This document shows, in pieces, positions 1-64,000 of a DNA stretch of 64,000 bases. Source of the stretch: an uncultured Lentimicrobiaceae bacterium (lineage in GTDB: Bacteria > Bacteroidota > Bacteroidia > Bacteroidales > UBA4417); contig CAYQTT010000014.1 of assembly GCA_964420555.1 (NCBI GenBank), positions 23,686 through 87,685 on the forward strand, given 5' to 3'. Every line of letters begins with the position of its first letter. Within the stretch, counting starts at the first letter, position 1. The position numbers were made by a program, and so were the translations under genes. Below the pieces are notes generated by a model. That model worked only from the letters and a program-made list of their open reading frames with translations, had not been told where the DNA came from and did no database searches.

Positions 1-1650
1 TTTCAAGGCTTTATGTGGATTACAATGGATAGTTCATATGCGGTTAAGAAAATAGATATGACAGTAAATAAAGATATTAATTTAAACTGGGTAAAGGAAC
101 TAAGTATAAAACAGGATTTTGAAAAAATAAAGGATCAGGGCTATGTGTTGGTTTATGATGAATTTTCCGCTGATTTTGGAGTTTCTAAGAATAGTAAGAT
201 GGGTATCTTCGGACAGCGTTCTGTTTCCTATAAGGATTTTTTATTGAACAAAGCGCGTAAACCTTCGGATTACACTGGCGATGAGATTATAAAATCAGAC
301 AGCACTGAAAAACGCACTTTAAATTATTGGGAACAAAACAGGCCTGTGGCATTGTCAAAATCAGAGCAAGGTGTTTATAAGACTATTGATAGCGTTCAAA
401 AAGTACCAGTGTTCCGAAGAACTATGGACATAGTAATGCTACTATTTGCTGGATATAAAACCATTGGACCCTATTTTGAACTAGGTCCTGTAAGTGCCTT
501 TTATAGCTTTAATCCCGTAGAAGGTTTTAGATTACGTGTTGGAGGCAGAACCACTACTCAGTTTAGTAAAAAACTAAATCTCGAATCTTATGCCGCGTAT
601 GGGTTTAAGGATGAAAAATGGAAATATTATATTGGAACAACATATTCACTAAGTAAACGAAGTTTTAATGAGTTTCCGGTAAAATCACTGAAAGCAAGCT
701 ATCAGCATGAAACTAAAATTCCAGGGCAAGAACTTCAGTTTGTACAGGAAGATAACTTTTTACTTTCGTTTAAACGCGGGGTAAACGATAAGTGGTTGTA
801 CAACGATATTTACAACCTCGAATATCTGAATGAGTATAAAAACCACTTCTCTTTTGGAATCGGATATAAAAACTGGACCCAGGAAGCTGCCGGAGGCCTG
901 CATTTTAATACTCAGGATTATAATAATGCCAGCTATGATATTGAAAAACTACAAACGTCTGAAATATCGTTAACTTTTCGTTGGGCACCAAAAGAACAAT
1001 TTTACCAGGGAAAAGTATATAGAATTCCGATTTATAACAAATACCCTGTTTTTACCTTTAGGTTTATAAATGGGATAAAAGGATTGTTGGGTGGCGAATA
1101 TGATTACCAGAATATATCATTGACTATTTTCAAGAGGTTTAACTGGTCGCAGTTAGGATATACAAGTGTATTGGTAGAAGGCGGAAAAATTTTCGGAACA
1201 GTGCCTTTCCCACTTCTGGATATCCACAGGGCGAATCAAACTTATTCGTACCAACTGCAATCCTATAATTTAATGAATTTTTTAGAATTTGTAAGTGATC
1301 AATATGTAAGCGCTAACATTGACCATTACTTTAACGGATTCTTTTTTAATAAAATTCCATTGTTGAAAAAATTGAAATGGAGGGAAGCCGTTAGTTTGAA
1401 AATATTATATGGAAGTATAAGTAATGCGAATGACCCATCCAAAAATCCAGATGTTTATTTATTTCCGGTAAATGCCGATGGAATTACAACAACTTATAGC
1501 CTAAAAGAACAGCCATATATTGAGGGCAGTGTTGCAGTTGCAAATATTTTCAAATTCTTCAGGATTGATTTAGTGAAACGCTTTAATTACTTAGACCACC
1601 CTGATGTTCCGCAATTAGGTGTAAGAGTTCGGTTTAAATTTGATTTTTAA
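1..1650 (+). CDS. DUF5686-family outer-membrane beta-barrel protein, 5' truncated by the window edge
   Basis: Frame is open from base 1. Motif YNPVEGFRLRVGGRTT-like, amphipathic beta strands, terminal Phe (RFKFDF) typical of OMPs. Confidence 0.75.
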   Translation, partial: FQGFMWITMDSSYAVKKIDMTVNKDINLNWVKELSIKQDFEKIKDQGYVLVYDEFSADFGVSKNSKMGIFGQRSVSYKDFLLNKARKPSDYTGDEIIKSDSTEKRTLNYWEQNRPVALSKSEQGVYKTIDSVQKVPVFRRTMDIVMLLFAGYKTIGPYFELGPVSAFYSFNPVEGFRLRVGGRTTTQFSKKLNLESYAAYGFKDEKWKYYIGTTYSLSKRSFNEFPVKSLKASYQHETKIPGQELQFVQEDNFLLSFKRGVNDKWLYNDIYNLEYLNEYKNHFSFGIGYKNWTQEAAGGLHFNTQDYNNASYDIEKLQTSEISLTFRWAPKEQFYQGKVYRIPIYNKYPVFTFRFINGIKGLLGGEYDYQNISLTIFKRFNWSQLGYTSVLVEGGKIFGTVPFPLLDIHRANQTYSYQLQSYNLMNFLEFVSDQYVSANIDHYFNGFFFNKIPLLKKLKWREAVSLKILYGSISNANDPSKNPDVYLFPVNADGITTTYSLKEQPYIEGSVAVANIFKFFRIDLVKRFNYLDHPDVPQLGVRVRFKFDF

Positions 1651-1654
1651 TATT

Positions 1655-2356
1655 ATGAAAGCACGAGATTTCGCACAGAAAATGGTTTACCTTTTAATTA
1701 ACCCTTTGGTAAAATTATTGGTAAAACTTAGAATTACACCAAATATTATTACTACAACAGGCCTTGTCCTTAATATTGTTGCCGCTGTTATTTTTATTAC
1801 AGGCGGCGAACTGGGTGAACGAGGCGATCTATCTTATATCGGATGGGGTTGCGGTATGATACTTTTTGCCGGTTTATTCGATATGCTCGATGGACAGGTT
1901 GCCCGTCTTGGTAATATGGCCTCGCGTTTTGGCTCGCTTTATGATTCTGTATTAGACAGGTACAGCGAACTGATCATGTTTTTTGGTATTTGTTACTACC
2001 TGGTAGCCCACCATTATTTACTCAGTTCAATAATCGCGTTCATTGCCTTAATTGGATCAATGATGGTTAGTTATGTAAGGGCAAGGGCCGAAGGATTAGA
2101 TCTGGAATGCAAAGATGGATTGATGCAGCGTCCCGAAAGAATAATTATAATTTCCGTTTCCGGTATAATTTGTGGAATATTTTCAGCCTTTTCCGGAGGC
2201 AATCAAACACTGAATGATCACTGGCTTACTTTTATCCACGTCGAAACCATATCCATTTTCATTTTTCCCATTGTATTAGTCGCTCTGTTAGCTAATATAA
2301 CAGCCCTTAAACGATTGGATAATTGCAAAAAACAATTGGACAAAAAACATATTTAA
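1655..2356 (+). CDS. CDP-alcohol phosphatidyltransferase (probable phosphatidylinositol-phosphate synthase)
   Basis: Signature DxxDGxxAR...GxxxDxxxD (DMLDGQVAR...GSLYDSVLDRY). ATG at 1655. Neighbour is an IPC-synthase-like gene. Confidence 0.85.
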   Translation: MKARDFAQKMVYLLINPLVKLLVKLRITPNIITTTGLVLNIVAAVIFITGGELGERGDLSYIGWGCGMILFAGLFDMLDGQVARLGNMASRFGSLYDSVLDRYSELIMFFGICYYLVAHHYLLSSIIAFIALIGSMMVSYVRARAEGLDLECKDGLMQRPERIIIISVSGIICGIFSAFSGGNQTLNDHWLTFIHVETISIFIFPIVLVALLANITALKRLDNCKKQLDKKHI

Positions 2357-2902
2357 ATGAAAGACATAAGAAATACATATCTTGTTTTAATACTAGCAAT
2401 TTTAGTTGGTAATACTATTCCGGCAAGTGCCCAGAACAATTATCCTGTTCCGGTTCAAACGGATAAGTTACTGTTCTATTTCCAACGGAGCCACAACAAG
2501 AACACGGTTATTTACGAACTAAACACCTTACCTGATGGAACTATTAACCTTGGTAAACCTATTAATGCATACTGGATAAGGTACGAGGAAGGAGGTATGA
2601 GAAAAGAACTATCATTCATCCAGCTCAAAGCATTTGGTTTACAATGTAAACTGGTTGATAAAGCAAATAAAAGCTTTATCGTACATTTTAACAGCGTTAA
2701 GGATAGGGAAATATCCCTTCTGAAAATAGGAAACTGTTACAAAGCATTTATTACTATTAACGGCGAAATCGCTGAACTTACCAAAATGTACGTAAAAGCC
2801 GAAAACAATTCAATAGGTATCCCCTTAAAAGTCAACTTTGTTGAGATTTCAGGCATTAACCCAAGGACCGGAAAATGTGTAACCGAAAAATATTTGCCTT
2901 AA
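2357..2902 (+). CDS. DUF4833-like secreted protein
   Basis: Signal peptide ending ASA-Q; LFYFQRSHNKNTVIYE and ELSFIQ.KAFG motifs recalled for DUF4833. Confidence 0.65.
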   Translation: MKDIRNTYLVLILAILVGNTIPASAQNNYPVPVQTDKLLFYFQRSHNKNTVIYELNTLPDGTINLGKPINAYWIRYEEGGMRKELSFIQLKAFGLQCKLVDKANKSFIVHFNSVKDREISLLKIGNCYKAFITINGEIAELTKMYVKAENNSIGIPLKVNFVEISGINPRTGKCVTEKYLP

Positions 2903-2903
2903 A

Positions 2904-3869
2904 ATGTATATGAAAACATTTAAGAATCTTTCAATAACTCAAAAAACGACAGCCGGAGTTGTTTTATTTTCGATCCTATATCTTTCACTTACTTCATTTA
3001 TCCAGGGTTTGCGGATTGAAAACTTGATAATCATTGGCATATACAATCTTTGCTATTTTGCAAACCAAATGTCAAGGAGATTCATCCTGGCTTTTTCCAT
3101 TTTCGTAGTTTTTGCAATTCTTTACGATTTGATGAAAATCTACCCTAATTATCTCATAAACAAAGTAGATATTTCAGGGTTGTTTCATTTCGAACAAAAA
3201 ATGTTTGGATTTAATAAAGATGGCGTTTTTTATACTTTAAATCAGTATTTTTCCTTGCATAATACCCCCTTCCTCGATTTGATAAGTGGCTTGTTTTATA
3301 TAAACTGGATACCTGTTCCTTTAGCTTTTGCACTTTACCTTTACTTTACAAATAAACAGCAGTTTCTACATTTCTCTCTTACATTTTTTCTGGTCAATTT
3401 ACTGGGATTTTGTATTTATTACATCCATCCGGCTGCTCCTCCCTGGTATGTCAACTTGTATCATTTTAACCTGCATCTTGACGTACCAGGTAATACAGCT
3501 GGACTGGCAAGATTCGATAAACTTGTCCATTTTCCTATCTTCCATTTGATCTATGCCCGTAACTCTAATGTTTTTGCAGCATTGCCTTCGTTGCACAGCG
3601 CTTATCCTGTTGTAGTTCTTTATTACGGAATAAAAAACAAATTGGGTTGGATCAACTGGCTCCTGGCATTATTCATGACAGGCATATGGTTTGCAGCTGT
3701 TTATTCAGGTCATCATTATGTAACAGATGTTCTGGCTGGAATTATCTGCGCAGGTATAGGGCTACTAATCTTTCATAAAATTTTGTTAAACACAGTACTA
3801 TTTCAAAAGTGGATCACTAATTACGAACAATTAATTTCTCCTTCTATTCTGTTACACAAAACAGAATAA
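2904..3869 (+). CDS. Aur1/IPT1-like inositol phosphorylceramide synthase (PAP2 superfamily)
   Basis: Motifs HPAAPPWY, PSLH and HHYVTD; multiple TM helices. Confidence 0.85.
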   Translation: MYMKTFKNLSITQKTTAGVVLFSILYLSLTSFIQGLRIENLIIIGIYNLCYFANQMSRRFILAFSIFVVFAILYDLMKIYPNYLINKVDISGLFHFEQKMFGFNKDGVFYTLNQYFSLHNTPFLDLISGLFYINWIPVPLAFALYLYFTNKQQFLHFSLTFFLVNLLGFCIYYIHPAAPPWYVNLYHFNLHLDVPGNTAGLARFDKLVHFPIFHLIYARNSNVFAALPSLHSAYPVVVLYYGIKNKLGWINWLLALFMTGIWFAAVYSGHHYVTDVLAGIICAGIGLLIFHKILLNTVLFQKWITNYEQLISPSILLHKTE

Positions 3870-4426
3870 AAGTGATTTTTCGAGTTCGTATTTGGACTCT
3901 TTAATACTTTTTTCAGCTGGATTAGATGGCTTTTAATGATATGCCAATATATTTACATTCCTACAGATGTGAATCATTTGCAGCCCAATTCACGAAGAAG
4001 CCATTCATAGTGAAATATAGGAAAGCAAACTGAAACCCGAAAAGAAAAATCTGAATTTCGGAAACGCTTTGAGAAAAGGTAAAACAAATGGAAATAATTA
4101 TACAAAAGGAAAATGATAAATAAAGGGGAATAAATCTCATTTATGATTATGTGAACTCTATATGTTAAAATCAAACGTTTCGCTATCTTTGAAGAGTCAA
4201 TACGGAAGTAGTAGTTGCAAACGAATAAACATATTTGTGTTAAAGATATAATACATATCAGGCTCATTAGCAGGTAAATAAATACATATTCTTATCCCTT
4301 ACCGTTGAACCACTAAGCAGATGTAACATTTATGACCCAAGAAAAAATATAGTTTTAGTTATAGCGTAAATATACTTAATGCATTGATTATAAATGTCGA
4401 TAGTATTTTAAAAAAAGATTAAACAT

Positions 4427-5089
4427 ATGATTCAAGCACATCCAACAAATAAAGGTACTGGTATTGAAATATATGGAGATTATGGGGATTTGTCAAATCT
4501 TTATGAAACCGTTCGTAAAATAGCACATAGATCAGAAGAGTATGACGCTACATTTAAAGGTCAATTCCAAATACTTATGAATTTTGCGTATGAGATACGA
4601 AAAGCATATTCAAATGAAAGGCTTTACCAGAAGATGTCGTATGATTCTGATCATGACGTATACTATTTTGGCTTTCAGTATCTTTGGACAGATTTATTAT
4701 TTACGATATCAGCATTAAGATATAATGCCGGCTATGTCCCTTTAACCGAATTAGATCAGGCTACTTTATACTTACTCGAATTCTTTACCAAAAAAGCACT
4801 TATTGAGTTTGATCCTCAAGGTGCTGAAAATATTCAACATTTCATTGGGCAATGATTGGATACAAACGATGAATTAATTTTCCTTATTAATGGAGCAATA
4901 GACTCAGAATATTTGTCTGAGAAGCCTTCTATAAGAAGGTTTAGAAATATCCCAAATCTCCTTATTAGTTTTTCAAGCCATCTTGATAAATATAGAAGGT
5001 TTAAACTGGATTTACAGATACGGGCTGATGAATTAAATTGCGGAATCCTGGATATTGAATATGAAAACTTACCAGATGTGATTTGGTAG
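4427..5089 (+). pseudogene. DUF6904-like protein interrupted by an in-frame TGA at 4853-4855
   Basis: ORFs 4427-4855 and 4856-5089 are in the same frame, separated only by one TGA (CAA TGA TTG GAT). N-terminus GTGIEIYGDYGDLxxLYETV recalled for this family. Confidence 0.55.
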
Positions 5090-5296
5090 ATGCATATCGA
5101 TCTACTAGATCATTAATAAAGAAAACCAAGATTAGTAATCATTCCAAAGACAGTTTAAAGTTCAAATCTCTTTCAGTAGCAGGCATTTTTTTTTCTCTTT
5201 CTACTAATTTCATTAGTAATAGGATATTAATTTTGATAATTCTAAAAATCGTATATTTGTACTTCGATTAAATTAATCAATTAAAAAATTGCAACT

Positions 5297-5500
5297 ATGG
5301 CTGACAATCTTAAAGACACAGGACACCCGGATAAGGATTTAATTAACATGAACGAAATTTGGGAAGTTTCGTATTGGTCAAAAAAATGGGGTATTACCAT
5401 TGAACAGCTAAAACAAGCTGGCCGAAAAGCAAACAACAGTGGGGTTCGTAAAATACATGATGCCGCAGTTTCACTGGGTTTTATGAGACCAAAAATATAG
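5297..5500 (+). CDS. DUF3606 small protein
   Basis: DxINMNExWEVxYWSKKWGITxEQLKxA motif. Confidence 0.8.
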   Translation: MADNLKDTGHPDKDLINMNEIWEVSYWSKKWGITIEQLKQAGRKANNSGVRKIHDAAVSLGFMRPKI

Positions 5501-5690
5501 ATACGTCTCCATTCAGCGTTATCGCTGACTGCACAATTAAAAGTAGTCCGATATATGCTTTGCTGTTTACTCATAACTTTTTGATGGAATACTCCAGCAT
5601 GTCTGAGGCTTTTGCCTTTTTATCTTATATATTTTAACAGCCGTCCTTTACAAAAAATGTTAAAATTATGTCAATTCTAGAAAAAATCTA

Positions 5691-5723
5691 TATCTTTGTA
5701 CTCAAAAACAATTATAGTACAAA
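5691..5723 (+). promoter_or_regulatory. Bacteroidota -7 box (TATCTTTG, 5691-5698) overlapping a 29-bp palindromic operator upstream of tetR
   Basis: TTTGTACT-N13-AGTACAAA at 5695-5723, 6 bp before the tetR ATG. Confidence 0.7.
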
Positions 5724-5729
5724 TAAACT

Positions 5730-6311
5730 ATGATCATAGATACTACCAGAGATTCAATTTTAAGTGTAGCAACCAGGTTGTTTAGTCGTTTTGGGTTTCA
5801 TAAAACTTCTATGGACGAAATTGCTAAAATTGCCAGGAAGGCGAAAGGATCTTTGTATTATCATTTTGCTAGTAAAGAAGAGTTATTCAAAGAGGTAGTA
5901 TCAATGGAAATGGTAAACCTCAAAAACCAATTATCCCTTATAATTAGTAATCCTGATTTAAGCGCTGCGTTGAAAATCAAGGAATATCTTATTAAAAGAA
6001 TGGAAGTTATAAATACTGCTGCAAATTATCATGAAATACTTAGAGCTGACTTCTTTGAACACTTCGATTTCATTGATGATTTACGGACTCAATTAGATAT
6101 CTGGGAAAAGGAAAATCTGAAAAAGATTATTGTACAAGGAGTCGACAGTGGTGAATTCTCTAATATTGTAGATATTGATATTTTAATCGATATGTTACTT
6201 ATGACGCTGAAAGGATTTGAGATACCATTCTTCCTGCAAAGCAAATATGAGAAATATGCTCCTTATTTTGATGGTTTAATGGGAATAGTAATAAAAGGAA
6301 TGGCAAAATAA
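5730..6311 (+). CDS. TetR/AcrR family transcriptional regulator
   Basis: N-terminal HTH (GFHKTSMDEIAKIARKAKGSLYYHFASKEELF). Confidence 0.92.
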   Translation: MIIDTTRDSILSVATRLFSRFGFHKTSMDEIAKIARKAKGSLYYHFASKEELFKEVVSMEMVNLKNQLSLIISNPDLSAALKIKEYLIKRMEVINTAANYHEILRADFFEHFDFIDDLRTQLDIWEKENLKKIIVQGVDSGEFSNIVDIDILIDMLLMTLKGFEIPFFLQSKYEKYAPYFDGLMGIVIKGMAK

Positions 6312-6383
6312 TTTTTTTTACTCTGAAATGACTAAAAAACAATATTAGTATAAATAGTGCTTTAATTTGAAAATTTATTTGTT

Positions 6384-7223
6384 ATGCGAATAACAGGGAT
6401 AAGTAAAAGTGAGTATAACTTTAAAAACAAGGTTATTGTAATAACCGGTGCTTCCTCCGGAATAGGAAAAGCATGTGCTTTTGAATTTGCCGGCCAAGGT
6501 GCAAAGGTAGTGCTTGCTGCCAGAAATATAGCTGAACTGGAAATCATTGAAGACATAATCAACAAGCAGGGTGGTGATGCATACGCTGTAAAAACAGATG
6601 TCAGGAACTTTGAAGACTGCAAGAAATTAATTGATAAAACGGTTGAAAAATACGATAAAATAGATATACTCATTAACAATGCAGGGATTTCAATGAGATC
6701 AACTTTCGAAGATTTGGATTTATCTGTCATAAAAGAAGTGATGGATACAAATTTTTATGGAGCCGTTTACTGTACCAAACTTGCATTACCTTATTTATTA
6801 AAACAAAAAGGAACAGTAATCGGAATCTCTTCTATTTCAGGGCTAACCCCTTTACCGGGTCGAACGGGGTACTGTGCATCAAAATATGCTTTGGATGGAT
6901 TTTTGAACACGCTACGTATGGAAAACATAAAAAAAGGACTAAATGTATTACTCGTTCATCCGGGTTTTACAAGCTCAAATATCCGAAAGTCTGCTTTAAC
7001 CCATAGCGGCATGACTCAGAATGAAACACCCAGGGATGAAAAAAAGATGATGTCATCTGAAAGAGTTGCCCATAGTATTGCAGATGCAACTTATAAACGG
7101 TATCGGGATTTGATTCTGACAAACCAGGGAAAGCTTGTTGTCTGGCTTTATAATATTTCTCCAGGTATAACTGACAGGATCATACTAAAAGAAATGTCAA
7201 AAGAACCGGATTCAGTCTTTTAA
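6384..7223 (+). CDS. Short-chain dehydrogenase/reductase
   Basis: TGASSGIG, NNAG and YCASK motifs. Confidence 0.92.
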   Translation: MRITGISKSEYNFKNKVIVITGASSGIGKACAFEFAGQGAKVVLAARNIAELEIIEDIINKQGGDAYAVKTDVRNFEDCKKLIDKTVEKYDKIDILINNAGISMRSTFEDLDLSVIKEVMDTNFYGAVYCTKLALPYLLKQKGTVIGISSISGLTPLPGRTGYCASKYALDGFLNTLRMENIKKGLNVLLVHPGFTSSNIRKSALTHSGMTQNETPRDEKKMMSSERVAHSIADATYKRYRDLILTNQGKLVVWLYNISPGITDRIILKEMSKEPDSVF

Positions 7224-7277
7224 TTTTTTTTACTTACTGGCGACCAGAAAACGAATTTAGTTCAAAAAATTAATGAG

Positions 7278-7451
7278 GTGAAAACAAAACTATTAATAAA
7301 AGAATTTGTACAGGATAAAATTGTTGGCGCCATTGCTTCAACTTCGAATCGCATAGTTGAAAAAGATATGGGTAGATTTTTCCCACCAACCGACATGATA
7401 TTATGGCGATCCTTTAGCTCACGAATACTTGTGAAAATAAGAAAGATGTGA
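7278..7451 (+). pseudogene. Possible 5' remnant of a PmtA-like phospholipid methyltransferase
   Basis: Short GTG-started ORF (57 aa, not in ORF track) beginning KEFVQDKIVGAIASTSNRIVEK, similar to N-termini of that family, then diverging. Confidence 0.3.
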
Positions 7452-7677
7452 GTAACTAGCGAAGCGATTTCATTAACAGCTTTGAAATCAATTACAACGT
7501 TAATAATTCCATCTGACCTTTAAAAATCACCTGCGAAGCAAGCATTAATGCAGCTGAAAATAAGCAATCAAATAATAAATTAATAACAGATGAGACTTTG
7601 TTTAACTGACTTGAAAAGTACATTCAATCGCTTTCAAAAATTAGCTTTATGATAACATTTACTTAAGACAATGTAAG

Positions 7678-8304
7678 ATGAAAAATCAATTGAGCAAAAT
7701 AATTTTGGTAGTAGTATTTATTGCCATCGCGGTTATTAAATCTTTCGGGCAAGTTGATCTTGGCATCAAGAGCGGAATAAATATCTCGACACAATCCGAA
7801 CTTGGAAATCTTTGTAACAATAATAATTTAATCGCTGGATTTAATATCGGAGGAATTGTCCGTTACCATGTAAATGACTGGTTAGCTTTAAAGAGTGATT
7901 TCATGTACAGTCAAAAAGGCAAAGAGTATCATAGCACAATTGCAAATAACTCAAATGTAATTACAGATAGATTCAACTATGTAATTATCCCTGTAAAGGC
8001 TGAGTATTCAATAAATACCGGCACTGCCCCAGGCAATAAACAGAAACTGTTTCTTGCCGCAGGTCCTTATTATGGGTTTCTTTTAAATGCTGACAGGGAG
8101 AACAATAGCGCAAACACCAACCTGAAAGAAATAACTGCAAACAATGATTATGGATTGAGTTTTGATTTAGGATTTGAATTTCCTGTAAAAAGCAGATCAA
8201 TTACTGCTGGCATTAATTATGAAATAGGATTATCAAAAATTGCGCAATACGACGATGAATTGCGGAATAAGACAGTCTCGTGCAATATTGGATTTATTTT
8301 TTGA
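7678..8304 (+). CDS. Porin-family outer-membrane beta-barrel protein
   Basis: Signal peptide; GIKSGINIS start; FxAAGPYYGFL motif; terminal F. Confidence 0.8.
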   Translation: MKNQLSKIILVVVFIAIAVIKSFGQVDLGIKSGINISTQSELGNLCNNNNLIAGFNIGGIVRYHVNDWLALKSDFMYSQKGKEYHSTIANNSNVITDRFNYVIIPVKAEYSINTGTAPGNKQKLFLAAGPYYGFLLNADRENNSANTNLKEITANNDYGLSFDLGFEFPVKSRSITAGINYEIGLSKIAQYDDELRNKTVSCNIGFIF

Positions 8305-8373
8305 TAAGAAATGAATCTGAATCTTTAATTTAACTCAGTTTGAAGTAAAGCAACTTAATTAATGCGTTGATAA

Positions 8374-8610
8374 TTGGCCAAACACGATACTATGAAGATT
8401 CTGGAATACATAATTGTCGGTGCGTTTGTTATTGGCCTTGCTTTAGTAGTGGGAATAGGCTTTTTACAAATGATTGATGTAGTAAAAATAGCAATAATCT
8501 CTTTTCTGAGGAAACGGCATTTTTCAAATAAATGGAATACACTTCTGGTCGGCATAATTTTGGTTCTTCTCGTAAGTCTGGTCATAATTGCATATCATTT
8601 CTTCGCTTAA
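8374..8610 (+). CDS. Small two-TM hypothetical protein
   Basis: 78-aa ORF with two hydrophobic segments, co-oriented with neighbours. Confidence 0.4.
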   Translation: MAKHDTMKILEYIIVGAFVIGLALVVGIGFLQMIDVVKIAIISFLRKRHFSNKWNTLLVGIILVLLVSLVIIAYHFFA

Positions 8611-8757
8611 TTACGATGTAAACAAATAAATATGATTTCCAAATTCTAAAACTCAATTTTGACCCCTCCAGTAAAGTGAGCTACAGCTTCTGAATTTGAG
8701 TAACGAAAAATAAGCATGCGAATTAGATTAAAAATTAGGATTTGAAAAACCAGTAAA

Positions 8758-8997
8758 ATGTCACGAAAGGAAATTGAAACTATTTTAACTGAAATACTAA
8801 TGGATAAATTAGAAATTCCTGAAACTAAAATCAGTCTTGAATCAACCATGAAGGATTTAGGTGCTGATAGTCTACAGGAAGTTGAAATAATTCTTGAAAT
8901 CGAACAAAAATTTACCATTTCTATTCCGGACGATCTTGAAATGGAAGCTCAAAAAATTTCAAGTCTTTGCAATTTTATTGAAAAGAAATTGTCATAA
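8758..8997 (+). CDS. Acyl carrier protein 1
   Basis: Acidic 79-aa protein with DLGADSL phosphopantetheine motif. Confidence 0.9.
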   Translation: MSRKEIETILTEILMDKLEIPETKISLESTMKDLGADSLQEVEIILEIEQKFTISIPDDLEMEAQKISSLCNFIEKKLS

Positions 8998-9156
8998 TAA
9001 CCAACAATTCAACATATTTTAAAACACATGGTGAACAATGCATTGATTGTAAACACTTCAAAACCACAATCACAAAGGTTATCCTGTTGAAAACAAGAAC
9101 AAGGAGATTAAAATATTACAGCAATTTAACAGAGTAAATTAATAAAAACCCAAACA

Positions 9157-9393
9157 ATGAAACTTCAGGAAATTGAAACTATCGTATCTAAAATAATAAT
9201 GGAAAAATTAGGAATTTCTGAAGCTGATATCAGTCATGAATCAACTTTAAAAGATTTAGGCGCCAACGATCTTCAGGAAGTTGAAATAATTCTTGAAATC
9301 GAACAAGAATTTGGCATTTCTATTCCCGACTATCTTGAACCCGAAATTTTTAAAATTTCAACCCTTTGCGATTATATTAAAAAGAAGGTATAA
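9157..9393 (+). CDS. Acyl carrier protein paralogue lacking the conserved Ser
   Basis: Close paralogue of 8758-8997 (33-bp identical stretch) but the motif reads DLGANDL. Confidence 0.8.
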   Translation: MKLQEIETIVSKIIMEKLGISEADISHESTLKDLGANDLQEVEIILEIEQEFGISIPDYLEPEIFKISTLCDYIKKKV

Positions 9394-9456
9394 TTGGGTT
9401 TAATAAGACTGCTGTTTCACAAAATAAAAATACAATCAAATTAATTAAGTTTAAAA

Positions 9457-10005
9457 ATGAGAACTATTTCCAAATTTGTACTAACTGGTGTTTTAGGCTG
9501 GAAAACAAAAGGCGAATTCCCTGACATTAAAAAATCCGTTGTAATATTTGCGCCGCACACAAGTTATTGGGATGGTTTCTATGGCAAGCTTTATTTGATG
9601 CAGTTGGGTATTAAGTATAAGTTTTTAGTAAAAAAAGATTTTTTCAGATTTCCGTTAAAGTACTTTTTCAGAATTTTTGGCTCTATCCCTGTGTATCAAA
9701 ACAAAGAATATGTTGATTACGTTGCCGGATTATTTAACAATAGCAAAGAGCTACATATAGTGTTGTCGCCGGAAGGACAACTGGCAAAAATCACACGTTG
9801 GAAAAAAGGATATTACTATATGGCCCAAAAAGCAAATGTGCCAATTATAGTCGCATATCTTGATTACAAGAAAAAAGAAATCGGAATTAAGGGAGTAATC
9901 GATAATCTCGAAAATCTAAATACTGTGATGTACCAAATAAATACAATGTATAAAGATGTAACAGCAAAATATACTGAAAATTTTTCACTTGAATTTAAAA
10001 TGTAG
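9457..10005 (+). CDS. PlsC-like lysophospholipid acyltransferase
   Basis: PHTSYWD (HxxxxD) and SPEG motifs. Confidence 0.85.
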   Translation: MRTISKFVLTGVLGWKTKGEFPDIKKSVVIFAPHTSYWDGFYGKLYLMQLGIKYKFLVKKDFFRFPLKYFFRIFGSIPVYQNKEYVDYVAGLFNNSKELHIVLSPEGQLAKITRWKKGYYYMAQKANVPIIVAYLDYKKKEIGIKGVIDNLENLNTVMYQINTMYKDVTAKYTENFSLEFKM

Positions 10006-10008
10006 AAT

Positions 10009-10884
10009 ATGAAACAAACAGTAGCACTTGTTTTGGGTAGCGGTGGCGCTCGTGGAACAGCACATATAGGGGTAATTCATGAACTTGTAAATCGAGGGTA
10101 TGAAATAAGTTCCATTTCAGGCACTTCAATGGGGGCATTAGTAGGTGGAATATATGCATCTGGCAAATTAGACGAATATGAATCTTGGTTATGCTCCCTA
10201 AGTAAAATGGATGTCTTCAATCTGGTCGATTTCACCATGAGTAAGCAAGGCATTATTAAAGCGGATAGGGTATTAAAAGAGATAAAGAAATTCATTCCCG
10301 ACAGGCAAATTGAAGAATTACCAATCAAATTTGCTGCTGTTGCCACAGATTTAAAAAACAGAGAAGAAGTTGTAATAACCGAAGGAAGTTTGTTTGATGC
10401 CATTCGGGCTTCAATATCTATTCCGATGGTTATTACCCCTATGCAAAAAAATGACACCTTCTTTGTTGATGGAGGTGTTGTGAACCCGGTACCTGTAAAT
10501 CGTGTTTTTCGTCAGCTTAATGATATTATGATTGCAGTGAATGTAAATGCATATATCCCATATCAAAAACTTGCGGTTGATGCACCCGAATTGGCATCCA
10601 TCGAACAACTTAATACTGGCAAACTAAGTTTCTTCCAAAGTAGGTTAAACATGCTGTTTCCTGCAAGTAAAAAGGAAAGCACAGGGTATTTTAACCTGAT
10701 CGGCGAATCCTCAAGTCTAATGTTATCACAAATTACGAAGTTAACGCTTCAATTGAATCCACCCGATATGCTTATCGAAGTATCAAGAAATGCATGCGGG
10801 ACCTTTGATTTTTATAAAGCCACGGAGCTTATCGAAGCAGGGAAAGAAGCAACAAAAGAGTGTTTAGAAAAAATGACTAAATAA
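10009..10884 (+). CDS. Patatin-like phospholipase (RssA-like)
   Basis: GSGGARG, GTSMG and DGG motifs. Confidence 0.9.
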   Translation: MKQTVALVLGSGGARGTAHIGVIHELVNRGYEISSISGTSMGALVGGIYASGKLDEYESWLCSLSKMDVFNLVDFTMSKQGIIKADRVLKEIKKFIPDRQIEELPIKFAAVATDLKNREEVVITEGSLFDAIRASISIPMVITPMQKNDTFFVDGGVVNPVPVNRVFRQLNDIMIAVNVNAYIPYQKLAVDAPELASIEQLNTGKLSFFQSRLNMLFPASKKESTGYFNLIGESSSLMLSQITKLTLQLNPPDMLIEVSRNACGTFDFYKATELIEAGKEATKECLEKMTK

Positions 10885-10958
10885 GATATGGAATGCCGCT
10901 ATCAGCAATGATTTGTGCCTACCTGGAATTTAAGTTTAACAATTAATTTTAACAAAAG

Positions 10959-12002
10959 ATGAACAACAAAATAATTTTAACAGCATTAGCATCCATAGTA
11001 TTGCTTTGGTTAACAAGTTGCACCGGTAAAAAAGCCAATAACCCGGACTCAGGTCAAGGGTTTCCTGTAAAAGTTCAAAAAATTGAAAGTATGCAGGAAA
11101 ATCTGGCAAACGACTATATCGGTATTGTCGAGGAATCTGTATCTGTTCCGGTGAGTTTTCTAACTATCGGCATGGTAGAAAAAGTATATGTTGCCGAAGG
11201 ACAAAAAATAAAAAAGGGCCAGCTATTGGCAGAACTCGATAACAGCAATTACCTGAGCATGTATCTAATGTCGTTGTCGAAAGAAAAACAAGCCGAAGAT
11301 GCATTCAACAGGCTTTCTGATTTATACAAAAAAGGAAGTTTGCCGGAAATAAAATACATCGAAATCCAGACCGGTGTTGACCAGGCTCGTTCAGCTACTC
11401 AGATTGCCTTAAAAAACATGAACGATTGTAAATTATATGCCCCAATGGACGGAATTATTGGAAAACGTTCCATAGAGCCGGGGATGAGTGTAATGCCTGC
11501 TATAACTGTTTTCAAAGTGGTTAAAATCGATAAGGTATATATTAAGGTTTCTGTACCTGAAAACGAAATATCATCAGTCAAAACAGGAGACAAAGCAGAA
11601 ATCAGCGTTACAGCATTGGATAATCAACAATTTGAAGGGTCAATCGAAGAAAAAGGGGTAATGTCCAATCCATTATCACATACTTACGAAATAAAAATAG
11701 CCTTACGCAACCTGGATGAAAAGCTCATGCCGGGTATGGTTTGCAAGGTTACGATTCAGAATAACAAAGCAACGGATAAGGTAGTTGTACCTTCCAATGT
11801 CGTTCAGATAGATAAATACGGACAAAAATACTTGTATGTAGCTGATACCAACACCAACAAAGCAAAAATAAAATATGTGCAAGTTGGGTCACCGTACAGA
11901 AACGGCGTAATCGTCACTACCGGATTAAAAGCCGGCGATCAATTAATTATTGAAGGCTATCAAAAAATAAGCGAAAACACCACTATTCAAATTGTAAAGT
12001 AA
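10959..12002 (+). CDS. RND efflux periplasmic adaptor (lipoprotein)
   Basis: Lipobox LTSC, lipoyl-like GQxIKKGQLLA, hairpin and beta-barrel pattern; precedes the RND permease. Confidence 0.92.
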   Translation: MNNKIILTALASIVLLWLTSCTGKKANNPDSGQGFPVKVQKIESMQENLANDYIGIVEESVSVPVSFLTIGMVEKVYVAEGQKIKKGQLLAELDNSNYLSMYLMSLSKEKQAEDAFNRLSDLYKKGSLPEIKYIEIQTGVDQARSATQIALKNMNDCKLYAPMDGIIGKRSIEPGMSVMPAITVFKVVKIDKVYIKVSVPENEISSVKTGDKAEISVTALDNQQFEGSIEEKGVMSNPLSHTYEIKIALRNLDEKLMPGMVCKVTIQNNKATDKVVVPSNVVQIDKYGQKYLYVADTNTNKAKIKYVQVGSPYRNGVIVTTGLKAGDQLIIEGYQKISENTTIQIVK

Positions 12003-12003
12003 T

Positions 12004-15000
12004 ATGAAAAAGAAGATAGATATTGTTGCATCTGCTATGCGTCATTGGCAGATTGTATTTTTAATTACTTCGTTATTGGTGTTATTTGGTGTTTACGCGC
12101 TGTTTAATATGCCTAAACAGGAATTTCCAAAATTCACTATTCGCCAGGGATTAGTAATTGGCGTTTATCCCGGGGCTACTTCTGCAGAAGTTGAAAAACA
12201 ACTAACAACCGCTGTCGAAAGATATCTTTTCAGTTATAAAGAAATAAAGAAGGCAAAAACATATTCCCTCTCAAAGGATGGGATGATGATCGTTTTTGTA
12301 GAGTTAAATGATGATGTTAAAAATGCAGATGAATTCTGGTCAAAACTGAAACTTGGATTGAGTAGCTTCAAAGCTCAATTACCTTCGGGTGTACTGGCGC
12401 TTATTGCCAATAATGATTTTGGCGATACTTCGGCATTATTGATCACATTGGAGTCGGACAATAAAAGCTATCGCGAACTGGAAGTTTATATGAATAGGCT
12501 GGAAGACCGGCTGCGAAGAATAGAATCAGTATCAAACCTTCGCGATTATGGATTGCAGAGAGAACAGATCAGTATATACCTGGAGAAAGAAAAATTGACA
12601 AATTATGGAATAAGTTCCACTACTCTTATGGCTAACCTGTTTACACAGGGTTTTACTACAATGAGCGGTTCTATTGATAACAGCCAACTTGTTGCGCCCA
12701 TCCATGTTTCGAAATCCTACCTGAACGAAAAGGATATTGCGGAACAAATAATCTACTCCGATCCTACCGGGAATATAATCAGGCTGATGGATGTGGCACG
12801 AGTGGTAAGGGAATATCCCAGGCCAGACAGTTACATCAAAAATAACGGGAAAAAGTGTCTTTTGATTTCGATGGAAATGCAACAAGGAAACAATATTGTA
12901 CAGTATGGTAAAGATGTGAACAAGACTCTAGCGGAATTTCAAAAAGAATTACCACAAGGGGTTAATATCGAACGCGTTGCCGATCAAACAAAAGTAGTTG
13001 GTGATTCTGTAAATACCTTTCTTAAGGAACTTCTCTTTGCAATAATTGCTGTAATATTGATAACTATGGTATTATTGCCTTTCAGGGTTGCTTCTGTGGC
13101 AGCTTCTACTATTCCTATCACAATTTCTGCTTCCATAGGGATACTGTATATGTCAGGTATTGAGCTTAATACTGTAACGCTGGCTGCTCTTATCGTTGTT
13201 CTCGGAATAATTGTGGACAACTCTATAGTAATAATTGACAGCTATATGGAAATGCTTGACCATGGAATATCAAGATGGAATGCAGCTATAAGTAGCGCAA
13301 AAGGATTCTTTAAAGCAATATTTTCAGCTACACTTGCCATCACCATTACCTTTTTCCCATTTTTATTTGTACTTAAAGGGATGTATAACGAGTTTGTACA
13401 ATTATTTCCCTGGACTATTGCAATGACATTGGGAATTTCACTTCTGGTTGCTATGCTACTAATACCTTTTCTACAATATTCCTTTATCAAAAAAGGATTT
13501 CAACAATCAAAAAGGATAAGAAGAAACAATAGACGTAATTTTTTGGATATAGTTCAATCAACCTATGAAAAAGGGTTGGAGAAGGCGTTTAAATACCCTC
13601 GCATAACAATACTTTCGGGTCTTTTATCGGTGGTAATAGCTGTTATTCTATTTATGTTTATTCCTCAACGACTAATGCCTATTGCCGAACGCAACCAGTT
13701 TGCCGTTGAAATTTATTTGCCGCAAGGTAATTCGTTAAACCAAACTGCTATGGTTGCTGACAGCCTGGAGAAAATTCTACGTAAAGATGAACGTATCAAA
13801 GCTGTCACTTCCTTTATTGGTACCAGTTCTCCGCGTTTTCACACAACTTATGCGCCTAATCTGCCTGCGAAAAATTATGCCCAGTTTATTGTGAATACGA
13901 GTTCAAATAAAGCAACAGTGGAATTATTGGATGAATATTCAGGTAAATATGCAGATTATTTCCCCAACGCCCATATCCGGTTTAAACAATTGGATTATCA
14001 ACCGGTAGCGGCTCCTATTGAAATAAGAATATCCGGTGATAGTATTTCTGATTTGAAATTGACGGCCGATTCGTTGATAAAAAAAATGCGAAAAGTAGAT
14101 GGATTGGTATGGGTAAGGACTAATTTTGAAGAGATGTTGCCCGGAATGCGGGTGGATATTGATCCTGTTGAAGCCAATCGCCTGGGTATAAACAAAACTA
14201 CTGTTTCTACTAATCTGGCCTTGCGTTTTGAAGGTTTGCCAGTGACTACTATATGGGAAAATGATTATCCCTTAGCGGTAAAGTTAAAAGCCGAACGGGA
14301 AGGGGATGTAAATTATAATGAAATTGAAAATGAGTATATTCATTCGTTTATTCCCGGGATATCTGTTCCATTGCGTCAGATAGCAAAAGTAAATCCTGAC
14401 TGGAACCAGGGACAGATTGTTCGACGTAACGGCGTTCCGACAATCAGTATATATGCCGATGTGAAACGCGGAGTGAATACGAATGCTGCATTTTCGGAAG
14501 TTAAAAAAATAGCTGAAAAATACCCATTGCCGAGAGGTACAAGTATGAGTTACGGAGGTGCTTACGAATCAGATGCAGAAGCATTACCTCAGATTTTAAG
14601 TGGATTGGGGATGGCTGTATTTATTATTTTTCTAATCCTGATGATTCATTTTAAGCGAATAAACATGGCGCTATTGGTTATGTCGTCAATAAGTTTAAGT
14701 TTAATGGGAGCTGTCATAGGTGTTTTGCTGCTAAGACTTGAATTGGGTGTTACTGCCATTTTAGGTATTGTCAGCCTTATGGGTATTCTTGTACGTAATG
14801 GTATCATTATGCTCGATTACGCGGAAGAACTGAGATATAAGTATAAAAAGACGATACTTGAAGCAGCCATGGAAGCCGGAAAACGTAGAATGCGTCCTAT
14901 CTTCCTCACTTCGGCAGCAGCCTCTATGGGGGTTGTTCCCATGATATTAAGCAAAAGTGCGCTTTGGGAACCTATGGGAACTGTTATCTTTTTTGGAACA

Positions 15001-16461
15001 TTAACTTCAATGGTATTACTGGTATTTATTTTACCTGTTGCCTACTGGCTTATTTTCAAAAGAGTAGATGAAAGGAAAGAAAGAAAGAGATTAAAAGCCT
15101 TATCAAGCAGAAGAATAATAAAACCCGCTTTAATAACCATAGTTCTGCTTTTAGGATTAAATAATTTTGTTTCTGCCCAAAACAAGTATTCGTTGGAACA
15201 ATGCAAAACATTTGCCTTGCAGAATAATGCCATGATCAGGAACAGTAACCTGGAAATAGAAGCTTCAAAACAGGTAAAAGATGCGGCTTTCACCAATTAC
15301 TTCCCGAAAGTAAGTGCTACAGGAATGGCTTTCCGTTTCAACGAACCTTTGTTTAAGTATAGTATTCCAGGAGGTAATCTTCCGGTGTACGATGGTAATC
15401 CGGCCAACCTAGCAACAGCAACCCAGTTTGCATACTTCCCGGGCATTTCGCTTGCATTGCTCGACAAAGCAAACATAGCTACAATTACCGCGGTTCAACC
15501 TGTTTATGCAGGAGGTCGTATTGTTACCGGGAATAAGTTAGCTCAACTGGGGGTTGATGTAAAAAAAAGCATGCTTGTTTTGTCAAAAAACGAAGTTTTA
15601 TTAAAAACAGAGGAACAATACTGGCTCATTGTTTCGCTCAACGAAAAGATGAGAACCCTGCACATGGTTGAATCGCTCCTTGATACGGTTTACAGGCAGG
15701 CAAACGATGCTTATTCTGCCGGATTAATAAACCGTAACGATGTTATGAAAGTAACTATCAAACAAAGTGAGTTGCAGATTAACAAGATAAAGCTTGAAAA
15801 CGGCATTAAACTGGCAACGATGGCTTTCAGCCAATATGTTGGAGTTCCTTACGATTCTACTACGGTATTAAGCGATACCCTAGCCATAGGCCAAACCCCT
15901 TATGTGGTTTACATGGATGCAAGCCAAGCTTTATCGAACCGTGAGGAATACAAACTATTACAGCAAAGTGTAAAAGCCGAAGAGCTGCAAACAAAATTAA
16001 AGCTTGGAGAGTATATGCCTGAAGCAGGTGTTGGCGCAGGCGCCTTATACTACGATATACCTGATAAGGGCACAACCAATACCATGGTATTTGCATCTGT
16101 AAAGATTCCCATTTCCGATTGGTGGGGAGCTTCACACACCCTAAAGGAAAGAAAATTTAAGGAAGATATTGCCCGTAATAACAGCCAGAACAACTCGGAA
16201 CTCCTTTTGCTGCAAATACAAAAAACATGGAACGACCTTGATGAAGCCTATAAACAAATTGAAGTAGTAAATCAAACCATAAAACAAGCAGAAGAAAACC
16301 TACGGATTAACAGCGATAACTACAAGGCAGGAATTGTGAATGTTTCGGACATGCTTGAAGCCCAGGCGATGCTTCAACAGGCAAAGGACCAGATAACTGA
16401 TGCAAAGGCCAGTTATAAAGTAAAACTTGTATCCTATTTACAGGTAACCGGACGATACTAA
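12004..16461 (+). CDS. AcrB-family RND permease fused to a C-terminal TolC-family outer-membrane domain
   Basis: Residues 1 to ~1020 carry VDNSIV, VRNGI and RMRPIFLT motifs. From Q1059 the sequence is TolC-like (SLEQCKTFALQNN...). Confidence 0.88.
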   Translation: MKKKIDIVASAMRHWQIVFLITSLLVLFGVYALFNMPKQEFPKFTIRQGLVIGVYPGATSAEVEKQLTTAVERYLFSYKEIKKAKTYSLSKDGMMIVFVELNDDVKNADEFWSKLKLGLSSFKAQLPSGVLALIANNDFGDTSALLITLESDNKSYRELEVYMNRLEDRLRRIESVSNLRDYGLQREQISIYLEKEKLTNYGISSTTLMANLFTQGFTTMSGSIDNSQLVAPIHVSKSYLNEKDIAEQIIYSDPTGNIIRLMDVARVVREYPRPDSYIKNNGKKCLLISMEMQQGNNIVQYGKDVNKTLAEFQKELPQGVNIERVADQTKVVGDSVNTFLKELLFAIIAVILITMVLLPFRVASVAASTIPITISASIGILYMSGIELNTVTLAALIVVLGIIVDNSIVIIDSYMEMLDHGISRWNAAISSAKGFFKAIFSATLAITITFFPFLFVLKGMYNEFVQLFPWTIAMTLGISLLVAMLLIPFLQYSFIKKGFQQSKRIRRNNRRNFLDIVQSTYEKGLEKAFKYPRITILSGLLSVVIAVILFMFIPQRLMPIAERNQFAVEIYLPQGNSLNQTAMVADSLEKILRKDERIKAVTSFIGTSSPRFHTTYAPNLPAKNYAQFIVNTSSNKATVELLDEYSGKYADYFPNAHIRFKQLDYQPVAAPIEIRISGDSISDLKLTADSLIKKMRKVDGLVWVRTNFEEMLPGMRVDIDPVEANRLGINKTTVSTNLALRFEGLPVTTIWENDYPLAVKLKAEREGDVNYNEIENEYIHSFIPGISVPLRQIAKVNPDWNQGQIVRRNGVPTISIYADVKRGVNTNAAFSEVKKIAEKYPLPRGTSMSYGGAYESDAEALPQILSGLGMAVFIIFLILMIHFKRINMALLVMSSISLSLMGAVIGVLLLRLELGVTAILGIVSLMGILVRNGIIMLDYAEELRYKYKKTILEAAMEAGKRRMRPIFLTSAAASMGVVPMILSKSALWEPMGTVIFFGTLTSMVLLVFILPVAYWLIFKRVDERKERKRLKALSSRRIIKPALITIVLLLGLNNFVSAQNKYSLEQCKTFALQNNAMIRNSNLEIEASKQVKDAAFTNYFPKVSATGMAFRFNEPLFKYSIPGGNLPVYDGNPANLATATQFAYFPGISLALLDKANIATITAVQPVYAGGRIVTGNKLAQLGVDVKKSMLVLSKNEVLLKTEEQYWLIVSLNEKMRTLHMVESLLDTVYRQANDAYSAGLINRNDVMKVTIKQSELQINKIKLENGIKLATMAFSQYVGVPYDSTTVLSDTLAIGQTPYVVYMDASQALSNREEYKLLQQSVKAEELQTKLKLGEYMPEAGVGAGALYYDIPDKGTTNTMVFASVKIPISDWWGASHTLKERKFKEDIARNNSQNNSELLLLQIQKTWNDLDEAYKQIEVVNQTIKQAEENLRINSDNYKAGIVNVSDMLEAQAMLQQAKDQITDAKASYKVKLVSYLQVTGRY

Positions 16462-16615
16462 AAATAAACATTGAAAATTTCAAACTTAACCACAATGTGT
16501 AATGAAGTGTTGGGAAATACTATGGAGCCGTTCCTTGCAATTGAGAACATGTGCTTATTCAATTCCATGCAAAAGTCCCCAAAGTATGAATTTAAAACAA
16601 TAAATAATAAATGTG

Positions 16616-17314
16616 ATGCAAAAAATATCAGTCATAATTTGTGCCTACAACGAGGCAAACACCATAAAAGATGTTGTAACAAGGGTCTGTGATTATTTCT
16701 TTGATGAAGTAATTGTAGTAAACGATGGTTCAACGGATGATACGGATTCCGTTTTAAAGGAATTAAATCTCTTATACAATTTCAAATACATTGTTTTACC
16801 TGAAAATAAAGGGAAAGGTTTCGCAATGGCAACCGGAGTTGAAAATGCGGGCAGCGAAATAATTGTTTTTATTGACGCCGATCTATCCAACTTACAATAC
16901 GAACACTTTGCACAGTTAATAACGCCTGTGTTTAACAGAGAAGCTGATATGGTTCTTGGGCAGGCAACCGAAACCCTGATCGACTACAAAGTGAATCCTT
17001 TCAAGTCGTTTACAGGCCAAAGAGCCATGTTAAAAATAGATATTTTACCGATTTTGAAAGATATGAAAACTTCAAAATTCGGTGTTGAAACATTGATAAA
17101 CTTATACTATCAGGCTAAGGAAAAAAGGGTAAAATATGTTATGCTCGAAGACTTGATACATCCTACTAAATTTGGGAAAACAAATCAATATCAGGCAACA
17201 AAAGAATTTATTTTTGAAGGGCACCAAATAGCACTTACGGCATTCAATAATTACGGCTTAATCTCAAAAATAATAATGAATAAGTTCAAAAGGACAATGT
17301 TGGAAATAAATTAG
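16616..17314 (+). CDS. Glycosyltransferase family 2
   Basis: IICAYNE, VNDGSTD, NKGKG and FIDADL motifs; ATG at 16616. Confidence 0.9.
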   Translation: MQKISVIICAYNEANTIKDVVTRVCDYFFDEVIVVNDGSTDDTDSVLKELNLLYNFKYIVLPENKGKGFAMATGVENAGSEIIVFIDADLSNLQYEHFAQLITPVFNREADMVLGQATETLIDYKVNPFKSFTGQRAMLKIDILPILKDMKTSKFGVETLINLYYQAKEKRVKYVMLEDLIHPTKFGKTNQYQATKEFIFEGHQIALTAFNNYGLISKIIMNKFKRTMLEIN

Positions 17315-17316
17315 AA

Positions 17317-17943
17317 ATGGATACAATCTTAGTGAAAGGAATGATAATAGGAATTGTTGTATCTATTTCCTTTGGTCCGGTGGCATTTACAACTATTCAA
17401 AAAACTGTATATAGCGGCAAACTGAGGGGCTTAATTGCAGGGCTGGGCGTTACAATTGCTGATACCATTTATTCAATAGTTGCAGCATACAGCGTGAGTT
17501 CAGCTTCACACATTATCAACGATTTCCAGGTTCCGATCCGTTCAATCGGAGGCTTGATACTTTTGGCAGTAGGTATAAAAATAATAGTCGAAAAATCTTC
17601 TTCTATATCTGGTGATCTTAAAAATAATTTTAGTTCAGCCGGTGCCGATTTCTTCTCATCTTTTTTTCTTGCACTCTCAAGCCCACAGACTGTTTTAATG
17701 TTTGTCCTGCTTTTTACCACCTTTAATATTATCCCTAAGGAACCCAATAGTTTGCAGCTATTTGAACTTTATTCCGGAGTATTTATAGGAACAAGTATGT
17801 GGTGGGGATTCATAGTTTGTTCAACAGATACTTTTCGAAATAGATTGCGCTTTCATAATCTACCCTGGTTTAATAAGATAATTGGAAGTTTTGTAATGTT
17901 GTTTGGATTAATTTCAATTGCAAGCCTGTTTGTGAAAATATAA
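17317..17943 (+). CDS. LysE-family translocator
   Basis: SISFGPV start, GLIAGLGVTIAD motif, six TM segments. Confidence 0.85.
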   Translation: MDTILVKGMIIGIVVSISFGPVAFTTIQKTVYSGKLRGLIAGLGVTIADTIYSIVAAYSVSSASHIINDFQVPIRSIGGLILLAVGIKIIVEKSSSISGDLKNNFSSAGADFFSSFFLALSSPQTVLMFVLLFTTFNIIPKEPNSLQLFELYSGVFIGTSMWWGFIVCSTDTFRNRLRFHNLPWFNKIIGSFVMLFGLISIASLFVKI

Positions 17944-18126
17944 TTACAATCAGGAGGCTTAGAATATACATTTCGAATTTTAATGAAAATAAAAGAGGAT
18001 ATTAATTAAATTCTGAAAATTTTCAAATCAATTTGATCAAACAATCTATGCCTTACTATTTAACATGTAAATTCTTAATTGTAGAAATCAAAATCCTTTC
18101 AATCGTAGGCTTTTACTAAATTACAT

Positions 18127-18277
18127 ACCAAATAATAGCCTGGATGCAAGTGGCATTTCAGCAAGAGTCACCACGTTATCATCACAAAACGTAATTTGAG
18201 AAACTAAACTTTCATTTACCTCAAAACTGTTTTTGGAATATGAAACCCCACCTTTGGGGTTGCTGCTGTTATTGGGC
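18127..18277 (-). repeat. Degenerate attC-like palindromic site downstream of the T9SS hydrolase gene
   Basis: Outer pair GTTATTGGGC (18268-18277) and ACCAAATAAT (18127-18136); inner pair TGAAACCCCACCT (18241-18253) and AAGTGGCATTTCA (18148-18160); 20 bp after the stop codon. Confidence 0.5.
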
Positions 18278-18297
18278 AGCTCTTTCTTTCCCATTTA

Positions 18298-19554
18298 TTA
18301 TTCTTTCAAAAATTTTGTCTTTGATTCACCAAATGTGATGAAGTAAATTCCTTTTTTGAATGAAGATAGGTCAAAGCTTAATGTTGATTGATTCAAAGTC
18401 TGTTTTAAAAGTATTAGTTGACCAAGTGAATTATAGAATTTTAGTTCATTATTTAAAGTCATTGTTGGAAGTTTGACTGTTACAATATTTAAAGTTGGAT
18501 TAGGGAATAAAAATAAACATTTTGTAACAGGAGCATTATCGTCAATGCCTAAAACTGTCGGGCAAGAACTTGAGCGTAAATTTTGAACGCCGCTACAGGG
18601 GAATTGATATTTACTCTCAGGATATACAACTAGAGGATTGTCGGTTTGTGCCAAGTTTTTAAGTCCGGTTGGCATTGTAACCTGAGCTTCACTTCCGTTG
18701 CCCAGTGCCACATTTTTGCCAGCTAAGTTTCCTTTGAATGTATAATCGCATAATGCGTCAAGTAGTCTGTAATAGGCATAATAGTCCAATGCATCAAATG
18801 CTGAAGATGTGTTGGGAACAATATGGTCAGCTAAATATATATACCCGGAAACTGTATCAGATTTTAAAAGAATGAAATCCTTTTCCATTGGCGAAATATT
18901 TATGTTGTTATAAATATCTATAGCGATGCGGTGGTCGTTGGTTACATCATCATCAAATATTTCGGTTAAAAGTTTTGTGTTTGCTGGAAATGATTGAAGT
19001 TCTGTTTGAGAGATATTATAAGAATACCACTGTGCTAAAGCGTAAATAAATCTTCCATTTTGTCCCCAATAATTTTGGGTAAAACATTTATATGCGTTTC
19101 CAAATGATGCGCCACCACCAAAGGAGTGTCCAAGAAATCCAACTTTGGTCGTATCAATGATTTCAGGATAATCTCTTGCCGCTATACGAAAGCCATTCAA
19201 CAAATTGTCATAACGGTCGTAAACCGACACGCCTGTGGTTTGATAAGGCACAAAGACAATTGCATAACCTTTCTTTGCGACAAAATTTAGCATACCACTA
19301 ATGTTTGCCGAATTATTCCCTCCAAAGGCATGACTATAGAAGATTGTCGGAACTCTTGTCGAAATATCTGAAGGGAAATATATTTCAATATTTTTTGAAG
19401 GATAACTTGGATTAACAAAAGAAATCATTCCTACAGTATGGGATCCATCAGAGCCATAACCACTTGTTGGTTTTAAATAATTTGGGTCGTTATATTGTCC
19501 AAATGAATTAATTGAAATGCATAAAAATGCTATAAAGGAATATACTGATTTCAT
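18298..19554 (-). CDS. Secreted alpha/beta hydrolase with T9SS C-terminal sorting domain
   Basis: Signal peptide, GHSFGG nucleophile elbow, C-terminal LFPNPT...LKFYNSLGQ...KKGIYFI...KFLKE. Confidence 0.85.
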   Translation of the reverse strand: MKSVYSFIAFLCISINSFGQYNDPNYLKPTSGYGSDGSHTVGMISFVNPSYPSKNIEIYFPSDISTRVPTIFYSHAFGGNNSANISGMLNFVAKKGYAIVFVPYQTTGVSVYDRYDNLLNGFRIAARDYPEIIDTTKVGFLGHSFGGGASFGNAYKCFTQNYWGQNGRFIYALAQWYSYNISQTELQSFPANTKLLTEIFDDDVTNDHRIAIDIYNNINISPMEKDFILLKSDTVSGYIYLADHIVPNTSSAFDALDYYAYYRLLDALCDYTFKGNLAGKNVALGNGSEAQVTMPTGLKNLAQTDNPLVVYPESKYQFPCSGVQNLRSSSCPTVLGIDDNAPVTKCLFLFPNPTLNIVTVKLPTMTLNNELKFYNSLGQLILLKQTLNQSTLSFDLSSFKKGIYFITFGESKTKFLKE

Positions 19555-19961
19555 ATTTTCTTTTTTGTTAGACGTTAATGCATTTCAAAGGTTTAATTTT
19601 CTAATTCTGGTTAGTCTTCTTAGGTTTCTGAGTGAATGCAAAAAGATGAAGACAACTTGCTCTGTGTCATAACATATGGAGCTAAGACTTCCCAAAACCA
19701 GCCATAATTACCAGTAGATATTTTGTTTTATTTCCCATTCTATTTGTTTTCGGATAAACAAATGTTATGGTCTCTTTTATCTCCCCCAAAAATCATTTTA
19801 TTTTCTCCAGATAACTAACCTAAAGCAAGGAATAACTCGTTCTCATTAAGCTATTTTGATTTTTTCGGGTGGGAAACACATATTTCCCCATTGTCTTTCC
19901 GGACTGCACAAAAAATCTACAATTTATCCAATACGATCTCTTATCATCTGATTACTGTTAT

Positions 19962-20210
19962 TTAGTTCTTTTCATTTAAAATCGTTTCAATATAATTTGC
20001 TAAAGAACCGACTGCTCTTAATGCTTTTGTAATATCATCAGGTATTTCAATACTGAACGCATACTCTGTGTTCATCAGAATCTGTACACAGTCAATGGAA
20101 TCTACTTCTAAACTTTCGAAGCTTGATTCAGGAGTTACACGTTCTATAGGAATTCTTAATGTTTTGCTTATTATTACACGTATTTTCCCAATTATTTCCT
20201 GTTTTGTCAT
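19962..20210 (-). CDS. Acyl carrier protein 3
   Basis: SLEVDSID motif with Ser and FSIEIPDD; probable start at ATG 20210. Confidence 0.85.
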   Translation of the reverse strand: MTKQEIIGKIRVIISKTLRIPIERVTPESSFESLEVDSIDCVQILMNTEYAFSIEIPDDITKALRAVGSLANYIETILNEKN

Positions 20211-20437
20211 GTGTTTAATATTATAAATCCCGACAGCCAATTTAGTGTAGGTTATTGCTGGGCCTTGTTTTTTACTCCGTTTATTCGTTTACTATAAGAC
20301 AAATATTGCAGACTCTTTTGTATATCCAGAAAAGCACTTTGTTTTCCATTTTCACCAATCTTATTTTTTATCTTCAGATTATCCTATTTTGTTGAATCTC
20401 ATTATATTCCCAGACTGAAAACTGGGGCAATAATTTG

Positions 20438-20498
20438 TTTTGGTAGTATCAATGATCAAAGTTTATTTGTACTATAATTGTTTTATAGTACAAATATA
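20438..20498 (-). promoter_or_regulatory. Inverted copy of the tetR promoter/operator and first tetR codons
   Basis: Reverse complement matches 5695-5750: 27 of 29 operator bases, then TTG ATC ATT GAT ACT ACC versus ATG ATC ATA GAT ACT ACC. Confidence 0.75.
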
Positions 20499-21005
20499 TA
20501 TGTAATATTTACAAGCTGATATAATTTTTAGATTTTTTATACAATGGCTATTTAAACGCTTAAGATTTTATGGCAAAAGCCTCAGATTTGCATCAGAATT
20601 CTATCAAAAAAAATAGGTGAAGACTTTAGAATGTGTTTAGGGACAACTATTTGTAAAAGTTTAGACAGAAATCGAACATAGCGAGTAATTATCTAAATTT
20701 AGGATCTCATAAAACCATGATAAACTGCGGAATCATGAATTTTTCGATTCCCACTACGGTTAGATTTTCAACCAGTTTGTTTTAACTTATTAAGGGTAAT
20801 TCTCCGTTTTTTTCGATCAGTACGAAATCTACCATATTTATTACAAATTAACCAGAATCAAGGATATAAAATTGATAGATCACCACTTTGTTGGAAATAT
20901 AGCAACAGAAGTTTTTCCTTGTAACTATACTGCAAACGAGATATATTTCCCAAGCCAAATTATGGTGCTAAAGCCCTCATCGAATTGGTTATCAATATTC
21001 CCCGA

Positions 21006-21025
21006 CCCCGACCTGAAGGCCGGGG
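21006..21025. repeat. REP-like GC-rich hairpin
   Basis: CCCCGACC-TGAA-GGCCGGGG just downstream of the minus-strand FMN reductase gene. Confidence 0.4.
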
Positions 21026-21067
21026 CTATTAATGAGCGGAAATTTATCTTAAACGAGGTATAATTCA

Positions 21068-21625
21068 TTATTCTCTCAAAGTTTTTAAAGCTGTACTCCA
21101 TGCTATTACCTGGTCAATCACAGTATTTAAGATCGCTTCATGATGAGGAGCAGGCTTGAATACACTATAATTTTCAAAATCAGTAAAAAGTGAAAGGGCA
21201 ACTTGTGAGCTAACATCAGCTATCTGAAGTACTCCCATAATAAGGCGTAATTGTTCAACTGCACGCACACCGCCTGTTGCACCAAAGCTAACAAAGCCAG
21301 CTGCTTTGTTGTTCCATTCGGAATAAAGATAATCTATTGCATTTTTGAGCGCTCCGGTTAGACCATGATTATATTCAGGTGTTACAAAGATAAAGCCATC
21401 AAAAGAGTTTATTTTTTGAGACCAAACTTTTGTATGTGGATGCGTATATTGATGCATTGAGGGAGGCACAGGTTCATCCAATAAGGGCAAATCGTAGTCT
21501 TTAATGTCAACAACTTCGAATTCTGCATCGCTTCGTTTCTGAGCGATGTCATCAACCCAAAGAGCAACAGCTTCAGAGTTTCTTCCGGGTCTCGTACTTC
21601 CAATGATAATGGCTATTTTAATCAT
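21068..21625 (-). CDS. NADPH-dependent FMN reductase
   Basis: GSTRPGRNS, VTPEYNH and LKNAID motifs. Confidence 0.92.
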   Translation of the reverse strand: MIKIAIIIGSTRPGRNSEAVALWVDDIAQKRSDAEFEVVDIKDYDLPLLDEPVPPSMHQYTHPHTKVWSQKINSFDGFIFVTPEYNHGLTGALKNAIDYLYSEWNNKAAGFVSFGATGGVRAVEQLRLIMGVLQIADVSSQVALSLFTDFENYSVFKPAPHHEAILNTVIDQVIAWSTALKTLRE

Positions 21626-21674
21626 ATCTGTTTAATTTATTTGTTAATAGTCTATTTCTATTATTAATTTACTG

Positions 21675-22379
21675 TCAGAGTGCAGTCCTCGCAACATTTC
21701 CAACTACATTTCGGGATTCTTTTTTCCACTCGGAATACGACTTCTCCAATGTTTCTAAAAACGCCTTGCTGTTTTGAGCCCCTGATACTGTATATTTCCA
21801 GTTGAACAGAAAAAACGGAACACCACGAACTCCAACTTGTTGTGCTTCGTAAATGTCGTTGCGGACCTCATCAGCATATTTATTGCTTTCCAGGGCATTT
21901 TTCAGTTGCTCTTTATCCAATCCGATTTCTGAACCTATTTGAATGAGCGTTTCATAGTCATCAATGTTTTTACCATCAGTAAAGTAGGAGTAGAAAAGTT
22001 TTTCTTCTGCTTCCCCTTGTTTGCCATACTGTTTTGCAAAATGCGAAAAGCGATGAGCATTGAATGAATTTGCAACTACGGATTTGTCAAAATTATAAAC
22101 CAGGCCAACTTGTTTCGCCATTTGAGATACGTGATCGTTCATCCGTTTAGCATCTTCCACAGGTATGCCTTTGTGTTCGGATAGAAAACTGTGAATGTTT
22201 TTGCCCGGTTGCGTTTTTAATTCAGGCGATAGCTGAAAACTCTTCCAAACAATCTCAACATTTTCTTTATCCTGAAACTGTTCCAGGGCACCTTCAAATT
22301 TCCTTTTCCCAATGTAGCAAAATGGACACATTACATCGCTCCAGATTTCTACTTGCATTTTATGTTTTGATATGTTCAT
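21675..22379 (-). CDS. DsbA-family (FrnE-like) oxidoreductase
   Basis: WSDVMCPFCYIGK and GVPFF motifs; probable start at 22379. Confidence 0.9.
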   Translation of the reverse strand: MNISKHKMQVEIWSDVMCPFCYIGKRKFEGALEQFQDKENVEIVWKSFQLSPELKTQPGKNIHSFLSEHKGIPVEDAKRMNDHVSQMAKQVGLVYNFDKSVVANSFNAHRFSHFAKQYGKQGEAEEKLFYSYFTDGKNIDDYETLIQIGSEIGLDKEQLKNALESNKYADEVRNDIYEAQQVGVRGVPFFLFNWKYTVSGAQNSKAFLETLEKSYSEWKKESRNVVGNVARTAL

Positions 22380-22492
22380 AATTAGTCCTTTTTCTGATGA
22401 ATTGTTGTCTATGCATGCATATTTTGTGGACAGCATGAGATATCTAATCTTCATCCCAACCCTTTACCCTTTTGTGTAAATCATTTACTTTG

Positions 22493-23173
22493 TCAATCAT
22501 TAAACCGAACCGGCAATCCATTTTCAATTCGGATGTTTTCTCCGAAAATTTCTTCCACACGGTTGCGTTTCTGATACATATCCCAATAAAGAGCAGCGAT
22601 GCGATCGGTAATCTCCGGTGTAATCTGGCAACATATAGTCACAGTACCGCTATAAATTCCTTTTCCTTCTAATTCCTCGTTCAATATATAAGCGTAATTT
22701 CGCAAAGAAGCAGCCATCAGACTTAAAGAACCAATCATAGGCATAGGGATGATAGACGACCTGCCACCCGTCAGCAAAATCGTACCATCCTTTTTGTTGA
22801 TCATATCCGGCAAAACCTGTTGAACGCTTGCTATCGCACCAAGAACCTGAAATTCGAATGTTCTTTTAGCAATAGCTGTTGTTATTTGCGATGGAGGTAT
22901 AAATTCCATATTTATCGGGCTGTATTCCAGCACATCAACTGATCCGTATTCGGTTTTTACCAAAGAAAAAGCTTTAATAATGGATTGTTCGTCCATAACA
23001 TCTGCGACAAATCCTTTCGATTCAATTGCAAGTGATCGAAGAGTGGCAACCATTTGATCCAAAGATTCCTTACGCCGGGCTATCAACGCTACCCGGAAAC
23101 CATTCCTGCCGAAGGTTTTTGCAATGGTAAGGCCAAGTCCCGGACCTGCACCAACAATAACTATTGTTTTCAT
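22493..23173 (-). CDS. Short-chain dehydrogenase/reductase, atypical
   Basis: GAGPGLG Rossmann motif and SDR fold pattern; the YxxxK motif is not recognisable. Confidence 0.8.
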   Translation of the reverse strand: MKTIVIVGAGPGLGLTIAKTFGRNGFRVALIARRKESLDQMVATLRSLAIESKGFVADVMDEQSIIKAFSLVKTEYGSVDVLEYSPINMEFIPPSQITTAIAKRTFEFQVLGAIASVQQVLPDMINKKDGTILLTGGRSSIIPMPMIGSLSLMAASLRNYAYILNEELEGKGIYSGTVTICCQITPEITDRIAALYWDMYQKRNRVEEIFGENIRIENGLPVRFND

Positions 23174-23231
23174 TTATTATTAATTTAGAAGTTAAGAATT
23201 CATTCACAATGTTTTCTGTAGAACTGAAATT

Positions 23232-23606
23232 TTAATTGGTTTGCAATTTTCTGGTTTTATGAAAATAGATATATGAAACAACAAGTATTGCCAGGAAGAC
23301 CACAGGCATAAATGCAACTGAAATCGGGTCGCCACTTGATATATGAGCGATGAAAGCTGAAATAAAAGTGATTGCAAAACCGAAATATGCAAACTCTTTC
23401 AGTCTGTTTGGTATCAGAGGCAATATCAGAACAATTGCACCCAATATTTTGGCTATAGCAAGTTCAATTCTGAAATAAGAAGGAAAGCCAAGATGTACAA
23501 AAGCCTCTTTCATGCCTGCATTGGTCAGATAGTTGAATGCACTAAATAACATCATAACAGAAACTATTCCTGTAGTTATCCAAAAAATTATTTTATCTTT
23601 TTTCAT
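23232..23606 (-). CDS. DoxX-family membrane protein
   Basis: HLGFPSYF...AKILG...KEFAYFG pattern, four TM segments. Confidence 0.88.
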   Translation of the reverse strand: MKKDKIIFWITTGIVSVMMLFSAFNYLTNAGMKEAFVHLGFPSYFRIELAIAKILGAIVLILPLIPNRLKEFAYFGFAITFISAFIAHISSGDPISVAFMPVVFLAILVVSYIYFHKTRKLQTN

Positions 23607-23619
23607 ACTATTAAGATTA

Positions 23620-24492
23620 TTAATTGTTGGTGTAAACTGACTTTAAATACTCTTTTAGTGTAGTCGGCTTTCTGCCAAGTAGAAACTGCAGGTCAGATTT
23701 TGTTGTCGAAAATTCTCCTTGTCTGATAGCTTCGCAAAATCCCGCACTCATCCCTATCATTTCCTTCGGAACACCGGCTTTAGACAGAGTTTCAGTAAAA
23801 TCTTCAGCTGAAGGGCTATGATACATAACCCGTTTCCCTGTAAGCTCACTTAATAAAGAGGCTACATCAGATAAAGAGTAGTTGGTATCATTTGCGAGTG
23901 AATATTCTTTATTCTCATGACCTTCGCCTGACAGAATATTTGCTGCTGCTTCTGCCATATCCAAACGTGTGGCAAACGATGCTTTCCCATCACCTGCCGG
24001 AAGAAAAATTCCTGTTTCCAACACTTTTTCACCCATAAACATGGGTAGGACATCTGCATATAAATTATCTCTCAGAATAGTATAAGTCAATCCACTCGCT
24101 TTGATGTTCTTTTCTGTATCTATATGTGCTTTTGCCAATATTGCGATGGGCGATGTTCCGGTTTCGTTTTTACGTTCAAAACTGGTATAAATTATATGAT
24201 TAACGCCTGCCTCTTTTGCAGCTTTTACAGCATTCTCCTGTTGTATACCACGTTTTACGATATCGCTGCCTGAAATCAGCAAAAGCGTATCAACCCCTTT
24301 AAACGCAGATAATAGACTGGCATAATTATCATAATCTCCTATTTTGATAATGACACCTTTATTTTTCAGATCTTCGGCTTTAGCTGAATCTCTCACTAAT
24401 GCAGCAATATTGCTTTCCGGAATGCCTTTCTTCAGAAGGAAATCTATTGTTGCTCTTCCAAAATTTCCTGTTGCTCCTGTTATTAATATCAT
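23620..24492 (-). CDS. NmrA/QorB-like NAD(P)H oxidoreductase
   Basis: ITGATGNFG start; AHIDTE...LR.NLY pattern. Confidence 0.88.
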   Translation of the reverse strand: MILITGATGNFGRATIDFLLKKGIPESNIAALVRDSAKAEDLKNKGVIIKIGDYDNYASLLSAFKGVDTLLLISGSDIVKRGIQQENAVKAAKEAGVNHIIYTSFERKNETGTSPIAILAKAHIDTEKNIKASGLTYTILRDNLYADVLPMFMGEKVLETGIFLPAGDGKASFATRLDMAEAAANILSGEGHENKEYSLANDTNYSLSDVASLLSELTGKRVMYHSPSAEDFTETLSKAGVPKEMIGMSAGFCEAIRQGEFSTTKSDLQFLLGRKPTTLKEYLKSVYTNN

Positions 24493-24564
24493 TTTTTCTT
24501 ATTTTTTTGGTAAATAAATTTTGAGATGCAAAATTACCTACTTTTGCTATATTAAAGTAACCGA

Positions 24565-24597
24565 TATACTAATGTATAGCACTATACTTTGGTATAG
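24565..24597. promoter_or_regulatory. Two TATAC-N4-GTATA palindromes in the divergent promoter (candidate HxlR operators)
   Basis: TATAC-TAAT-GTATA at 24565-24578 and CTATAC-TTTG-GTATAG at 24582-24597. Confidence 0.55.
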
Positions 24598-24617
24598 CGA
24601 TAATAAAAACGGATGAT

Positions 24618-25013
24618 ATGAATAGAATATCAGAATTAGAAAAAATAAAAAGCTGCTCCACTGAATTTGTATTGGCAATTAATGACACGCTTAATGTGAT
24701 TAGCGGAAAATGGAAACTTCCTATTATAGGGTCATTACTTTATGGCAAAAAACGATTTAAGGAATTGGAGCGGGAAATACCAAAAATTTCGCCCCGAATG
24801 CTTTCGAAGGAACTGAAAGATTTGGAAGCGAATGGAGTTGTGAAACGAACAGTTTATGGTTCCATTCCTGTTATGGTTGAGTATGAACTGACAGTTTCAG
24901 GACAGTCGTTGCACCAATTTATAGAACCGATGATTGAATGGGGCTTGCAACATAGAATAAATATTTTAGGTACTAAGTATGAATCTATTACTCACTTCGT
25001 CACTGTAGAGTAA
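24618..25013 (+). CDS. HxlR/MarR-family winged-helix regulator
   Basis: GKWKLPII, RFKEL, ISPRMLSKELKDLE and VEYELT motifs. Confidence 0.92.
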   Translation: MNRISELEKIKSCSTEFVLAINDTLNVISGKWKLPIIGSLLYGKKRFKELEREIPKISPRMLSKELKDLEANGVVKRTVYGSIPVMVEYELTVSGQSLHQFIEPMIEWGLQHRINILGTKYESITHFVTVE

Positions 25014-25451
25014 TGCTAATTTGTTGCTATACATGTTTTACTCCAAACCTATTCCAGTTTTATTTTTTATTTCATTCACGATGGAGAGTCGTTTTGTTTT
25101 ATTAAATAAAAATATTTTGGATTCATAGTCATTCATTAACGTATTGAAATATTGATTATAATGTGAATAATCAATACGTTGTGATCTTATTTTCTTACAA
25201 CTATCATCTTTCATGATTTGTAATAGGCCCAAGGCTAAGTGATTGCATTGTGAATATTGGCCTAAACGTTATAGATTTATTGAATATCAAAGAGATCTAT
25301 TGCAATTCTATTGCAGGAGATAATTATAATGAAAAATGCAGCTTGCCTGAAATAAAGTAAACTGATTGATGAATAGAAATTAAGAAGTATCCTATATTTG
25401 TTGAGGCATTAAGCGAATGCCATTGTAATTTATAAAGAATTCCATATCAAG

Positions 25452-28400
25452 ATGAAGTTTTTCCAGAATTCCGTACTCAATAAACATCTGAAAGCACAGG
25501 ACACTCAAGCTATAAAAGCTGCCTACGCAAAGTTCACAGCTCATTTTCATGATGCCGGAATACAGGAAAACATACGTAACAGCAAGGAAGAGCAATACCA
25601 GGGGGAGTTTCTGATTGATTTGTTTGTTAATGTGCTGGGCTATACCAAGAACCCGGCACCAAATTTCAATATTACTACCGAATATAAAAATGTAAAGGAC
25701 AGTAAAAAGGCAGACGGCGCAATTATTCTTCCGCGGGAGCATGCTCCCACGGTAATTGCGGTTATTGAACTTAAAGGAACAGAAACCACTGATTTAAATC
25801 GAATTGAAACCCAGGCTTTCGGATATAAGAACAATCAGCCCGAATGCGTATATGTGATCACTTCCAATTTCGAAAAGCTGCGTTGCTATATCGATAACGC
25901 GATTGAGAATATTGAGTTCAACCTGTTTACGCTTACCGAAAAAGAGTTTGAATTGCTGTGGCTGTGCCTGGCATTTGTAAATATTGAGAAAAATCTAGCT
26001 AAGCGGATAAAAGATGAATCGGTAAGCCAGGAAGATGTTATTACCAAAAACTTGTACAACGATTATTCGCTGTTCAAAAGGGAACTGCACCAAAACCTGG
26101 TGGCGCTCAATCCGGATCATGATCCATTAACACTTTTCAAAAAATCGCAAAAGCTGTTGGACCGGTTCCTGTTTCTCTTTTTTGCCGAGGACAGGCAACT
26201 GTTGCCGCCTAATTCGGTGCGACTTATACTGGACGATTGGCGCGAGCTGCAAGTCAGAGACGTGGAAATAGCCTTGTATGCCAGGTTTAAAAAGTATTTT
26301 GAATACCTTAATACAGGCTTTAAAGGAAAACGCTACGATGTATTTGCATACAACGGCGGTTTGTTTAAAACCGATGAACTGCTGGATGGTTTGAAAATAG
26401 ATGATGAGTTGCTTTACAGACATGCAATGAAGCTTTCAACGTATGACTTTGTTAGCGAAGTGGATGTAAATATTCTGGGTCATATCTTCGAAAACTCTTT
26501 AAATGATCTCGACGAAATAAAAGCACAACTCGAAGGGCAGCAGGTGGATAAAGCCAAAAGCAAGCGCAAAAAGGAAGGCGTTTTTTATACGCCCAAGTAT
26601 ATTACGAAGTATATTGTCGATAATACGGTAGGGAAACTTTGCACTGAGAAAAAAGCCGAAATCGGGCTTATTGAAGAAGAGTTTATCACCGACCGGAAAC
26701 GCACCAATAAAACCAAGCAGCCTTTATTTGATAAGCTTACTGCCTACCGCAACTGGCTTTTGCAACTCACCATCTGCGACCCGGCCTGCGGATCAGGAGC
26801 GTTCCTGAACCAGGCGCTCGACTTCCTTATCAATGAACACCGCTATATTGATGAATTGCAGGCCAAGCTTTTCGGTGATGCGATGGTGCTGAGTGATTTT
26901 GAAAAGAACATTCTTGAAAATAACCTGTTTGGAGTTGATTTAAACGAGGAAAGCGTTGAGATAGCCAAGCTCTCCTTATGGTTGCGTACAGCGCAGCCTA
27001 ACCGCAAACTAAACGATTTAAATAACAATATCAAATGCGGCAACTCGCTGATTGATGATCCGGCTGTGGCTGGTGACAAGGCTTTTAACTGGCACAATGA
27101 GTTTCCTTCTGTTTTCGCTAAAGGTGGATTTGATGTGATGCTTGGGAATCCGCCGTATGTGCAGCTCCAAAGTATGGGCGAAATGAGTGATATACTCAAA
27201 AATTGCGGTTACGAAACTTTTGATAAGGGTGCCGACCTGTATTGCATTTTTACCGAACGTGGCTATCAATTACTCAAAAATGGTGGTGTGCAATCATTTA
27301 TTATGCCTAATAAATGGATGTTGGTTGCTTATGGTAAACCACTTCGCAAATTCTTGTCAAAAACAGGCTTGTGCCAGGTGTTAAACTTCGGTGACATACA
27401 ATTCTTTCAGGAAGCTACAACTTACGTCTGCATTTTCGTTACACAAAAAAACAAGCCATTCGATAACGTTAAAGTATTGTCACTTAATCAGAATACTTAT
27501 CATGGAGACTTTTTGACGGAGGCAGCAAGCAACATTTACAACTATAGAGCATCCAAATTTGGTGATGAAGAATGGAGTATACAACCTTACAAGGATGCTC
27601 AAAAGTTGGAGCAGATGAAATTAAGGGGCATTGAACTAAAAGATTTGCCAGTAAGCATTAACTATGGGATAAAAACAGGTTTTAACGACGCTTTTTTTAT
27701 TGATGAAAAAACGCGGAATAAGTTGATTGCTGCCGATGGCAGTAGTGCAGAACTTATTAAGCCAATGGTGCGTGGAAGAGATATTTCAGCATATGGAATA
27801 ACTGGTTTTGAATATTTGATCGGCACATTCCCTTCTCTAAAATTGGATATTGAACATTATCCGGTCATCAAAAAACACTTGCTTTCATTTGGATATGACC
27901 GACTGAACCAAACCGGCGAAAACGGTGCCCGCAAAAAGACCAATGGCAAGTGGTTTGAAACACAAGACAGTATCAACTATCATGAGGAATTCGCCAAACC
28001 TAAAATCATCTATCCAAATATGACTTCTGTTTTCCCATTTATACATGATGAAACGGGAATGCTAACAAATCAGAAATGTTTTATTCTAACAGCACATGAT
28101 GATTCTGTCTCATTATTGTTCTTAACAGCTATTTTCAATTCTTCATTGGCAAAGCTTTGGATATGGTATAATTGTCCCGAACTTCAAGGAGGTACTCGCG
28201 AAATCAGTAAAGTATATTTCGAGCATTTCCCCGTTCCACAAGCTAACGAAGAACAATCGGCTATGCTTGCACATTGCACAATTGAACGTACCCGATTAAC
28301 TGCCAGCCTGGAAATCCTTACCTCAAAATTCCAGCGTACTATCCAGCGTAAATTTAATCTGGAGGAATTGCCAGGCAAATTGCAAAACTGGTATTTACTT

Positions 28401-28613
28401 TCCTATACTGAGTTTATTACCGAACTGGCAAAAAAGAAAGTTAAACTATCTCTTTCGGAAGAAGCCGAATGGGAAGCTTACTTTTTACAGGAAGCAAAAA
28501 AAGCACTTGAGTTTAAATCTGATATCGATAAAACTGATAAGGAAATTGACAGGATGGTATATGACTTGTATGGGTTGACGGAGGAGGAGATAGGGATTGT
28601 GGAGGATAAATAA
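25452..28613 (+). CDS. Type IIG-like fused restriction endonuclease / N6-adenine methyltransferase
   Basis: N-terminal ADG...VIELK nuclease, DPACGSGAFL and NPPY MTase motifs, TaqI-C-like target recognition region. -7 box TATATTTG at 25393-25400. Confidence 0.9.
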   Translation: MKFFQNSVLNKHLKAQDTQAIKAAYAKFTAHFHDAGIQENIRNSKEEQYQGEFLIDLFVNVLGYTKNPAPNFNITTEYKNVKDSKKADGAIILPREHAPTVIAVIELKGTETTDLNRIETQAFGYKNNQPECVYVITSNFEKLRCYIDNAIENIEFNLFTLTEKEFELLWLCLAFVNIEKNLAKRIKDESVSQEDVITKNLYNDYSLFKRELHQNLVALNPDHDPLTLFKKSQKLLDRFLFLFFAEDRQLLPPNSVRLILDDWRELQVRDVEIALYARFKKYFEYLNTGFKGKRYDVFAYNGGLFKTDELLDGLKIDDELLYRHAMKLSTYDFVSEVDVNILGHIFENSLNDLDEIKAQLEGQQVDKAKSKRKKEGVFYTPKYITKYIVDNTVGKLCTEKKAEIGLIEEEFITDRKRTNKTKQPLFDKLTAYRNWLLQLTICDPACGSGAFLNQALDFLINEHRYIDELQAKLFGDAMVLSDFEKNILENNLFGVDLNEESVEIAKLSLWLRTAQPNRKLNDLNNNIKCGNSLIDDPAVAGDKAFNWHNEFPSVFAKGGFDVMLGNPPYVQLQSMGEMSDILKNCGYETFDKGADLYCIFTERGYQLLKNGGVQSFIMPNKWMLVAYGKPLRKFLSKTGLCQVLNFGDIQFFQEATTYVCIFVTQKNKPFDNVKVLSLNQNTYHGDFLTEAASNIYNYRASKFGDEEWSIQPYKDAQKLEQMKLRGIELKDLPVSINYGIKTGFNDAFFIDEKTRNKLIAADGSSAELIKPMVRGRDISAYGITGFEYLIGTFPSLKLDIEHYPVIKKHLLSFGYDRLNQTGENGARKKTNGKWFETQDSINYHEEFAKPKIIYPNMTSVFPFIHDETGMLTNQKCFILTAHDDSVSLLFLTAIFNSSLAKLWIWYNCPELQGGTREISKVYFEHFPVPQANEEQSAMLAHCTIERTRLTASLEILTSKFQRTIQRKFNLEELPGKLQNWYLLSYTEFITELAKKKVKLSLSEEAEWEAYFLQEAKKALEFKSDIDKTDKEIDRMVYDLYGLTEEEIGIVEDK

Positions 28614-28815
28614 TTGAGCTTTTAAAATGCGATACAAACATGCTTGTAAATATTTATAAACTATTTGCCATACCTGCTTTTATTTCATTAATATTGTAGT
28701 GTTCAAGCGATTAGAGTATTGTTAATTTGTAGATGTTTGAACTATCATAAGCTCTTTGGATTTAGGCTTTTTACTCGTCTTATACCTGCATAGGCAAATC
28801 AATAAATCTGGTACA

Positions 28816-29454
28816 ATGGAATTTTCTGATTTTACAATTAGGTTAATAATAATCTTAATTCCTGGAGCAATCGCAACGCTAATTATTGAATCAATAACAA
28901 TTCATAAAAGTTGGTCGCACCTTAGATTCACTGTCAGTTCAATAATTTTAGGTGGTACATCATTCGGTATTTTACAGCTTTTGTATTGGGGATTCCAACT
29001 TTATCAAAGTAGATGCATTGATATTAAATTTGAAAATTTGCAGACCTGGAAAAGCATCTTCAAGAATGAAAATGCGTTGAATCCAATTGAAATAATTCTA
29101 AGCGTACTTATATCTATCGCTCTAAGCTATTGCGTTTCATACATAATACAACATAAGATTCTCTTCAAGATTGCTAAAAGATTTAATGTATCTAGAAAAT
29201 ATGGAGATGATAGTCTCTATTCACATTACTTGAATGCCGATGAGGTCGATTGGGTTTATGTTAGGGATAAAACCAACGGAATGACATACTTAGGACAAGT
29301 TGATTCTTGGTCGGAAGATGATTCAAATAAGGAATTGTTACTCAGAAATGTCACTGTATTTAAGTATGAAAACAGCGACGAGCTCTATAAAATAAAACAA
29401 ATTTATCTCAAATTTCATGAGAGAGATATTATAATCGAATTACCTGAATACTAA
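28816..29454 (+). CDS. DUF6338-like membrane protein
   Basis: LIPG in TM1, three to four TM helices, C-terminal WVYVRD...YLG...WS beta domain; ATG at 28816. Confidence 0.6.
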   Translation: MEFSDFTIRLIIILIPGAIATLIIESITIHKSWSHLRFTVSSIILGGTSFGILQLLYWGFQLYQSRCIDIKFENLQTWKSIFKNENALNPIEIILSVLISIALSYCVSYIIQHKILFKIAKRFNVSRKYGDDSLYSHYLNADEVDWVYVRDKTNGMTYLGQVDSWSEDDSNKELLLRNVTVFKYENSDELYKIKQIYLKFHERDIIIELPEY

Positions 29455-29470
29455 CTAAAATTTAATTGCT

Positions 29471-29620
29471 ATGGCAGATCGAGATCACAAACCAGCAGTG
29501 CCTCTGCATGAAGGTGTTGAAAAAGCGGAATCTAAACCTGTAAGAGATACGCGGCCACCACCACCGCCACCACCACCTGTTAAACAAGATAACATACCGC
29601 CATCTCCTAAAAAAGATTAA
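29471..29620 (+). CDS. 49-aa polyproline peptide (not in ORF track)
   Basis: MADRDHKPAVPLHEGVEKAESKPVRDTRPPPPPPPPVKQDNIPPSPKKD*, 16 bp after the DUF6338 stop; the Pro run uses mixed codons (CCA/CCG/CCT). Confidence 0.6.
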   Translation: MADRDHKPAVPLHEGVEKAESKPVRDTRPPPPPPPPVKQDNIPPSPKKD

Positions 29621-29665
29621 TCTTTTGACGAAATTGGTAGTTTTCATGTTTAAAACCTACACTGC

Positions 29666-29696
29666 CCGGCTCAGGCAAATCTTTTGCTTGAGCCGG
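29666..29696 (+). terminator. Stem-loop after the polyproline ORF
   Basis: CCGGCTCAGGCAAA-TCT-TTTGCTTGAGCCGG; no U-tract, so function is uncertain. Confidence 0.5.
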
Positions 29697-29783
29697 ATTA
29701 TTATCAGTATCCCTGGATGCAAAATCTGTTATCCCGAGACTTTTCTAAGACAAATAATATAAATTTTAAAAACTCATAACGAC

Positions 29784-30149
29784 ATGCAAAACGATTCAGT
29801 TTATGCTTATCTTCAGGGTTCCAATTATGAAATATTCATGCACAGAGCCTTCAGAACATCCAATCGTTCCAAGCCTGGCATGGATGGATCAACAATGAAA
29901 AATCTAATTGATGCTGAAAATGGCGAATCATGGGTTAGACACCTTGGCTCATTTGAGAAACAACTAACTCAAATAAAGTTCTATATGAATAAAGCATTAG
30001 ATAAATATTTGGACATGAAACTGCCGGTTGAAAATCTTGTAGCTGTAAGCTTAATGAAATTGAGATTAGATCAAGCTAATTCTTCAGCTGTAATAATCAA
30101 TATAATTGATGAAACAATTGAATTAACGCAGATAGTAAAAAATTATTGA
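29784..30149 (+). CDS. Hypothetical helical protein
   Basis: 121-aa ORF with ATG start in an AT-rich context; no motif recognised. Confidence 0.55.
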   Translation: MQNDSVYAYLQGSNYEIFMHRAFRTSNRSKPGMDGSTMKNLIDAENGESWVRHLGSFEKQLTQIKFYMNKALDKYLDMKLPVENLVAVSLMKLRLDQANSSAVIINIIDETIELTQIVKNY

Positions 30150-30214
30150 TGCTACTTAAATAGGTCTTTCCCTTGTGCCGGAAATCCTGTTTGGGAATTT
30201 TACTTTGAGCGAAA

Positions 30215-31426
30215 ATGATATTTATGAATACAGTTAAAATTGGAGATACGTTTGAGAAAAAATCACATGATGTGATTGTAAAGGCTATAGAGAATGGTGA
30301 ATTGGGTATCTCTGAATCAGCATCAAGAGTATTTCAGAAAAAGGGTTATTATTCTCGTGACAGAGAGAAAGCTATAATATTTGATTTGTCAATTGAAGTA
30401 TGGCCTACAAATGCAGAAAGGTATACATTGCTGTATTTAATTGAATGTAAAAGTTCAAACTCAAAGAAAGTACCTGTTGATGATATAGAAGAGTTTTATT
30501 CCAAAATTATCCAAGTTTCCGGGGTCAATGTTAAAGGAGTCTTGATTTCTGACAATTCATTTCAGGAAGGAGTTGTGACTTTTGCAAAAAACAGAGGCAT
30601 CATGCTAATTGAAGTTAGCAAAATAGGAGAACATAATATTATCCTACACAGAACCAATCGGGGTATTGATGATATAAAAGACAAGGATATTGATTCAATT
30701 TTTGAAAAATTTATAAAAAGGGCTTTTGGGCCCCAAAAAATAGAAGGATTACAAAAACTATCATCAGATCAAATTGAAAATAAGGCAAATATTTTACATA
30801 GCGAATATTCAAGAAGCCGAAAACCAATTGTAATAGATGAGTTTATTGAATTTGTAACTCAAAAATATGGACTCAAGATTGATTTAATATGTGATCTGGA
30901 GACAATAAACGGGAAAAAGATTTTGGGATATTACTCAGTTAAGGAAAATACAATCTTTCTGGACCAATCACTTTTACTTACGAATCAAACAGCATTTGTA
31001 CTAGGTCATGAATTAGGCCATTTCTTTTTACATAAAGAATTGACTGTAAATCAGGAATTGTATAATGATTTTGAAGATTCAGAATATGATTTCTTTGCAG
31101 ACAAGCATATACTTAAAAACGACAAAAACTGGATCGAGTGGCAAGCAAATCGATTTGCGATCTCTTTGTTTTTACCTTCAGATTTGTTCCTTTATCATTT
31201 ATGTGACTACAGACAAAGTATCGGAATTAGTAGATACTTTCATATTTACTTGGATAACCAAAGGATTAATCAAGATGATTACAGGAAAACCGTTGATCAT
31301 CTGGCATACCTTTTTGGAATAAGTAAAACAGTCGTCAAGTATAGGATTGACGAATTAAAGATAATTACGCATGCAGAATCCAAGAATGATATTGGAAGTC
31401 ATATCAGAAGATTTCTGTTAGAATAG
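30215..31426 (+). CDS. Restriction-endonuclease-like domain fused to ImmA/IrrE metallopeptidase
   Basis: N-terminal FDLSIE...LIECKS and VPVDDIEEF (Mrr-like); C-terminal HELGH (HExxH) and EWQANRFA. Confidence 0.8.
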   Translation: MIFMNTVKIGDTFEKKSHDVIVKAIENGELGISESASRVFQKKGYYSRDREKAIIFDLSIEVWPTNAERYTLLYLIECKSSNSKKVPVDDIEEFYSKIIQVSGVNVKGVLISDNSFQEGVVTFAKNRGIMLIEVSKIGEHNIILHRTNRGIDDIKDKDIDSIFEKFIKRAFGPQKIEGLQKLSSDQIENKANILHSEYSRSRKPIVIDEFIEFVTQKYGLKIDLICDLETINGKKILGYYSVKENTIFLDQSLLLTNQTAFVLGHELGHFFLHKELTVNQELYNDFEDSEYDFFADKHILKNDKNWIEWQANRFAISLFLPSDLFLYHLCDYRQSIGISRYFHIYLDNQRINQDDYRKTVDHLAYLFGISKTVVKYRIDELKIITHAESKNDIGSHIRRFLLE

Positions 31427-31483
31427 ATAGAATAATTCGATTTAATAATTTTAGGGATTCTTCTTTGATTCTTACAATACTAA

Positions 31484-31921
31484 TTACAATAATTGAATTA
31501 CCTGACTTTCTATATTAACCTCTCTGAATTCATCTTTCCACTCAAATTTGAGTTCAATTTTGTCCGGAAAATTATCAACAAGTGCAATTGTAATTTCAAT
31601 GGACTGTTGCGGCCTGAGATCAATAGGACAAGGATTATTCATTACTTCATACAATTCATTTTCAGGGATAGTAACATTTACTGACCTGGCAATAGATTTG
31701 CCTGTGTTACAAATAATTATTCCATTAAGACCATCTCTTTTTTTTAAAACTTTCGCTTCCAGAATTGCACGAAGCGATTCAATTTTCTCTTTCTCAACTT
31801 TTTCAATCTGATATGCATTGATAAGCTTTTGCTGTTTTTTAATCTTCCTATCATGATTAAAATAGGTAAAGGCGGATAAAGATAATGCCAGAATTGAAAT
31901 CACTATTCCTGCTATTTCCAT
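31484..31921 (-). CDS. Hypothetical protein with N-terminal TM helix, coiled coil and beta domain
   Basis: IAGIVISILALSLSAFTYF TM segment, then a K/E-rich helix and a beta-rich C-terminus. Confidence 0.65.
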   Translation of the reverse strand: MEIAGIVISILALSLSAFTYFNHDRKIKKQQKLINAYQIEKVEKEKIESLRAILEAKVLKKRDGLNGIIICNTGKSIARSVNVTIPENELYEVMNNPCPIDLRPQQSIEITIALVDNFPDKIELKFEWKDEFREVNIESQVIQLL

Positions 31922-31971
31922 TTTAACGAGGTTATTAAATGACTATTTTTAATTTATAAGTATTTTAAATT

Positions 31972-32907
31972 TTAGTCTATTTGTGTTTGCAGATCTTTAG
32001 GCAAAACAGGAAAAGATAAATCGAAATTTTCCAGATCTGAAAGAAAAATAGTGAGTAAACGCTTTGCGTCAGCCAAATCTGTCCTTTCTGGACGATTTAA
32101 ATGATTTTGGAGATCACTGTATTTATTTTTGACCTGGATAGATAACTGAGGGATCTGTAATTTCTTTGATTTTATATACAGAAATTTTAAAATTAATAAT
32201 CCTAAACATGTGATATTGAAATTTTTAAAGTGAATAGTTGAGTCGTAGACTAATGTAGATGCAATACCAATGCATTGATTGCCAATTTCAATCAGTTGTT
32301 CATTGTTTTTCTGATCATTACTACCAGGGAAGAATTTTGTTGTTAACGAAAAAATGGTTTGTGCCATTTTTGTAGGTAGTCCACTACGTGTTTCATAAGA
32401 AACTAATGAGAGAAAAGAAAATACTTCAAATGCAATTCGTGAATTATTGAATTCGGAGAATTTATTTAATTTTTGAATAATGTAATTTCGATCCATTAGA
32501 ATACACTCATAGTATTCTTGCTTAATTCTGGTTATCTCCATTAAAACAAGAGCTGATGTGGCAGCTAAAATTAAATCTTCTGAAGTGAGATTTGCTATGG
32601 GATTATAAAGCTTTTTTAGTGAATTATTTCTATCATTTTGAATAACTGCGTAATGATGTTCTCGAAATTTGATAATTGCTTTTGGAGTAAGCTTTTTGCG
32701 AAGACTTCCTGTTACTGTTGCTTCGTTATGACAATCAAAACATAATAGGGCTAGATTTTCAAATTCATTATTTGAATTATTTCCGTCAATATGATGCATA
32801 TGGTCGCCACGCTTTTGGTCAACGCAGCAGAGCCTATTTGATTGAAAAAGCACTTCAGCTTCAATGTCTGCAGGAATTTTTATTCTTTTCGTTTTTTGAA
32901 TACTCAT
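31972..32907 (-). CDS. HNH endonuclease domain protein with helical C-terminal region
   Basis: CCVD...HMHHIDGNNSNNEFENLALLCFDCHNE; probable start at ATG 32907. Confidence 0.8.
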   Translation of the reverse strand: MSIQKTKRIKIPADIEAEVLFQSNRLCCVDQKRGDHMHHIDGNNSNNEFENLALLCFDCHNEATVTGSLRKKLTPKAIIKFREHHYAVIQNDRNNSLKKLYNPIANLTSEDLILAATSALVLMEITRIKQEYYECILMDRNYIIQKLNKFSEFNNSRIAFEVFSFLSLVSYETRSGLPTKMAQTIFSLTTKFFPGSNDQKNNEQLIEIGNQCIGIASTLVYDSTIHFKNFNITCLGLLILKFLYIKSKKLQIPQLSIQVKNKYSDLQNHLNRPERTDLADAKRLLTIFLSDLENFDLSFPVLPKDLQTQID

Positions 32908-33068
32908 ATAATTTTGGTTATTATTTTGCATTAGCTTAATTAATTCTGTTTGACTGACATATATTATTTATAATTATAGCTAGTTTTATAATCGAATTTG
33001 CAAACTACATTTCTAAACAATTTACTAAGGATTATCAATTCATAAGTATAACAGGTTTTGATTAATCA

Positions 33069-36000
33069 TTAATCCATCCATCCCTTAAAATCTCTTTTCA
33101 TTTCATCTTGCATTTCCTTTTTTGACCATTCAATTTTTCGTTCCCAAATTTTTATGTGTTCGGCATAGTCAAGAGGATTAGGTAATGTACTTATCATTTC
33201 GATGATGGATTTCAAAAAGTTAATTTCTTCTTCAATTTTTGGGACCCGGCTACCATGTGAAATCCCGCTTTCTTCTAACCAAAGGTGATCAATAAATTCT
33301 ACATCCTTATTCAGTAGTAGAAACTCTTTTAGAAAACGTAAAATTTGATTTTTGAACCTATATGTAACTACATTTAAAATAATATGGATATGTTGCTCTG
33401 ATGAATAATTTTTGCGAATGAATTGACTGATGTAATCAAATACTTTTTCCAAATCAGTTCCACCGAATTTTAACCCTTTAAATAAAACATTTGCTTGATG
33501 CTCCCAACTGGAATAAATTGGAGCTTTTTTAATTATTATTTCTAATGCTTTATCTAGTATGACTACATATTCCGGTAAGTGCCAAACAAACGAAAGATTT
33601 AACTTGTCGAATTTAAATTCGAGAAAACTTATTTCTTTTGTAGTTTCAAGTAAATATTCGATTAAAAAATTATGATCTACTGAAGATATTGCCTCCATTT
33701 CATTCCCATTATGATCATAGTAGCCATCCCTTTTTCGTTGTAAATAATAAACCTGTTTGAGCAAACCAATATTGTCAACAAAGTGGTAAATGCACTTTTT
33801 GCAAATTTCATGGTCAAATGAAATATCTGAATTCTCAATTTTCGATAAGAGAATCTCAGTAATATAGGTTAAAATATTTTTATGACTTTCTGCTGAAGGT
33901 GGCAAAGAAGACTTTAAGTTATTAAACTGCTTGTCAAATTTCAAGATAGTTTCAGGATTATACATATAAAATCTTCCACTAACTGAAAAAATGAAACCAA
34001 TATACTCTTGTAAAAAGAATTCATCGATGTAATCCGGATCTATAGCATCAAAAAATGTTTGCTTCCAAAATTGCTTTTGTTTATATTCAAATCTATTAAG
34101 ATGTAGGTATAGCTCCTTTAGATTAACTAATTTTTGGCGGATCGGATAAAAGATAATACTTCCGTAATTTAAATCAAATGAATATTTGCCTAGCATCATC
34201 AGTTCAAGCGATCTAAAGTAAAATTTAGACTCGGTTTCAGCAATTATATGAAACAAGTAGTTCAAACTAGTTTCTATCCAATATGAATCATGTGTTTTAG
34301 CAGCCGCTTTATAAATTAGATCTAATTGGCCAAAAGTTCCCTCAATAAAGCTAAAATCTTTGCCAGAAATGTAATTTTCAATTTCGGATTTTCGTTTCTG
34401 CTCCTGTTCATCATATGTAAGTTTTTCATCATCAAATTCTGAACTGAAAATTTTTGCAATGAGCATGGAATCAGATTTCAAAAACAGAGTCCAATCATTC
34501 AATAGTTGAATGTTATGCTCTTTCAATGTTTCGACGTAGGCAAATACTAATTTACAATGGGAGAAATTTTCAGGATCAAGATATTTAAGTATAAAACCAG
34601 TAATCAATATTTGTTCTTCTTCATAAACACTTGAATCTATGCTCCCTGAAGTCCAGGCATATTTATGAATGGCTTCAAGAACTTTATCTTCGTTTTCATT
34701 GAACAGAGTTATCAGTCTCGATAAAATCTTTTTCCTTAATTCCATTAAAGAATGAGTTTTAATCAAAACAAAATTGTAAATTATCATCTGGCCATTGCCT
34801 TTACTTTCTGTTTGATGAAAATCCCATGCAAGTAAAGAAGGTGCAATTGAAAGAAATAATTGGTCTGAAATTGTTTTTTCTCTATCAGTGAAATCATTGC
34901 TGTCAAGTATGTCAATCAGGATAGATTGACGTGGATAAGCAAATCTATAATCAAAGCGGTGAAAAGTTAAATTTTCTTTTAAATGTTTTAATGTTTCAGG
35001 TATTCTTGAGGGCTGACGAAACATCAATTTAAGTCCTAACCCGATTGCATCTTTTGTGTAAGGAGTATTATGATTCCAAAAATTTAAAAGTAATTTGAAA
35101 TATTCTGGAGCCCAGACAAAGTCGTTTACCTCATATGTATACTTAATGTCTAGAAGTTCGGTATTCTCTTTAATCAAGTTGTTTATCCAATTTTTAACAA
35201 ATAATAGTGTATCTACTTCCTTATAAAACCAGAATATTTCAAAAAATTTGTATAGGCCGTTTGTATTTACGTTTAATTTATTTTGAACTTCAGCAATCAA
35301 ACTTGTTATTCGATCTTTTAACTCTTCGTACCCAAAAGTATTTATCAAATCAATGAGTGTTTTATTGATTTTTGTATCATATTTTTCAATAAATGATACA
35401 AGCCAATCAGAATAATTGATAGATGCAGAATTTTCATCGATAAAAGTCTTATAAAATGCATAAGTTGCCAGAACCTGGTCCGACATTTTTGCAGCCTCTT
35501 TATAAAACACATCAACTAATTCAGCTTTCTCTAACTCGATAAAAGTTTCCCAAAGGTCATTCCAATTTACCTTAAAATGGATCTTCAACATCTCGTTAAC
35601 TTCTTCATTACTTCTGTCTAATACACCAAAAAATGAAAGCAATCCAAGGGCTCTGAGGTTGTCTGGCTTTTCTAAGAAGGAAATATCTGTTTTTACTTTC
35701 TGAAAATATTGGTCATATAGTAAAAAGACATTTTTGAGAATACTTATATCATCGTTTTGAAGAATGGAAGAAGTTGCCATCAAAGCGATACGACTATTCC
35801 CTTTAGATAAGGAAACAATTCTTTCCATAACTAATTGATCCAAAGATATGTTATCAGGTAATGATTTATTTATTATTTCAATTAGTTGTTTATCTTCGAA
35901 GGGCTTTATAATAATTTCATTATAAATAGCATTGAATAAGAATTTATCAAGATCTTTTCGGACGTAATCTCTAACCGTAATTATTATTTTGGTTGAGTTT

Positions 36001-36863
36001 TTATCTCTGCTATTAACAAACTGCAATAAATAATCTAAATTCGGTAAAGACTTGTTTGCGTCATCAAAAAAAATGATGTACTTATTGGTAGGCATAATAA
36101 AGGTTGTCAAATCTTCCCATAATGGAACCGGGCTACTCGCAATAACTCTAGGCTCATAATTATATTCGCTTTCAAAAATATGAGCCAAATGAACTGCAAG
36201 TTTTGATTTGCCTACACCTTGATTCCCAGTAATAATTAGGATGTCGTTTAACTGTAGAAAATCTCTAGCTTGATTAATTTCATCTTCACGTCCAGCAAAA
36301 GGATTGGTTAATGAAGGCTGAAGACCTTTTTCAGTTGTTTTAAGAAAATCAGGTAATGTATACAGTGTCCCTTTTGTTGTTTTTACACCTGGGATATATT
36401 TGTCTGCTAATCCAGGATAATAAACCAATCGAAAAGGTATTTCCTGTATTGAATAAATGACTAATTCAGTTTGAGGATTAAATTGCTTGATTTTTTCCTT
36501 TAACTCATTATGTTCAGAAGGATTAATTTTTTCAGTGAAAGCTAAAATTATTTTTGATATTTTAGAATTGTCAATTCTTGTGCTCTTTATATCAAAGCAA
36601 TGCTCAACATCATTTTTAAGTTTTTTAAAGAATGTTTCACCTTTGCTAAGTCTTTCTTGAGTTGTACATTCACAGAATATGTAATTATCTCCATCCTCAA
36701 AAAAACTATCGGGACGTCCTTTGCTTGTTTTGTTTTTTCCAATTACTGAACCAGGTGAACCGATAAAGCGATAGCCTTCCAGGTGCAGAAGGTGATTCAT
36801 CAATTTTTGAAATGTTGCTTGATCAATACTGGATAAGTGCTCTTCAATTATTGTAGTAATCAT
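33069..36863 (-). CDS. NLR-like STAND ATPase with N-terminal PD-(D/E)xK-type nuclease (Avs-like)
   Basis: GRPDSFF...IFCECTT nuclease-like motif; Walker A GNQGVGKS; Walker B IIFFDD; IIITVR sensor; GNSRIA; ~800-aa helical C-terminus. Confidence 0.75.
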   Translation of the reverse strand: MITTIIEEHLSSIDQATFQKLMNHLLHLEGYRFIGSPGSVIGKNKTSKGRPDSFFEDGDNYIFCECTTQERLSKGETFFKKLKNDVEHCFDIKSTRIDNSKISKIILAFTEKINPSEHNELKEKIKQFNPQTELVIYSIQEIPFRLVYYPGLADKYIPGVKTTKGTLYTLPDFLKTTEKGLQPSLTNPFAGREDEINQARDFLQLNDILIITGNQGVGKSKLAVHLAHIFESEYNYEPRVIASSPVPLWEDLTTFIMPTNKYIIFFDDANKSLPNLDYLLQFVNSRDKNSTKIIITVRDYVRKDLDKFLFNAIYNEIIIKPFEDKQLIEIINKSLPDNISLDQLVMERIVSLSKGNSRIALMATSSILQNDDISILKNVFLLYDQYFQKVKTDISFLEKPDNLRALGLLSFFGVLDRSNEEVNEMLKIHFKVNWNDLWETFIELEKAELVDVFYKEAAKMSDQVLATYAFYKTFIDENSASINYSDWLVSFIEKYDTKINKTLIDLINTFGYEELKDRITSLIAEVQNKLNVNTNGLYKFFEIFWFYKEVDTLLFVKNWINNLIKENTELLDIKYTYEVNDFVWAPEYFKLLLNFWNHNTPYTKDAIGLGLKLMFRQPSRIPETLKHLKENLTFHRFDYRFAYPRQSILIDILDSNDFTDREKTISDQLFLSIAPSLLAWDFHQTESKGNGQMIIYNFVLIKTHSLMELRKKILSRLITLFNENEDKVLEAIHKYAWTSGSIDSSVYEEEQILITGFILKYLDPENFSHCKLVFAYVETLKEHNIQLLNDWTLFLKSDSMLIAKIFSSEFDDEKLTYDEQEQKRKSEIENYISGKDFSFIEGTFGQLDLIYKAAAKTHDSYWIETSLNYLFHIIAETESKFYFRSLELMMLGKYSFDLNYGSIIFYPIRQKLVNLKELYLHLNRFEYKQKQFWKQTFFDAIDPDYIDEFFLQEYIGFIFSVSGRFYMYNPETILKFDKQFNNLKSSLPPSAESHKNILTYITEILLSKIENSDISFDHEICKKCIYHFVDNIGLLKQVYYLQRKRDGYYDHNGNEMEAISSVDHNFLIEYLLETTKEISFLEFKFDKLNLSFVWHLPEYVVILDKALEIIIKKAPIYSSWEHQANVLFKGLKFGGTDLEKVFDYISQFIRKNYSSEQHIHIILNVVTYRFKNQILRFLKEFLLLNKDVEFIDHLWLEESGISHGSRVPKIEEEINFLKSIIEMISTLPNPLDYAEHIKIWERKIEWSKKEMQDEMKRDFKGWMD

Positions 36864-36991
36864 CTAAACAGGATTTTGGAGAAAAGTGTTAGCATATTTT
36901 AACTTCAAATATATGTTGATTTTCTTCATTTTACTACTTGCTTTTAGATTAGTTTTAAACATCTTAATATAGCATTATTACAAAATACAGC

Positions 36992-37317
36992 TTATAAACT
37001 ATTTATAAATGTCTTTTTAACAACAGGGATTTTGAAAGTATATAGTTTCTTTAAATGTTTGATTAATTGCTCGTTTGTTAAAGATTTTTCAATATCGTCT
37101 AATACAAGAATTCAAGCTTCTTTATGCTCGTTAATGAAGTTGTAATTTAATTTGAATTTAATAAGTTCTTTTTACAGTTAAATGGGTCATTAATCTAATA
37201 TGGTGTTGAAAATTTCAATTTTTTTTTAAACAATACTTTAAGTCCATTTTTTGTTGAAAGATATTTATACACGATTGGATTCTCATGCCCGATCTGATTT
37301 ATATCAATAAAGTTCAT
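36992..37317 (-). pseudogene. Decayed DUF2971-like gene
   Basis: Manual translation MNFIDINQIGHENPIVYKYLSTKNGLKVLFKKKLKFSTPY*INDPFNC (TAG at 37195-37197), with further stops or shifts downstream. Confidence 0.55.
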
Positions 37318-37457
37318 CTTGCGACAATAAATTAAGAATTCCTGATGCTAAATGAAAGTGTAAAAATTATTCCAATACATTTTCGAAACTGAATTTAAAT
37401 TTTTAAATATAGACTTTAAAAATGACCTATAGAAACTGAAGTGCTCCATGCCTTTTA

Positions 37458-38246
37458 TCAAAGCTTTTCAAGAATCACAGCCCTGATCAATTTAAAAGCG
37501 GTATCCGGATTATACTCTGTATTAATCCTCAAGAGTCCCAGGATATCTTTACGGAATTCCAGATCGTTCATTTTGTTTTCCATATTGCTGATAAAGTCAT
37601 CACGCCGGATGGTTCGCCCTTCACTTTTCATGTATTCCTGATACGTTTTTATTATTAAGGCTATATCGGGATTGAGATTTGTGAGAGCATACCAAAGATC
37701 GAAGAGATCGCGGCCTTTGCGACGTTGATATAGTGCCCGGAGTTTTGTAGCCAGCAGTTCTTCAATTTTGTAAGTGCGGATATTGGCCTGCCCTGTAAAC
37801 CACGAATTGCTGATGTTCACTGGCATTTGATGATAACCCAGTACTGAAAAATGTTCACGGCAATTGATTTCAATTTTCAATTTCATTTTACGAACCGGTT
37901 CTGTTTCTGTGAGGTAGCGGTAATTCATTGTGGTCATGGAATCGCCCCTATCCACAGTGATTTTGCCATCAATGAAAGATAAAACTTTACGGAAGCGGGA
38001 AAGAACATCTCCAATCGGGGCCGGTGTTACCTGCACCAGGTCAATATCTTCGGAATACCTCACTTGTGGATGAAGCCATAATTTATGCAAAGCTGTTCCT
38101 CCGCGGAATGCAAGCTGTTCGGCCAGGAACTCGTCCTGATAGATAGCAATCAAAGCACGTTCGATAATAAGATCCTGTTCGACCTGTGCATCATCCGGCC
38201 ATTGGGCATTTTCCTTCCATTCGGTAATATAATTGCGTGGTATCAT
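37458..38246 (-). CDS. abiEii: AbiEii nucleotidyltransferase toxin
   Basis: QVEQDLII, AFRGGTALHK, RYSEDIDL, KLRALYQRRKGRDLFDL. Confidence 0.92.
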   Translation of the reverse strand: MIPRNYITEWKENAQWPDDAQVEQDLIIERALIAIYQDEFLAEQLAFRGGTALHKLWLHPQVRYSEDIDLVQVTPAPIGDVLSRFRKVLSFIDGKITVDRGDSMTTMNYRYLTETEPVRKMKLKIEINCREHFSVLGYHQMPVNISNSWFTGQANIRTYKIEELLATKLRALYQRRKGRDLFDLWYALTNLNPDIALIIKTYQEYMKSEGRTIRRDDFISNMENKMNDLEFRKDILGLLRINTEYNPDTAFKLIRAVILEKL

Positions 38247-39052
38247 ATGTCGCTTTCAACCTCCATATTTTTAATCAGTTTCCAGCGTTGGGAAACTTCC
38301 CCTTTTCGCTCTTTGCTTGTGGATAACGGAACCGGATGAATTTTTCGATCTGCTAACGCTTTTTCGACAGCGGCAGCCAGTTTTTCATTACCTAATTCAA
38401 TGTCCAGCAGATATCCTAGGCGCTGTATTGCAGCAGTAACCGGAAAACGTTTTGCAGTTTGTAACAAAACCGAAGGCTTCATTTCTTCAGCAAGCTCGCT
38501 AATAACGGCAGTTGCCCGATTGATAACCATCCAATTATTAAATAAAAGCAAATCAAGAGCGGTTAATTCCGGGGAAGAAACGTTAATATAACCGGCTTCG
38601 GTTTTTTTCTGGATGATATCGCTAACATCCCAGGAGTTTTTTACAAGGAAATTTATAGCAATCTTTCCAGTACTAATCTTACGCAATGCAGGTGGCCTGG
38701 TAATAATAAATGATTCCATAGGTTGCTGATGCGAAGATCCATGAAGAGCAGCCGCAGAAAGCAACCCTATATAATAAGGCTTTCCAAGCCATTTCATCAT
38801 CTGATCGATGAAGAAATACAAAGGGAGAATTCCCGAAGAAGCATACTCAGGCGGGATAACCACAAAGAAACCTTGCCGAACCTGTGCAATCTGGCCTTTT
38901 GATTTTAATCGGAAAAGGCTTTGGTTGATAGCATTTTCAGATATTGAGAATTTTGATCGCAGTTCATCCAGTGTGAAGGCATAGCGGCCTTTCCCTCTTA
39001 TTTTAAAGAGGTATTCCTGAATATTGGAAGCTGAAGCATGATCTATTTCCAT
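38243..39052 (-). CDS. abiEi: AbiEi antitoxin (type IV TA)
   Basis: wHTH start, YYIGLLSAAALHGSSHQ, VSSPELTALDL; 4-bp overlap with abiEii; probable start at 39052. Confidence 0.9.
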   Translation of the reverse strand: MEIDHASASNIQEYLFKIRGKGRYAFTLDELRSKFSISENAINQSLFRLKSKGQIAQVRQGFFVVIPPEYASSGILPLYFFIDQMMKWLGKPYYIGLLSAAALHGSSHQQPMESFIITRPPALRKISTGKIAINFLVKNSWDVSDIIQKKTEAGYINVSSPELTALDLLLFNNWMVINRATAVISELAEEMKPSVLLQTAKRFPVTAAIQRLGYLLDIELGNEKLAAAVEKALADRKIHPVPLSTSKERKGEVSQRWKLIKNMEVESDI

Positions 39053-39165
39053 ATTTGTGCGTAATTGCGTAATACTACGTTTTTCGTAATAATACGCAAA
39101 TGTAAACATTTTATTGTTGCGTTACTTAAAAGGATAAAATTAATGTACAAACCAGAGGTGATAAA

Positions 39166-39404
39166 CCAAATTATAAAACAGGGTAGGCAGGGTAGACACT
39201 TTTGGGCAAAAGGTTTTCGAAATTTCATAAAAAAGCTTCTGAATCAATAGAAAGATGGGCAAAAGCGAAGGAAAAATAATGAATTTTCTGCGCACTAATT
39301 TTTTCTTCTGTTTCGCTTGATGCAGTCTGGTTATAGAAAGAATTTTAAAAATAGTTATTTTTTTTAGTGAGAATTTGCCTACCCTGCCTACCCTGTACCT
39401 TACT
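39166..39404. repeat. Origin-like element copy 1 with 20-bp terminal inverted repeats
   Basis: CAGGGTAGGCAGGGTAGACA (39179-39198) and TGCCTACCCTGCCTACCCTG (39376-39395) around an AT-rich core. Confidence 0.85.
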
Positions 39405-40060
39405 CCAGCCCTTTTGGAAGGAGTTACCCACTATATATTTTTAATAATTACTTAATTTTCTTGAATTATAAGTAAAATATTCAGACATCGATCTGAATGA
39501 GAGAATGGCTCTCAATCTTGATTAAGAAATGTTGACCGGAAATGCATTTTGACATATGGATTTAGACTGTGTCAAAATGACAGATAATGACAGATTATTT
39601 TAGAAAACCTAACGTAGTGAATAATTAAGGCATACTTCCTCATATTTAAAAAGATAGTTTATTGAATAGCATATTAAAATGTTGTATACAATATTACTCA
39701 AATCAAACATAATTTGAGCAAAGTACAATCAACTGTGTTTACATATACATATATATCATGTGTCAGATTGTCACGTATTGATTAAAATATACAGATGTGT
39801 TTAAGTAATTGAATTCTGGCATAAGAGTTGAATTAAGTTCACTGAGGCAAAACTATTCTGTCGTGAAGCGAATGGTAAAGTGTTAATAAAAAAGGAATTG
39901 CGTATGACGTAGATTTACAAAAAAACAATGTACAAACTCTCAGCAGAAATAAATGCAAATGCAGTGAGAAATGTAAAAGAAAAACCAAACATTAGAAATC
40001 AGGTTGGAAATATCAATTGATGTAGAAAATAAACTAAAAACAAACTAAAAATATTAAAAA

Positions 40061-40396
40061 ATGAATAATCCAAAATTTCAAGTTTTCAAAAGTAATGCAA
40101 ATGCTCAGTATTATTACAAATTACGAGCAACTAATGGTGAAGTAATTTTAAGTGGTGAAGGTTATACCACCAAGCAAAACTGCCTAAATGGAATTACATC
40201 AGTAAAAGCCCATGCTCCTTATGACCAGTACTATGACAGGAAAGATGGTTATAATAATTACACCTTTAATCTTAAAGCTAGAAATAGTGAAATTATTGGT
40301 AGAAGTGAGAACTATACAACACGGGTGAATCGTGAAAATGGAATTGCTGCCGTAAAAAAGGATGCTCCTATTGCTCCAATTGAAGATTTAACTTAA
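40061..40396 (+). CDS. yegP: YegP/DUF1508 tandem-domain protein
   Basis: Two repeats of F.L.A.NxEII..SE.Y. Confidence 0.88.
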   Translation: MNNPKFQVFKSNANAQYYYKLRATNGEVILSGEGYTTKQNCLNGITSVKAHAPYDQYYDRKDGYNNYTFNLKARNSEIIGRSENYTTRVNRENGIAAVKKDAPIAPIEDLT

Positions 40397-40455
40397 TCTG
40401 TTAAACTACAAGGATTAAGTAAAGCAGTCATTTCTTTTTATAAAAGAGTAATACA

Positions 40456-40694
40456 CCAAATTATAAGCAGGGTAGGCAGGGTAGGCACTTTGGGGCAAAA
40501 GATTTTCGAATTTTACAAAAAAGCTTCTGAATCGCTAGAGGGACGGACAAAAGCGAAGAAAAAAATAAGATTTTTTTTTGTAGACTATTATTAACATCTG
40601 TATCGCCTGAAGCTGTAGGATTGTAGAAGGAATTTTCAAAAAAGTTATTTTTTTAGTGAGAATTTGCCTACCCTGCCTACCCTCTACCTCACTT
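40456..40694. repeat. Origin-like element copy 2, immediately downstream of the virE-like gene
   Basis: AGGGTAGGCAGGGTAGGCA (40469-40487) and its perfect inverse at 40665-40683; alignable with copy 1 over its whole length. Confidence 0.85.
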
Positions 40695-40709
40695 CTTTCC
40701 ATTCTAGTG

Positions 40710-42959
40710 TTAAGAAAGTGAGTCGTTGAATGGCAAATCTACCTGTATTTCAATAGGTTGGGCTGGTGAATTAGCTTCAGTTTTAGAGGCATTTCCCGAA
40801 AATTCTTCAATCATAGAGCGATTCCTAGATTCGACCTCTTCCCACTGAAGTTCATGGAGAGCATAAAGCAATTTGCCATTAGATTTAAACCGATGATAGT
40901 TGTTTTTGATAAGAGCTTTTCCAAGTTTGTTAACTGAACTATCGGAAACATTAATTTTAGCTTTATCAGCCAGTTTTGCCAGAATTTGTGATGCTGTCAG
41001 GAATACGTTTGCTTGCTCTTTTGTGCAAGACTCAAACCAGGTCAACAATAATTCTTCTTCAGGGGACCGAAGCTGGTACTGCTCATTGTTCTGGTTAATG
41101 GCTCCAATTTCATCCCGGTTGAACCAAAAGCGGAAACCGGACTTAAAAAGATGTAAAGCCTGGGAGTAAACATCGTTAAGAGATACTTTGTGGTCGTATT
41201 GAATATCAGTAACTTCGAAGGAAAGGAATCGACGGGAACCGGTTGTGTCGTTGAGAAATTGGGCAGTGTTTACACTACCGGCGAAGCTGGCACAACGTGG
41301 AAGTGTTTCGTTGTTATGTCCGTATGCCCGACGGATCCGGATATGAGTTTTAGTGATCAGCTCTTTTAAGCTGCCAATCTCACTTCGGTTCAGGTTTTCA
41401 AGCTCATCGAGATTTATTAACATGCATTCGGAAAGATGGATCAAGGTATCCTTGTTGTTGGGATTAATGGTTCCTGAGAAAAGGTACTGCTTTAATTCTA
41501 TTGGAATAAGATTTTCCATCCAGGTTGTTTTACCAACACCTTGCTTGCCGGAAAAGACGATTACTGTTTGGTTGATGGTGTGTTCGTCAAGGACACAACC
41601 AACCATTGCAACTAACCATTTTTTGAAGCAGGTGTGCCAGAGTTCCTGATGGGTGGTTGTGATGGTATCGGCAAGAAGGGCAATGTGATCGGTTTGTTCA
41701 TCCCAGAAAGGAAGGCTTTCAAAGTATGTTGTGAAGGGATTAAAGAGTTCGCAAAAGTCAGAATACAATAAATTCCGTAATCCGGACATATTGGTTTTGA
41801 CTTTGTTTTTAAGCAGTTCACGAAGCATTGAGTTTTCGATATAGTCGTTCACCTGGTGCCAGACTTTTTTAGTTATGAAACGATATTCAAGACGGCCAGT
41901 TATGGTATTGTTGCGGAAACGGTATTTGAGGAGAAGGAAGTTTTCTACTCGGTCGATGGCGGGGATACGTTTTTTAGGTGCTTCGTCTTCGGTATTTTCC
42001 TCTGTGGCAGCTGGAATAACCTCACCTCCCGGCCTCCTCTCCTGGAGGAGAGGAGATGACTCTGCTTCACTTTTTATGCCATGTTCAGATCTATTTTTAT
42101 AGGCACTATTTACAGCCGCCATAACTTCTTTCTCATCGAAGTTATAATCGGCCAGGATAAAGCCAAGAGCTGCAGCGAACTGCACTCCACTTCTATTCAG
42201 ATTGCAAGCCAGCTGATGAACAAAGTTATTGCGGCTGCCTGTGGTGAAAGATTCATTGTGTTCAGTGAGTTTGATGGAGTCGTGGTATATTTTCAGGTAA
42301 TCTTGCTGTGGAATTACTGTAGGCTTGACTTCACCATCTGGCTCTATTTTCCCGTCAAGCGGGGACTGGTTCTGAGTGTTAGGGCGTGAATCTTCGTTTG
42401 AACTCTTACTTGAAAGAGTATTTGTGAAAACTTGTGCATTAGGATTATGGTAAAGATCCGGATCAACGGACATGAAACAGAGCCGGGTGTAATCCTTACC
42501 AGATTTGTCGATAGGCAAACCGGTGAGTGATTCGTAGTAAGACTGAACAAGCAAAAAAGTATTCTTGTGCGTTGATGGTGTAGCCTGTGTTTGAACAAAA
42601 ACCTTGAGGCCGTTTCCTGAAGGGCTGATGAAAACTGCCATGGTAAATTGATCGTCCATGACCGATTCACGGCATTTTTTCAATTGTTCCGGACTGAGTT
42701 TGTCGAAGTCCAGTACAATGATGCCGGAATACTTTTTAAGAGTTTCCTGGTTGCGGCCACCTTCGAATTGACCGGAAGGTGTGAAAGCCAGTAATCCCTT
42801 CTTGGCTTTCTCGTACGATTCAAGCTTTTGCTCCTGCAGACACTTCCGGATATAAGTGACTGGTCCGCGGTACTTGCCGCTTTTGATATCAGTGAGTATA
42901 TCGACGAAGGGCTTATTCTCGGTTATGTTGGTAAAGTTTTGGAATATGGAGAGGTTCAT
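40710..42959 (-). CDS. VirE-family primase-helicase (BT4734-like N-terminus, SF3-like P-loop domain)
   Basis: FTPSGQF, SGIIVLDFD, FISPSGNGLK (primase-polymerase-like); GKQGVGKTT, INLDEL, DTTGSRRF. Confidence 0.88.
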   Translation of the reverse strand: MNLSIFQNFTNITENKPFVDILTDIKSGKYRGPVTYIRKCLQEQKLESYEKAKKGLLAFTPSGQFEGGRNQETLKKYSGIIVLDFDKLSPEQLKKCRESVMDDQFTMAVFISPSGNGLKVFVQTQATPSTHKNTFLLVQSYYESLTGLPIDKSGKDYTRLCFMSVDPDLYHNPNAQVFTNTLSSKSSNEDSRPNTQNQSPLDGKIEPDGEVKPTVIPQQDYLKIYHDSIKLTEHNESFTTGSRNNFVHQLACNLNRSGVQFAAALGFILADYNFDEKEVMAAVNSAYKNRSEHGIKSEAESSPLLQERRPGGEVIPAATEENTEDEAPKKRIPAIDRVENFLLLKYRFRNNTITGRLEYRFITKKVWHQVNDYIENSMLRELLKNKVKTNMSGLRNLLYSDFCELFNPFTTYFESLPFWDEQTDHIALLADTITTTHQELWHTCFKKWLVAMVGCVLDEHTINQTVIVFSGKQGVGKTTWMENLIPIELKQYLFSGTINPNNKDTLIHLSECMLINLDELENLNRSEIGSLKELITKTHIRIRRAYGHNNETLPRCASFAGSVNTAQFLNDTTGSRRFLSFEVTDIQYDHKVSLNDVYSQALHLFKSGFRFWFNRDEIGAINQNNEQYQLRSPEEELLLTWFESCTKEQANVFLTASQILAKLADKAKINVSDSSVNKLGKALIKNNYHRFKSNGKLLYALHELQWEEVESRNRSMIEEFSGNASKTEANSPAQPIEIQVDLPFNDSLS

Positions 42960-43117
42960 GGAAATCAGGTGTTAGGGATTCGGTGTTAGGAATTAAAATA
43001 CCTGAGAGTAAAAAAAATTGAGGGTTAGAAAAACGGAAACCGCCAGGTAGAAAGTTGGCAGACATTCTACTCCGACGGTCAGGGTCCGTAATCATCTAAA
43101 TAATTTGATTGAATAGC

Positions 43118-43447
43118 TCATCTGGCAGCAGGCTTCTTCGAAATCCTGCTATTCAGACGAATTGTACTTTTACTTGCAAAGGCATTGTTATAATGCTTTT
43201 TGAGAAACATTTCAATATCAGCCTGGGTGTAATAAATCTTGGCTCCTACCTGAGAAAATGAGATTTTACCTTCATCGCGCCAACGTTGTGCAGTGCGGGA
43301 GGCGATTTTCATTGTAGAGATGAAATCATCATTGTCGATAATCAGGTCCCTGATGCTTTTGGATGATGGTTGCAGGCGAAGATTGATTTCTTCAATTTTG
43401 TCCATGAGTTTCTGGTACTGTTCTGGTGTCATGAAAATTGCTTCCAT
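43118..43447 (-). CDS. Excisionase-like helix-turn-helix protein
   Basis: IDNDDF...IASRTAQRWRDEGKISFSQVGAKIYY; probable start at 43447. Confidence 0.85.
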   Translation of the reverse strand: MEAIFMTPEQYQKLMDKIEEINLRLQPSSKSIRDLIIDNDDFISTMKIASRTAQRWRDEGKISFSQVGAKIYYTQADIEMFLKKHYNNAFASKSTIRLNSRISKKPAAR

Positions 43448-43495
43448 AGCTTTTTTTGTTAAAAGATTAGGAAGCAAAAGAAAATAAGAAAAAAA

Positions 43496-43534
43496 AGTCT
43501 GAAGGTCTAAAAATGGTCTAATTAGACCATTTTT
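43496..43534. promoter_or_regulatory. Perfect 26-bp palindrome with GGTCTAA repeats upstream of the xis-virE operon
   Basis: AAAAATGGTCTAA-TTAGACCATTTTT at 43509-43534; extra GGTCTAA at 43504-43510. Confidence 0.65.
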
Positions 43535-43794
43535 GTGGCTAACTCTCTGTATATCAATAATAATATTTATTTATTTGGAGAAATACACCTTAATTGTTCC
43601 GTTCTAGGAACTCACTTTATCCATAACATTTGTGATAATTTAGATAAGTACCTTAACTAATAGAGAAATATCTATGTGTAATATATTTATACTCTGCAAT
43701 TTGAGCAAATACTAAGATAATTTTAATATTAATGTCAAGCATAATGAAACTAAAACAGTCTGAATAGACCTTTTTTGTAACAAATTTATTGACA

Positions 43795-44706
43795 TTACTC
43801 TTTAATATTATTAATTTTATATCGTTTGTGAGATTTTGGCCTTTTATCAGGACGATTAGGATCGAGAATGGTCATGACTGTAGGGCGAGAAATTGGATTT
43901 CCCTCTTTATCGAGGATGTGTTGGCATAGAATATCAGCCAGGTCAGATACTGTTATGGATAGTAATGGGCTCGTACCGACTTTTAGTTCGTTGGTCAGCT
44001 GATATATCATATCCAGAAACGCATTGGTATTAAAGTTAATCTTTCCTTTTGGATTGATTGTAGAAGATTGCTTTTTAGCTGATTTTTTTTCTTTTACCTT
44101 TTGGAGCAGCCCTTCTTCATCAACCAAATTGTTGATTTCAAGTTTACATTGCTTATCGAATTTTTGTTTAAAAGTAGCTACCCATTCAGGAGGATGTTGA
44201 CGATAATTCTTGATCTGAGTCTTTAGATAAAGTATTTTCTCTTCAGCTGTCTCCATCAACTTAATATTATCCATGACATCTTCAAAACAGTAAACCCTAT
44301 CTCCACTATATCCATTTAATGAACTTTTCAGTTTCTGTTCCCTGGCATATTGCATGGCTGTAACCTTGAGCTCGTGGCGCTTTGAAATAATTTCAGAACC
44401 CCATTTAATTTGCCGAAATTTCTGGCCATCATCGTTGAACCAAATCTGATTTAATCTTAAAAGCTTTTCCAGAGAATTTAACCAGGATATTGGACTTTTA
44501 AGGATTTCGCAATGATGGTCTAGAAAATCTACAATTTCAGAAAGACCAATTGTTAAGACCTTTCTGAAAATTGCCAGGCAATATGCATTCGAAGAAATTT
44601 CACCTTCGAGGATAATATCCAAAACTGTAGTGTTAGCCTGATTGGGCTTCACAAAGTTGTACTCCGGAAAGTGAACCGTATTGATGTTGTCGGGATGTAA
44701 GTCCAT
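43795..44706 (-). CDS. Element-core hypothetical protein, possibly an RteC-like regulator
   Basis: 303-aa ORF between integrase and xis; C-terminal helical region (DLADILCQHI...ISRPTVMTILDP) could be an HTH. Confidence 0.5.
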   Translation of the reverse strand: MDLHPDNINTVHFPEYNFVKPNQANTTVLDIILEGEISSNAYCLAIFRKVLTIGLSEIVDFLDHHCEILKSPISWLNSLEKLLRLNQIWFNDDGQKFRQIKWGSEIISKRHELKVTAMQYAREQKLKSSLNGYSGDRVYCFEDVMDNIKLMETAEEKILYLKTQIKNYRQHPPEWVATFKQKFDKQCKLEINNLVDEEGLLQKVKEKKSAKKQSSTINPKGKINFNTNAFLDMIYQLTNELKVGTSPLLSITVSDLADILCQHILDKEGNPISRPTVMTILDPNRPDKRPKSHKRYKINNIKE

Positions 44707-44990
44707 AGCGCGTTAACAATAGCGTGTTAAAACTTTGTAGGGTAAAGGATGTATTAAGCATTAAATAGGATCATTATAGATTAGAGTTTTTCAAATATTA
44801 ATATAAAATGAAAAACACGCTTGAACAACTCGTTGACCAGAAAAATATAACATTGTGAAAGTAAAAAGAAGTATTGCCAAGACTAAAAATGACATTAAAA
44901 GAATGATATTAACGCCAACCAGATCTAAAAAATTGTTAAATTGTGTTAATATATTTGAAGCATTTTGCAGGATAAGAATTTAGGAGAATT

Positions 44991-46259
44991 TTAAGTGACA
45001 AGAGTTGTATTAGGGATTTCTTCCGAAGCTTGGGTTTTGTCATCCGTTTTCTTAATATTGAATACCTGCATCGCTTTATTGAGCTCTTCATTTATGATCT
45101 TGGCATAAATCTGAGTTTCAGAAATATCGGCATGGCCGAGAATTTTTGAAACCTTGTCGATGCTGATTCCCTTAGTAAGTGCCCTGGTTGCCCAAGTATG
45201 GCGGCTTATATGGAAACTTACTTTTTTAGTAATTCCGGCATCTGATGCAAGCAACTTCAGATTCTTATTAATATAGGCCGTGGCTGACGAAATCTCATTA
45301 TCCATCACAATGATATCATCACGTTTAAGATCATTACTCAACATCGGAAAGATATAATCTGTTGGCGTTGTTTGATTCGTCTTGTATTTACTAATTATCT
45401 CAATTGCCTTATCCGGAAGTAGGAATGAAAGCTGGGCTTTTGTTTTCTGGACTGAAACATGGATGTTTTCCCCATCAAAATTAGCCCAGGTTAATTTTAA
45501 CACATCAGATACCCTGAGGCCACCAGCATAAGAAGCAAAAACAAACATATCCTTGTGCAATTCAAGACGGGTACCAGGCTTAGTTTTGACTTTTTCGAAT
45601 GCTGCCAATTCATCTTCGCTGAGGTACTCCCGATGAGTTTTCTCGGTCTTTAATTTGTACTTATTGAAAGGTATTTCTTTGTGTTCAATCAAATCCATAC
45701 GATAAGCATCATTGAAAAGCTTTCGGATAAACTTCATATCCTTATTGATTGTATTGACTTTATTTTTGAGTTCCACCTGGCAGTCAATTTCATATCTTGT
45801 CAGGAATTCAACATCAATATCCTGGAAGTTCAAGGGCTTTTCTTCTACGAAGTCTTTAATCTTTTTGATTATGGATTTATTCTTGTCATAGGTACCTACC
45901 TGTCCAGCCCGGAGGTATGCTTCGCATGCTTCATCAGCAAACTTGAAAAAGTTTGTTGGTTCAGGTCCATAAATCAAGTTTTTCAGATCTTTAACCGTTA
46001 GCGACTTTATTTTGGTTTCGCCATCTAGAACTCCTGCTTCCAAATCATCCTTCTGCTTATAGATATATTTATTCAGGCGCTGCCAGTTGGGACATCCTTT
46101 CTTAATTAAAGCCTTTTTTGGATCCCAGAACTTGGGATCTACTTTAACATGTGTCGGGATCTTTTTATATTTCCTATCTTTGATGATGCAAAGATTGATT
46201 GGAGCTTCACCTTTTTTATTGATGCGATCCGTTCTTAGAATTACTGTAACCGTTGCCAT
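44991..46259 (-). CDS. Tyrosine recombinase/integrase (Bacteroidota arm-binding type)
   Basis: Catalytic R (GLRVSD), K (VQKT), HxxR (HISRH), H (LGH) and Y (TQIYAK); N-terminal arm-binding domain; probable start at 46259. Confidence 0.95.
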   Translation of the reverse strand: MATVTVILRTDRINKKGEAPINLCIIKDRKYKKIPTHVKVDPKFWDPKKALIKKGCPNWQRLNKYIYKQKDDLEAGVLDGETKIKSLTVKDLKNLIYGPEPTNFFKFADEACEAYLRAGQVGTYDKNKSIIKKIKDFVEEKPLNFQDIDVEFLTRYEIDCQVELKNKVNTINKDMKFIRKLFNDAYRMDLIEHKEIPFNKYKLKTEKTHREYLSEDELAAFEKVKTKPGTRLELHKDMFVFASYAGGLRVSDVLKLTWANFDGENIHVSVQKTKAQLSFLLPDKAIEIISKYKTNQTTPTDYIFPMLSNDLKRDDIIVMDNEISSATAYINKNLKLLASDAGITKKVSFHISRHTWATRALTKGISIDKVSKILGHADISETQIYAKIINEELNKAMQVFNIKKTDDKTQASEEIPNTTLVT

Positions 46260-46308
46260 AGCTATGTTTTTTATTGATTGTATAAAGGTACAAAATAATG
46301 TAATACTG

Positions 46309-46602
46309 GGGAAACATAGTGGGAAACATTTTTGTAAAACTCTGAATTTTTGTGGCTTCAGTTGGCTTAGCCAAAATTCTATGTATTTGATATACAATTA
46401 CATAAAAGACTATAACGGTAAAAGACAGACATAATTGTGATCCTATCGGGGTCACCGGTTCATCAGTTAACCACTTATCAGTTAAATACTTATAAGTGGT
46501 TTTTCTTTTTTACATTCAAATTTACATCTACTTATATAGTATTTTAACGGTATATAACTGCTTTTATTGATTGAACAATGAAAACATGCCAATTGTTTCC
46601 CA
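46309..46602. other. att region: arm-type repeats, symmetric core and hairpin
   Basis: GGGAAACAT at 46309 and 46321; core GTGATC-CTATCGG-GGTCAC at 46437-46455; hairpin AACCACTTAT/ATAAGTGGTT at 46469-46501; inverted TGTTTCCCA at 46594-46602. Confidence 0.6.
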
Positions 46603-46703
46603 AATAATAGTATAATACATTGTATTCCAATACAGGCTGGCAGAAATTGAAGGAATAGTCTTAACAAATAAAAGGAAAGTCATCAGCATAAAAGAATGCG
46701 ACA

Positions 46704-47141
46704 ATGGAACACGACAAAAGTGACAACAAGTCAATTCAAAGTACATTTTCTCAGACTTACTTCCACAGCACAAAAGCTGATCTGAAACTTGGCGACTTTA
46801 TTGAAGTTGGTCTAAACTCAAATTACGGACAAAGAAAAAATGCTAAATATATTTACCTGACAGCAACACTGGATGCCGCTATTTGGGGTGCTGAACTTGC
46901 TTTAGGGAAAGGTGATGAAAGAATTTATTTAGTAGAACCAACAGGAACTATTGAGGACGACCCAAATTTAACAGACAAAAAATTCCCGGGTAATCCAACA
47001 AAATCCTATCGTTCGAAATTTCCCTTTAAAGTTGTTGGAGAAGTTACCATTTGGCAAGGGCACGCACCAGAACTTGTAAAGGCCATGAATGACGGACTTG
47101 AAAAGCTTAGGGAACAAGGGATTGAAGCAATTGAAGACTAA
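46704..47141 (+). CDS. arr: NAD+-rifampin ADP-ribosyltransferase
   Basis: YFHSTKADL, IYLTATLDAAIWGAELA, IYLVEPTG.IEDDPNLTDKKFPGNPTKSYRS. Confidence 0.93.
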   Translation: MEHDKSDNKSIQSTFSQTYFHSTKADLKLGDFIEVGLNSNYGQRKNAKYIYLTATLDAAIWGAELALGKGDERIYLVEPTGTIEDDPNLTDKKFPGNPTKSYRSKFPFKVVGEVTIWQGHAPELVKAMNDGLEKLREQGIEAIED

Positions 47142-47173
47142 TCCAAATGAAAATCAGCTTCGGAAAAGGAAAA

Positions 47174-47288
47174 ACACTAACACGTTGTGAAACATGGTAA
47201 AGTTGGCTGAAAATAAAATCAGACTGATAATAACTAATATAAAAACGATCATTTTGCAGTGTCTGACTTCTTACCAGCAATGTTAAAC
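47174..47288 (+). repeat. Degenerate attC-like site between arr and DUF1801
   Basis: CACTAAC (47175-47181) and GTTAAAC (47282-47288), with inner TGGTAA/TTACCA complementarity. Confidence 0.35.
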
Positions 47289-47307
47289 GAACTTAATCGC
47301 AACAGAA

Positions 47308-47700
47308 ATGAATATAGAAATACAATCATATAATGACAAACAAATCCCCTTAGACAAGAGTATTTGCGATCAACTGGCTAAGATCATTGACAGTGAACTT
47401 ACCACAGCAGAAAGTAAAATGTGGCACGCTCATCCTGTCTGGTTTTTGGACAGGAACCCGATTGTTGGTTACAGCAAACAAAAAGCTGGCATCAGACTTA
47501 TGTTTTGGAGCGGAGCTGACTTTGACGAAGAACTTTTAAATGTTAGAGGAACGAAATTTAAAGATGCTTCTGTCTTTTACAACAATGTTTCGGACATAAA
47601 ATCAGAAGGTTTGGAACGCTGTCTGCAAAAATCAAAGGACATTCAATGGGATTATAAGAACATCGTTAAAAGAAAAGGACAATTAGTAAAGCTAAAATAG
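47308..47700 (+). CDS. DUF1801 (YdhG-like) protein
   Basis: KMWHAHPVWFLD.NPIVGYS...LMFWSG pattern. Confidence 0.82.
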   Translation: MNIEIQSYNDKQIPLDKSICDQLAKIIDSELTTAESKMWHAHPVWFLDRNPIVGYSKQKAGIRLMFWSGADFDEELLNVRGTKFKDASVFYNNVSDIKSEGLERCLQKSKDIQWDYKNIVKRKGQLVKLK

Positions 47701-47701
47701 T

Positions 47702-48064
47702 ATGAAAGAAACTCCTGAACACAATGAACGTATTGCAAAAATGACATTTGCTTTGGTTTATCCACTTTACATCACAAAAATTGAGAGTAAAGGCCGTACT
47801 AAAAAGGAATTGCATCAGGTTATAGAGTGGCTGACAGGTTTTGATGAGAAAAGAATGCAGGAACTAATTGATGAGAAAGTAACTTTTGAAAAATTCTTTG
47901 CGAATGCAACATTAAATCCTAATGCTCAACTGATAACAGGAGTTATTTGTGGCTTTCGGATAGAAGAAATTGAAAATCCTGTAACAAAACAAGTAAGGTA
48001 TTTAGACAAGTTGGTGGATGAACTGGCAAAAGGGAAAAAGATGGAGAAAATTTTACGGAGTTAG
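47702..48064 (+). CDS. DUF2200 family protein
   Basis: VYPLYITKIESKGRTK.EL..VIEWLTG, ITGVICG.RIEEIE, RYLDKLVDELAKG. Confidence 0.88.
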   Translation: MKETPEHNERIAKMTFALVYPLYITKIESKGRTKKELHQVIEWLTGFDEKRMQELIDEKVTFEKFFANATLNPNAQLITGVICGFRIEEIENPVTKQVRYLDKLVDELAKGKKMEKILRS

Positions 48065-48267
48065 CTGACATTGAATATTAAAATAAATTCACCCTAATAG
48101 AAAACTTTAAAGACTTGGAAAAATTGACATCAATAGGCAAAAAAGCGCTTGTCCAACCTTTCCCATTTGCGAAAAAGAGCGTAAACCCCTCACCTATCAT
48201 AGAATTGACAGAGGTACATTACATTAAACCACTTAATCAAACAATAAACCATAAATAAATCTGCAGT

Positions 48268-48660
48268 ATGACAACACAACCAAAGAACCCATTTACCTGG
48301 ATCGAAATTTATGTTGAAGATATGAGCAAGGCTCAAAAATTCTACGAAACCGTTTTACAAATCAACATGGTTCCTATGCAAACACCGGGTGAATCCGGTG
48401 ATTTAGAAATGCTGAGCTTTCCTTGGGCTGAAGGTGAAACCAATATCAGTGGAGCACTTTGCAAATCAAGCGAAATGAAACCTGGTACTGGTGGAACGCT
48501 GGCGTATTTTACCTGTGATGATTGTGCGGCTGAAACTTCGAGAGTTGAGGATGCCGGAGGACAAGTATTACAGCAAAAATTCCAGATTGGCGAGCACGGA
48601 TTCTGCTCTATTGTGATGGATACAGAAGGCAATGCAATTGGCTTACATTCAATGAAATAA
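48268..48660 (+). CDS. VOC/glyoxalase family protein
   Basis: FTWIEIYV.D..KAQKFY and DTEGNAIGLHS motifs. Confidence 0.88.
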   Translation: MTTQPKNPFTWIEIYVEDMSKAQKFYETVLQINMVPMQTPGESGDLEMLSFPWAEGETNISGALCKSSEMKPGTGGTLAYFTCDDCAAETSRVEDAGGQVLQQKFQIGEHGFCSIVMDTEGNAIGLHSMK

Positions 48661-48687
48661 CATCATCAAAAGAAAATAAAATCATAC

Positions 48688-48721
48688 TCACACCAGCACT
48701 TTCCTGAAAGTGCTGGTGTGA
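48688..48721. terminator. Strong hairpin after the VOC gene
   Basis: TCACACCAGCACTTTC-CT-GAAAGTGCTGGTGTGA, 16-bp perfect stem. Confidence 0.65.
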
Positions 48722-49004
48722 TTGTTAAATGAAGCTTTGTACAGCTATAAAGTTTGTGCCTGGGTAAGAAATAAAATATTGATCCCGACCGGGAATGGTG
48801 ATAAATTTTTATAACCTCCACCAAATAAAACTATCTATCTATAGCTTTGCCGTTCTATTTCAATAAAAGTTGCTTTTTACCACAATGAGTTGCTGAAAAA
48901 CAACTATAAGTAGTGGTTTTACAACTATAAGTATTCGTTTATTTTTGATTCCGGGCTTGCATCGAAATACCTTTGCTGCATCAAAAATTTAAAAAACTGT
49001 ACCC

Positions 49005-50015
49005 ATGTCAGGAACAAAGAAAATTGGCAACAAAATTACCGAAGCACGCAAGAAAGCAAATATTTCGCAGGCACAGCTTGCTGATCGTTTATTTATCAGT
49101 CCGCAGGCTGTCGGGAAGTGGGAACGCGGCGAATCAATGCCCGACATCATTACATTTAACCGCATTGCTGAAATGCTGGGTGTTGACCTCAACTATTTTT
49201 CCGATAACTTCCAATCTGCAACCACCGTAAAATTAATTGATGAAACTCTGGCAAAGCAATCTCCGGATCGGCAGACTGAAACTCAGATCCTTCCTGTTGC
49301 CCCGGCAGGCAATAAAATCAGTTGGGATATGTCGCTCGGGAACTGGGTTGACGCTGACTTTTCCGGGTTGAAAAACCTGAATGAAAAATTCGGTTCATCC
49401 AATATGCAGCGCTGCAAGTTTATAGGTTCCGATTTGCCGGGGCTTATCCTGAAAAGCAATAACATCGATAGCTGCGATTTTTCAGGGTCTGACATCAGCA
49501 ACAGCCGCATTGAGAATTCTCACTTAAACAAAAATAGTTTCTGGGATTGTTCGCTGAAGGAAACCCTATTTACAAGAACACATATAAATGCCTGCGATTT
49601 CGTTGGCAGCAATTTTACAGGATCCACATTTTCGGAAAGCTATATCTTCGGCTGCGATTTAAGCGGTGTCGATTTTACCTGAGTTGTGATTAAATCCGAA
49701 GGTTTGTCAGGAGTGGTGGCTAAAACTGGCGAAGCAGGTAAAAACACAATTGCAAATGTGGTTTGGAACCGCACCTCGTTCGTTGACGCGCAGATTACTG
49801 ATTTGGTTTTCGGCGGCACATTGAAGGATTGCTATTTCGAAAACTGTTCATTTACCAGGGTAACATTTCAGAATGCAACGCTTATCAATACATTCTTTAA
49901 AAATAACAAAAAGCTGAAACGAATCCGGTTTATCGACTGCAAAACCGACCGGATTACCTACGAATTCCTGAAACAAGGGAAAGCAGATTTAGGTGGGATT
50001 ATGATAATGGATTAG
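49005..50015 (+). pseudogene. XRE HTH-pentapeptide repeat fusion split by an in-frame TGA at 49680-49682
   Basis: HTH SQAQLA...SPQAVGKWERGESMPD; pentapeptide repeats (CDFSG, SDISN, CDLSG, VDFT*) continue in frame after the stop. Confidence 0.7.
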
Positions 50016-50092
50016 CAGAAGGACCACTATTTATTATTTCAGACTGAACCCCTTTAGCCAGGACTTTCCCGCAACTCAAATACCTAAAATTA

Positions 50093-50929
50093 CTATGCAT
50101 TCACCAGTTTCTCAATCTCAAATTTCTTCATATGCATAAAGGCATTGATAACGCGGTCAGATTTTGATGGATCATTCATTAAAGTTGCCAGAATTTCCGG
50201 CACTATCTGCCACCACACATCGAACTTGTCTCTGAGCCAGCCGCATTGTCCTTCAATTCCGCCTTCAGTAAGCCTGCTCCAGTAATAGTCAATTTCTTCC
50301 TGTGTACGGCAGCTTACGGTGAATGAAACAGCTTCGTTGAAAGTATATTCATGCACACCGGGGCCGTCCATTGCAATGATACTGTAATTGTTCAGCCTGA
50401 ATTCGGAATAAAGCACCTTGCCTTTGTTTGGGTCATTGTCCTCGTAATGTATCAGCAAATCTTTGGAAGAATTAGCGAATACAGAACTGTAAAAATTAAT
50501 GGCTTCTTCAGCCCTGCCAAACTGATCGCCGGTAAATAACATGGCAGGTGTAATGGTAAGTTTGGAGTCATCACTATCCTGAATGGAAATCTGCCAGGTA
50601 AACCCAAATTTATCCTCAAGCCAGCCGTATCTTTCGCTCCAGGGGTATTTATCAATGGGAATCAGTTCCTTTCCACCTTCGATAAGTTTGTTCCACACCG
50701 AGTTGGTTTCTTCAAGAGTTTCGCAATACACAAAAAGTGAAATAGATGGATTGAATTTAAACATAGGTCCGCCATTTAAGCCCATTATCTGTTTTCCGTT
50801 AAGCATAAATGTGACCACAAGCGGATTATCGTCAACTATTTTTGAATTTTGAAAAACGGAACAGTAAAATCCCGAGGCTTGCTTTGCATTTCCATCGAAC
50901 CAAAGGCAAGGATATAGGGTATTGTTCAT
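50093..50929 (-). CDS. Two-domain PhnB-like VOC protein
   Basis: LYPCLWFDG, NGGPMFKFNPSISL, YGWLEDKFG.TWQI, CGWLRDKF.V.WQIVP. Confidence 0.88.
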   Translation of the reverse strand: MNNTLYPCLWFDGNAKQASGFYCSVFQNSKIVDDNPLVVTFMLNGKQIMGLNGGPMFKFNPSISLFVYCETLEETNSVWNKLIEGGKELIPIDKYPWSERYGWLEDKFGFTWQISIQDSDDSKLTITPAMLFTGDQFGRAEEAINFYSSVFANSSKDLLIHYEDNDPNKGKVLYSEFRLNNYSIIAMDGPGVHEYTFNEAVSFTVSCRTQEEIDYYWSRLTEGGIEGQCGWLRDKFDVWWQIVPEILATLMNDPSKSDRVINAFMHMKKFEIEKLVNA

Positions 50930-51012
50930 GATTTATAATTTTAAACTAATTACAGCTGATCGTCAAAATTATGCAACTATTATTGAGAAGTTATTTCGCA
51001 GGTTCCATTAAA

Positions 51013-51450
51013 TTACAATTTCTCTGCACAGTTAAACATCCACTGCACGCCAAATTTATCTTTACAACTTCCGTAATAATCGCCCCAAAACATATCCTGC
51101 AGCTCCTGTTCCACCTTGCCTCCAGCCGAAAGTGCATCGAAAAGACGTTTGGTTTCAGTCCGGGTGTCAGGTTCGAGGTTGATGTAAACATTATTCCCGG
51201 AATGTACCCTGAAACCCATTGATTCAGGCGCATCTGTTCCCATTAAATGGTGATCGCCAAGGATGGGCAATACAATATGCATGACCAGGTTTTTATCTTC
51301 TTCCGCCATAGGAGGCATATCGGGTGAAGGAGGGATATCGCCGAAACGCGAAATACCGCCTATAAATTCGCCGCCGAACACCGATTTGTAAAAGTTAAAT
51401 GCTTCTTCGGTTTGGTTCGGGAAATTAAGGTATGTGCTTACTTTTGCCAT
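51013..51450 (-). CDS. PhnB-like VOC protein
   Basis: YLNFP.QTEEAFNFYKSVFG and DMFWGDYYG...DKFGVQWM. Confidence 0.88.
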   Translation of the reverse strand: MAKVSTYLNFPNQTEEAFNFYKSVFGGEFIGGISRFGDIPPSPDMPPMAEEDKNLVMHIVLPILGDHHLMGTDAPESMGFRVHSGNNVYINLEPDTRTETKRLFDALSAGGKVEQELQDMFWGDYYGSCKDKFGVQWMFNCAEKL

Positions 51451-51482
51451 TTTTTTTGATTTGGGTGGAATAATAAAATTTT

Positions 51483-51920
51483 CTACTTCTTTTCTGAAGC
51501 CTCTACATAATTTTTAAAACTATCCAGAATTGCCTGCCAGCCCGATTGCTGCAATTCGACAGTATTTTCCTGCTCGGCTTCAAATACTTCGATGATTTTG
51601 GTTTTATTACCATCCGATTCAAAACGCACCTCTACTTTTCTGTTGTCGTCAAGAATATATTCAATAAGAGTAAATGGTTCTACCTTGCTGTATTTTCCCG
51701 AAAAGTCGAAGCCCATGCTTCCATCGCGGGCTTCCATACGTGTGACAAATTTCCCACCTGGCCGGAGATCATTTTCGGCTCGTGGTGTGTGCCAATCGGG
51801 TGATGCATTATTCCAGTGAACGATATGTTTGGGATTGGTCCAGTATTCCCAAACCTTTTGAACCGGAGCGTCAATTATGGCTGTTACGGTGATTGCTATA
51901 TTTGGAGTTTTTGTTGTCAT
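51483..51920 (-). CDS. SRPBCC/AHSA1-like ligand-binding protein
   Basis: APVQKVWEYWT.P.HI..WN.AS.DWH...DLRPGG...MEARDGSMGFDF; QQSGWQAIL. Confidence 0.88.
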   Translation of the reverse strand: MTTKTPNIAITVTAIIDAPVQKVWEYWTNPKHIVHWNNASPDWHTPRAENDLRPGGKFVTRMEARDGSMGFDFSGKYSKVEPFTLIEYILDDNRKVEVRFESDGNKTKIIEVFEAEQENTVELQQSGWQAILDSFKNYVEASEKK

Positions 51921-52160
51921 AATAATGATATTAGATGGTTATTGCGATCAAGATTCTAAAAAAAATGAAACCGGACTGAACTGTTGGCAAGGTTGAAGAT
52001 TTCTGTCTGGCAGCTGGCATATCAGTATGCCTGATAAACTTAGAATTACGATTTTTAGTAACAATTTATATTGGTGAAATGTTTGATAAATAATCAACAG
52101 AGTTTTAAGGAATGTTGTGCTTGGGATCAATAGTATTGTATAATTCAGATCCTTTTAAAA

Positions 52161-52321
52161 ATCCCCCGCCCTTCGGGCACCCCCTTTGAAAAAAAGGGGG
52201 ACGAGGCGAGACGGTTTTGGGATGGAAACATTTTTTTGGTTAATTTACAATTAACCGTGATCATGATAAAAAGGAAAAGTGATCGTCCTCCTTTTTTTTC
52301 GAAGGGGATTAAGAGAGGGAT
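52161..52321. repeat. Pair of inverted REP-like palindromes
   Basis: ATCCCCCGCCCTTCGGGCACCCCCTTTGAAAAAAAGGGGG (52161-52200) and a degenerate inverse (CTCCTTTTTTTTCGAAGGGGATTAAGAGAGGGAT) ending at about 52321. Confidence 0.55.
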
Positions 52322-52432
52322 ACACTGCGACCAAAGCAATTTCGTAACTAAACTAACTCAATATTGAGTTCCATAATTCTCCTTATTATAAAACCTACAG
52401 TTGATATCTTTGTTGTTTATTAAAACAACACT

Positions 52433-54613
52433 TTGAATACTCAAAATACAAAAAGCGTATATGCTGTTACCGGCATGATGTGTGCCGTATGTGCCGGCAG
52501 TGTCGAAAGTATGCTTTCATCCATTCCCGGGGTAAGCAGTGCTTCGGTAAATTATGCCGGGGCAAATGTTTTTGTCAGCTATGATCCTGATGTTGCTACT
52601 CCTGCCGACTTTGTTAAAGCGGTGGAATCTATAGGCTACGGCCTAATTATTGAAGAAGATGACCTGAATGAAAAACTTGCTGACATAGAACAAAAACATT
52701 TCAAAGAACTGAAAAAGAAACTATTGGTGGCAGTTATTTTCTCGGTTCCGGTTTTTGTATTATCTATGTTTCATCTTTTTCACTTCGATTATACAAACTG
52801 GTTATTACTTGCATTGTCGTTGCCGGTTATCATTTTTCCCGGCTCCGAATTTTACATAAATGCCTGGAAACAGGCAAAGCACCGCATGGTAAATATGGAC
52901 ACGCTGGTTGCCTTAAGTACCGGCTTTGCCTTTATTTTCAGCACTGTAAACACCCTGTTTCCCCAGATTTTTCTTCGTTCGGGCTTGCAACCTCATGTGT
53001 ATTTCGAATCGGCAACGGTAATTATTACCTTTATTCTTGCCGGTAAATTTCTCGAAGAACGATCAAAAAGCAAAGCTTCGTCAGTAATACGCAACCTGAT
53101 GAACCTGCAACCGAAAACATTGACCGTGAAGCGCGACGGTAAAGAAATGGAGTTACCACTGTCAATGGTATTACCCGGCGACCTGGTAATGGTGCGACCC
53201 GGCGACAGGATTCCGGTTGACGGTATTGTTGAAAGCGGCGATTCGTATATTGATGAAAGTATGATTTCGGGTGAACCGTTGCCTGTTTTTAAAAACAATG
53301 GAGCAAATGTTTTCGCCGGAACACTGAACAGCAGCGGCAACCTGGTAATCATAGCTTCAAAAACAGGTAAAAACACCTTGCTGGCAGGGATAATTTCCCT
53401 GGTTCAGGAAGCGCAGTCGGGGAAACCGCCTATTCAGAAACTTGCCGATAAAATTGCATCCGTGTTCGTACCGGTTGTACTGGCAATTTCGGCTGTCACA
53501 TTCCTCGTTTGGTGGGCGTTGGGCCCCGAGCCATCCATTACTTTTGCTTTTCTTACTACCATTAGCGTTTTGATTATTGCCTGTCCCTGTGCTCTCGGGC
53601 TGGCCACTCCAACTGCACTTATGGCTGGCATCGGCAGAGGAGCTGAACTCGGAATCCTGATCCGGAATCCTGAAAGTTTGGAAATAGCTTGTAAAATTAA
53701 TGCTGTGATATTCGACAAAACAGGAACATTGACAACAGGAAAACCGGAAGTAACTAAAAGCACATGGTTTAAAAAAGATGATATCTCGGAACAGCTTTTA
53801 TATTCGCTCGAAAAACGATCGGCTCATCCGCTTGCCTACGCCATAGCTTCCCTTTTCGAAAACACGGAGATGTTGCCTGTTGATAATTTTGAAGATTTTC
53901 CCGGCAAAGGAATCAGCGCTATATACAAGGATTACTCATGCCTGGTTGGTAACCGATCTTTTTTGGAAGAAAACGGCATTTCTATTCCTGCAGAAGCGGA
54001 CGCCGGCAGTTCGGTATTTTTTGCAGTTAATAACGAAACTTTTGCCGCCTTCAGTGTTGAAGATACAATGCGAAACACTGCTGCCGAAGCAGTTAATGCT
54101 CTGCGTAAAGAAGGAATTGAAGTATTTATGCTCACCGGTGATAAGGAATCAGCTGCCGCTGAAATGGCTGCAAAAGCCGGAATTAAAAATTATTTTGCCG
54201 GCGTACTCCCCGCTGATAAAAACCGCTTCGTTTCGGACCTGCGTAAGAAAGGATTCAAGGTAGCGATGGTAGGCGATGGTATTAATGATTCGGCTGCTCT
54301 TGCCGAGGCTGACCTGGGTATTGCTATGGCAACCGGTTCGGATATCGCACTTGGAAGTGCCGGTATTATATTGATGCATGGCGATCTTAGGGCAGTAGCA
54401 CAATCAATACGATTATCAAAAGATACCGTGAAGATTATCAGGCAGAATTTCTTCTGGGCATTTTTCTATAACATAATCGCCATACCGGTTGCTGCAGGAT
54501 TACTATATCCTTTTACAGGTTTTTTACTCAGCCCCATGATTGCCGGCGCTGCTATGGCGATGAGTTCGGTAACTGTTGTACTCAATAGTTTGCGACTGAA
54601 ACGGATTTTTTAA
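52433..54613 (+). CDS. copA: Copper-exporting P1B-1 ATPase
   Basis: GMMCAVC metal-binding domain, CPC, DKTGT, GDGIND, YN..AIP and MAMSS motifs; TTG start. Confidence 0.93.
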   Translation: MNTQNTKSVYAVTGMMCAVCAGSVESMLSSIPGVSSASVNYAGANVFVSYDPDVATPADFVKAVESIGYGLIIEEDDLNEKLADIEQKHFKELKKKLLVAVIFSVPVFVLSMFHLFHFDYTNWLLLALSLPVIIFPGSEFYINAWKQAKHRMVNMDTLVALSTGFAFIFSTVNTLFPQIFLRSGLQPHVYFESATVIITFILAGKFLEERSKSKASSVIRNLMNLQPKTLTVKRDGKEMELPLSMVLPGDLVMVRPGDRIPVDGIVESGDSYIDESMISGEPLPVFKNNGANVFAGTLNSSGNLVIIASKTGKNTLLAGIISLVQEAQSGKPPIQKLADKIASVFVPVVLAISAVTFLVWWALGPEPSITFAFLTTISVLIIACPCALGLATPTALMAGIGRGAELGILIRNPESLEIACKINAVIFDKTGTLTTGKPEVTKSTWFKKDDISEQLLYSLEKRSAHPLAYAIASLFENTEMLPVDNFEDFPGKGISAIYKDYSCLVGNRSFLEENGISIPAEADAGSSVFFAVNNETFAAFSVEDTMRNTAAEAVNALRKEGIEVFMLTGDKESAAAEMAAKAGIKNYFAGVLPADKNRFVSDLRKKGFKVAMVGDGINDSAALAEADLGIAMATGSDIALGSAGIILMHGDLRAVAQSIRLSKDTVKIIRQNFFWAFFYNIIAIPVAAGLLYPFTGFLLSPMIAGAAMAMSSVTVVLNSLRLKRIF

Positions 54614-54615
54614 AA

Positions 54616-55506
54616 ATGAGCCATAATCACGACCATAATCATAACCATAAATCAGAAGCTAACCTACAAATGGCTTTCTGGCTTAATGCTGTATTCGCTG
54701 TTATTGAAGTTGTTGGGGGAATACTTACCAATAGTATGGCAATTCTTTCCGATGCTTTTCACGATCTCGGCGATTCGGTTGCACTGGGACTGGCCTGGTA
54801 TTTTCAACGGTATTCATCAAAACAGCGCGACGAAATTTATACTTACGGATATAAAAGGTATTCGCTTGTTGGCGCAACAGTAAGTGCCCTGATATTGCTC
54901 GCCGGTTCGGTAATTATTATCACAAACGCTATACCCCGGTTGCTAGCACCCGAGCCTGTTCACACGCAGGGAATGCTTTACCTTGCCATTGCAGGTATTA
55001 TTATTAACGGGCTGGCCATGTTCCGGTTAAAAGGTGGTGAAAGTCAGAATGAAAAGGTAATTTCCCTTCACCTGCTCGAAGATGTTATGGGATGGGTTGC
55101 AGTGCTTGTGGCGAGTATTATCATGCATTTCTGGAATGTTCCTATCCTTGATCCTATTCTTTCACTGCTGATTACATCATTTATTCTATACAGGGTTTTC
55201 GGAAACATGAAGCAGACTTTCAGGATATTTATGCAGGCAACACCATCGGGCGAACAAATCAGCCATTTTACGAAACACCTGATTGAAACAGAAGGAGTAA
55301 AGGGCGTTCACGACATGCATTTCTGGACGATGGATGGCACCTATAACATTGCTTCCATGCACATAATTGTTGATCCTGAAATAACGGTATTGCAAACTGA
55401 AACCATTAAGTTAAGCATCAGATCGTACCTAAAAGAACAAGGATTTGATCATTCAACCATTGAAATAGAATCGGATGGAAAACATTGTGAATTGCACGAT
55501 TGTTAA
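54616..55506 (+). CDS. czcD: Cation diffusion facilitator (CzcD-like)
   Basis: His-rich N-terminus, SDAFHDLGD, HLLEDVMG, HDMHFW and HSTIEIE. Confidence 0.88.
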   Translation: MSHNHDHNHNHKSEANLQMAFWLNAVFAVIEVVGGILTNSMAILSDAFHDLGDSVALGLAWYFQRYSSKQRDEIYTYGYKRYSLVGATVSALILLAGSVIIITNAIPRLLAPEPVHTQGMLYLAIAGIIINGLAMFRLKGGESQNEKVISLHLLEDVMGWVAVLVASIIMHFWNVPILDPILSLLITSFILYRVFGNMKQTFRIFMQATPSGEQISHFTKHLIETEGVKGVHDMHFWTMDGTYNIASMHIIVDPEITVLQTETIKLSIRSYLKEQGFDHSTIEIESDGKHCELHDC

Positions 55507-55571
55507 TTAAGCATTGATTTTCCTGATCATATGCAAGGATAGTCACAACATTCAATAAAAAACAGAATTAC

Positions 55572-55781
55572 ATGGAAACAATCCGGTTTAAAACCAATCT
55601 GAAATGCGGCGGATGCATAAAAGCTATTACTCCCGGCCTCGAAAGTCTTAATATTATTGATACGTGGAACGTTGACCTCGAAAACCCAGATCGGGTACTC
55701 GAAATAAAAGCTTCAGTTGATGTATCGGAGCAGGTGATAGAAAGCGTAAAAAAAGCCGGCTATCAGATAAGCCGGCTTTGA
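55572..55781 (+). CDS. Heavy-metal-associated (CopZ-like) protein
   Basis: TNLKCGGCIK motif and terminal KKAGY. Confidence 0.85.
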   Translation: METIRFKTNLKCGGCIKAITPGLESLNIIDTWNVDLENPDRVLEIKASVDVSEQVIESVKKAGYQISRL

Positions 55782-55825
55782 TAGAATACAGTTCTGCTGC
55801 TAATATAGTGGGTAAAAATGATTTT

Positions 55826-55985
55826 GTCAGAAGTCAGAAGACGGGAGTCGGAAGACACCCTTCTGCAAATTTACTCTTATGAATGTGAATTTTTAAGGCA
55901 ATTAACTTTATTTGACATAGTGTTCATACGAAGGAACAAAATCATTTAAAAGACACTTCGGTCTTCCGACTTCGGACTTCTGGCC
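55826..55985. repeat. Inverted arrays of heptamer repeats between convergent genes
   Basis: Left GTCAGAA GTCAGAA GACGGGA GTCGGAA; right (reverse complement) GCCAGAA GTCCGAA GTCGGAA GACCGAA; about 100 bp spacer. Confidence 0.65.
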
Positions 55986-56046
55986 TCTTGAAGAGTTAAA
56001 TCCTATTTAATCCGCAGTAGAGCTTACAAAAAAAACGATTTGAGCT

Positions 56047-56619
56047 CTACCTCCTGGCGATAATATCCCAGTCAACCAGTTGCCAGAAAGCATTTACATA
56101 ATCAGGCCTCCGGTTCTGAAAATCGAGGTAGTAGGCATGTTCCCAAACATCACAGGTAAGCAGGGGTTTTAATCCGTCGCGCATTGGGTTTGCTGCATTT
56201 CCGGTGGTTACAATCGCCAGTTTGCCTTCTGCATTCAGCACCAGCCATGCCCATCCTGATCCGAACTGATTTACAGCCGCCTCATTGAATTTGGTTTTAA
56301 AGGCATCGAATGAACCAAAATCGCGGTTTATCATTTCGAGCAATTTGCCTGTTGGTTCTGTACCACGGTTTGCAGAAAAACCTTCCCAGTAAAAAGTGTG
56401 GTTCCATACCTGAGCTGCATTGTTAAAAATACCGCCTTCGGCTTTCATAATAATTTCTTCGAGAGTGGAATTCTCAAAAGCAGTACCCGGAACCAGGCTG
56501 TTAAGCTTTGTAGCATATGCCTGGTGATGCTTTCCGTAATGGAATTCGATGGTTCGTGCGCTGATTACAGGTTCCAGAGCGTCGGGCGCATAAGGAAGTG
56601 TTGGAAGTTGAAATGTCAT
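56047..56619 (-). CDS. sodB: Fe (or cambialistic) superoxide dismutase
   Basis: HYGKHH, NAAQVWNHTFYW, FGSGWAWL and DVWEHAYY. Confidence 0.93.
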   Translation of the reverse strand: MTFQLPTLPYAPDALEPVISARTIEFHYGKHHQAYATKLNSLVPGTAFENSTLEEIIMKAEGGIFNNAAQVWNHTFYWEGFSANRGTEPTGKLLEMINRDFGSFDAFKTKFNEAAVNQFGSGWAWLVLNAEGKLAIVTTGNAANPMRDGLKPLLTCDVWEHAYYLDFQNRRPDYVNAFWQLVDWDIIARR

Positions 56620-56735
56620 AACTTTAAGATTTAAGGATTAATTTTTTATAAATTATGGGTTAACATGAGTCTGCTATCTCGAATTACTTTGAAAACTAAT
56701 GGTATCACAAAACATCTTCCTTTATTGCAAACAGC

Positions 56736-58478
56736 TTACTCCTGCGCCTTCTTCGTAAATGTAGTTGAATAACTTGACTTGTTTCCTTTATCATCCTCAA
56801 GATAAAGGGTAAACTCGTTTTTACCAGGCTGAGCGACTTCATCAAAATTATACTCCATAAGTTTGTTTTTTGGGTCCCATTCAACTAGAACCCATTTGCC
56901 GTTCACTTCACCGTAATATGTGTTTATTCCCGAAAAATTATCAGAAACGGTAAATTTTAAACTTGTATGACTGCTTGCATTTGCACTATACGGCTTAATT
57001 ACCGGAGCTAAGGTATCAATAACAATGGCATATCCATCAAATATATTGACAGTTGATGTAACATAGCCTTTTTCATAACTTCCGCCGGCGGGGCTGCGCT
57101 TTCCATCTCTGTCAATCCTTACCAGCAACGCTTTGGGACGCAATGATTGAGGTAGGTCCAATGCTTTAACAGATACTTTTATCCGGTTATGAATGGGCAC
57201 TTCTGCATTATGCAGGTAATGGATATCTGAAAACATTCCTTTTCCTCCGGGAGCCGTTCTGTAGCTGAAAACCAAATCTTCATAAAGGCTTCCCACAGGC
57301 AATTCAACTTTTAACTCTTTGTTTTCGAATGTATTGATCTTATTGTATCTGAATAACACAGCTGTATCAGCTTCCTGAATTGCAGGTACCTGAACGTATC
57401 CTTCAGGTTTGTGCGATCGTACCCAGAAATGCAGCGTAATTTCACTTCCGTCAAGATCACCTACGGTAATCCTTATTTCATGAATTTCCCCGTCAGTGAA
57501 CGTTAAAACACCTTCTGTTTTATCTGTTTTAAAGAAACTGAGTTGATTGCCAGGAAGCTTTTTTGATTTTATGATCCGGTTACCCGAATTATAATTAGCT
57601 GCATAATCGATGGATGCATTAATATAACGGCTTTCGGCAAATGCAAAACTGTCGCAAACCATAGAAAAAAAATTGGCATCGTCCGCAAACATCTTTATGC
57701 TGTAAAATCCATTCCTGTTACTCTGATTATGATGAAAATCGAATGCCTGAACCCCTATACTGAAATTGCCAACTAACGAAAGGGTATCCTTATTTACAAG
57801 GCGGTATTCTCTCGCTCCTGTCTTTTTTACATTAAAACGGGTAATTTCGTTCGACGAACCTATCAGGCTGTTTTCATTATCAGGGTAGATCTTTATAAAA
57901 TCAATGTAAGGAGGATAATTATCTGTAATGTCGAATCCAAAATGCATGGGATTAATTACGCGTTCAGTTTTGGTATTACGAAGTTCGAAATGAAGGTGCG
58001 GGCCTCCCGATGAACCTGAATTACCTGCGTATCCTATCAATTGACCTTTCTTTACATGTATAAATTCCTTCCTGTTCATAGGAAAAAGATCAACATCAAA
58101 GCTCTTTAACCGGTATTGGTTCGTGTGGACATATTCAGTAATAGTATCACTATACTTCTGAAGATGAGCATACACGGAGGTAAATCCATTCGGATGATCG
58201 ATGTACAGTGCATTTCCGAAACCAATAGGCGAAACTTTTATCCGCGATATTACGCCATCGGCAACAGCAAAAACCGGCAAGCCTTCCTTCTGCTGAACGG
58301 GGAAATCAATACCCGAATGAAAATGGTTCGAACGTATCTCAGCAAACGAGCCATTTACTGAAAGCCCTATGTTAAGTGGTGAAGAAAAATAACCTTTGGG
58401 AATAACAATTTGAGCAAGCAGATTTGCTAAAGGTATAACTATCAATATTAATGTCAGTAGCCAGGAATGAATTTTCAT
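56736..58478 (-). CDS. M23-family metallopeptidase
   Basis: HFHSGIDF (HxxxD), YAHL and GPHLHFE motifs; signal peptide. Confidence 0.88.
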   Translation of the reverse strand: MKIHSWLLTLILIVIPLANLLAQIVIPKGYFSSPLNIGLSVNGSFAEIRSNHFHSGIDFPVQQKEGLPVFAVADGVISRIKVSPIGFGNALYIDHPNGFTSVYAHLQKYSDTITEYVHTNQYRLKSFDVDLFPMNRKEFIHVKKGQLIGYAGNSGSSGGPHLHFELRNTKTERVINPMHFGFDITDNYPPYIDFIKIYPDNENSLIGSSNEITRFNVKKTGAREYRLVNKDTLSLVGNFSIGVQAFDFHHNQSNRNGFYSIKMFADDANFFSMVCDSFAFAESRYINASIDYAANYNSGNRIIKSKKLPGNQLSFFKTDKTEGVLTFTDGEIHEIRITVGDLDGSEITLHFWVRSHKPEGYVQVPAIQEADTAVLFRYNKINTFENKELKVELPVGSLYEDLVFSYRTAPGGKGMFSDIHYLHNAEVPIHNRIKVSVKALDLPQSLRPKALLVRIDRDGKRSPAGGSYEKGYVTSTVNIFDGYAIVIDTLAPVIKPYSANASSHTSLKFTVSDNFSGINTYYGEVNGKWVLVEWDPKNKLMEYNFDEVAQPGKNEFTLYLEDDKGNKSSYSTTFTKKAQE

Positions 58479-58604
58479 TTTACAAACTTACTCTTTGTCG
58501 GGCTGTGAAACAATCAAAAAAACATTAAAAAAGCATAAAAAAGCAATTAATGTTTCGGATAAAGAACGACAATATCGAATGCATATTCCTCTTTATCAAA
58601 TAAT

Positions 58605-59789
58605 TCACACCGTTTTTCCCTCTTTGAAATTATACCGAACTGTCGCCAGGTAAATTGCTACCAGCAGCACCCCTGTTCCTGAAATGATAAACATTGTTTT
58701 CATGCCCAGAGTGTACCATATAAGTCCTGCCAGGCTACTGGCAAGCATAGTGAAAATACTTGCAAAACTGGTATAAAACCCGATGGCTGTGGCTGTTTTG
58801 TCTTTTTCAGCGATATTACTTATAAGGGCTTTTGAAATCCCTTCGCTGGCTGCCGCATATAAACCATAAAACCCGAACAGAACGAAAAACTGCCACGACA
58901 CCAATGCAAAACCCATGCTTACATACACAATGGCGAATACAACCAAACCAAATATAAGTGTCCGGGCCAGGCCAAATTTATCAGCTAATATACCAACGGG
59001 CAAAGCAAGAACCGCATAAACCAGGTTATAGAAAATATAAATTCCAATCATATAGGTATCCGAAAAACCTTTGCTTTTGATCGAAAGAAGTAAAAATGCA
59101 TCTGAACTGTTGAAAAGAGTAAAAGCCAGCAGTCCGATCACCAGCGTTTTGTAGTGTTTTGAGGATTGTTTCCAATAGCTGAGGAATGAGAAAAAACCTG
59201 GCGACTTTTTGGAAATCACATTCTGTTGCTTGTCCTTTAACAAAAAAGTAAGCGCAATGGCGATAATACCCGGAACTACAGCAATTATGAACAACCATTT
59301 GTATTGAGCCGGATAATAATAGAGAAAAACAAGGGCTGCAAGCGGTCCAACAGCAGCGCCAGCGGTATCAAGCGCACGGTGAAATCCGAAAATTTTTCCT
59401 TTATTCTCTTTGGTTGATTCATCGCTGAGTATAGCATCACGGGCACCTGTGCGCACTCCTTTTCCAAGCCGGTCGAGAGTTCGGGCAAAAAATACCCACA
59501 GAGGAAAAGTAAATACAGCCATCAACGGTTTCGAAATGGCACTCAGTGTATATCCCCACCTTACAAACGGAACCCTGCTGCCCAGTTTATCCGAATAATT
59601 ACCAAAATATCCTTTGCTAAGCCCGGCAGTAGCTTCGGCCATTCCTTCGAGAATACCAATCAGTAAAACAGAAAAACCAATGGATTGAAGGTAAACCGGC
59701 ATAACCGGGTAAAGCATTTCACTTGCTATATCAGTAAAAAAACTAACAAACGAAACAAGCAAAACAGTTCGGGTGAGGATGGAACGCAT
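58605..59789 (-). CDS. MFS transporter
   Basis: Twelve TM segments; DRLGKGVRTGARDA and GILADKFG motifs. Confidence 0.9.
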   Translation of the reverse strand: MRSILTRTVLLVSFVSFFTDIASEMLYPVMPVYLQSIGFSVLLIGILEGMAEATAGLSKGYFGNYSDKLGSRVPFVRWGYTLSAISKPLMAVFTFPLWVFFARTLDRLGKGVRTGARDAILSDESTKENKGKIFGFHRALDTAGAAVGPLAALVFLYYYPAQYKWLFIIAVVPGIIAIALTFLLKDKQQNVISKKSPGFFSFLSYWKQSSKHYKTLVIGLLAFTLFNSSDAFLLLSIKSKGFSDTYMIGIYIFYNLVYAVLALPVGILADKFGLARTLIFGLVVFAIVYVSMGFALVSWQFFVLFGFYGLYAAASEGISKALISNIAEKDKTATAIGFYTSFASIFTMLASSLAGLIWYTLGMKTMFIISGTGVLLVAIYLATVRYNFKEGKTV

Positions 59790-60009
59790 TATTCAAATAT
59801 AGTGTTAGACGCGTTTATTTGTTTACAAAAGTAACGTCTTTGCTGATGGAACAAAAATCAGAATTCCTGCGATTGAAAAATATTAAGTAACAGTGAGCAG
59901 CTGTGCCGGCTTGTAATGCAAAAACTGAATGGAACATAACGGCTTACAATCCGGCTATAAATCAGATCTTTTTCCCAAAAAAAAATTAGTTTAACTCAGT
60001 GTTGTAAAA

Positions 60010-60708
60010 CTATCCGGTTTGACTGATTTTTACAAGGTGATCATAATTTAAAATTTCAAAATCGTTGCCGTTTACCTGAATAATTCCTTCATCTTTGAAT
60101 TCCCTCAAAATGCGGATTGCACTTTCTTTCGACATCCCCGACATATCAGCCAGATCCTGACGAGATAGAGTAGTATGGAACGGATTGACCTGGTAAACTT
60201 TTTCCTTAAGATAAATCAAAACATCAGCAATTCGCCCCGGCATCTGTTTCTGGGTAAGGCTTATGAAAAGTTCATAATTGTAGATGGATTGCAAACTTAT
60301 CTTTCTAAGGAAATCTTCAGCAAAATCAGCATTATTGCGGATAAGCGATTTGAATGTTACCAGATCGACCAGGCAGGCTACCGAATCTTCGATGGCCATA
60401 GCTGAAAAATGATGCATCTGATCAGCATAAATGCCCGGTCCAAGTATATATTCCACCGGCTTAACAATGCTAAGAATCAAATTTTTATCATTGTAACCTT
60501 CAATGTAGGTTTTAACTTTGCCCTGGGTAAGGCAAAGGAAATGCATGTTGGGAGTACCTTGTTTAAATATAAGTTCGCCCGCTTTAAAGTGTACTTCTAT
60601 TCGTTTATCATCAATCTGCTCAAGCTCAGTCTGACACAAACAACTGAAAATATCAGCTTTATCTTTGCAGGAGGAACAGCCTTTGTTATATTGAGTGTAT
60701 TGATTCAC
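60010..60708 (-). CDS. Crp/Fnr family transcriptional regulator
   Basis: Cyclic-nucleotide-binding-type domain, HTH SRQDLADMSGMSKESAIR; N-terminal CSSC...CxC cysteines. Confidence 0.92.
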   Translation of the reverse strand: MNQYTQYNKGCSSCKDKADIFSCLCQTELEQIDDKRIEVHFKAGELIFKQGTPNMHFLCLTQGKVKTYIEGYNDKNLILSIVKPVEYILGPGIYADQMHHFSAMAIEDSVACLVDLVTFKSLIRNNADFAEDFLRKISLQSIYNYELFISLTQKQMPGRIADVLIYLKEKVYQVNPFHTTLSRQDLADMSGMSKESAIRILREFKDEGIIQVNGNDFEILNYDHLVKISQTG

Positions 60709-60801
60709 AGTTAGTTAAATTTATGGTTATTAGACGTTATGACATAGTTATATAAACTTATGGTTTTCATAACAGCTTCTTAACATGAGCGTACAAAGAT
60801 A

Positions 60802-60837
60802 CTGACATATATCAATACTTCTACTGATAAGTATCAA
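60802..60837. promoter_or_regulatory. Two FNR/CRP-like boxes 22 bp apart
   Basis: CTGAC-ATAT-ATCAA (60802-60815) and CTGAT-AAGT-ATCAA (60824-60837) versus the consensus TTGAT-N4-ATCAA. Confidence 0.7.
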
Positions 60838-60977
60838 AATATTATTGTTAAACAATCATATACAAAATAATCACTATTTCATGATAAAAGTATTCCTTTG
60901 TAGCATTATTTAGCTGACTAAACAATTGCTATATTTACATTCAGTAAATTCAGTACAAAAACTTAAAAACGACACCA

Positions 60978-61358
60978 ATGAAAAAGAGATTACTTGGACT
61001 ATTAATGGTAACCGGCACGTTACTGATTATGTTAACTGCCTGTGAATACGACTTTATCGAGCCAACCCCTGCTCCTCCTCCACCACCCGCTGGTGACACC
61101 ATCAGTTTCTCCCAGGATGTCCAGCCTTTTTTCACTGCAAAATGTGCTTCGTGTCACCCCGGAGTATACAAACCTGATTTAACTGCCGGAAACTCATACA
61201 ATGCGCTGATATCAGGTAATTATGTAGTAGCAGGTGATCCGGCAACCAGCCCCCTTTACATCAAATGTAAACCAGGTGCAAGCATGGCAACATATGCCAC
61301 TGCAGCAGAGTTGGATCTTCTGTATCGCTGGATTTATGCAGGTGCTAAAAACGACTAA
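60978..61358 (+). CDS. Lipoprotein monoheme cytochrome c
   Basis: Lipobox LTA-C, Pro-rich linker, SFSQDVQPFF...CASCH heme motif. Confidence 0.82.
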   Translation: MKKRLLGLLMVTGTLLIMLTACEYDFIEPTPAPPPPPAGDTISFSQDVQPFFTAKCASCHPGVYKPDLTAGNSYNALISGNYVVAGDPATSPLYIKCKPGASMATYATAAELDLLYRWIYAGAKND

Positions 61359-61387
61359 AGTGATCTTAAATCAATAAAAAACAGAAA

Positions 61388-62317
61388 ATGATGAAAAAGA
61401 TATATTTACTACTCAGGATCAGTGCTTTAACATTTTTAACGCTGATTATTTCCCAGTCTGTAACTATTGCACAGGAAGAAGCCACTGAAGACACAATTGT
61501 TGAAAAACCAGTAGAACGTCCTGTTCGGCCGGCATTTGAAAGTGGATTATTATTTGATGCTTCAACTACAACTCTTCAACCTTCGAAAACACTCGAAATG
61601 ATCATTCAGCATCGTTTTGGCGTAATTGATTTTGATGATAAAAACACAGATTTCCTGGGCATATGGGGTGTTTCGAACATCAGGTTAGGAATGAATTACA
61701 GCATACTCGATAATTTAACTATTGGAATTGGTGCTACCAAATTCAATAAAATGGAGGATGTACAGTTAAAATACCGCGTTATTGAGCAAACCCGCTCTAA
61801 TAGTATACCGGTTACTGTTGTACTTTACGGCGTTGCTGGTATTGATGGAAGTGCTGACACCAAATGGGAGGACAGCTATAAGTTCAGCAACAGGTTATCT
61901 TATTTCTCACAAATAATAGTATCGCGTAGATTTAACGATAAATTTTCGTTGCAGTTCGCACCCGGTTTCACCCATTACAATGCAGTAGATTCCGCATACA
62001 ACCACGACAGGGTTTCGTTGTCATTGGCAGGGAGGTATAAATTCTCACCACAAGGATCATTTATTTTCTCAGGCGACTTCCCATTAGATATTGAAGGAAT
62101 TAAAGACTACAAAAAAGTGGATGATAAAGCAACTGTTTATGACAGGCCAAACATTTGTGTAGGCTTCGAAATCTCAACCAGTACACATGCTTTCCATCTG
62201 TACCTTGCAAGCGCACAGGGAATCCTGCCACAGGAAGATATTATGTGGAACAAAAATGATTTTTTCAAAGGAGAATTTCTTATAGGTCTGAACATAACCC
62301 GTTTATGGAATTTCTAA
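61388..62317 (+). CDS. DUF5777-like outer-membrane beta-barrel protein
   Basis: Signal peptide; IQHRFG, IRLG, ETSTHAF.L-like motif; terminal ITRLWNF. Confidence 0.78.
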   Translation: MMKKIYLLLRISALTFLTLIISQSVTIAQEEATEDTIVEKPVERPVRPAFESGLLFDASTTTLQPSKTLEMIIQHRFGVIDFDDKNTDFLGIWGVSNIRLGMNYSILDNLTIGIGATKFNKMEDVQLKYRVIEQTRSNSIPVTVVLYGVAGIDGSADTKWEDSYKFSNRLSYFSQIIVSRRFNDKFSLQFAPGFTHYNAVDSAYNHDRVSLSLAGRYKFSPQGSFIFSGDFPLDIEGIKDYKKVDDKATVYDRPNICVGFEISTSTHAFHLYLASAQGILPQEDIMWNKNDFFKGEFLIGLNITRLWNF

Positions 62318-62380
62318 ACTAAAAAAAGCCTTTGGAATAGAATTTGCACTAATTAAGAAAAATTTTAAAACCAAAACAAT

Positions 62381-62797
62381 ATGAAAAACTCAATTAAATT
62401 TGCTGCAATCATCTGCATAGCAGTTATGTTCGTTACAGCCAACATGGCAATGGCACAAAAAGCGGGCGGTCCATGGACAGTTCCAGCCAAGTACAAAGCA
62501 ATGAAAACCACCGTTAAAGCCGGAGATGCTTCAATCAACACAGTTGGAAAGGAAACTTACAACAAACATTGCAAATCGTGCCACGGAGCAAAAGGATTAG
62601 GTGATGGTCCAAAAGCCGCCAACCTTAAAACCAGCACCGGCGATTTCTCGGCAGCTAAATTCCAGGCACTCTCCGATGGAGAACTTTATTACATGTCATT
62701 CATCGGCCGCGATGAAATGCCTAATTTCGAAAAGAAAATTCTTGATGAAGCTGACAGATGGGCTGTTATTGGCTACATCCGTACCATGAAAAAATAA
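62381..62797 (+). CDS. Periplasmic class I cytochrome c
   Basis: Signal peptide AMA-Q, CKSCH, distal Met in GRDEMPNF, RWAVIGYIRTM. Confidence 0.9.
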   Translation: MKNSIKFAAIICIAVMFVTANMAMAQKAGGPWTVPAKYKAMKTTVKAGDASINTVGKETYNKHCKSCHGAKGLGDGPKAANLKTSTGDFSAAKFQALSDGELYYMSFIGRDEMPNFEKKILDEADRWAVIGYIRTMKK

Positions 62798-62806
62798 TTT
62801 TTCTAC

Positions 62807-62840
62807 AAAAGGGTGTTCTGCTAAAACTGAACACCCTTTT
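62807..62840 (+). terminator. Intrinsic terminator-like hairpin inside the cytochrome operon
   Basis: AAAAGGGTGTTC...GAACACCCTTTT followed by T residues. Confidence 0.7.
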
Positions 62841-62883
62841 TGTTTTCCTGCATGTATAGTACATATACCAATACTTCCAAAAC

Positions 62884-63867
62884 ATGATTTTACTCTTTAC
62901 TCGCCTGACCGGGATAGTCCAGGTTCGCTGTTTTATTGCAATGCTTCTCGTTATGATGATCTCCGTCGTTACGGAAGCGCAAAATAAACCCAAACAAGAA
63001 ACAATTAGTTTTAATGAAAAGTGCCTGAAATGCCACGGGCAATCGAAATACAAATACATGAATCCTGAATCGGGTTCAGAAGTTACAAAGAGGATGTATC
63101 TCGAAACAATTATAAATCGTACCGAATTTTACGACTCGAACCATAAGACATTTAAATGTACCGATTGCCATTCCGAAGATTATGATTCCTTTCCACACCC
63201 CGGACGACTGAGGATGGAATCGAAATATGCCTGTATTGATTGCCATGGCGGAGACGAAACATATGCAAAGTTTAAATTTGAGGAAATTGAAACTGAATTT
63301 CAATCCAGCGTGCATGCAACTAAACATAGCGATGACTTTAACTGCTGGATGTGCCATGATCCTCATACCTATAAAATTAATGTTCGTTCCGAAGAAAAAA
63401 TAAAAGATATTGTGGCTTATGACAATGCTATTTGTCTGAACTGTCACGCCGATATTACCAAATACCAAATGCTTACGGATAAGGTTAATCCAAATATCAT
63501 CAAAAAACATGAGTGGCTGCCTAACCAGGCACTGCATTTTAAAAATGTTCGTTGTATCGAATGCCATGCACGTACCAACGATTCCATTCTGGTTGCCCAC
63601 AATGTTCAACCAAAAGAAAAAGCTGTACGCAGATGTGTGGAGTGCCATTCGACCAACTCTATCCTGATGGCATCGTTGTATAAATATAAGGTACAGGAGG
63701 AACGCAGTAAAACCGGATTTTATAACGGAGTTATAATGAACGAAGGATATGTAATTGGTGCAAACCGTAATTACTACCTGGGAATAATCAGCTTAATAAT
63801 GTTCGGCTGCGTAGCTTTCGGAATTGCAATTCATGCAACACTAAGAATCATAAAACGTAAGAAATAA
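62884..63867 (+). CDS. Membrane-anchored heptaheme cytochrome c
   Basis: Seven CxxCH motifs (CLKCH, CTDCH, CIDCH, CWMCH, CLNCH, CIECH, CVECH); N-terminal signal and C-terminal TM helix. Confidence 0.9.
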   Translation: MILLFTRLTGIVQVRCFIAMLLVMMISVVTEAQNKPKQETISFNEKCLKCHGQSKYKYMNPESGSEVTKRMYLETIINRTEFYDSNHKTFKCTDCHSEDYDSFPHPGRLRMESKYACIDCHGGDETYAKFKFEEIETEFQSSVHATKHSDDFNCWMCHDPHTYKINVRSEEKIKDIVAYDNAICLNCHADITKYQMLTDKVNPNIIKKHEWLPNQALHFKNVRCIECHARTNDSILVAHNVQPKEKAVRRCVECHSTNSILMASLYKYKVQEERSKTGFYNGVIMNEGYVIGANRNYYLGIISLIMFGCVAFGIAIHATLRIIKRKK

Positions 63868-64000
63868 TGTCAGGAAAATTATATTTATATCCCGTGTGGA
63901 TCAGGCTATGGCATGCCCTCAATGCCATTCTAATTATACTTCTCATTATCAGTGGCATAAGTATGCAATACACCAATCCGGCTAATCCATTTATCCGTTT
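63867..64000 (+). CDS. HydC/FdnI-like cytochrome b, 3' truncated (not in ORF track)
   Basis: TAATG stop/start overlap; MSGKLYLYPVWIRLWHALNAILIILLIISGISMQY..., with the RLWH heme-b ligand pattern. Confidence 0.8.
   Translation, partial: MSGKLYLYPVWIRLWHALNAILIILLIISGISMQYTNPANPFIR

Follow-up and report, generated by a model that had tools for sequence, protein, structure and literature searches.

The window (the whole stretch of DNA that was analysed, 64,000 nucleotides) carries a single uninterrupted frame of 1485 residues at 12004..16461, in which an AcrB-like RND permease (residues 1-1017), a linker (1018-1058) and a TolC-like OMF (1059-1485) follow one another in one chain, and both proteins are complete. 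The gene of the periplasmic adaptor (MFP) stops one base before the RND::OMF start, so the two probably form one operon; in nearly every locus, fused or split, the RND gene is immediately preceded by an MFP gene. In related loci a TetR gene is mostly found directly upstream of the MFP gene; in the window, lipid genes intervene, and the TetR gene at 5730..6311 is possibly the regulator of the pump. The features are as follows:

5730..6311, plus strand: TetR-family regulator (PF00440)
10959..12002, plus strand: MFP (periplasmic adaptor) gene (TIGR01730 RND_mfp, E 1e-58; HlyD_D23)
12004..16461, plus strand: RND::OMF precursor, 1485 aa, 166.6 kDa, single ORF
12004..15054, plus strand: RND permease part, residues 1-1017, to the end of TM12 (PF00873, 12-1017)
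15055..15123, plus strand: basic linker FKRVDERKERKRLKALSSRRIIK (1018-1040), n-region of the internal signal, predicted cytoplasmic
15124..15159, plus strand: h-region PALITIVLLLGL (1041-1052), would-be TM13, N-in/C-out
15160..15177, plus strand: c-region NNFVSA (1053-1058), V at -3 and A at -1
15178..16458, plus strand: predicted mature TolC-like OMF, Q1059-Y1485, 47.7 kDa, two OEP repeats

In the RND part, ACR_tran (PF00873) covers residues 12-1017, corresponding to profile positions 6-1020 of 1021 (E 1e-168), and the AF2 model (pLDDT 80.6, pTM 0.74) has the 12-TM fold with two large periplasmic loops, TM12 being the helix 989-1017. Foldseek matched this model to AcrB, AcrD, CmeB and MtrD with E ~1e-56 and TM 0.81-0.85. 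Among the charged residues of TM4/TM10, D405, D412 and R931 are invariant across 79 family members, and position 406 is Asn. These residues may correspond to D407/D408 and the K940 region of AcrB; TM4 of AcrB has two adjacent Asp, whereas the window family has D405-N406. The protein falls into neither the named multidrug (HAE-1) nor the heavy-metal (HME) subfamily, as all NCBIfam scores are far below their cut-offs (best match RND_permease_2, 468 bits versus 1250; CusA/CzcA, 345 versus 701). It is a divergent RND, and these families assign it no substrate.

The OMF part contains two PF02321 OEP repeats that reach residue 1483 (E 1e-42), both of which were seen again in the genome search, and its AF2 body (pLDDT about 90) adopts the TolC fold. 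Foldseek aligned the model with TolC 1ek9 (E 4e-17, TMt 0.75) and 7ng8 (TMt 0.79), as well as with OprM, VceC, CusC, CmeC and MtrE, all matches lying at E 1e-14 to 1e-18 and TMt 0.70-0.79. Single-sequence phmmer against the PDB gave a weak match (E ~1e-4) limited to the C-terminal half of the OMF. The first-pass annotation had proposed an RND-TolC fusion in one frame with masses of ~165 and ~47 kDa, which agrees with these profile matches and with the calculated 166.6 kDa for the full chain and 47.7 kDa for residues 1059-1485; residues 1-1058 come to 118.8 kDa.

The linker and its conservation

The linker had been described in the first-pass annotation as signal-peptide-like, and the basic, hydrophobic and V-S-A|Q strings quoted there were all found in place. 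By feature counts on the sequences (n-, h- and c-region and junction residues), it is organised like a Sec signal peptide, namely as a basic stretch (RKERKRLKALSSRRIIK, residues 1024-1040) with the n-region RRIIK, the 12-residue hydrophobic h-region PALITIVLLLGL, and then NNFVSA|Q, in which the c-region NNFVSA offers small residues at -3 and -1. At the V-S-A|Q junction, A1058 occupies nt 15175-15177 and Q1059 nt 15178-15180; the predicted SPase I cut would fall between nt 15177 and 15178, and Q1059 follows the Bacteroidota Q-rule (Gln at +1). The location is not the N-terminal one of a signal peptide, since the element starts at about residue 1036 of 1485, after 12 TM helices. Within residues 1014-1058 none of the start codons ATG, GTG and TTG occurs in frame, and those that come nearest are weak near-cognates, ATA among them, so the earlier claim of a linker without in-frame ATG extends to the other two start codons; the chain has no Met between M1003 and M1077, which flank the linker. 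In the AF2 model, residues 1024-1063 have pLDDT <55, and the segment is modelled as a helix without confident packing on the pump, so that the model speaks neither for nor against docking there in the manner of a small accessory TM protein. Because of this low confidence, we inferred the linker topology from AcrB homology, from which a cytoplasmic end of TM12 would follow, together with the positive-inside rule.

Comparison of 114 full-length fused homologues, with identity down to ~47% in the region searched, reveals that the linker sequence itself drifts. In 111 of them (97%) the h-region is followed by [AGST]|Q, with A|Q in 101, which carries the proposed A|Q junction (A1058/Q1059) over to the family; of the other three, two show A|R and one escaped the anchor pattern. 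The -3 residue is L/V/A/S/T/I/M/G, the best hydrophobic 11-mer of the h-region has a mean KD of 2.8 across homologues, and the distance from Q+1 to the first conserved OMF motif is only 2-5 residues (3 in 91/111). From the end of TM12 to the h-region, the mean net charge is +4.4 in 115 fused homologues; in 35 split orthologues, where the RND tail and the signal-peptide n-region were taken together, it is +0.5 (MWU p 2e-14). Fusion was thus followed by a gain of basic character ahead of the h-region, which fits the positive-inside rule for an internal N-in/C-out segment. No Met occurs in the linker of 69/114 fused homologues, and the remaining 45 carry one (often MKPA) just before the h-region, a relic left from the old OMF start. 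Because the window linker has no start codon and Met is missing in those 69 homologues, the OMF would be exportable only within the fusion.

Split orthologues and CzcA-type fusions

The first-pass annotation had also pointed to fused versus split homologues, and surveying them showed that the linker is a signal peptide left over from an OMF gene that was once separate. The 37 split orthologues share the TetR-MFP-RND-OMF order, with the RND stop overlapping the OMF ATG, and such orthologous operons were found in Ignavibacteriota and Chitinophagaceae. Each split OMF starts with a classical signal peptide (MKK..h-region..A|Q; Q at +1 in 32/37), and because these signal peptides align with the window linker, h-region against h-region, the linker represents the signal peptide that the OMF had ancestrally. 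All fused forms fall into one clade (95/81) that is nested among the split forms, has long internal branches and is confined to the window's order; among 401 genomes sampled evenly over the phylum, 17 had the orthologue, fused in 2, both of the window's order. The fusion arose within this order by loss of the RND stop codon in a gene pair, rnd-omf, that had overlapped before.

Similar fusions of CzcA/CusA type in Bacteroidota, which the first-pass annotation had mentioned, do exist: the same genome holds two further RND::OMF fusions of the CzcA type, 22% identical to the window's protein and with the same junction logic, and their family is spread across the phylum (58 of the 401 genomes; 57/61 matches in fused frames). 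Like the window's protein, they consist of RND, basic stretch, h-region, x-A|Q and OMF, and all 109 sampled CzcA-type fusions have [AG]|Q at the junction. They are much older and more widespread than the window's fusion (58/401 genomes versus 2 fused among 17). Since the window family has split orthologues, its fusion is most simply an event separate from the CzcA-type one. Lys/Glu is seen at -2 in the CzcA-type junctions.

Proposed processing and its alternatives

Most likely, one chain is made and is cut in two during export. The RND pump with its 12 TM helices would be inserted co-translationally, leaving the C-terminus after TM12 and the basic linker in the cytoplasm, and PALITIVLLLGL would enter the Sec translocon N-in/C-out, like an N-terminal signal peptide, and start translocation of the 427-residue OMF. 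SPase I, for which the genome has one gene, would then cut after V-S-A1058 and release the 47.7-kDa OMF, whose new N-terminal Gln (Q1059) would probably cyclise to pyroglutamate, by analogy with most Bacteroidota SPase I substrates; a search of the genome for the plant-type glutaminyl cyclase PF05096 gave no match. The released OMF would move to the outer membrane, the pump (118.8 kDa) would retain the spent signal at its C-terminus as a 13th helix, and pump, OMF and the MFP encoded just upstream would assemble into an ordinary tripartite RND pump. The fusion may thereby ensure equimolar, co-localised synthesis of pump and channel.

The argument for cleavage draws on conservation, geometry and the mass spectrometry of a stand-alone OMF of T. 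forsythia, not of a fused protein. In the TolC structure (1ek9), the corresponding N-terminal part lies against the periplasmic alpha-barrel, at a long distance from the inner membrane. As 2-5 residues separate the junction and the first OMF helix, an uncleaved chain cannot reach the outer membrane; since such a chain could not place the barrel there, we consider SPase I cleavage, with good though not full confidence, the best explanation. The stand-alone T. forsythia OMF Tanf_07615 has the N-terminus pyroGlu-EVLTLDQCR after ..CAMA/Q by mass spectrometry (PMC5837995 Data Sheet 2), the peptide having a Mascot score of 30.8 against the study's cut-off of 30. CAMA/Q-EVLTLDQCR shows the same motif as VSA|QNKYSLEQCK of the window, a likeness at the level of the motif. 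For SPase I substrates of Bacteroidetes, the Q-value averages 71% (PMC5837995), the phylum background against which Q at +1 in 97% of the fused homologues and in 109/109 CzcA-type fusions can be set.

If the segment were instead a signal anchor that is left uncut, and so a genuine TM13, the OMF would stay covalently on the pump, either spanning both membranes or as an inner-membrane-anchored periplasmic domain; the helix of the AF2 model would suit this, and a covalent 1:1 complex is conceivable in principle. However, the core of ~12 residues followed by a polar, helix-breaking c-region has the length of a signal peptide and not of an anchor, the helix lacks confident packing on the pump (pLDDT <55), and by the geometry of TolC and AcrAB-TolC 2-5 residues could not nearly span the gap to the outer membrane. 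In an uncleaved anchor, the strict small residues at -1/-3 and Q+1 in two unrelated fused families would also serve no purpose, and we regard such an anchor as very unlikely. The chain might also be separated by another protease, such as lipoprotein signal peptidase or an intramembrane or periplasmic protease, to which the conserved C1066 (SLEQC) 8 residues past the junction and the frequent lipoprotein nature of NodT/OprM-type OMFs would point. But the lipobox L-[AS]-[GA]-C is not present at the junction NNFVSA|QNKYSLEQC, where the Cys at +8 stands in L-E-Q-C and is Ser in several homologues, and lipoprotein processing of the OMF was rejected for this reason. The small -3/-1 residues plus the +1 Q are, moreover, the SPase I signature of the phylum, and the stand-alone T. 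forsythia OMF is cut at A/Q, which together make separation by a different enzyme very unlikely.

Separate production of the OMF by translation initiation inside the linker, with the long ORF a nominal fusion, finds its best case in the 45 homologues with a Met before the h-region, where dual expression is possible. Against it stand the 69 homologues without that Met and the window itself, where the lack of in-frame ATG, GTG and TTG over 1014-1058 led us to reject internal initiation; ribosomes on the RND part would in any case still read through, because there is no stop. We regard this reading as highly improbable. Such architectures are rare in textbook systems, which could suggest an artefact or a decaying gene, the RND stop having disappeared through a recent mutation or through an error of sequencing or assembly. 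Yet 455 database matches have the same frame, with a length of ~1480-1490 aa in almost every one of the 120 listed, and 7 full-length fused frames were found among the genome loci; the clade has its long internal branches, and many columns are invariant in both the RND and OMF domains. In independent assemblies (96, 93 and 92% identity), this linker shows substitutions that keep the frame, which excludes a stop lost by sequencing error. We therefore give an artefact practically no weight.

Known systems and implications

Textbook tripartite efflux pumps are built of three separately made proteins. MexAB-OprM of P. aeruginosa, encoded as an mfp-rnd-omf operon, and, as regards protein structure, AcrAB-TolC of E. 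coli have the same three components as the window, and the split orthologues of the window operon follow the classical mfp-rnd-omf arrangement. In the window, by contrast, a single translation product holds both pump and channel with an internal signal peptide between them, and the pump would keep an extra C-terminal helix after cleavage.

FbcH of Bradyrhizobium japonicum, studied by Thony-Meyer, Hennecke and colleagues (1989-1991), is reportedly a cytochrome b/c1 polyprotein that undergoes a signal-peptidase-type separation. Like the window ORF, it joins a polytopic inner-membrane protein, an internal signal sequence and a second exported protein in one ORF, and RND::OMF has this architecture by sequence, profile and model, with the cytoplasmic TM12 end taken from AcrB homology. 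The two ORFs have no sequence relationship, and whereas FbcH yields two subunits of one complex that remains in or on the inner membrane, the second product of the window would be destined for another membrane. We know of no other such polyprotein with two products in different membranes; if true, the window would encode one of the rare bacterial polyproteins that signal peptidase separates. In viral glycoprotein polyproteins (flaviviruses and bunyaviruses), host signal peptidase cuts at internal signal sequences (PMC7926653). There, as proposed for the window, translocation is started anew by a TM segment whose N-flank is cytoplasmic and which is cut across the membrane from that flank, although the system is that of the eukaryotic ER and the proteins are unrelated.

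A full-text literature search found no description of a natural RND-OMF fusion or its processing. No natural RND-OMF fusion is described in the available parts of the 2021 Chem Rev review of tripartite systems (PMC8277102), and likewise no RND-OMF fusion in those of an outer-membrane porin fusion survey (PMC4827864) and a Bacteroides transportome paper (PMC6281302). In the one 'acrR-RND-tolC' match (PMC12669032), the genes of the locus are separate.

It is an open practical question how a cell coordinates the quantities and locations of its inner- and outer-membrane parts. A pump and channel made 1:1 from one chain may bear on it, with the split orthologues allowing direct comparison. Bacteroidota make little use of Shine-Dalgarno-led initiation. 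We tentatively raise the possibility, which we find rather more doubtful than probable, that building a machine for two membranes out of a single precursor is, for this phylum, both obligatory and adaptive: the channel would be made only as the tail of the pump, fed by the translocon-docked ribosome and resolved by SPase I at a Met-less Q-rule signal that is kept as the 13th helix. Such an arrangement would have arisen at least twice in Bacteroidota, once as the old CzcA type and later in the window's order, and may replace the stop/start-overlap coupling of the split orthologues.

Genome annotation names such fusions only as the pump, so the channel goes uncounted; in databases, the CzcA-type fusions are called only 'CusA/CzcA family heavy metal efflux RND transporter'. 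Predictors that scan only N-termini would miss an exported OMF behind an internal signal, and the larger CzcA-type family, with the same junction, is present in 58/401 sampled Bacteroidota genomes.

The fused frame and its linker

The first-pass annotation had claimed an RND permease and a TolC-like outer-membrane factor (OMF) fused in one frame, and this architecture was confirmed at the following positions.

12004..16461, + strand: RND::OMF ORF, one open frame of 1485 codons
15175-15177, + strand: codon of A1058, position -1 of the junction
15178-15180, + strand: codon of Q1059, position +1 of the junction

Pfam places a full-length PF00873 (AcrB-type RND permease) at residues 12-1017 (E 1e-168) and two PF02321 outer-membrane-efflux repeats extending to residue 1483. 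NCBIfam is concordant (RND permease models, and TIGR01844 TolC across residues 1158-1484), the RND part being divergent and scoring under the thresholds set for the named multidrug and heavy-metal subfamilies. Both parts are unremarkable RND and OMF family members. The sequence joining them reads FKRVDERKERKRLKALSSRRIIK-PALITIVLLLGL-NNFVSA/QNKYSLEQC (slash, junction), and the basic stretch, hydrophobic helix and V-S-A/Q had been described accurately throughout. The whole chain has a calculated mass of 166.6 kDa, of which residues 1-1058 would make up 118.8 kDa and residues 1059-1485 47.7 kDa.

Residues 985-1485, modelled with AF2 from a 45-row alignment (pLDDT 79.7), give a confident OMF body, which matches TolC by Foldseek (1ek9, E 4e-17, TMt 0.75; 7ng8, TMt 0.79), as well as OprM, VceC, CusC, CmeC and MtrE. 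The model of residues 1-1063 (79 rows, pLDDT 80.6, pTM 0.74) matches AcrB, AcrD, CmeB and MtrD with TM of 0.81-0.85 and assigns TM12 to the helix 989-1017; all its residues after 1024 have pLDDT <55, with no sign of the extra segment as an integral part of the pump fold.

A homologue search with the C-terminal third, length-restricted to whole-protein candidates, returned 455 matches; among the 120 listed, nearly all are 1470-1500 aa with both Pfam domains, and identity over the searched region goes down to ~47%. Because these homologues come from JGI, ENA, NCBI and Logan assemblies, and the nearest ones listed (96, 93 and 92% identity) carry in-frame substitutions relative to the window within the linker, we regard the fused frame as genuine on sequence grounds, and an artefact has practically no probability. 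The RND-OMF architecture is plainly visible in databases, annotated 'AcrB/outer membrane protein TolC' by JGI and only 'efflux RND transporter permease subunit' by NCBI.

After alignment of 115 full-length homologues, linker features were counted in 114. At the junction, [AGST] then Q occurs in 111/114 (A/Q in 101 of those), the exceptions being two with A/R and one missed by the anchor pattern, while position -3 holds L 46, V 22, A 21, S 7, T 6, I 4, M 4 and G 1. Across the 114 homologues, the most hydrophobic 11-residue window has a mean Kyte-Doolittle value of 2.8, the mean net charge upstream of it is +4.4, and the first conserved OMF motif follows Q+1 after just 2-5 residues (3 in 91/111). 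The linker letters themselves are weakly conserved; what is kept is the basic, hydrophobic and cleavage (n/h/c) arrangement of Sec signal peptides together with Gln at +1. Bacteroidetes substrates of signal peptidase I (SPase I) carry Q at +1 in 71% on average, and this Gln is cyclised to pyroglutamate (PMC5837995; PMC10653852).

Split relatives and the origin of the linker

The survey of fused versus split homologues proposed in the first-pass annotation found both states. Scanning one genome per species gave 59 loci, of which seven (L001, L003, L004, L005, L006, L008, L035) hold a full-length fused frame, all labelled Bacteroidales, Bacteroidetes or Rikenellaceae, and three (L002, L007, L054) are fused too, yet cut or interrupted. 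The genes are separate (split) in another 37 loci, which come from Ignavibacteriota, Melioribacteraceae and Chitinophagaceae as well as a few bins with odd labels. Where the upstream gene is in view (36 loci), it is an RND gene, ~1035 aa if complete, with an acidic C-terminal tail (..HRKDFDKVEESEVL*), and its stop is overlapped by the OMF open frame by 9-33 nt, except in two Chitinophagaceae loci with an 11-nt gap.

The split OMFs are 45-56% identical to the window's OMF part and begin with a classical signal peptide, e.g. MKKYIIICLIWICAFPVFA/QRALTLDESKQLALQNN, with Q at +1 in 32/37. In a joint alignment this signal peptide falls onto the h- and c-regions of the linker and the mature ends coincide, and the gene order TetR, periplasmic adaptor (MFP), RND, OMF is common to fused and split loci, with patatin and GT2 genes recurring nearby. 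Since the signal peptides align and the neighbourhood is identical in both states, the linker is, as judged from these comparisons, the retained signal peptide of a once-separate OMF gene. The old OMF Met (MKPA..) is still present in 45/114 fused homologues (~40%); the window's codon at this position is ATA (Ile).

In a maximum-likelihood tree of mature OMF parts, the eight fused rows group as a single clade (ultrafast bootstrap 95, SH-aLRT 81) that branches from among the split forms. Across 401 evenly sampled genomes of the phylum, an orthologue (E <= 1e-80) is present in 17, and the ~1490-aa frame in only two of these, the window's genome and one from the same order; the remaining 15 frames have 430-531 aa. 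The window-type fusion thus appears to have one origin, in one order. The net charge from the TM12 end to the h-region is +4.4 in fused proteins (n=115), against +0.5 for its counterpart in split forms (n=35), where the RND tail contributes -1.1 and the n-region of the signal peptide +1.6 (Mann-Whitney p 2e-14). By the positive-inside rule, an internal segment inserting N-in/C-out requires a positive cytoplasmic flank, so this shift is as expected if the segment must still start translocation.

Several loci deserve separate mention. In L007 (frame 7712-11356, 1214 aa) and L028 (frame 8861-11371, 836 aa; bin labelled Aminicenantes), the OMF frame extends upstream into an incomplete RND, which may reflect a fusion that was interrupted, an error of assembly or an intermediate state. 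The split orthologues L044, L045, L046 and L050 (45-52% identical to the window's OMF part) carry the bin labels Smithella, Acidobacteria, Clostridia and Spirochaetes, which suggests that the operon either was mis-binned or has spread horizontally; the mature-OMF tree places L045 and L046 as sister to the fused clade.

Probable processing by signal peptidase I

AcrB has 12 TM helices with its N- and C-terminus both cytoplasmic; by homology, the chain would exit TM12 on the cytoplasmic side and the basic stretch would remain there. At 12 residues, and followed by a polar c-region, the hydrophobic core has the length of a signal peptide, not of an anchor. In TolC the first helix reportedly lies against the periplasmic barrel, a long way from the inner membrane (Koronakis et al. 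2000, PDB 1ek9), and with three residues between the segment and the first OMF helix an uncleaved chain would be geometrically implausible. Core length and this spacing make an uncleaved anchor very unlikely. The window's genome has one SPase I gene. Less probable again is separation by another protease, and still less so an OMF arising from internal initiation; the linker had been said to lack an in-frame ATG, and in fact ATG, GTG and TTG are all absent from residue 1014 to 1058, the nearest Met on either side being M1003 and M1077.

In T. forsythia, the stand-alone 'OM efflux protein' Tanf_07615 has the N-terminus pyroGlu-EVLTLDQCR after ..PFCAMA/Q by mass spectrometry (Mascot score 30.8, cut-off 30; PMC5837995 Data Sheet 2), the same mature-end motif as QNKYSLEQCK of the window's OMF. 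Together with this mature end, the signal-peptide-length core, the implausible uncleaved geometry and the presence of an SPase I gene make it highly probable that SPase I cleaves at A1058/Q1059. The new N-terminal Gln would then form pyroglutamate, and 1:1 synthesis of pump and channel may be the benefit. The same data sheet lists Tanf_07885 of T. forsythia, with a pyroGlu N-terminus (QTPAESDMTFLTEGHGK) measured after ..RNIRFTLSALVLFFMPFSSRLIA/Q, for which the authors state that the signal peptide 'could not be predicted' from the start as annotated (PMC5837995 Data Sheet 2); either a mis-called start or a further internal signal peptide could account for this.

CzcA-type fusions, precedents and genomic setting

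The window's genome (5.6 Mb, 40 contigs) holds three RND::OMF frames, two of them in the following loci outside the window.

L060:3842-8233 (G000 contig 7), + strand: CzcA/CusA-like RND::OMF fusion, 1463 aa
L061:2312-6658 (G000 contig 2), - strand: CzcA/CusA-like RND::OMF fusion, 1448 aa

These share 44% identity with one another and 22% with the window's protein, and have the linkers ..FRKKLAKSVSMLLILILGTSLFSTAKA/QQAERISLQQA and ..RFKRNIKTLSIGIILLATAMPSFA/QSRPISLEEA, respectively; each has an internal h-region ending A/Q, and an MFP-sized ORF lies directly downstream of each. The family is large (6863 matches among 8000 candidates scored), with [AG]/Q at the junction in 109/109 sampled full-length fusions. 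It occurs in 58/401 genomes of the phylum sample, where 57/61 matches lie in 1445-1504-aa frames, three are clearly split (421-439 aa) and one, at 1151 aa, is probably a fused frame cut short. These results bear out the first-pass remark that similar fusions occur in CzcA/CusA-type pumps of Bacteroidota. Given the split orthologues in the window's family, the simplest history would be that fusion happened on two separate occasions.

Among bacteria, the nearest known parallel in mechanism is offered by the cytochrome b/c1 polyprotein FbcH of Bradyrhizobium; viral glycoprotein polyproteins follow the same principle, but in the ER (PMC7926653). No description of a natural RND-OMF fusion or its processing was found in the literature searched (full text). 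The feature is real, and what the window contributes is a young, order-restricted fusion whose abundant split orthologues reveal the linker's origin and its tuning after fusion.

A same-strand lipid-type run spans window 5730-17943 (+): TetR, SDR, OM beta-barrel, two ACPs, acyltransferase, patatin, MFP, RND::OMF, GT2 and LysE. Because of this run, and because patatin and GT2 homologues recur beside fused and split orthologous operons alike, the pump substrate may be a lipid or glycolipid instead of a drug. The two tandem acyl-carrier-protein-like ORFs lie at window 8700-9400 (+); the first has the usual ..GADSLQ.. motif, and the second reads ..GANDLQ.. by frame translation, with Asp in place of the phosphopantetheine Ser.

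Follow-up and report, generated by a model that had tools for sequence, protein, structure and literature searches.

In SaPIs, the replication origin is located 3′ of the replicase gene. In SaPI and PICI origins, an A+T-rich stretch is flanked by two sets of short iterons, the sequence of which differs between replicase variants. NBU1 and NBU2 target tRNA-Leu and tRNA-Ser, respectively, through a 13–16-nt core identical to the tRNA 3′ end, and have genes for accessory small proteins and a primase beside int. In NBU1, the gene of the primase PrmN1 belongs to the excision-proximal module. [quoted passage not shown] The AgaPP elements of Flavobacteriia encode an integrase-associated VirE-N (BT4734-like) PrimPol together with pAgo and defence genes, and their att sites, origin, and end modules were left undefined (PMC11724360). 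VEIMEs and tycheposons are marine elements that target tRNA genes and occur in capsids and vesicles; they were recovered as concatemers from virus particles (10.1101/2022.07.26.501625).

The window analyzed here comprises 64,000 nt from an uncultured Lentimicrobiaceae bacterium (GCA_964420555.1, contig CAYQTT010000014.1, here C14, positions 23,686–87,685). It contains a stretch of about 21 kb that is genuine mobile DNA, rich in anti-phage genes. On balance, we read this stretch as the integrase-proximal, defence-loaded part of a much larger island inserted into the 3′ end of tRNA-Arg(TCT), and belonging to a family widespread in Bacteroidota. The assignment to a composite tRNA island is based on the presence of a single att junction, the position of the tRNA on a neighboring contig, and a step in G+C content at position 46455.

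The core genes of the island are encoded on the minus strand. The tyrosine integrase (44991–46397; Phage_integrase PF00589, E = 1.5e-22) has an N-terminal arm-binding domain (Arm-DNA-bind_5, 2.3e-15) and a Phage_int_SAM_5 domain (2.8e-16). The protein is called as 422 residues long on metagenome contigs, and its true start is likely the ATG at 46259. The next gene encodes a conserved protein of 303 residues, u303 (43795–44706), which is located between the integrase and HTH_17 genes in 16 related loci, with sequence identities of 26–73%. The AF2 model of u303 is mainly helical (pLDDT 84). Protein-family searches with u303 gave no match, nor did a fold search of the PDB (best E 1.2), and a sequence search of the PDB returned nothing convincing (best E 0.026, to an unrelated enzyme). 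The role of regulator that the sequence-only reading gave to this protein found no support in these searches. The AlpA/Xis-like HTH_17 protein (43118–43477; PF12728, 1.4e-6, 28.9 bits against a cut-off of 27) has a weak match to a PHROG excisionase/regulator family (3e-4) and is conserved in all family loci. The primase-helicase (40710–42959) can be divided into a BT4734-like AEP primase (BT4734-like_N PF08800, 8.1e-35), PriCT_1 (2.9e-5), a VapE/DUF5906 P-loop helicase (VapE-like, 1.9e-39; DUF5906 PF19263, 6e-11), and DUF3874, and it matches PHROG DNA helicase/primase families. The minimal core of integrase, unassigned gene, Xis-like gene, and primase-helicase on integrative-element DNA, which the sequence-only reading had proposed, is supported. 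The core is conserved in more than 20 Bacteroidota loci, with an iteron origin behind it and variable cargo beyond the origin.

The SatelliteFinder model of PICMIs comprises an integrase (PF00589), AlpA (PF05930 or PF12728), and a primase (DUF3987 or DUF5906) (PMC10803314). Three of the four genes of the model are present here, as PF00589, PF12728, and DUF5906 matches, with an extra gene between the integrase and alpA and with defence cargo after the primase, an arrangement that would suit a phage satellite. PICMIs resemble the island in the succession of an integrase gene, a gene with no assigned function, an alpA-type HTH gene, a DUF5906-class primase gene, and a slot for restriction-modification (RM) or other defence genes, and in being without capsid-remodeling or packaging genes. 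However, PICMIs are a few kb long and integrate beside fis, whereas islands of the present family measure from 20 to more than 80 kb and occupy tRNA 3′ ends; the genes flanking the 21-kb segment encode Arr and HxlR, not Fis. Furthermore, the replicase of the island combines BT4734-AEP, PriCT, and VapE parts in one fused protein and is accompanied by an iteron origin, and the island has a conserved far-end module encoding proteins of 267 and 152 residues (p267/p152). The excision, replication, and packaging of PICMIs are induced by helper phages; any phage dependence of the island is conjectural. AgaPP elements share with the island an integrase, a BT4734-family AEP primase, a helicase, integration at tRNA genes, and a defence-rich neighborhood. 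In AgaPP elements PriCT-DUF3987 is a separate protein, whereas the island encodes its primase and helicase as a single polypeptide, in which the ATPase is of the VapE/DUF5906 type. AgaPP elements also carry a long-B pAgo, which the island copy studied here is without, whereas a sister copy in the same genome, on contig C32, has a pAgo and a Type III RM system. VEIMEs and tycheposons, some of which are integrated in Flavobacteria, are similar in their tyrosine integrase, AlpA/excisionase, primase-helicase, and defence cargo. They were recovered from virus particles, whereas we found no member of the island family in a particle data set.

A gap of 17 bp lies between the end of the putative replication origin (40448–40693) and the primase stop codon. 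Two tandem 9-mers (40468–40485) are separated by an A+T-rich spacer of 177 nt from two inverted ones (40667–40683). Nine of 21 family members have the same iteron architecture, with co-varying 9-mers, immediately behind the primase gene; in the controls, it occurred in one of 1050 shuffles and in none of 386 other windows. A second origin-like copy (39158–39404), which is 75–84% identical to the first (D1–D3), has iterons CAGGGTAGG/CAGGGTAGA at 39179–39196 and CCTACCCTG twice at 39378–39395, and its tandem 9-mers are also inverted and 177 nt apart. The related locus L026 has one origin copy only. The position of the candidate origin immediately 3′ of the replicase gene corresponds to the Pri-Rep-ori layout of SaPIs and PICIs, and would favor a satellite. 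The island differs from these elements in host phylum and integrase family, and has no recognized Stl-type repressor, terS, ppi, or cpm. It is from this layout that we infer origin function, excision, and replication.

The cargo slot extends leftwards from the origin. DUF1508 (YegP-like; 40061–40396, plus strand; Pfam 1.5e-36) lies within a 1-kb insert between the two origin copies, which is missing from L026. It is followed by an AbiEi/AbiEii type IV toxin-antitoxin, or abortive-infection, pair on the minus strand (37458–39109), composed of AbiEi (38243–39109; PADLOC 8.1e-94, Pfam AbiEi_1 4.6e-26) and AbiEii (37458–38246; PADLOC 6.7e-107, Pfam 1.2e-37). The adjacent 6-kb block on the minus strand (31429–37456) contains an ORF of 145 residues (31484–31921), an HNH protein (31972–32931; Pfam HNH 1.8e-4), and a nSTAND3 NTPase of 1264 residues (33069–36863; Pfam 1.1e-11), which gave nothing significant in PADLOC (marginal mad8, E = 0.009). 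A DUF2971 remnant had also been named from the sequence, and a DUF2971-like N-terminal remnant is plausible at ~37198–37347, as judged by eye. The whole block is missing from L026, in which the AbiEii and M78 stop codons are joined across 183 bp.

The remaining cargo is encoded on the plus strand. A two-gene module (29784–31426) comprises an ORF of 121 residues (29784–30149) and a protein of 403 residues (30215–31426), the C-terminal half of which contains an M78 peptidase domain of the ImmA/IrrE type (Pfam Peptidase_M78 1.4e-10; PADLOC capP 1.3e-12, and RmrA weakly). The two genes are 97–98% identical in L026, compared with 85–90% for their neighbors. An ORF of 232 residues (28756–29454), next to a small polyproline ORF (~29471–29617), has no match in Pfam, PADLOC, PHROG, or NCBIfam; at its position, L026 has an unrelated ORF of 220 residues, which represents a cassette swap. 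The leftmost gene encodes a Type IIG RM enzyme of the MmeI/Eco57I type (25452–28613), matching PADLOC REase_MTase_IIG PDLC03609 over its full length (E = 0), and Pfam Eco57I (9.6e-48), MmeI_Mtase, and TaqI_C, with MmeI_hel and MmeI_N below the cut-off. Insertions, deletions, and swaps distinguish the window from L026. Pfam and PADLOC searches verified all the genes that had been named from the sequence: the Type IIG RM, M78, HNH, nSTAND3, AbiEi/AbiEii, DUF1508, primase-helicase, HTH_17, u303, and integrase genes. The proposal of a defence hotspot also holds, because the variable cargo after the origin, compared across 17 related loci and two sister copies from the same genome, is dominated by RM and other defence families.

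On the right, the island ends with an att core at 46440–46455 (plus strand), which repeats the last 16 nt of tRNA-Arg(TCT) exactly and is identical in all 16 positions to the tRNA gene on the neighboring contig C16 (c[12529-12602]). The contigs of two other studies, in runs X4 and X8, part from the window exactly after 46455. The right boundary at 46602 given by the sequence-only reading therefore had to be moved to 46455. Sister elements have 3′ ends of tRNA-Arg(CCG), tRNA-Lys(TTT), or tRNA-Asn(GTT) at the same place, and the use by a tyrosine integrase of a short core matching a tRNA 3′ end is a feature that this element shares with NBU1 and NBU2. Two direct GGGAAACA repeats (46309–46328, plus strand) upstream of the integrase gene are candidate arm-type integrase sites in the P arm. 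They are conserved as two copies of ATGTTTCCC upstream of the integrase gene in L026, L027, and L029, and co-varying versions are present in L031, L037, and L028. Beyond the core, positions 46456–46540 (plus strand) belong to the host: they are the region that once lay downstream of tRNA-Arg(TCT) and was displaced from it, and they include its terminator hairpin (46468–46510), which is 89% identical to the terminator after the tRNA-Arg(CCG) of the same genome. The unoccupied site expected for a tRNA island is present in the relatives L085 and L086, in which an intact tRNA-Arg(TCT) is joined directly to the homologue of 46456–46540 (77–78% identity over about 90 nt). L086 additionally shares the flank upstream of the tRNA.

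The left end of the stretch is of a different nature. The segment common to other genomes begins at a breakpoint at ~25318–25333, annotated within 25318–25451, which is not an att site. The homology to L026 stops at ~25333 and fades by 25245, and a seawater contig (X14) matches from 25318 rightwards, with other DNA before this position. The left boundary at 25179 had been placed by a repeat identical in 11 of 12 positions (TTGTGATCTTAT/TTGTGATCCTAT), which is about what is expected by chance. Neither a second copy of the 16-nt core nor a tRNA gene was found anywhere in the 64-kb window, and the G+C profile has no step at 25.3 kb. The G+C content is 0.352 in 1–25317 and 0.350 in 25318–46455, whereas the DNA on the right-hand side of the core has 0.397 and the genome as a whole 0.403. 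Positions 1–25317 are therefore probably additional cargo of the same composite island and not ordinary chromosome, as suggested by their composition and by the lack of a core copy between them and the tRNA. Against this, the region contains housekeeping-like genes encoding an RND pump, lipid-synthesis enzymes, and DsbA, and the NmrA-HxlR genes are also present in relatives from the genus, with 59–75% protein identity.

The end of C16 overlaps the start of C14 by exactly 55 nt, in the predicted orientation, and the two contigs are the sole such pair in the assembly. If the overlap is real, the intact tRNA-Arg(TCT) lies ~83 kb from the att core, and the tRNA and the direct repeat of its 3′ end have the same orientation. 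The 21-kb unit would then be unable to excise alone, and the earlier description of a self-contained element of 21.4 kb gives way to one with a single att junction and its partner tRNA on the next contig. The tRNA on C16 is followed by repeats similar to the candidate arm-type sites, a p267/p152 end module, a third copy of the origin, in which the iterons are identical, and a 3′ remnant of a primase gene. The p267 and p152 genes are 98.5% and 95.4% identical to those at the tRNA end of the island in L029, a complete chromosome in which an intact tRNA-Lys lies 54.9 kb from the core copy on the same strand. The same pair is found 4–8 kb from the primase in L034–L036, loci in which no tRNA was seen. 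The predicted 82.7-kb interval between the tRNA and the core has a G+C content of 0.358, which places it in the lowest 0.8% of equal-sized windows.

An unlikely alternative is that a rearrangement at the repeated origin and primase sequences split the integrase-core end from the tRNA end, so that positions 1–25317 are ordinary chromosome and the 21 kb are a stranded, immobilized defence island. The three origin copies with identical iterons, one by the primase remnant on C16 and two flanking DUF1508, show recombination at the origin module. The housekeeping-like left flank is consistent with this account, as is the passage of the contig join through a repeat: the first 45 nt of the overlap belong to a 52-copy repeat, which also speaks against the island reading, and the join is spanned by neither a read nor a contig. 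In the metagenomes of several studies, both junctions are fixed. Among the contigs, each of those covering a junction spanned it (some over both junctions, the left one in four runs, the right one in run X1, in the integrated form only), and there was neither an excised circle nor a same-species empty site. However, the tRNA and core copy have the same orientation on the two sides of a 55-nt contig overlap that is the only exact one in the assembly, the low-G+C tract is unbroken from the start of C14 to the step up at 46455, and tRNA-to-core intervals of similar length occur in two other members of the family.

It is distinctly unlikely that the stretch is an NBU-type integrative mobilizable element, moved in trans by a Bacteroidota conjugative element acting at an unrecognized oriT. 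The Bacteroidota host, the tyrosine integrase with its arm-binding domain and its short target core at a tRNA 3′ end, and the primase gene in the excision-proximal module, as in NBU1, all agree with this explanation. In contrast to NBU1 and NBU2, whose cargo consists of resistance genes, the island carries defence genes, has no mob relaxase or recognizable oriT, and encodes a helicase beside an iteron origin, which favors autonomous replication, of the theta or rolling type, over replication for transfer. Neither the element nor the genome as a whole contains the relaxase family PF03432, for which the B. thetaiotaomicron control was positive. Bacteroidetes TraG was not found, and the 25 top-ranked cargo families listed from 17 relatives include no relaxase. 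The reported absence of relaxase, T4SS, terminase, and capsid genes was confirmed, since no ORF of at least 100 residues matched these families, and no packaging genes were found in the stretch.

A self-contained PICMI-, PICI-, or P4-like satellite of ~21 kb, with ends at ~25.2 and 46.6 kb and with excision, replication, and packaging induced by a helper phage, is very improbable: although 25318–46455 is common to other genomes with breakpoints at both ends, and the lack of genome matches to three prophage hallmark families (and likewise to two conjugation ones) would fit a virulent helper, the element has one att junction, neither a core copy nor a tRNA near 25.2 kb, a proposed repeat at chance level, no step in G+C content at 25.3 kb, none of the terS, capsid, portal, or size-redirection genes (no Pfam or PHROG match to terS, ppi, cpm, or the cfPICI capsid in ORFs of at least 100 residues at 25–47 kb, and no families matching P4-like psu, sid, delta, or epsilon in the element ORFs), no close relatives in phage records, a sole IMG/VR relative with methylases, a nuclease, and UmuDC but no virion genes, and family islands that measure 55–94 kb from the tRNA to the core copy.

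We therefore return to the reading of the stretch as the integrase-proximal part of a tRNA island. The family has at one end a fixed module comprising the integrase, u303, the HTH_17 protein, the BT4734-type primase/VapE helicase, and the iteron origin directly 3′ of the primase gene, and the variable cargo slot begins at the origin. In the mechanism that we propose, the integrase and HTH_17 protein, perhaps together with u303, may recombine the 16-nt core with the tRNA copy to give an excised circle, which the primase-helicase would replicate upon binding to its own iterons. Since the island encodes no means of exit from the cell, its transfer would require an outside helper, either a phage or a conjugative element. 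The cargo may turn over through recombination at the origin module or beside it.

Six-frame open reading frames (ORFs) of the 25-47 kb part of the window were scanned against Pfam and PADLOC, and the gene list of the sequence-only reading was borne out. The plus strand encodes a full-length Type IIG restriction-modification enzyme (25452-28613; PADLOC REase_MTase_IIG, E=0), two unclassified ORFs of 232 aa (28756-29454) and 121 aa (29784-30149), and a 403-aa protein (30215-31426) whose C-terminal half contains an ImmA/IrrE M78 peptidase domain. The minus strand continues with a 145-aa ORF of no assigned family, an HNH protein (Pfam), a 1264-aa nSTAND3 NTPase, and an AbiEii/AbiEi pair recognized by both Pfam and PADLOC. 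For the NTPase, PADLOC gave just a marginal hit, to mad8 (E=0.009), and nothing significant. A DUF1508 gene on the plus strand (40061-40396) precedes the core genes, all of which are on the minus strand: a primase-helicase with BT4734_N, PriCT, VapE, DUF5906, and DUF3874 domains (40710-42959), an HTH_17 protein, a 303-aa protein (u303), and a tyrosine integrase with an arm-binding domain (44991-46397). The gaps between genes, read as stop-to-stop frames, contain nothing beyond a polyproline peptide and a DUF2971-like start. No ORF of at least 100 aa in the stretch matches relaxase, type IV secretion, terminase, portal, or capsid families, and Rfam gives no match in 24.5-47.5 kb at E≤1. Elsewhere in the window, a single 1485-aa ORF (12004-16461) fuses an AcrB-type RND transporter to two outer-membrane efflux (OEP) domains.

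The core genes define a family. Searching species-representative genomes with the primase-helicase identified 24 loci in Bacteroidales, Lentimicrobiaceae, Chitinophagaceae, Flavobacteriia, Sphingobacteriales, and Weeksellaceae-type genera. The gene order integrase, u303, HTH_17, primase is preserved in most loci of sufficient length; the exceptions are L034, L035, and L038, in which the integrase match is absent or several kilobases away. The u303 protein is invariably present, with 26-73% identity across the related loci. It matches no family, its best hit among PDB sequences is an unconvincing one to an unrelated enzyme (E 0.026), and a fold search with its confident, mostly helical model gave no meaningful match. 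The host genome contains three additional primase paralogues, on contigs C9, C32, and C1. Close relatives are absent from IMG/VR and GenBank phage records, in which a single relative, of 55% identity, was found. This 18.7-kb contig, filed as viral (L052, IMGVR_UViG_3300046002_010546), carries the family core together with two methylases, a nuclease, and UmuD/UmuC, and virion genes are absent from it. UmuDC is also present in another related locus, L044. Small faecal contigs labelled 'Bacteriophage sp.' have in common with the family only a primase of 24-27% identity, and they have no integrase.

Comparison of the regions upstream of the integrase in several relatives revealed a short block resembling a tRNA end, which led to the attachment core. 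Positions 46440-46455 of the window (ATCCTATCGGGGTCAC) are identical to the last 16 nucleotides of the host's own tRNA-Arg(TCT), as located by running ARAGORN on the whole genome. The same spot is occupied by the end of tRNA-Arg(CCG) in L026, a close relative, and L037, by that of tRNA-Lys(TTT) in L028, L029, and L031, and by that of tRNA-Asn(GTT) in the C1 copy. The recurrence of tRNA 3' ends at this position indicates that the family integrates into them, having switched among at least four targets (Arg(TCT), Arg(CCG), Lys(TTT), and Asn(GTT)). The integrase side is a junction of the P arm, the core, and host DNA from downstream of the tRNA. Two GGGAAACA repeats at 46309-46328 are candidate arm-type sites for the arm-binding domain of the integrase.

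Three independent results place the right end of the element at 46455. Contigs from one activated-sludge run and one seawater run match the integrase and P arm up to exactly this position and then continue into other DNA. The terminator hairpin at 46468-46510 is 89% identical to the one past the host's tRNA-Arg(CCG) (C20:2554-2590); past the current tRNA-Arg(TCT) on contig C16 stands another hairpin, brought by the island. Two metagenome relatives have an intact tRNA-Arg(TCT) joined directly to a homologue of 46456-46540, and in one of the two the histidine-kinase flank on the upstream side of the tRNA is shared as well. The first gene past this displaced tRNA-downstream region encodes an Arr-type rifampin ADP-ribosyltransferase (46704-47141). 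A small RNA adjoining the integrase, proposed from a conserved hairpin and U-run, was rejected, as it is the tRNA terminator. The limits of homology to L026 (46526 and about 25333) were likewise discarded as element ends, the right-hand one together with a 'TGTAnnTTT' motif since the DNA past 46455 is displaced host sequence. Exact direct repeats of at least 11 nt were not found at the proposed element ends. The end repeat put forward in the sequence-only reading, TTGTGATC(C/T)TAT, is an 11/12 match, which is close to chance expectation, and takes in P-arm bases outside the tRNA core.

That reading had also drawn the element as 25179-46602, and these boundaries did not hold: ARAGORN detects no tRNA in the entire 64-kb window, which also contains no second copy of the core. 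Genome-wide, the only partner of the core is the intact tRNA-Arg(TCT) on C16. From this tRNA, C16 carries the hairpin, GGGAAA(T/C)AT repeats, a truncated SNase-like frame (recognized by eye), and genes for proteins of 267 aa and 152 aa (p267/p152, C16:10470-11740), followed by about 8 kb of other genes, a copy of the origin-like module described below, the last 50 codons of a primase, about 2 kb more, and the contig end. The p267 and p152 proteins are 98.5% and 95.4% identical to a pair at the tRNA-Lys end of the L029 island (G031:C1, about 3465000-3466300), although the two islands use different tRNAs and their core proteins are just 57-89% identical (integrase 72%, u303 57%, primase 75%). 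The pair recurs in L034-L036 at 50-56% identity. Judged from these identities, the p267/p152 far-end module appears to move between islands.

The distance between tRNA and core can be read directly in the complete chromosome that carries L029, where 54.9 kb separate the intact tRNA-Lys from the 17-nt copy beside the integrase, both on the same strand. On C1, a tRNA-Asn(GTT) fragment lies beside the primase paralogue (C1:253914), and the intact tRNA (C1:347641-347716) is 93.7 kb away on the same strand; SusC-type genes lie between them, and this interval may represent another composite island of very large size. The end of C16 and the start of C14, the contig of the window, share exactly 55 nt in the orientation expected, and no other pair of contigs in the assembly does so. 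Adjacency of the two contigs is likely, with the caveat that the initial 45 nt of this overlap come from a repeat family of 52 copies, at which public assemblies all break. Copies of this repeat are located at C14:1-50 and 1384-1454 and at 50 other sites, with clusters on C23, C5, C24, C36, C13, and C2; the repeat is very abundant in metagenome contigs, where it breaks assemblies. If the contigs are joined, the tRNA-to-core interval is 82,687 bp, with a G+C content of 0.358 versus 0.403 for the genome, in the lowest 0.8% of equal-sized windows. The G+C content is 0.352 in C14 1-23685, 0.352 in window 1-25317, 0.350 in 25318-46455, and 0.397 in 46456-64000, with a step at the core and none near 25.3 kb. 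The 21-kb stretch is probably the integrase-proximal quarter of a composite tRNA-Arg(TCT) island and not a unit of mobility of its own. No empty site was found in the same species: the element is present on all contigs that contain the exact HxlR or Arr protein, encoded by the flanking genes, and four further runs span the left junction. The one raw-read run considered for excised circles, X21, does not contain the organism. Genus relatives were too diverged for synteny comparison, and Arr does not adjoin tRNA-Arg(TCT) in them.

Seventeen bases past the primase stop codon begins an origin-like module (40448-40693), in which a tandem pair of 9-mers (CAGGGTAGG) and an inverted pair of the same repeat flank an A+T-rich spacer of 177 nt (40468-40683; iterons GGGTAGGCA). 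By a strict test, an equivalent architecture with different 9-mers is present 3' of the primase gene in nine of 21 family members, compared with one of 1050 shuffled segments and none of 386 other windows from the same loci. The origins of SaPI and PICI satellites likewise have iterons 3' of the replicase gene that vary with the replicase. By its position and repeats, the module is a candidate island origin. A second copy (39158-39404), 75-84% identical to the first, brackets with it a 1-kb insert that carries the DUF1508 gene and is not present in L026, and a third copy with the same iterons is the one beside the primase remnant on C16. Cargo exchange seems to take place by recombination at this module.

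The interpretation of the cargo slot as a defence hotspot is supported by two sister copies in the host and by 17 related loci, in which 102 ORFs past the primase were surveyed. Most frequent among the cargo of these loci are M and S subunits of Type I systems, Type IIG enzymes, Vsr-linked C5 methylases, ResIII, GmrSD, HATPase_c_3, SLFN_AlbA_2, and AAA_15/21, and McrBC occurs once. No relaxase family is among the top 25 families listed. The C32 sister copy carries a Type III methylase, a pAgo, and a probable Res helicase-nuclease assigned by eye, and the C9 copy carries a Dcm-type methylase, HATPase proteins, and MzaB. The C1 primase is followed by SusC-type genes, and thus not every copy of the family has defence cargo directly adjoining. 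Most genes common to the window and L026 are 85-97% identical; L026 lacks the 6-kb 145-aa/HNH/nSTAND3 block, and an unrelated ORF replaces the 232-aa gene. The 121-aa and M78-fusion pair (29784-31426) is 97-98% identical to that of L026, versus 85-90% for the flanking genes, a difference that suggests the pair was exchanged recently or is strongly constrained. C12 (18172-22524) encodes a paralogue of the Type IIG enzyme with 89% identity across residues 1-555 and 83% at the C-terminus; its target-recognition part is replaced, and an extra C-terminal fragment follows at 22366-22524. The two copies may swap specificities.

Nothing in the element or its relatives indicates a route of exit from the cell. 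The Bacteroidetes TraG model, the PF03432 relaxase, Terminase_6N, TerL_ATPase, and Phage_portal have no match in the whole genome, which is 96% complete, and the control genomes were positive; three of these families are hallmarks of prophages and two of conjugation. The p267 protein has 803 homologues at E≤1e-5; the 120 listed all lack Pfam domains, and nearly all have the same length of 267 aa. Helices and a beta-sandwich make up the confident model of p267. Searches against PDB and viral folds gave only generic beta-sandwich similarity and no meaningful match, and a capsid-like role is not supported. The island can integrate and can probably replicate, and its transfer would require an outside helper, perhaps a virulent phage or an incoming conjugative element.

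The island resembles SaPI and PICI elements in origin layout but has no packaging module, and it resembles NBU-type elements in integrase logic but has no relaxase. We know of no satellite demonstrated in the Bacteroidota. PICMI satellites, whose helper is a virulent phage (PMC10803314), share the module order, and three of the four genes in the PICMI search model are present; however, the island is not integrated beside fis and is therefore not a PICMI. In Flavobacteriia, BT4734-type primases beside integrases, pAgos, and defence genes have been described as probable replicative elements, for which attachment sites, origins, and end modules were not defined (PMC11724360). The helicase of those elements is a separate protein, whereas here it is fused to the primase. 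The family is a variant among integrative islands with defence hotspots that are putatively self-replicating and helper-dependent. It is rather unlikely, in our estimate, that this Bacteroidota-wide family consists of true satellites of virulent phages that target tRNAs, replicate themselves from an iteron origin, and use u303 and p267/p152 to detect the helper and take over its packaging.

In practical terms, the 21 kb drawn in the sequence-only reading should not be equated with the unit of mobility. An island with no recognisable exit route, in a host with no match to the hallmark families searched, makes the question posed by the family a clean one. The fixed module of integrase, u303, HTH_17, primase, and origin provides a simple computational anchor for finding cargo slots and new defence systems, candidates for which are here the 232-aa and polyproline pair, the 121-aa and M78-fusion pair, and the 145-aa/HNH/nSTAND3 block. 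Were the family phage satellites, 20-90 kb of anti-phage genes at once would be moved in phage heads across the phylum. The loci of the family number more than 20 and are spread over Bacteroidales, Flavobacteriales, Chitinophagales, and Sphingobacteriales; if the family is as mobile as this distribution suggests, it would be a principal carrier of anti-phage genes among Bacteroidota of the gut and the environment.

Follow-up and report, generated by a model that had tools for sequence, protein, structure and literature searches.

DUF6338 (PF19865) is a Pfam family of uncharacterised integral membrane proteins whose entry gives neither a function nor a partner, and a gene of this family is also present in the archaeon Haloferax volcanii. 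The sole published precedent for a DUF6338 gene accompanied by small proline-rich proteins is a proteomics study of Pseudomonas stutzeri ATCC 14405 (Stutzerimonas; PMC10433244). In that strain a DUF6338 operon includes the small proteins SEP1, SEP5 and SEP2, three proline-rich peptides encoded behind the DUF6338 gene and recovered by mass spectrometry with 44–114 spectra, and the peptides were regarded as unconserved outside the species and possibly of de novo origin (PMC10433244). A second point of comparison is provided by toxin-antitoxin and abortive-infection pairs that join a membrane effector to a small labile partner and that are compact, coupled, mobile and patchily distributed. Here we describe a two-gene unit that is like both, located in a window of 64,000 nucleotides (the whole stretch of DNA analysed) from an uncultured Lentimicrobiaceae bacterium. 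In the P. stutzeri operon, basic peptides of 36–47 aa with PPPPKK-like ends follow directly after the DUF6338 gene, and the window pair has the same arrangement, with the difference that P. stutzeri carries three tandem peptides and the window carries one.

The larger gene of the unit encodes a divergent DUF6338-family membrane protein of 212 aa and occupies positions 28816–29454 of the + strand, stop included (ATG at 28816, stop codon at 29452–29454). An upstream TTG at 28756 was rejected as the start, given that the first residues of all homologues correspond to M-E-F/I-S. A total of 914 representative homologues (50% clustering) were recovered at E ≤ 1e-3. The original prediction had called the protein DUF6338-like, and this assignment holds through its relatives but not by direct match. 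Pfam searches with the 212-aa and 232-aa versions of the window protein gave zero matches even at E = 10, and PF19865 had zero matches at E ≤ 0.01 in the entire genome that carries the pair. However, PF19865 is matched by 22 of the 50 full-length homologues aligned (alignment A1), with a best E of 8e-11; one homologue 44% identical to the window protein (P0010) has a precomputed PF19865 domain, and a Vibrio plasmid homologue, 37% identical, is named DUF6338 family protein in RefSeq. Length and architecture are also those of the Pfam family. As judged from these sequence relationships, the window protein is a divergent branch of DUF6338 that is linked to the family transitively via its homologues. 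A second weak match in the same genome is a stop-riddled fragment with no proline-rich ORF nearby, and is probably noise.

The AlphaFold2 model of the membrane protein has a mean pLDDT of 90.5 and resolves two parts. DSSP assigns three long helices to the membrane part (residues 5–27, 35–64 and 90–112; 28828–29151, + strand), and the alignment A1 columns show Pro16-Gly17 in helix 1 to be near-invariant. The C-terminal part (29215–29439, + strand) consists of a helix at residues 134–140 and five strands spanning residues 146–208. A transmembrane protein with a cytoplasmic beta domain had been predicted, and the three helices and five strands of the model agree with that description; the Lys/Arg-rich segment that follows TM3 would place the beta domain on the cytoplasmic side. 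When the C-terminal domain was compared with the PDB by Foldseek, the top matches were SmAP and LSm chains (E 3e-4 to 1e-2, target-normalised TM score, TMt, 0.63–0.74), the best being the archaeal SmAP 5mkl (E 3e-4), with Lsm2-8 at TMt 0.72–0.74 and LSm14 bound to a peptide (6f9w) also among the matches. The domain shares with Sm/LSm proteins (archaeal SmAP, Lsm2-8, Hfq) an N-terminal helix and a bent five-stranded sheet, and it contains the Sm1-like pattern V-x-V-x-D-x-x-x-G-x-x-Y-x-G-x-V. A sequence profile search of all PDB chains with the membrane protein gave zero matches at E ≤ 10. On the strength of the model, the C-terminal beta domain is an Sm/LSm fold.

Two features set this domain apart from described Sm/LSm proteins. 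The Sm2 Arg-Gly signature, which lines the uridine pocket of RNA-binding Sm proteins, is unconserved in the family, with no conserved instance in strands 4–5 of alignment A1 as read by eye. Moreover, in contrast to Sm/LSm proteins, three helices anchor the window domain in the membrane. The ligand of certain LSm domains is a short peptide motif and not RNA, as in the complex of LSm14 with 4E-T (PDB 6f9w). A different comparison is offered by MscS-type channels, in which three membrane helices are followed by a beta domain that is classed structurally as an Sm-like fold. This resemblance to the MscS core is one reason to consider that the protein serves a membrane function unrelated to conflict, as an accessory stress or transport device such as a small gated channel or a tethered Sm-like RNA or protein binder, with the microprotein as a stoichiometric subunit. 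However, no MscS chain is among the top 50 Foldseek PDB matches of the window protein, and the MS_channel Pfam domain has no match in it. In MscS, TM3 runs directly into the beta domain, whereas a linker of ~30 residues with two short helices intervenes in the window protein, which also lacks the alpha-beta C-terminal domain of MscS. Other evidence bearing on this doubtful reading comes from the genomic surroundings of the pair, discussed below.

Downstream of the membrane-protein gene, a spacer of 16 nt (29455–29470, + strand) is followed by a gene for a 49-aa proline-rich microprotein (MADRDHKPAVPLHEGVEKAESKPVRDTRPPPPPPPPVKQDNIPPSPKKD; 29471–29620, + strand), which lies in the +1 frame relative to the larger gene. 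Its N-terminal motif P-L-H-E-G-V-E-K (29501–29524, + strand) represents the family pattern P-[LI]-x-E-G-hydrophobic-x-K, and eight consecutive Pro codons, CCA CCA CCA CCG CCA CCA CCA CCT (29555–29578, + strand), encode Pro29–Pro36; the gap, the ORF length and the run of eight prolines are thus as originally reported. Across the family, the microproteins are 36–61 aa long, hydrophilic, basic and rich in proline and lysine, and their constant features are the N-terminal motif, a proline-rich stretch and a C-terminal P-K-K. Composition and a low-confidence AlphaFold2 tail indicate that the microprotein is probably disordered. In the RefSeq record of the Vibrio plasmid that was examined, the corresponding microprotein is unannotated.

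A small ORF of this kind, short and low in complexity, could simply be a chance frame over a C-rich regulatory element or a 3' UTR, and a word-index protein search with it returned only the peptide itself. This explanation is opposed by an ORF that, in either of the alternative frames, has its own ATG at an unchanged relative position in all 38 loci, and by conservation of the non-repetitive motif. Pairwise comparisons of microprotein genes show differences that fall mostly at third codon positions (for example, 8/4/24 at the three positions), with many synonymous changes within the Pro run and the HEG motif. Moreover, the estimated chance of eight CCN codons in a row in DNA of ~35% G+C is below 1e-11 per position, and analogous peptides have mass-spectrometric support. 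The chance-frame explanation, to which we attach a vanishingly small probability, is already refuted by the conservation data, and on the strength of the substitution pattern, the conserved ORF and a natural fusion described below, the microprotein gene is real and under purifying selection.

The P. stutzeri peptides were also compared with the family at the sequence level. SEP5 (…QDGINVNPPAP…PPPPPKRDSK) is similar to microproteins of the type found at locus L012 (…NEGIIKKNVNPPP…). A profile built from 28 microproteins matched SEP1, SEP5 and SEP2 marginally (E 0.05, 0.16 and 0.84 at Z = 1000), and the same profile had no match to two unrelated proline-rich SEPs. Linkage of DUF6338 to the microprotein across phyla is absent from the P. 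stutzeri paper (PMC10433244), and the cross-phylum conservation presented here would correct the published view of these peptides as species-specific de novo genes.

The evidence for that linkage comes from related loci, among them those of a scan in which a 14-sequence alignment of the main protein served as the query. One check that had been proposed was whether homologues consistently have an adjacent proline-rich small ORF, and the answer is positive: all 38 loci whose downstream DNA could be read have a homologous ORF of 36–61 aa directly 3' of the membrane-protein gene. These loci span six phyla and two plasmids, with source groups that include Bacteroidota, Ignavibacteria, Nitrospirae, Leptospiraceae, Gammaproteobacteria and Bacillus, and main-protein identity across them falls to about 28%. 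In the relatives, the start of the small ORF lies anywhere from 46 nt before to 30 nt after the stop of the main gene, and this close spacing suggests that translation of the two genes may be coupled. The two parts occur in one frame in a natural fusion, P0106 (microprotein profile E 4e-5). The hydrophilic C-terminal tails of four other homologues (P0030, P0097, P0100 and P0128) were considered as further fusions and rejected, as the microprotein profile matches only P0106. Identity matrices of the main protein and the microprotein are correlated (r = 0.60; 0 of 2000 permutations as high), and the correlation disappears for pairs below 50% identity, so the data demonstrate co-inheritance and not co-evolution. 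The two products were also modelled together using L019, the one locus with the two genes naturally in frame, in which TAG was read as Gly (the window genes are in different frames), with only main-protein alignment rows supplied. In the AlphaFold2 model of this read-through fusion, a monomer whose tail was without alignment depth, the peptide part was disordered and undocked at pLDDT 51–63.

The polyproline tract itself had been the basis of two predictions, namely that the beta domain is an SH3/Sm-like fold that binds the proline run and that the tract acts as an EF-P-dependent sensor of translation stress. In the first, the fold was anticipated correctly, as the Foldseek matches indicate, but the case for the run as the ligand is weakened in that its longest uninterrupted length ranges from 2 to 10 and is clade-specific. 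The second prediction has a sound physiological starting point: without EF-P, ribosomes stall at runs of three or more prolines. Dependence on EF-P or ribosome capacity could then let the level of the peptide report stress to the membrane protein, and the tract is long enough for this in the window peptide (8 prolines), in close relatives (6–8) and in an Arenimonas relative (10), with at least Pro-Pro in every member of the family. However, the longest run is 2 in 7 of the 28 tabulated microproteins and 3 in another 9, so that 16 of 28 have runs of only 2–3, including the entire flavobacterial subclade, Vibrio and Bacillus. The features that stay constant, the N-terminal motif and P-K-K, sit outside the run, and the distance from the last Pro codon, which ends at 29578, to the start of the downstream stem at 29666 is too great for coupling to termination. 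The variation in run length weakens the stress-sensor idea, and we consider it improbable.

A further possibility is that the peptide is itself the active product, for instance of the proline-rich antimicrobial type, with the DUF6338 protein acting in its export or in immunity to it. In favour of this, the peptides have a basic, proline-rich composition, and the P. stutzeri study raised antimicrobial roles for proline-rich small proteins and noted DUF6338 in biosynthetic clusters (PMC10433244). Set against this, a leader, signal sequence, double-glycine site, ABC exporter and modification enzyme are absent from every locus, a three-helix protein is an unlikely exporter, and in the fusion P0106 the peptide would stay attached to the cytoplasmic domain. 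We therefore regard an active peptide as very improbable, more so than a stress sensor.

The genomic surroundings of the pair point in another direction. Its neighbours in the window encode a type IIG restriction-modification (RM) enzyme, an M78-peptidase fusion, an HNH protein, an nSTAND3 NTPase, AbiEii/AbiEi and a VapE-type primase, and the pair forms part of the cargo of a Bacteroidales defence island, adjacent to the type IIG restriction enzyme, in keeping with its initial description as lying inside defence cargo. Comparable company is kept elsewhere: the pair lies directly behind an RM enzyme at L001, 11 nt behind AbiH at L004 and behind a dCTP-deaminase-like gene at L018, where the main gene has a premature stop, and on the Vibrio plasmid it sits in a cassette array full of toxin-antitoxin pairs. 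A tally of neighbours over the loci includes AbiTii, AbiEii, FRG, PLD, PDC-S15, PDC-S32, capP-like, relaxase and integrase genes; housekeeping genes also occur next to the pair (methionine sulfoxide reductase, PhoD, pseudouridine synthase). A conserved third gene was sought and rejected, as 72 neighbouring proteins from 20 loci contain no family common to all and the RM enzymes that precede the pair in the window and at L001 are unrelated apart from an NPPY motif. Since the neighbours differ between loci, the pair is autonomous, and its description as a compact two-gene unit is upheld by this variability and by the invariable presence of the small ORF behind the main gene. Distribution is patchy: among 61 relatives one carries the pair, and across the phylum 7 of 401 genomes do. 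Searches by tblastn of 50,697 phage records, and of IMG/VR with the patterns used, found no relative of the pair; one full-length structural match is a protein of an uncultured siphovirus. Collectively, the pair is a self-contained, horizontally mobile two-gene module that is often located in mobile or defence-rich DNA.

These observations bear on both sides of the non-conflict membrane function introduced above. Housekeeping neighbours at several loci would fit such a function, as would the abundance of the P. stutzeri peptides in ordinary growth (PMC10433244), and the island location would then reflect accessory DNA only. Known defence families are also unmatched: Pfam, NCBIfam, PHROGs and PADLOC gave zero matches for either protein, PADLOC-DB 2.0 gave 0 families for both at E ≤ 0.1, and no recognised type II toxin or antitoxin family was matched in these collections. 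However, the pair is very patchy even within the genus, its locations include plasmids, a cassette array and sites next to Abi and RM genes, and the L018 main gene tolerates a premature stop. The layout, a pair of small neighbouring genes that share their orientation and lie on mobile DNA, is that of type II toxin-antitoxin systems, and the likeness to toxin-antitoxin and abortive-infection pairs extends to a position among toxin-antitoxin and defence genes, one fusion and one inactivated larger gene. The window pair differs from these systems in that the larger gene comes first and the small partner is without a DNA-binding fold.

Our best guess, which we hold at roughly even chances, is that the pair is a conflict module made up of a membrane-anchored Sm-like oligomer and a microprotein that regulates it. 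Both genes would be co-translated, and the microprotein would dock on the Sm-like domain via P-L-x-E-G-hydrophobic-x-K and/or its free Pro-Lys C-terminus. Extrapolating from the fold only, the Sm-like domains may bring copies of the membrane protein together in a ring, after the manner of Sm proteins, and the microprotein may control whether this ring is active in the membrane. The patchy distribution and the company kept suggest, as a more weakly inferred step, that the pair takes part in conflicts among mobile elements, phages and hosts, either as an abortive-infection-type defence or as a toxin-antitoxin-like addiction module, in which a short-lived microprotein would do the restraining or sensing. 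We tentatively extend this model to a bolder form, for which the chances are distinctly lower, in which DUF6338 and the microprotein constitute a new class of two-component conflict system and the Sm-like ring is an effector that forms pores or disrupts the membrane and is held shut by the microprotein. The microprotein would be constantly made, rapidly turned over and bound to the ring through P-L-x-E-G-x-x-K, such that shut-off of host translation by a phage would free the effector and abort the infection. Versions with long polyproline runs would be the most sensitive to translation shut-off, and the system may be widespread in bacteria and have been missed since the small gene is often unannotated.

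Should the two genes function as a unit, they would define a microprotein family that is often unannotated and an undescribed use of the Sm fold that is membrane-tethered and has protein rather than RNA as its likely ligand. The 914 representative relatives, distributed over at least six phyla and plasmids, mean that any function found would annotate many hypothetical genes, and the recurrence of the pair next to restriction, Abi and toxin-antitoxin genes makes it a testable candidate anti-phage or addiction system.

The borders of the transcription unit can also be considered. The Bacteroidota promoter motif TAnnTTTG has no instance in the 200-bp gap that precedes the pair, and for this reason co-transcription of the pair with the upstream RM gene is possible. 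At the other end, the unit is closed by a terminator-like hairpin (29666–29696, + strand) with a 14-bp stem and a 3-nt loop, which corresponds to the strong hairpin originally noted after the small ORF and is predicted at −24.6 kcal/mol (z = −5.7; 0 of 200 shuffles equally stable). Among 32 related loci, 11 have a comparably strong hairpin 3' of the small ORF.

The main gene of the pair runs on the forward strand from an ATG at 28816 to a stop codon at 29452-29454 and encodes the 212-aa membrane protein. The microprotein gene (29471-29620, forward strand) lies in the +1 frame 16 nt past it and encodes MADRDHKPAVPLHEGVEKAESKPVRDTRPPPPPPPPVKQDNIPPSPKKD, with the run of eight prolines specified at 29555-29578 (forward strand) by three different CCN codons. 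A hairpin at 29666-29696 (forward strand), composed of a perfect 14-bp stem and a 3-nt loop, has a folding energy of -24.6 kcal/mol (z = -5.7) that none of 200 shuffles equalled; of 32 loci, 11 have a strong hairpin 3' of the small ORF. Re-derivation of the ORFs, the proline codons and the stem reproduced the coordinates and description of both ORFs and the hairpin in the original prediction. A TTG at 28756 that would give a longer membrane protein was rejected as a start, since every homologue begins at the M-E-x-S/T position. The 200-bp gap at 28614-28815, between the type IIG restriction-modification (RM) gene and the pair, contains no TAnnTTTG Bacteroidota -7 motif, whereas such a motif is present for the RM gene (25393-25400); the pair may share a transcript with this upstream gene. 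Immediately past the hairpin, a 121-aa ORF (29784-30149) matches no family in Pfam, NCBIfam, PHROGs or PADLOC and, since it does not accompany the pair in other loci, is probably separate cargo.

Is the small ORF a gene, and does it belong with its neighbor? Loci were collected by tracing 16 main-protein homologues from a word-index search to their contigs, and from whole-genome searches, a species-representative genome collection, metagenomes and plasmids. The linkage count covers the 38 loci with readable DNA downstream of the main gene, and in all 38 that gene is followed by an ORF of 36-61 codons that has a start codon of its own. This ORF begins from 46 nt before to 30 nt after the main-gene stop and occupies either alternative frame or, in locus L019, the same frame. 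The hosts comprise Bacteroidota, Ignavibacteria, Nitrospirae, Leptospiraceae, Gammaproteobacteria (Arenimonas, one metagenome-assembled genome and one Vibrio plasmid) and a Bacillus cereus plasmid, and main-protein identity to the window falls to ~28% among the linked loci. In the four closest ungapped microprotein pairs, nucleotide differences fall mostly at the third codon position (for example, 8/4/24 at positions 1/2/3), and each pair has 10-17 synonymous changes, many of them within the proline run and the HEG motif. Moreover, in the database protein P0106 the two parts are naturally joined in frame, …IEVPINALEEKK-MEKAKKITEGQRKGLQKPVSEKPRPSSPPPPRKSKKTSK (microprotein profile E 4e-5). The small ORF is thus a real gene, linked to the membrane-protein gene in every locus read, and the predicted compact two-gene unit, with a proline-rich small ORF consistently adjacent to the homologues, holds. 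Identity matrices of the two proteins across 30 loci correlate at r = 0.60, a value reached in 0 of 2000 permutations; close relatives alone account for this signal (r is ~0 for pairs below 50% identity), so the correlation shows co-inheritance and not demonstrable co-evolution.

An alignment of 28 microproteins, mostly basic, revealed a common order of short polar N-terminus, motif P-[L/I]-x-E-G-(hydrophobic)-x-K (PLHEGVEK in the window), proline-rich stretch and a C-terminus of the P-P-x-P-K-K type. In one flavobacterial subclade, G-E-S-K-N-S-S-N-K-P-K-P-T-I-S-R takes the place of the motif. The longest proline run has 8 residues in the window peptide and the relatives nearest to it, 10 in Arenimonas, 3 in nine of the 28 and 2 in another seven. 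Because the run varies in this way, the polyproline tract is a clade-specific exaggeration of the proline-rich segment and not the defining feature of the family. The original prediction had emphasized this tract and offered that it could act as an EF-P-dependent sensor of translation stress, an idea that is weakened by the same variation, with longest runs of only 2-3 in 16 of 28 microproteins.

The only literature match for DUF6338 is a proteomics study of P. stutzeri (PMC10433244), which detected three proline-rich peptides encoded behind a DUF6338 gene, SEP1, SEP5 and SEP2, ending in PPPPKK, PPPPPKRDSK and PPPPPKKGG, at 44-114 spectra each. Its authors viewed these peptides as unconserved outside P. 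stutzeri (PMC10433244); they share position and design with the family described here. The microprotein profile matches them only marginally (E 0.05-0.8 at Z = 1000) and does not match two unrelated proline-rich SEPs. Small-gene copy number ranges from 1 to 3, and the two tandem paralogous ORFs behind one DUF6338 gene in locus L012 (2181-2345 and 2358-2519; 54 and 53 aa) resemble the P. stutzeri tandem of three.

The membrane protein has 914 relatives at E <= 1e-3 (HMMER, 1.84 billion representatives), nearly all of 200-230 aa. The window protein itself matches nothing in Pfam, NCBIfam, PHROG or PADLOC; its predicted DUF6338 affinity was borne out through relatives, since 22 of 50 aligned homologues match PF19865 and a Vibrio plasmid homologue, 37% identical, is named a DUF6338 family protein in RefSeq. 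Sequence comparison thus identifies it as a divergent DUF6338 member. Among 14 well-known control genomes, PF19865 scored above cut-off only in Haloferax volcanii, a genetically tractable archaeon. An AlphaFold2 model built with the alignment of 50 relatives (pLDDT 90.5) has long helices at 5-27, 35-64 and 90-112, then short helices, and a C-terminal domain composed of a helix at 134-140 and five strands at 146-208. Foldseek matches of this domain in the PDB are almost exclusively Sm/LSm proteins, including archaeal SmAP 5mkl (E 3e-4), LSm14 with a 4E-T peptide (6f9w) and Lsm2-8 (TMt 0.72-0.74), in agreement with the SH3/Sm-like fold first suggested; no solved PDB chain matches the protein at the sequence level. 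By our reading, the alignment contains an Sm1-like pattern and lacks the conserved Sm2 Arg-Gly. Near-invariant positions are Pro16-Gly17 in helix 1, Y-G-D before the Sm helix, Tyr158, Gly160, Glu173, Tyr191, Tyr197 and Ile207-Glu208. The Sm-like domain is predicted to face the cytoplasm because a Lys/Arg-rich segment follows helix 3 (positive-inside rule), and the microprotein, having no signal, would be made on the same side.

How might the two proteins work together? Some LSm domains recognize short peptide motifs, and we hypothesize that the microprotein docks in a similar way on the cytoplasmic Sm-like domain, that the Sm-like domains oligomerize the three-helix membrane part, and that the microprotein sets the activity of the resulting assembly. 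A physical interaction of the two seems somewhat probable. An AlphaFold2 monomer model of the L019 read-through fusion does not support docking: the peptide part, which had no alignment depth, has pLDDT 51-63 and no secondary structure. An alternative hypothesis, that the microprotein is exported as an active peptide, loses weight because neither a leader nor an exporter is present and because P0106 fuses the two parts. When microproteins were added as extra rows to the main-protein alignment, MAFFT set K-P-L-H-E-G-F-E-K onto Sm-like strand 2 (N-x-L-T-Y-H-G-x-V-E-S), which is probably an alignment artefact; the L-x-x-G-hydrophobic resemblance could reflect strand mimicry. No characterized system pairs an Sm fold anchored in the membrane with a microprotein of its own, and this combination, known here from genes and models, is therefore new.

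The pair was predicted to sit inside defence cargo, and its neighbors agree: the type IIG RM enzyme (25452-28613), an HNH protein, an nSTAND3 NTPase of 1264 aa (33069-36863; Pfam 1.1e-11), an AbiEii/AbiEi pair (37458-39109; 1.2e-37 and 4.6e-26), a VapE/BT4734-type primase (40710-42959) and a 403-aa M78/IrrE-peptidase fusion (30215-31426), RmrA-like, with a C-terminal domain matched in Pfam (1.4e-10) and PADLOC (capP, 1.3e-12). The N-terminal half of this fusion has no assigned family and no adjacent HTH repressor gene was seen; two other loci also have M78 and capP-like proteins close to the pair. Elsewhere the pair lies 15 nt behind an RM enzyme unrelated to that of the window (L001), 11 nt behind AbiH (L004), behind a dCTP-deaminase-like gene (L018) or, on the Vibrio plasmid, in a cassette array alongside CcdAB, HigB, Phd and YoeB genes. 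No family is common to 72 flanking proteins from 20 loci, which means that no third gene is an obligatory partner of the pair. Many of the 72 belong to conflict or mobility families (AbiTii, AbiEii, FRG, PLD, RelA/SpoT, DUF3800, PDC-S15, PDC-S32, capP-like, RmrA-like, relaxase, integrase), and plain housekeeping genes also occur. Carriage is patchy, with the pair present in 1 of 61 close relatives and in 7 of 401 genomes from the phylum. The pair is almost certainly a mobile, self-contained two-gene unit of an Sm-fold membrane protein and a selected microprotein, always linked and once fused. A role in conflict, which would be abortive infection, exclusion or addiction, is a more tentative proposal than the interaction and somewhat less likely than not; the statement combining all three stands at about even chances.

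The microprotein gene of the Vibrio sp. SCSIO 43009 plasmid (NZ_CP071844.1; 4593-4727), MSDNQKRPINEGYSRNIQKGNNKPNSTSNIKPTKAPPTPKPKSN, shares 8 nt with the 3' end of the annotated DUF6338 gene and is absent from the RefSeq annotation; flanked by DUF3265 cassette-type ORFs in a toxin-antitoxin-rich array, this pair looks like an integron cassette. In L018 (Bacteroidetes bacterium GWA2_32_17, MENF01000106.1), the main gene has a premature in-frame stop at the near-invariant Gly17 (6049-6051), and the microprotein gene is intact, encoding 54 aa with proline runs of 7 and 8. The stop is due either to nonsense inactivation of this copy or to a sequencing error. The database protein of this gene, P0007, has Trp at that position, which probably means that the gene call used a code reading this stop as Trp.

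Follow-up and report, generated by a model that had tools for sequence, protein, structure and literature searches.

What does a zinc peptidase of the ImmA/IrrE (M78) family act on when it shares a polypeptide with a nuclease and no repressor gene lies beside it? The question is raised by one gene in a 64,000-nucleotide stretch of contig CAYQTT010000014.1 from an uncultured Lentimicrobiaceae bacterium, the whole of which is called the window here. All characterized M78 relatives (ImmA, IrrE, and CapP) cleave HTH repressors, and CapP and IrrE do so with a peptidase-HTH-GAF build in which single-stranded DNA is bound in the groove between the peptidase and GAF domains (10.64898/2026.05.16.725639). 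The ImmA/ImmR pairs of ICEBs1 and phage phi105 and the IrrE/DdrO pair of Deinococcus, whose peptidases belong to the same family (PF06114), are two-gene modules with an adjacent XRE repressor and no nuclease; the gene described here has no such neighbor and encodes a fused nuclease. In the work of Vassallo et al., ImmA/IrrE peptidase and Mrr nucleases occur in separate systems. A full-text literature search returned no description of a nuclease-M78 fusion, and public databases label members of the family only as "ImmA/IrrE family metallo-endopeptidase" or "DUF955." The parts of the protein are unsurprising, and it is their wiring that is unusual.

Domain plan of the fusion gene

The fusion gene and its parts are laid out in the window as follows.

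30215..31426, + strand: fusion gene, an uninterrupted reading frame of 403 aa that includes MIF ahead of the family-typical start
30224..30649, + strand: Mrr_cat-type PD-(D/E)xK nuclease domain (residues ~4 to 145), assigned from Mrr_cat matches in the family and Foldseek
30254-30256, 30383-30385, and 30443-30451, + strand: predicted nuclease catalytic residues E14, D57, and E77-C-K79, respectively, assigned from family conservation
30650..30745, + strand: interdomain linker (residues 146 to 177) with one helix at 159 to 171
30746..31369, + strand: M78 (ImmA/IrrE) zinc-peptidase domain (residues ~178 to 385), including HTH-like terminal helices at ~350 to 380
31007..31021, + strand: HELGH (H265-E266-x-x-H269), two zinc ligands and the catalytic Glu, present in 247/247 relatives
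31076..31078, + strand: D288, on the loop that connects HExxH to the third zinc ligand, conserved in 95% of relatives
31136..31138, + strand: E308 in WIEWQAN, the third zinc ligand, which aligns with IEAQAD of CapP and is present in 247/247 relatives

Homologs in the family alignment begin at residue 4 of this reading frame (MNTVKIGD), and DNA homology to an 86% identical relative (locus L001) sets in at 30223, which makes the ATG at 30224 (M4) the probable true start.

The C-terminal half is matched by Pfam Peptidase_M78 (PF06114; residues 242 to 377, E = 1.4e-10, 41.5 bits against a gathering score of 22), a profile that was also matched by all 36 relatives aligned (36/36). The best PADLOC match is capP (1.3e-12), several RmrA models match as well (down to 1.8e-6), and PHROG 87, a metallo-protease family, matches at 6.6e-18. 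Among solved structures, the closest relative by profile is CapP (7t5t, 9.7e-5); IrrE (3dte) is matched weakly. The N-terminal 175 residues of the query alone gave zero Pfam or NCBIfam matches (E ≤ 0.1), and Mrr_cat (PF04471) was matched by 19 of the 36 aligned relatives, at best with 4.3e-9. An AlphaFold2 model built from the family alignment reached a mean pLDDT of 83.5 and a pTM of 0.62, with pLDDT below 50 at linker residues 147 to 156. When this model was searched with Foldseek, the nuclease half resembled AF1548 (1y88, 8e-4), MspJI, the Avs3 nuclease, Card1, and NucS, and the C-terminal half resembled the XRE-M78 regulators of Mycobacterium tuberculosis (6cz6, 6d2s). No domain besides Mrr_cat and M78 was found with Pfam, NCBIfam, or the fold search.

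A reading made from the DNA letters before this analysis (the sequence-only reading) had proposed an Mrr-like nuclease fused to an ImmA/IrrE peptidase. The fold search returned PD-(D/E)xK nucleases for the N-terminal domain, and the fusion itself is borne out by Pfam, by the Mrr_cat matches in the family, by Foldseek, and by the HExxH and ExK motifs named in that reading, which are invariant in the 247 relatives. That one polypeptide joins an Mrr-type nuclease to an ImmA/IrrE peptidase is, in our judgment, almost certain.

The M78 part of the protein also invites comparison with RmrA, the antitoxin of RosmerTA, which is alike in size (~380 to 400 aa) and in the position of its M78 domain. The PADLOC RmrA models match the M78 part only; RmrA has an HTH at its N terminus and depends on the RmrT toxin gene, whereas the fusion protein carries an N-terminal nuclease and has no partner gene.

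Conservation of both active sites

Conservation was assessed in 247 full-length relatives that are 28 to 97% identical to the query. On the nuclease side, E14, D57, E61, E77, K79, and K107 are conserved in 244 to 247 of the 247; D57, E77, and K79 are kept in 246 to 247, and E14 in 242 of the 242 sequences without a gap at this position. On the peptidase side, H265, E266, H269, H273, E308, Q310, and A311 are conserved throughout (247/247). To judge from these essentially invariant active-site sets, both domains are catalytically intact. The two domains diverge in step: their pairwise identities are correlated (Pearson r = 0.84), with a mean identity of 46% in the nuclease half and 36% in the M78 half. 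Invariant active sites together with this co-divergence indicate that both enzymes are under selection and evolve as one unit. Conservation is lowest in the linker (18.5% mean identity, 25 to 82 aa), where no recurring motif that might be a candidate cleavage site was found across the family.

The stretch between HExxH and the Glu ligand deserves attention in the light of CapP. In many, although not all, CapP proteins the zinc is capped by a Cys in this loop, and the switch Cys adjoins two acidic residues (10.64898/2026.05.16.725639). The fusion family shares with CapP the M78 HExxH(xxxH) motif, the distal Glu ligand, and a regulatory loop between them in which acidic residues align. The loop is 32 to 46 aa long across the family and ~26 aa in CapP. 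In a gapped HMMER alignment to 7t5t, D288 (F-E-D-S-E-Y-D) falls on the CapP switch Cys (F-Q-C-S-D-A-D), and acidic residues follow D288 as they do in CapP. Thus, the position that is Cys in CapP is Asp in 95% of the fusion family, and no conserved Cys was found in the M78 half of the 247 relatives. The alignment suggests that D288 may serve as an aspartate-type latch in place of the switch Cys.

CapP differs from the fusion family further in lacking an N-terminal nuclease domain. CapP and IrrE also possess a C-terminal GAF domain, which is absent from the fusion family because the tail beyond the M78 domain measures just 0 to 53 aa (median, 18).

Size and distribution of the family

A search of 1.84 billion representatives clustered at 50% identity returned 1,566, 904, and 234 representatives at E ≤ 1e-3, 1e-10, and 1e-30, respectively. 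The best 150 are nearly all two-domain proteins of ~400 to 470 aa or fragments thereof. Relatives turned up in 104 stretches of species-representative genomes, and 79 loci were retained. Bacteroidota supply most members; others are scattered over Calditrichota, Sulfurimonas, Gracilibacteria, Leptospiraceae, Hyphomicrobiales, and Methylobacter, and the gene occurs in Acinetobacter as well. Closer to the window the distribution is patchy, with the gene in 4/37 genomes of the same genus and in 0/24 from other families of the order; the window's own genome contains a single copy.

Mobile genetic elements account for few members. Phage collections yielded four records, the two best of which are chromosomal sequence: the "Acinetobacter phage" records carry nrdAB and metE in their flanks. 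Plasmid collections yielded three, with an occasional plasmid copy beside a recombinase. A library of viral protein structures gave single-domain matches, and the two-domain architecture was not found in it.

An integrase-bounded island and a mobile cassette

The fusion gene lies in an integrase-bounded island at ~25.0 to 46.4 kb of the window, in which the following features accompany it.

25452-28613, + strand: type IIG restriction-modification enzyme (PADLOC REase_MTase_IIG, E = 0)
28756-29454, + strand: unknown ORF (the other unknown being the 121-aa ORF below)
29666..29696, + strand: terminator-like hairpin with a 14-bp stem, which closes the preceding gene and stands upstream of the pair formed by the 121-aa ORF and the fusion gene
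29784..30149, + strand: orphan ORF of 121 aa, upstream of the fusion gene and 65 bp from it
31484-36863, - strand: run of genes for a 145-aa membrane protein, an HNH protein, and a 1264-aa nSTAND3 NTPase
37458-39109, - strand: AbiEii/AbiEi
40061-40396, + strand: DUF1508 gene
40710-42959, - strand: VapE-like primase
43118-43477, - strand: HTH_17 excisionase-like protein
44991-46397, - strand: tyrosine integrase

A search for att-like direct repeats bounding the island found none. The fusion gene has a GC content of ~31%, in line with the 29 to 31% of the 30- to 37-kb region; most of the window lies at 35 to 43%. Upstream of the gene, matches to sigma-70 promoters were no more numerous than in shuffled sequence, and an exact Bacteroidota -7 motif was not present.

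DNA comparison with two related loci defines what travels with the gene. Locus L003 shares window positions 29762-31428 at 96.6% identity, its flanks being 83 to 91% identical, and is without window positions 31429-37456, so that AbiE directly adjoins the fusion gene there. Locus L001 shares only 30223-31437, that is, the gene alone. These comparisons indicate that the fusion gene moves as a self-contained cassette. The 121-aa ORF upstream is co-inherited with the fusion gene only in a 98% identical relative and stands outside the family architecture; it has no Pfam, NCBIfam, PADLOC, or PHROG match, and no homolog turned up in 400 further genomes from the phylum.

Neighboring genes across the family

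For the survey of neighbors, ORFs were called uniformly, and the four genes on either side of the fusion gene in the 79 loci were clustered by BLAST. No neighbor family occurs in more than 6 of the 79 loci. Neither gene adjoining the fusion gene in the window encodes an HTH, and no XRE-type gene is present in the island (~25.0 to 46.4 kb). Across the family, a Pfam scan found an XRE-type HTH in ~3 of 135 flanking genes, the individual HTH matches being HTH_26 (in three genes) and HTH_3, HTH_19, and HTH_31 (in two each). The sequence-only reading had remarked that no XRE repressor is adjacent; this holds for the flanks and the island here and, judged by the gene content of the surveyed loci, the whole family, and not this locus alone, lacks a cognate XRE repressor. 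The CapP of CapP/CapH pairs in CBASS and other immune operons differs in the same respect, no CapH-like HTH substrate gene being found with the fusion family. Nor is a methyltransferase conserved beside the family (79 loci; 135 flanking genes), or an antitoxin-like partner. We are confident that the family works without a dedicated partner gene.

Defense genes do occur among the neighbors. Flanking genes include CoiA/PD-T7-4-like and DUF4238 genes, type IV and type I restriction genes, PbeA, and AriA, alongside ordinary housekeeping genes. The control was a set of 135 random genes from 20 regions of the genome to which the window belongs, with identical ORF calling. At E ≤ 1e-8, 44 PADLOC families were matched among the 135 neighbors versus 50 among the 135 random genes, a crude comparison in which families and not members are counted and the background is one genome that is itself rich in defense genes. 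We therefore claim no family-wide enrichment of defense neighbors.

These surveys bear on the proposal, made from the sequence alone, of a one-component device in which sensor and effector are one protein. The intact fusion and the family-wide lack of an XRE repressor make such a device the most economical reading; the crude comparison above showed no excess of defense neighbors at the level of the family. The further suggestion that single-stranded DNA binding or self-cleavage releases the nuclease finds neither support nor refutation here, and the absence of a GAF domain together with the lack of conservation in the linker speaks mildly against it. For a family that is horizontally scattered and appears to need no partner gene, a one-gene role in defense is plausible.

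A proposed latent peptidase attached to a nuclease effector

Our preferred reading, which we hold tentatively and at a little less than an even chance, is that of a solo mobile conflict gene, with the nuclease as effector and the M78 domain as a latent proteolytic switch whose target is the protein itself or a protein of an invader. Its components do not stand equally firm: a role in conflict or defense is probable, and proteolytic gating of the nuclease is rather doubtful. The gene would be a self-contained, horizontally mobile single-gene module, most likely directed against phages or mobile elements. The Mrr-type PD-(D/E)xK DNA nuclease would be tethered by the flexible, variable linker to an M78 peptidase that has lost its XRE repressor substrate and its GAF sensor and that, we infer, is held latent as a switch. 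A cue from infection or from DNA, possibly DNA bound on the fused nuclease domain, would open the peptidase, which would then license DNA cleavage by cutting a protein of the invader or else the fusion protein itself, whether in cis or inside an oligomer.

The most specific version of this scheme is a protease-gated nuclease. Here D288 would cap the zinc, DNA bound by the Mrr domain would replace the GAF domain in opening the peptidase, and the linker or a neighboring subunit would be severed, so that active nuclease is released onto phage DNA, host DNA, or both. In this full form the scheme appears unlikely to us. If the aspartate-switch reading is true, the family would constitute a new class of abortive-infection or restriction device built from a single protein, and it would provide the first M78 peptidase that has itself, and not a repressor, as its physiological substrate.

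A large family (hundreds of clusters in several phyla) has kept its M78 domain intact and has an attached, intact nuclease where repressor and GAF sensor would be. This replacement points to another kind of wiring, in which a protease controls the nuclease or a restriction protein wields two weapons. Should the family prove protective, the catalog of defense systems would gain a compact one-gene (1.2-kb) member, and the known mechanisms of ImmA-like proteases would be widened.

Alternative roles for the two domains

The alternative that survives best is a constitutive, type IV-like (modification- or structure-specific) nuclease that spares host DNA by its specificity, with the M78 domain as an independent accessory protease; we rate it as fairly improbable. 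Mrr-type enzymes have Mrr_cat as their catalytic domain, and the lack of a conserved methyltransferase nearby is what type IV enzymes predict. The nuclease also exists on its own: stand-alone nucleases of ~200 aa, 43 to 51% identical over the whole N-terminal domain, form its sister group, match Mrr_cat, and are annotated as "restriction endonuclease." They were found in Vibrio cholerae, Shewanella, Lysobacter, and many metagenomic sequences, and no partner is conserved among the loci compared. The module thus seems to be tolerated alone, and the nuclease may not need a protease gate. (Stand-alone M78 relatives of 239 to 261 aa, with 30 to 36% identity, have no consistent neighbors either.) Against this alternative, no DNA-reader domain (winged helix, SRA, or the like) was detectable by Pfam, NCBIfam, or the fold search, and the co-divergence and invariance of the two halves fit an integrated mechanism equally well.

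Mrr-type and type IV enzymes and the effector domains of Avs3, Lamassu, and Card1 share with the fusion protein the PD-(D/E)xK fold and the E...D...E-x-K arrangement, and like the effector domains of Avs3, Lamassu, and Card1, the fused nuclease is joined to a nonnuclease module in one polypeptide. The fusion protein is, however, devoid of the winged-helix or SRA reader, STAND NTPase, or CARF sensor of these proteins. In this alternative, the accessory protease would be turned against proteins of an invader, for instance anti-restriction proteins or phage repressors, or, in the manner of Lit, against a host factor.

A second alternative, which we consider very unlikely, keeps the peptidase in its traditional role. 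The protein would be a trans-acting, ImmA-like anti-repressor that cleaves an XRE repressor encoded on a prophage, an integrative and conjugative element (ICE), or a defense operon, and its nuclease domain would sense DNA damage or DNA ends. It would then act as the characterized ImmA, IrrE, and CapP proteins do (10.64898/2026.05.16.725639), and both the closest profile match (CapP, 9.7e-5) and the fold matches to XRE-M78 proteins (6cz6, 6d2s) agree with such a substrate. However, ~132 of the 135 flanking genes are without an XRE-type HTH, and the sole HTH of the island is the excisionase-like HTH_17. Neighborhoods are unrelated between genomes and include housekeeping flanks, a picture that a dedicated regulon would hardly produce. 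A pure sensor, moreover, would not need invariant nuclease catalytic residues.

Finally, a selfish addiction or toxin cassette, or an anti-defense factor of a mobile element (a miniature "polyvalent protein") that serves the carrier element over the host, would suit the cassette-like mobility, the integrase/primase island in the window, the occasional plasmid copy beside a recombinase, and the related stand-alone nuclease among V. cholerae cassettes near toxin-antitoxin genes, but it is hardly probable given the great rarity of the gene in phage (four records, two best chromosomal) and plasmid (three) collections, the lack of a conserved antitoxin-like partner, and the absence of the two-domain architecture from viral proteins.

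A putative split pairing in Vibrio and Shewanella

In gene cassettes of V. cholerae, the stand-alone nuclease lies next to toxin-antitoxin genes. Both there and in Shewanella, an upstream gene encoding a 309-aa protein overlaps the nuclease gene by 4 bp. The 309-aa protein contains HELSH (residues 117 to 121) and FETEAD (residues 165 to 170), a motif pair of the gluzincin or M78-like peptidase kind. It has no Pfam match, and scanning metagenomes for it returned no match. The M78 HMM matched it locally at E ~0.02, hhalign placed HELSH on the HELGH of the fusion family with a probability of 3%, and the AlphaFold2 model of the protein had a pLDDT of 37.8, too low for use. At one further locus (L101), a 342-aa neighbor carries the same HExxH/FETEAD-type motifs.

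A Rosetta-stone argument from split genes was considered and set aside, since the HExxH partner occurs only in Vibrio and Shewanella and the partners of the other stand-alone nucleases are unrelated. It is possible, from these motifs and the gene overlap, that the 309-aa gene and the nuclease gene of Vibrio and Shewanella are a split form of the protease-nuclease pairing. The pair differs from the fusion in that the gene order is reversed, with the HExxH gene first, and resembles it in its nuclease, which is 49 to 51% identical to the N-terminal domain over the whole length.

Variant and possible split forms of the fusion

In locus L112, positions 1991-3004 encode a genuine 337-aa M78 peptidase (motifs HEVAH ... 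EETLCNLAAAELLMP), the gene for which shares 4 bp with the beginning of a full-length fusion gene (460 aa), placing two M78 peptidases in tandem. The fusion at L132:3001-4298 is broken in two, a nuclease piece of 126 aa and an M78 piece of 307 aa with a 4-bp overlap between them, either through a frameshift or as a natural split, and the Flavivirga aquatica copy (L024) is reduced to a 294-aa C-terminal ORF. A two-gene arrangement of similar parts was found in Vibrio cholerae and Shewanella:

L090:4075-5597 and L094:282-1807, two-gene operon with a 4-bp overlap

The first gene encodes an unannotated 309-aa protein with metallopeptidase-like motifs (HELSH...FETEAD), and the second a 198-aa Mrr_cat nuclease with 49-51% identity to the N-terminal domain of the fusion. 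The V. cholerae operon sits amid cassette-type genes (DUF645, DUF3709, ParE/Phd).

Genes beside the fusion

Four loci (L033, L037, L040, and L049) carry a gene for a protein family of ~550-570 aa directly downstream of the fusion gene, with gaps of 1-12 bp. In the survey of genes flanking fusion homologs, CoiA_nuc/DUF6035/DUF7829 was matched by four genes, which are probably these same proteins, and PADLOC PD-T7-4 by one. The fusion gene and its downstream neighbor may represent a lineage-specific two-gene arrangement of a Flavobacterium/Mucilaginibacter subclade.

Next to the fusion gene in the window lies:

31429-37456, minus strand, three-gene block of a 145-aa membrane protein, a 319-aa HNH protein, and a 1264-aa nSTAND3 NTPase

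The N-terminus of the NTPase is restriction-endonuclease-like. The whole block is missing from the 98% relative L003, where AbiE directly follows the fusion; since the three genes are absent together, they travel as a single cassette. This is consistent with the three forming a system of their own, separate from the fusion gene.

Further along the island, the DUF1508 gene (40061-40396) is bracketed by a repeat:

39158-39404 and 40448-40693, direct repeat of ~250 bp, copies 75-89% identical and 1290 bp apart

L003 has one copy, which matches both copies of the window. The DUF1508 region looks like a 1.3-kb cassette insertion between copies of a duplicated intergenic repeat.

Genomic and database context

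Twenty 10-kb regions picked at random from the window's own genome (L179-L198) gave PADLOC matches to QatA/QatB, a bacterial gasdermin, PifA, and DpdF/BrxH-like helicases. The genome seems rich in defense genes and is of limited use as a background. Just beyond the integrase of the island lies a further gene:

46704-47141, Arr-ms-type rifampin ADP-ribosyltransferase (Pfam PF12120, 3.8e-47)

A 431-aa fusion homolog is contained in 133- to 139-kb records named "Acinetobacter phage MD-2021a" (L199, CAKLQH020000007.1). It is surrounded by ordinary chromosomal genes (nrdAB, metE, and LysR and TetR regulators), and the records look like bacterial contigs filed under phage.
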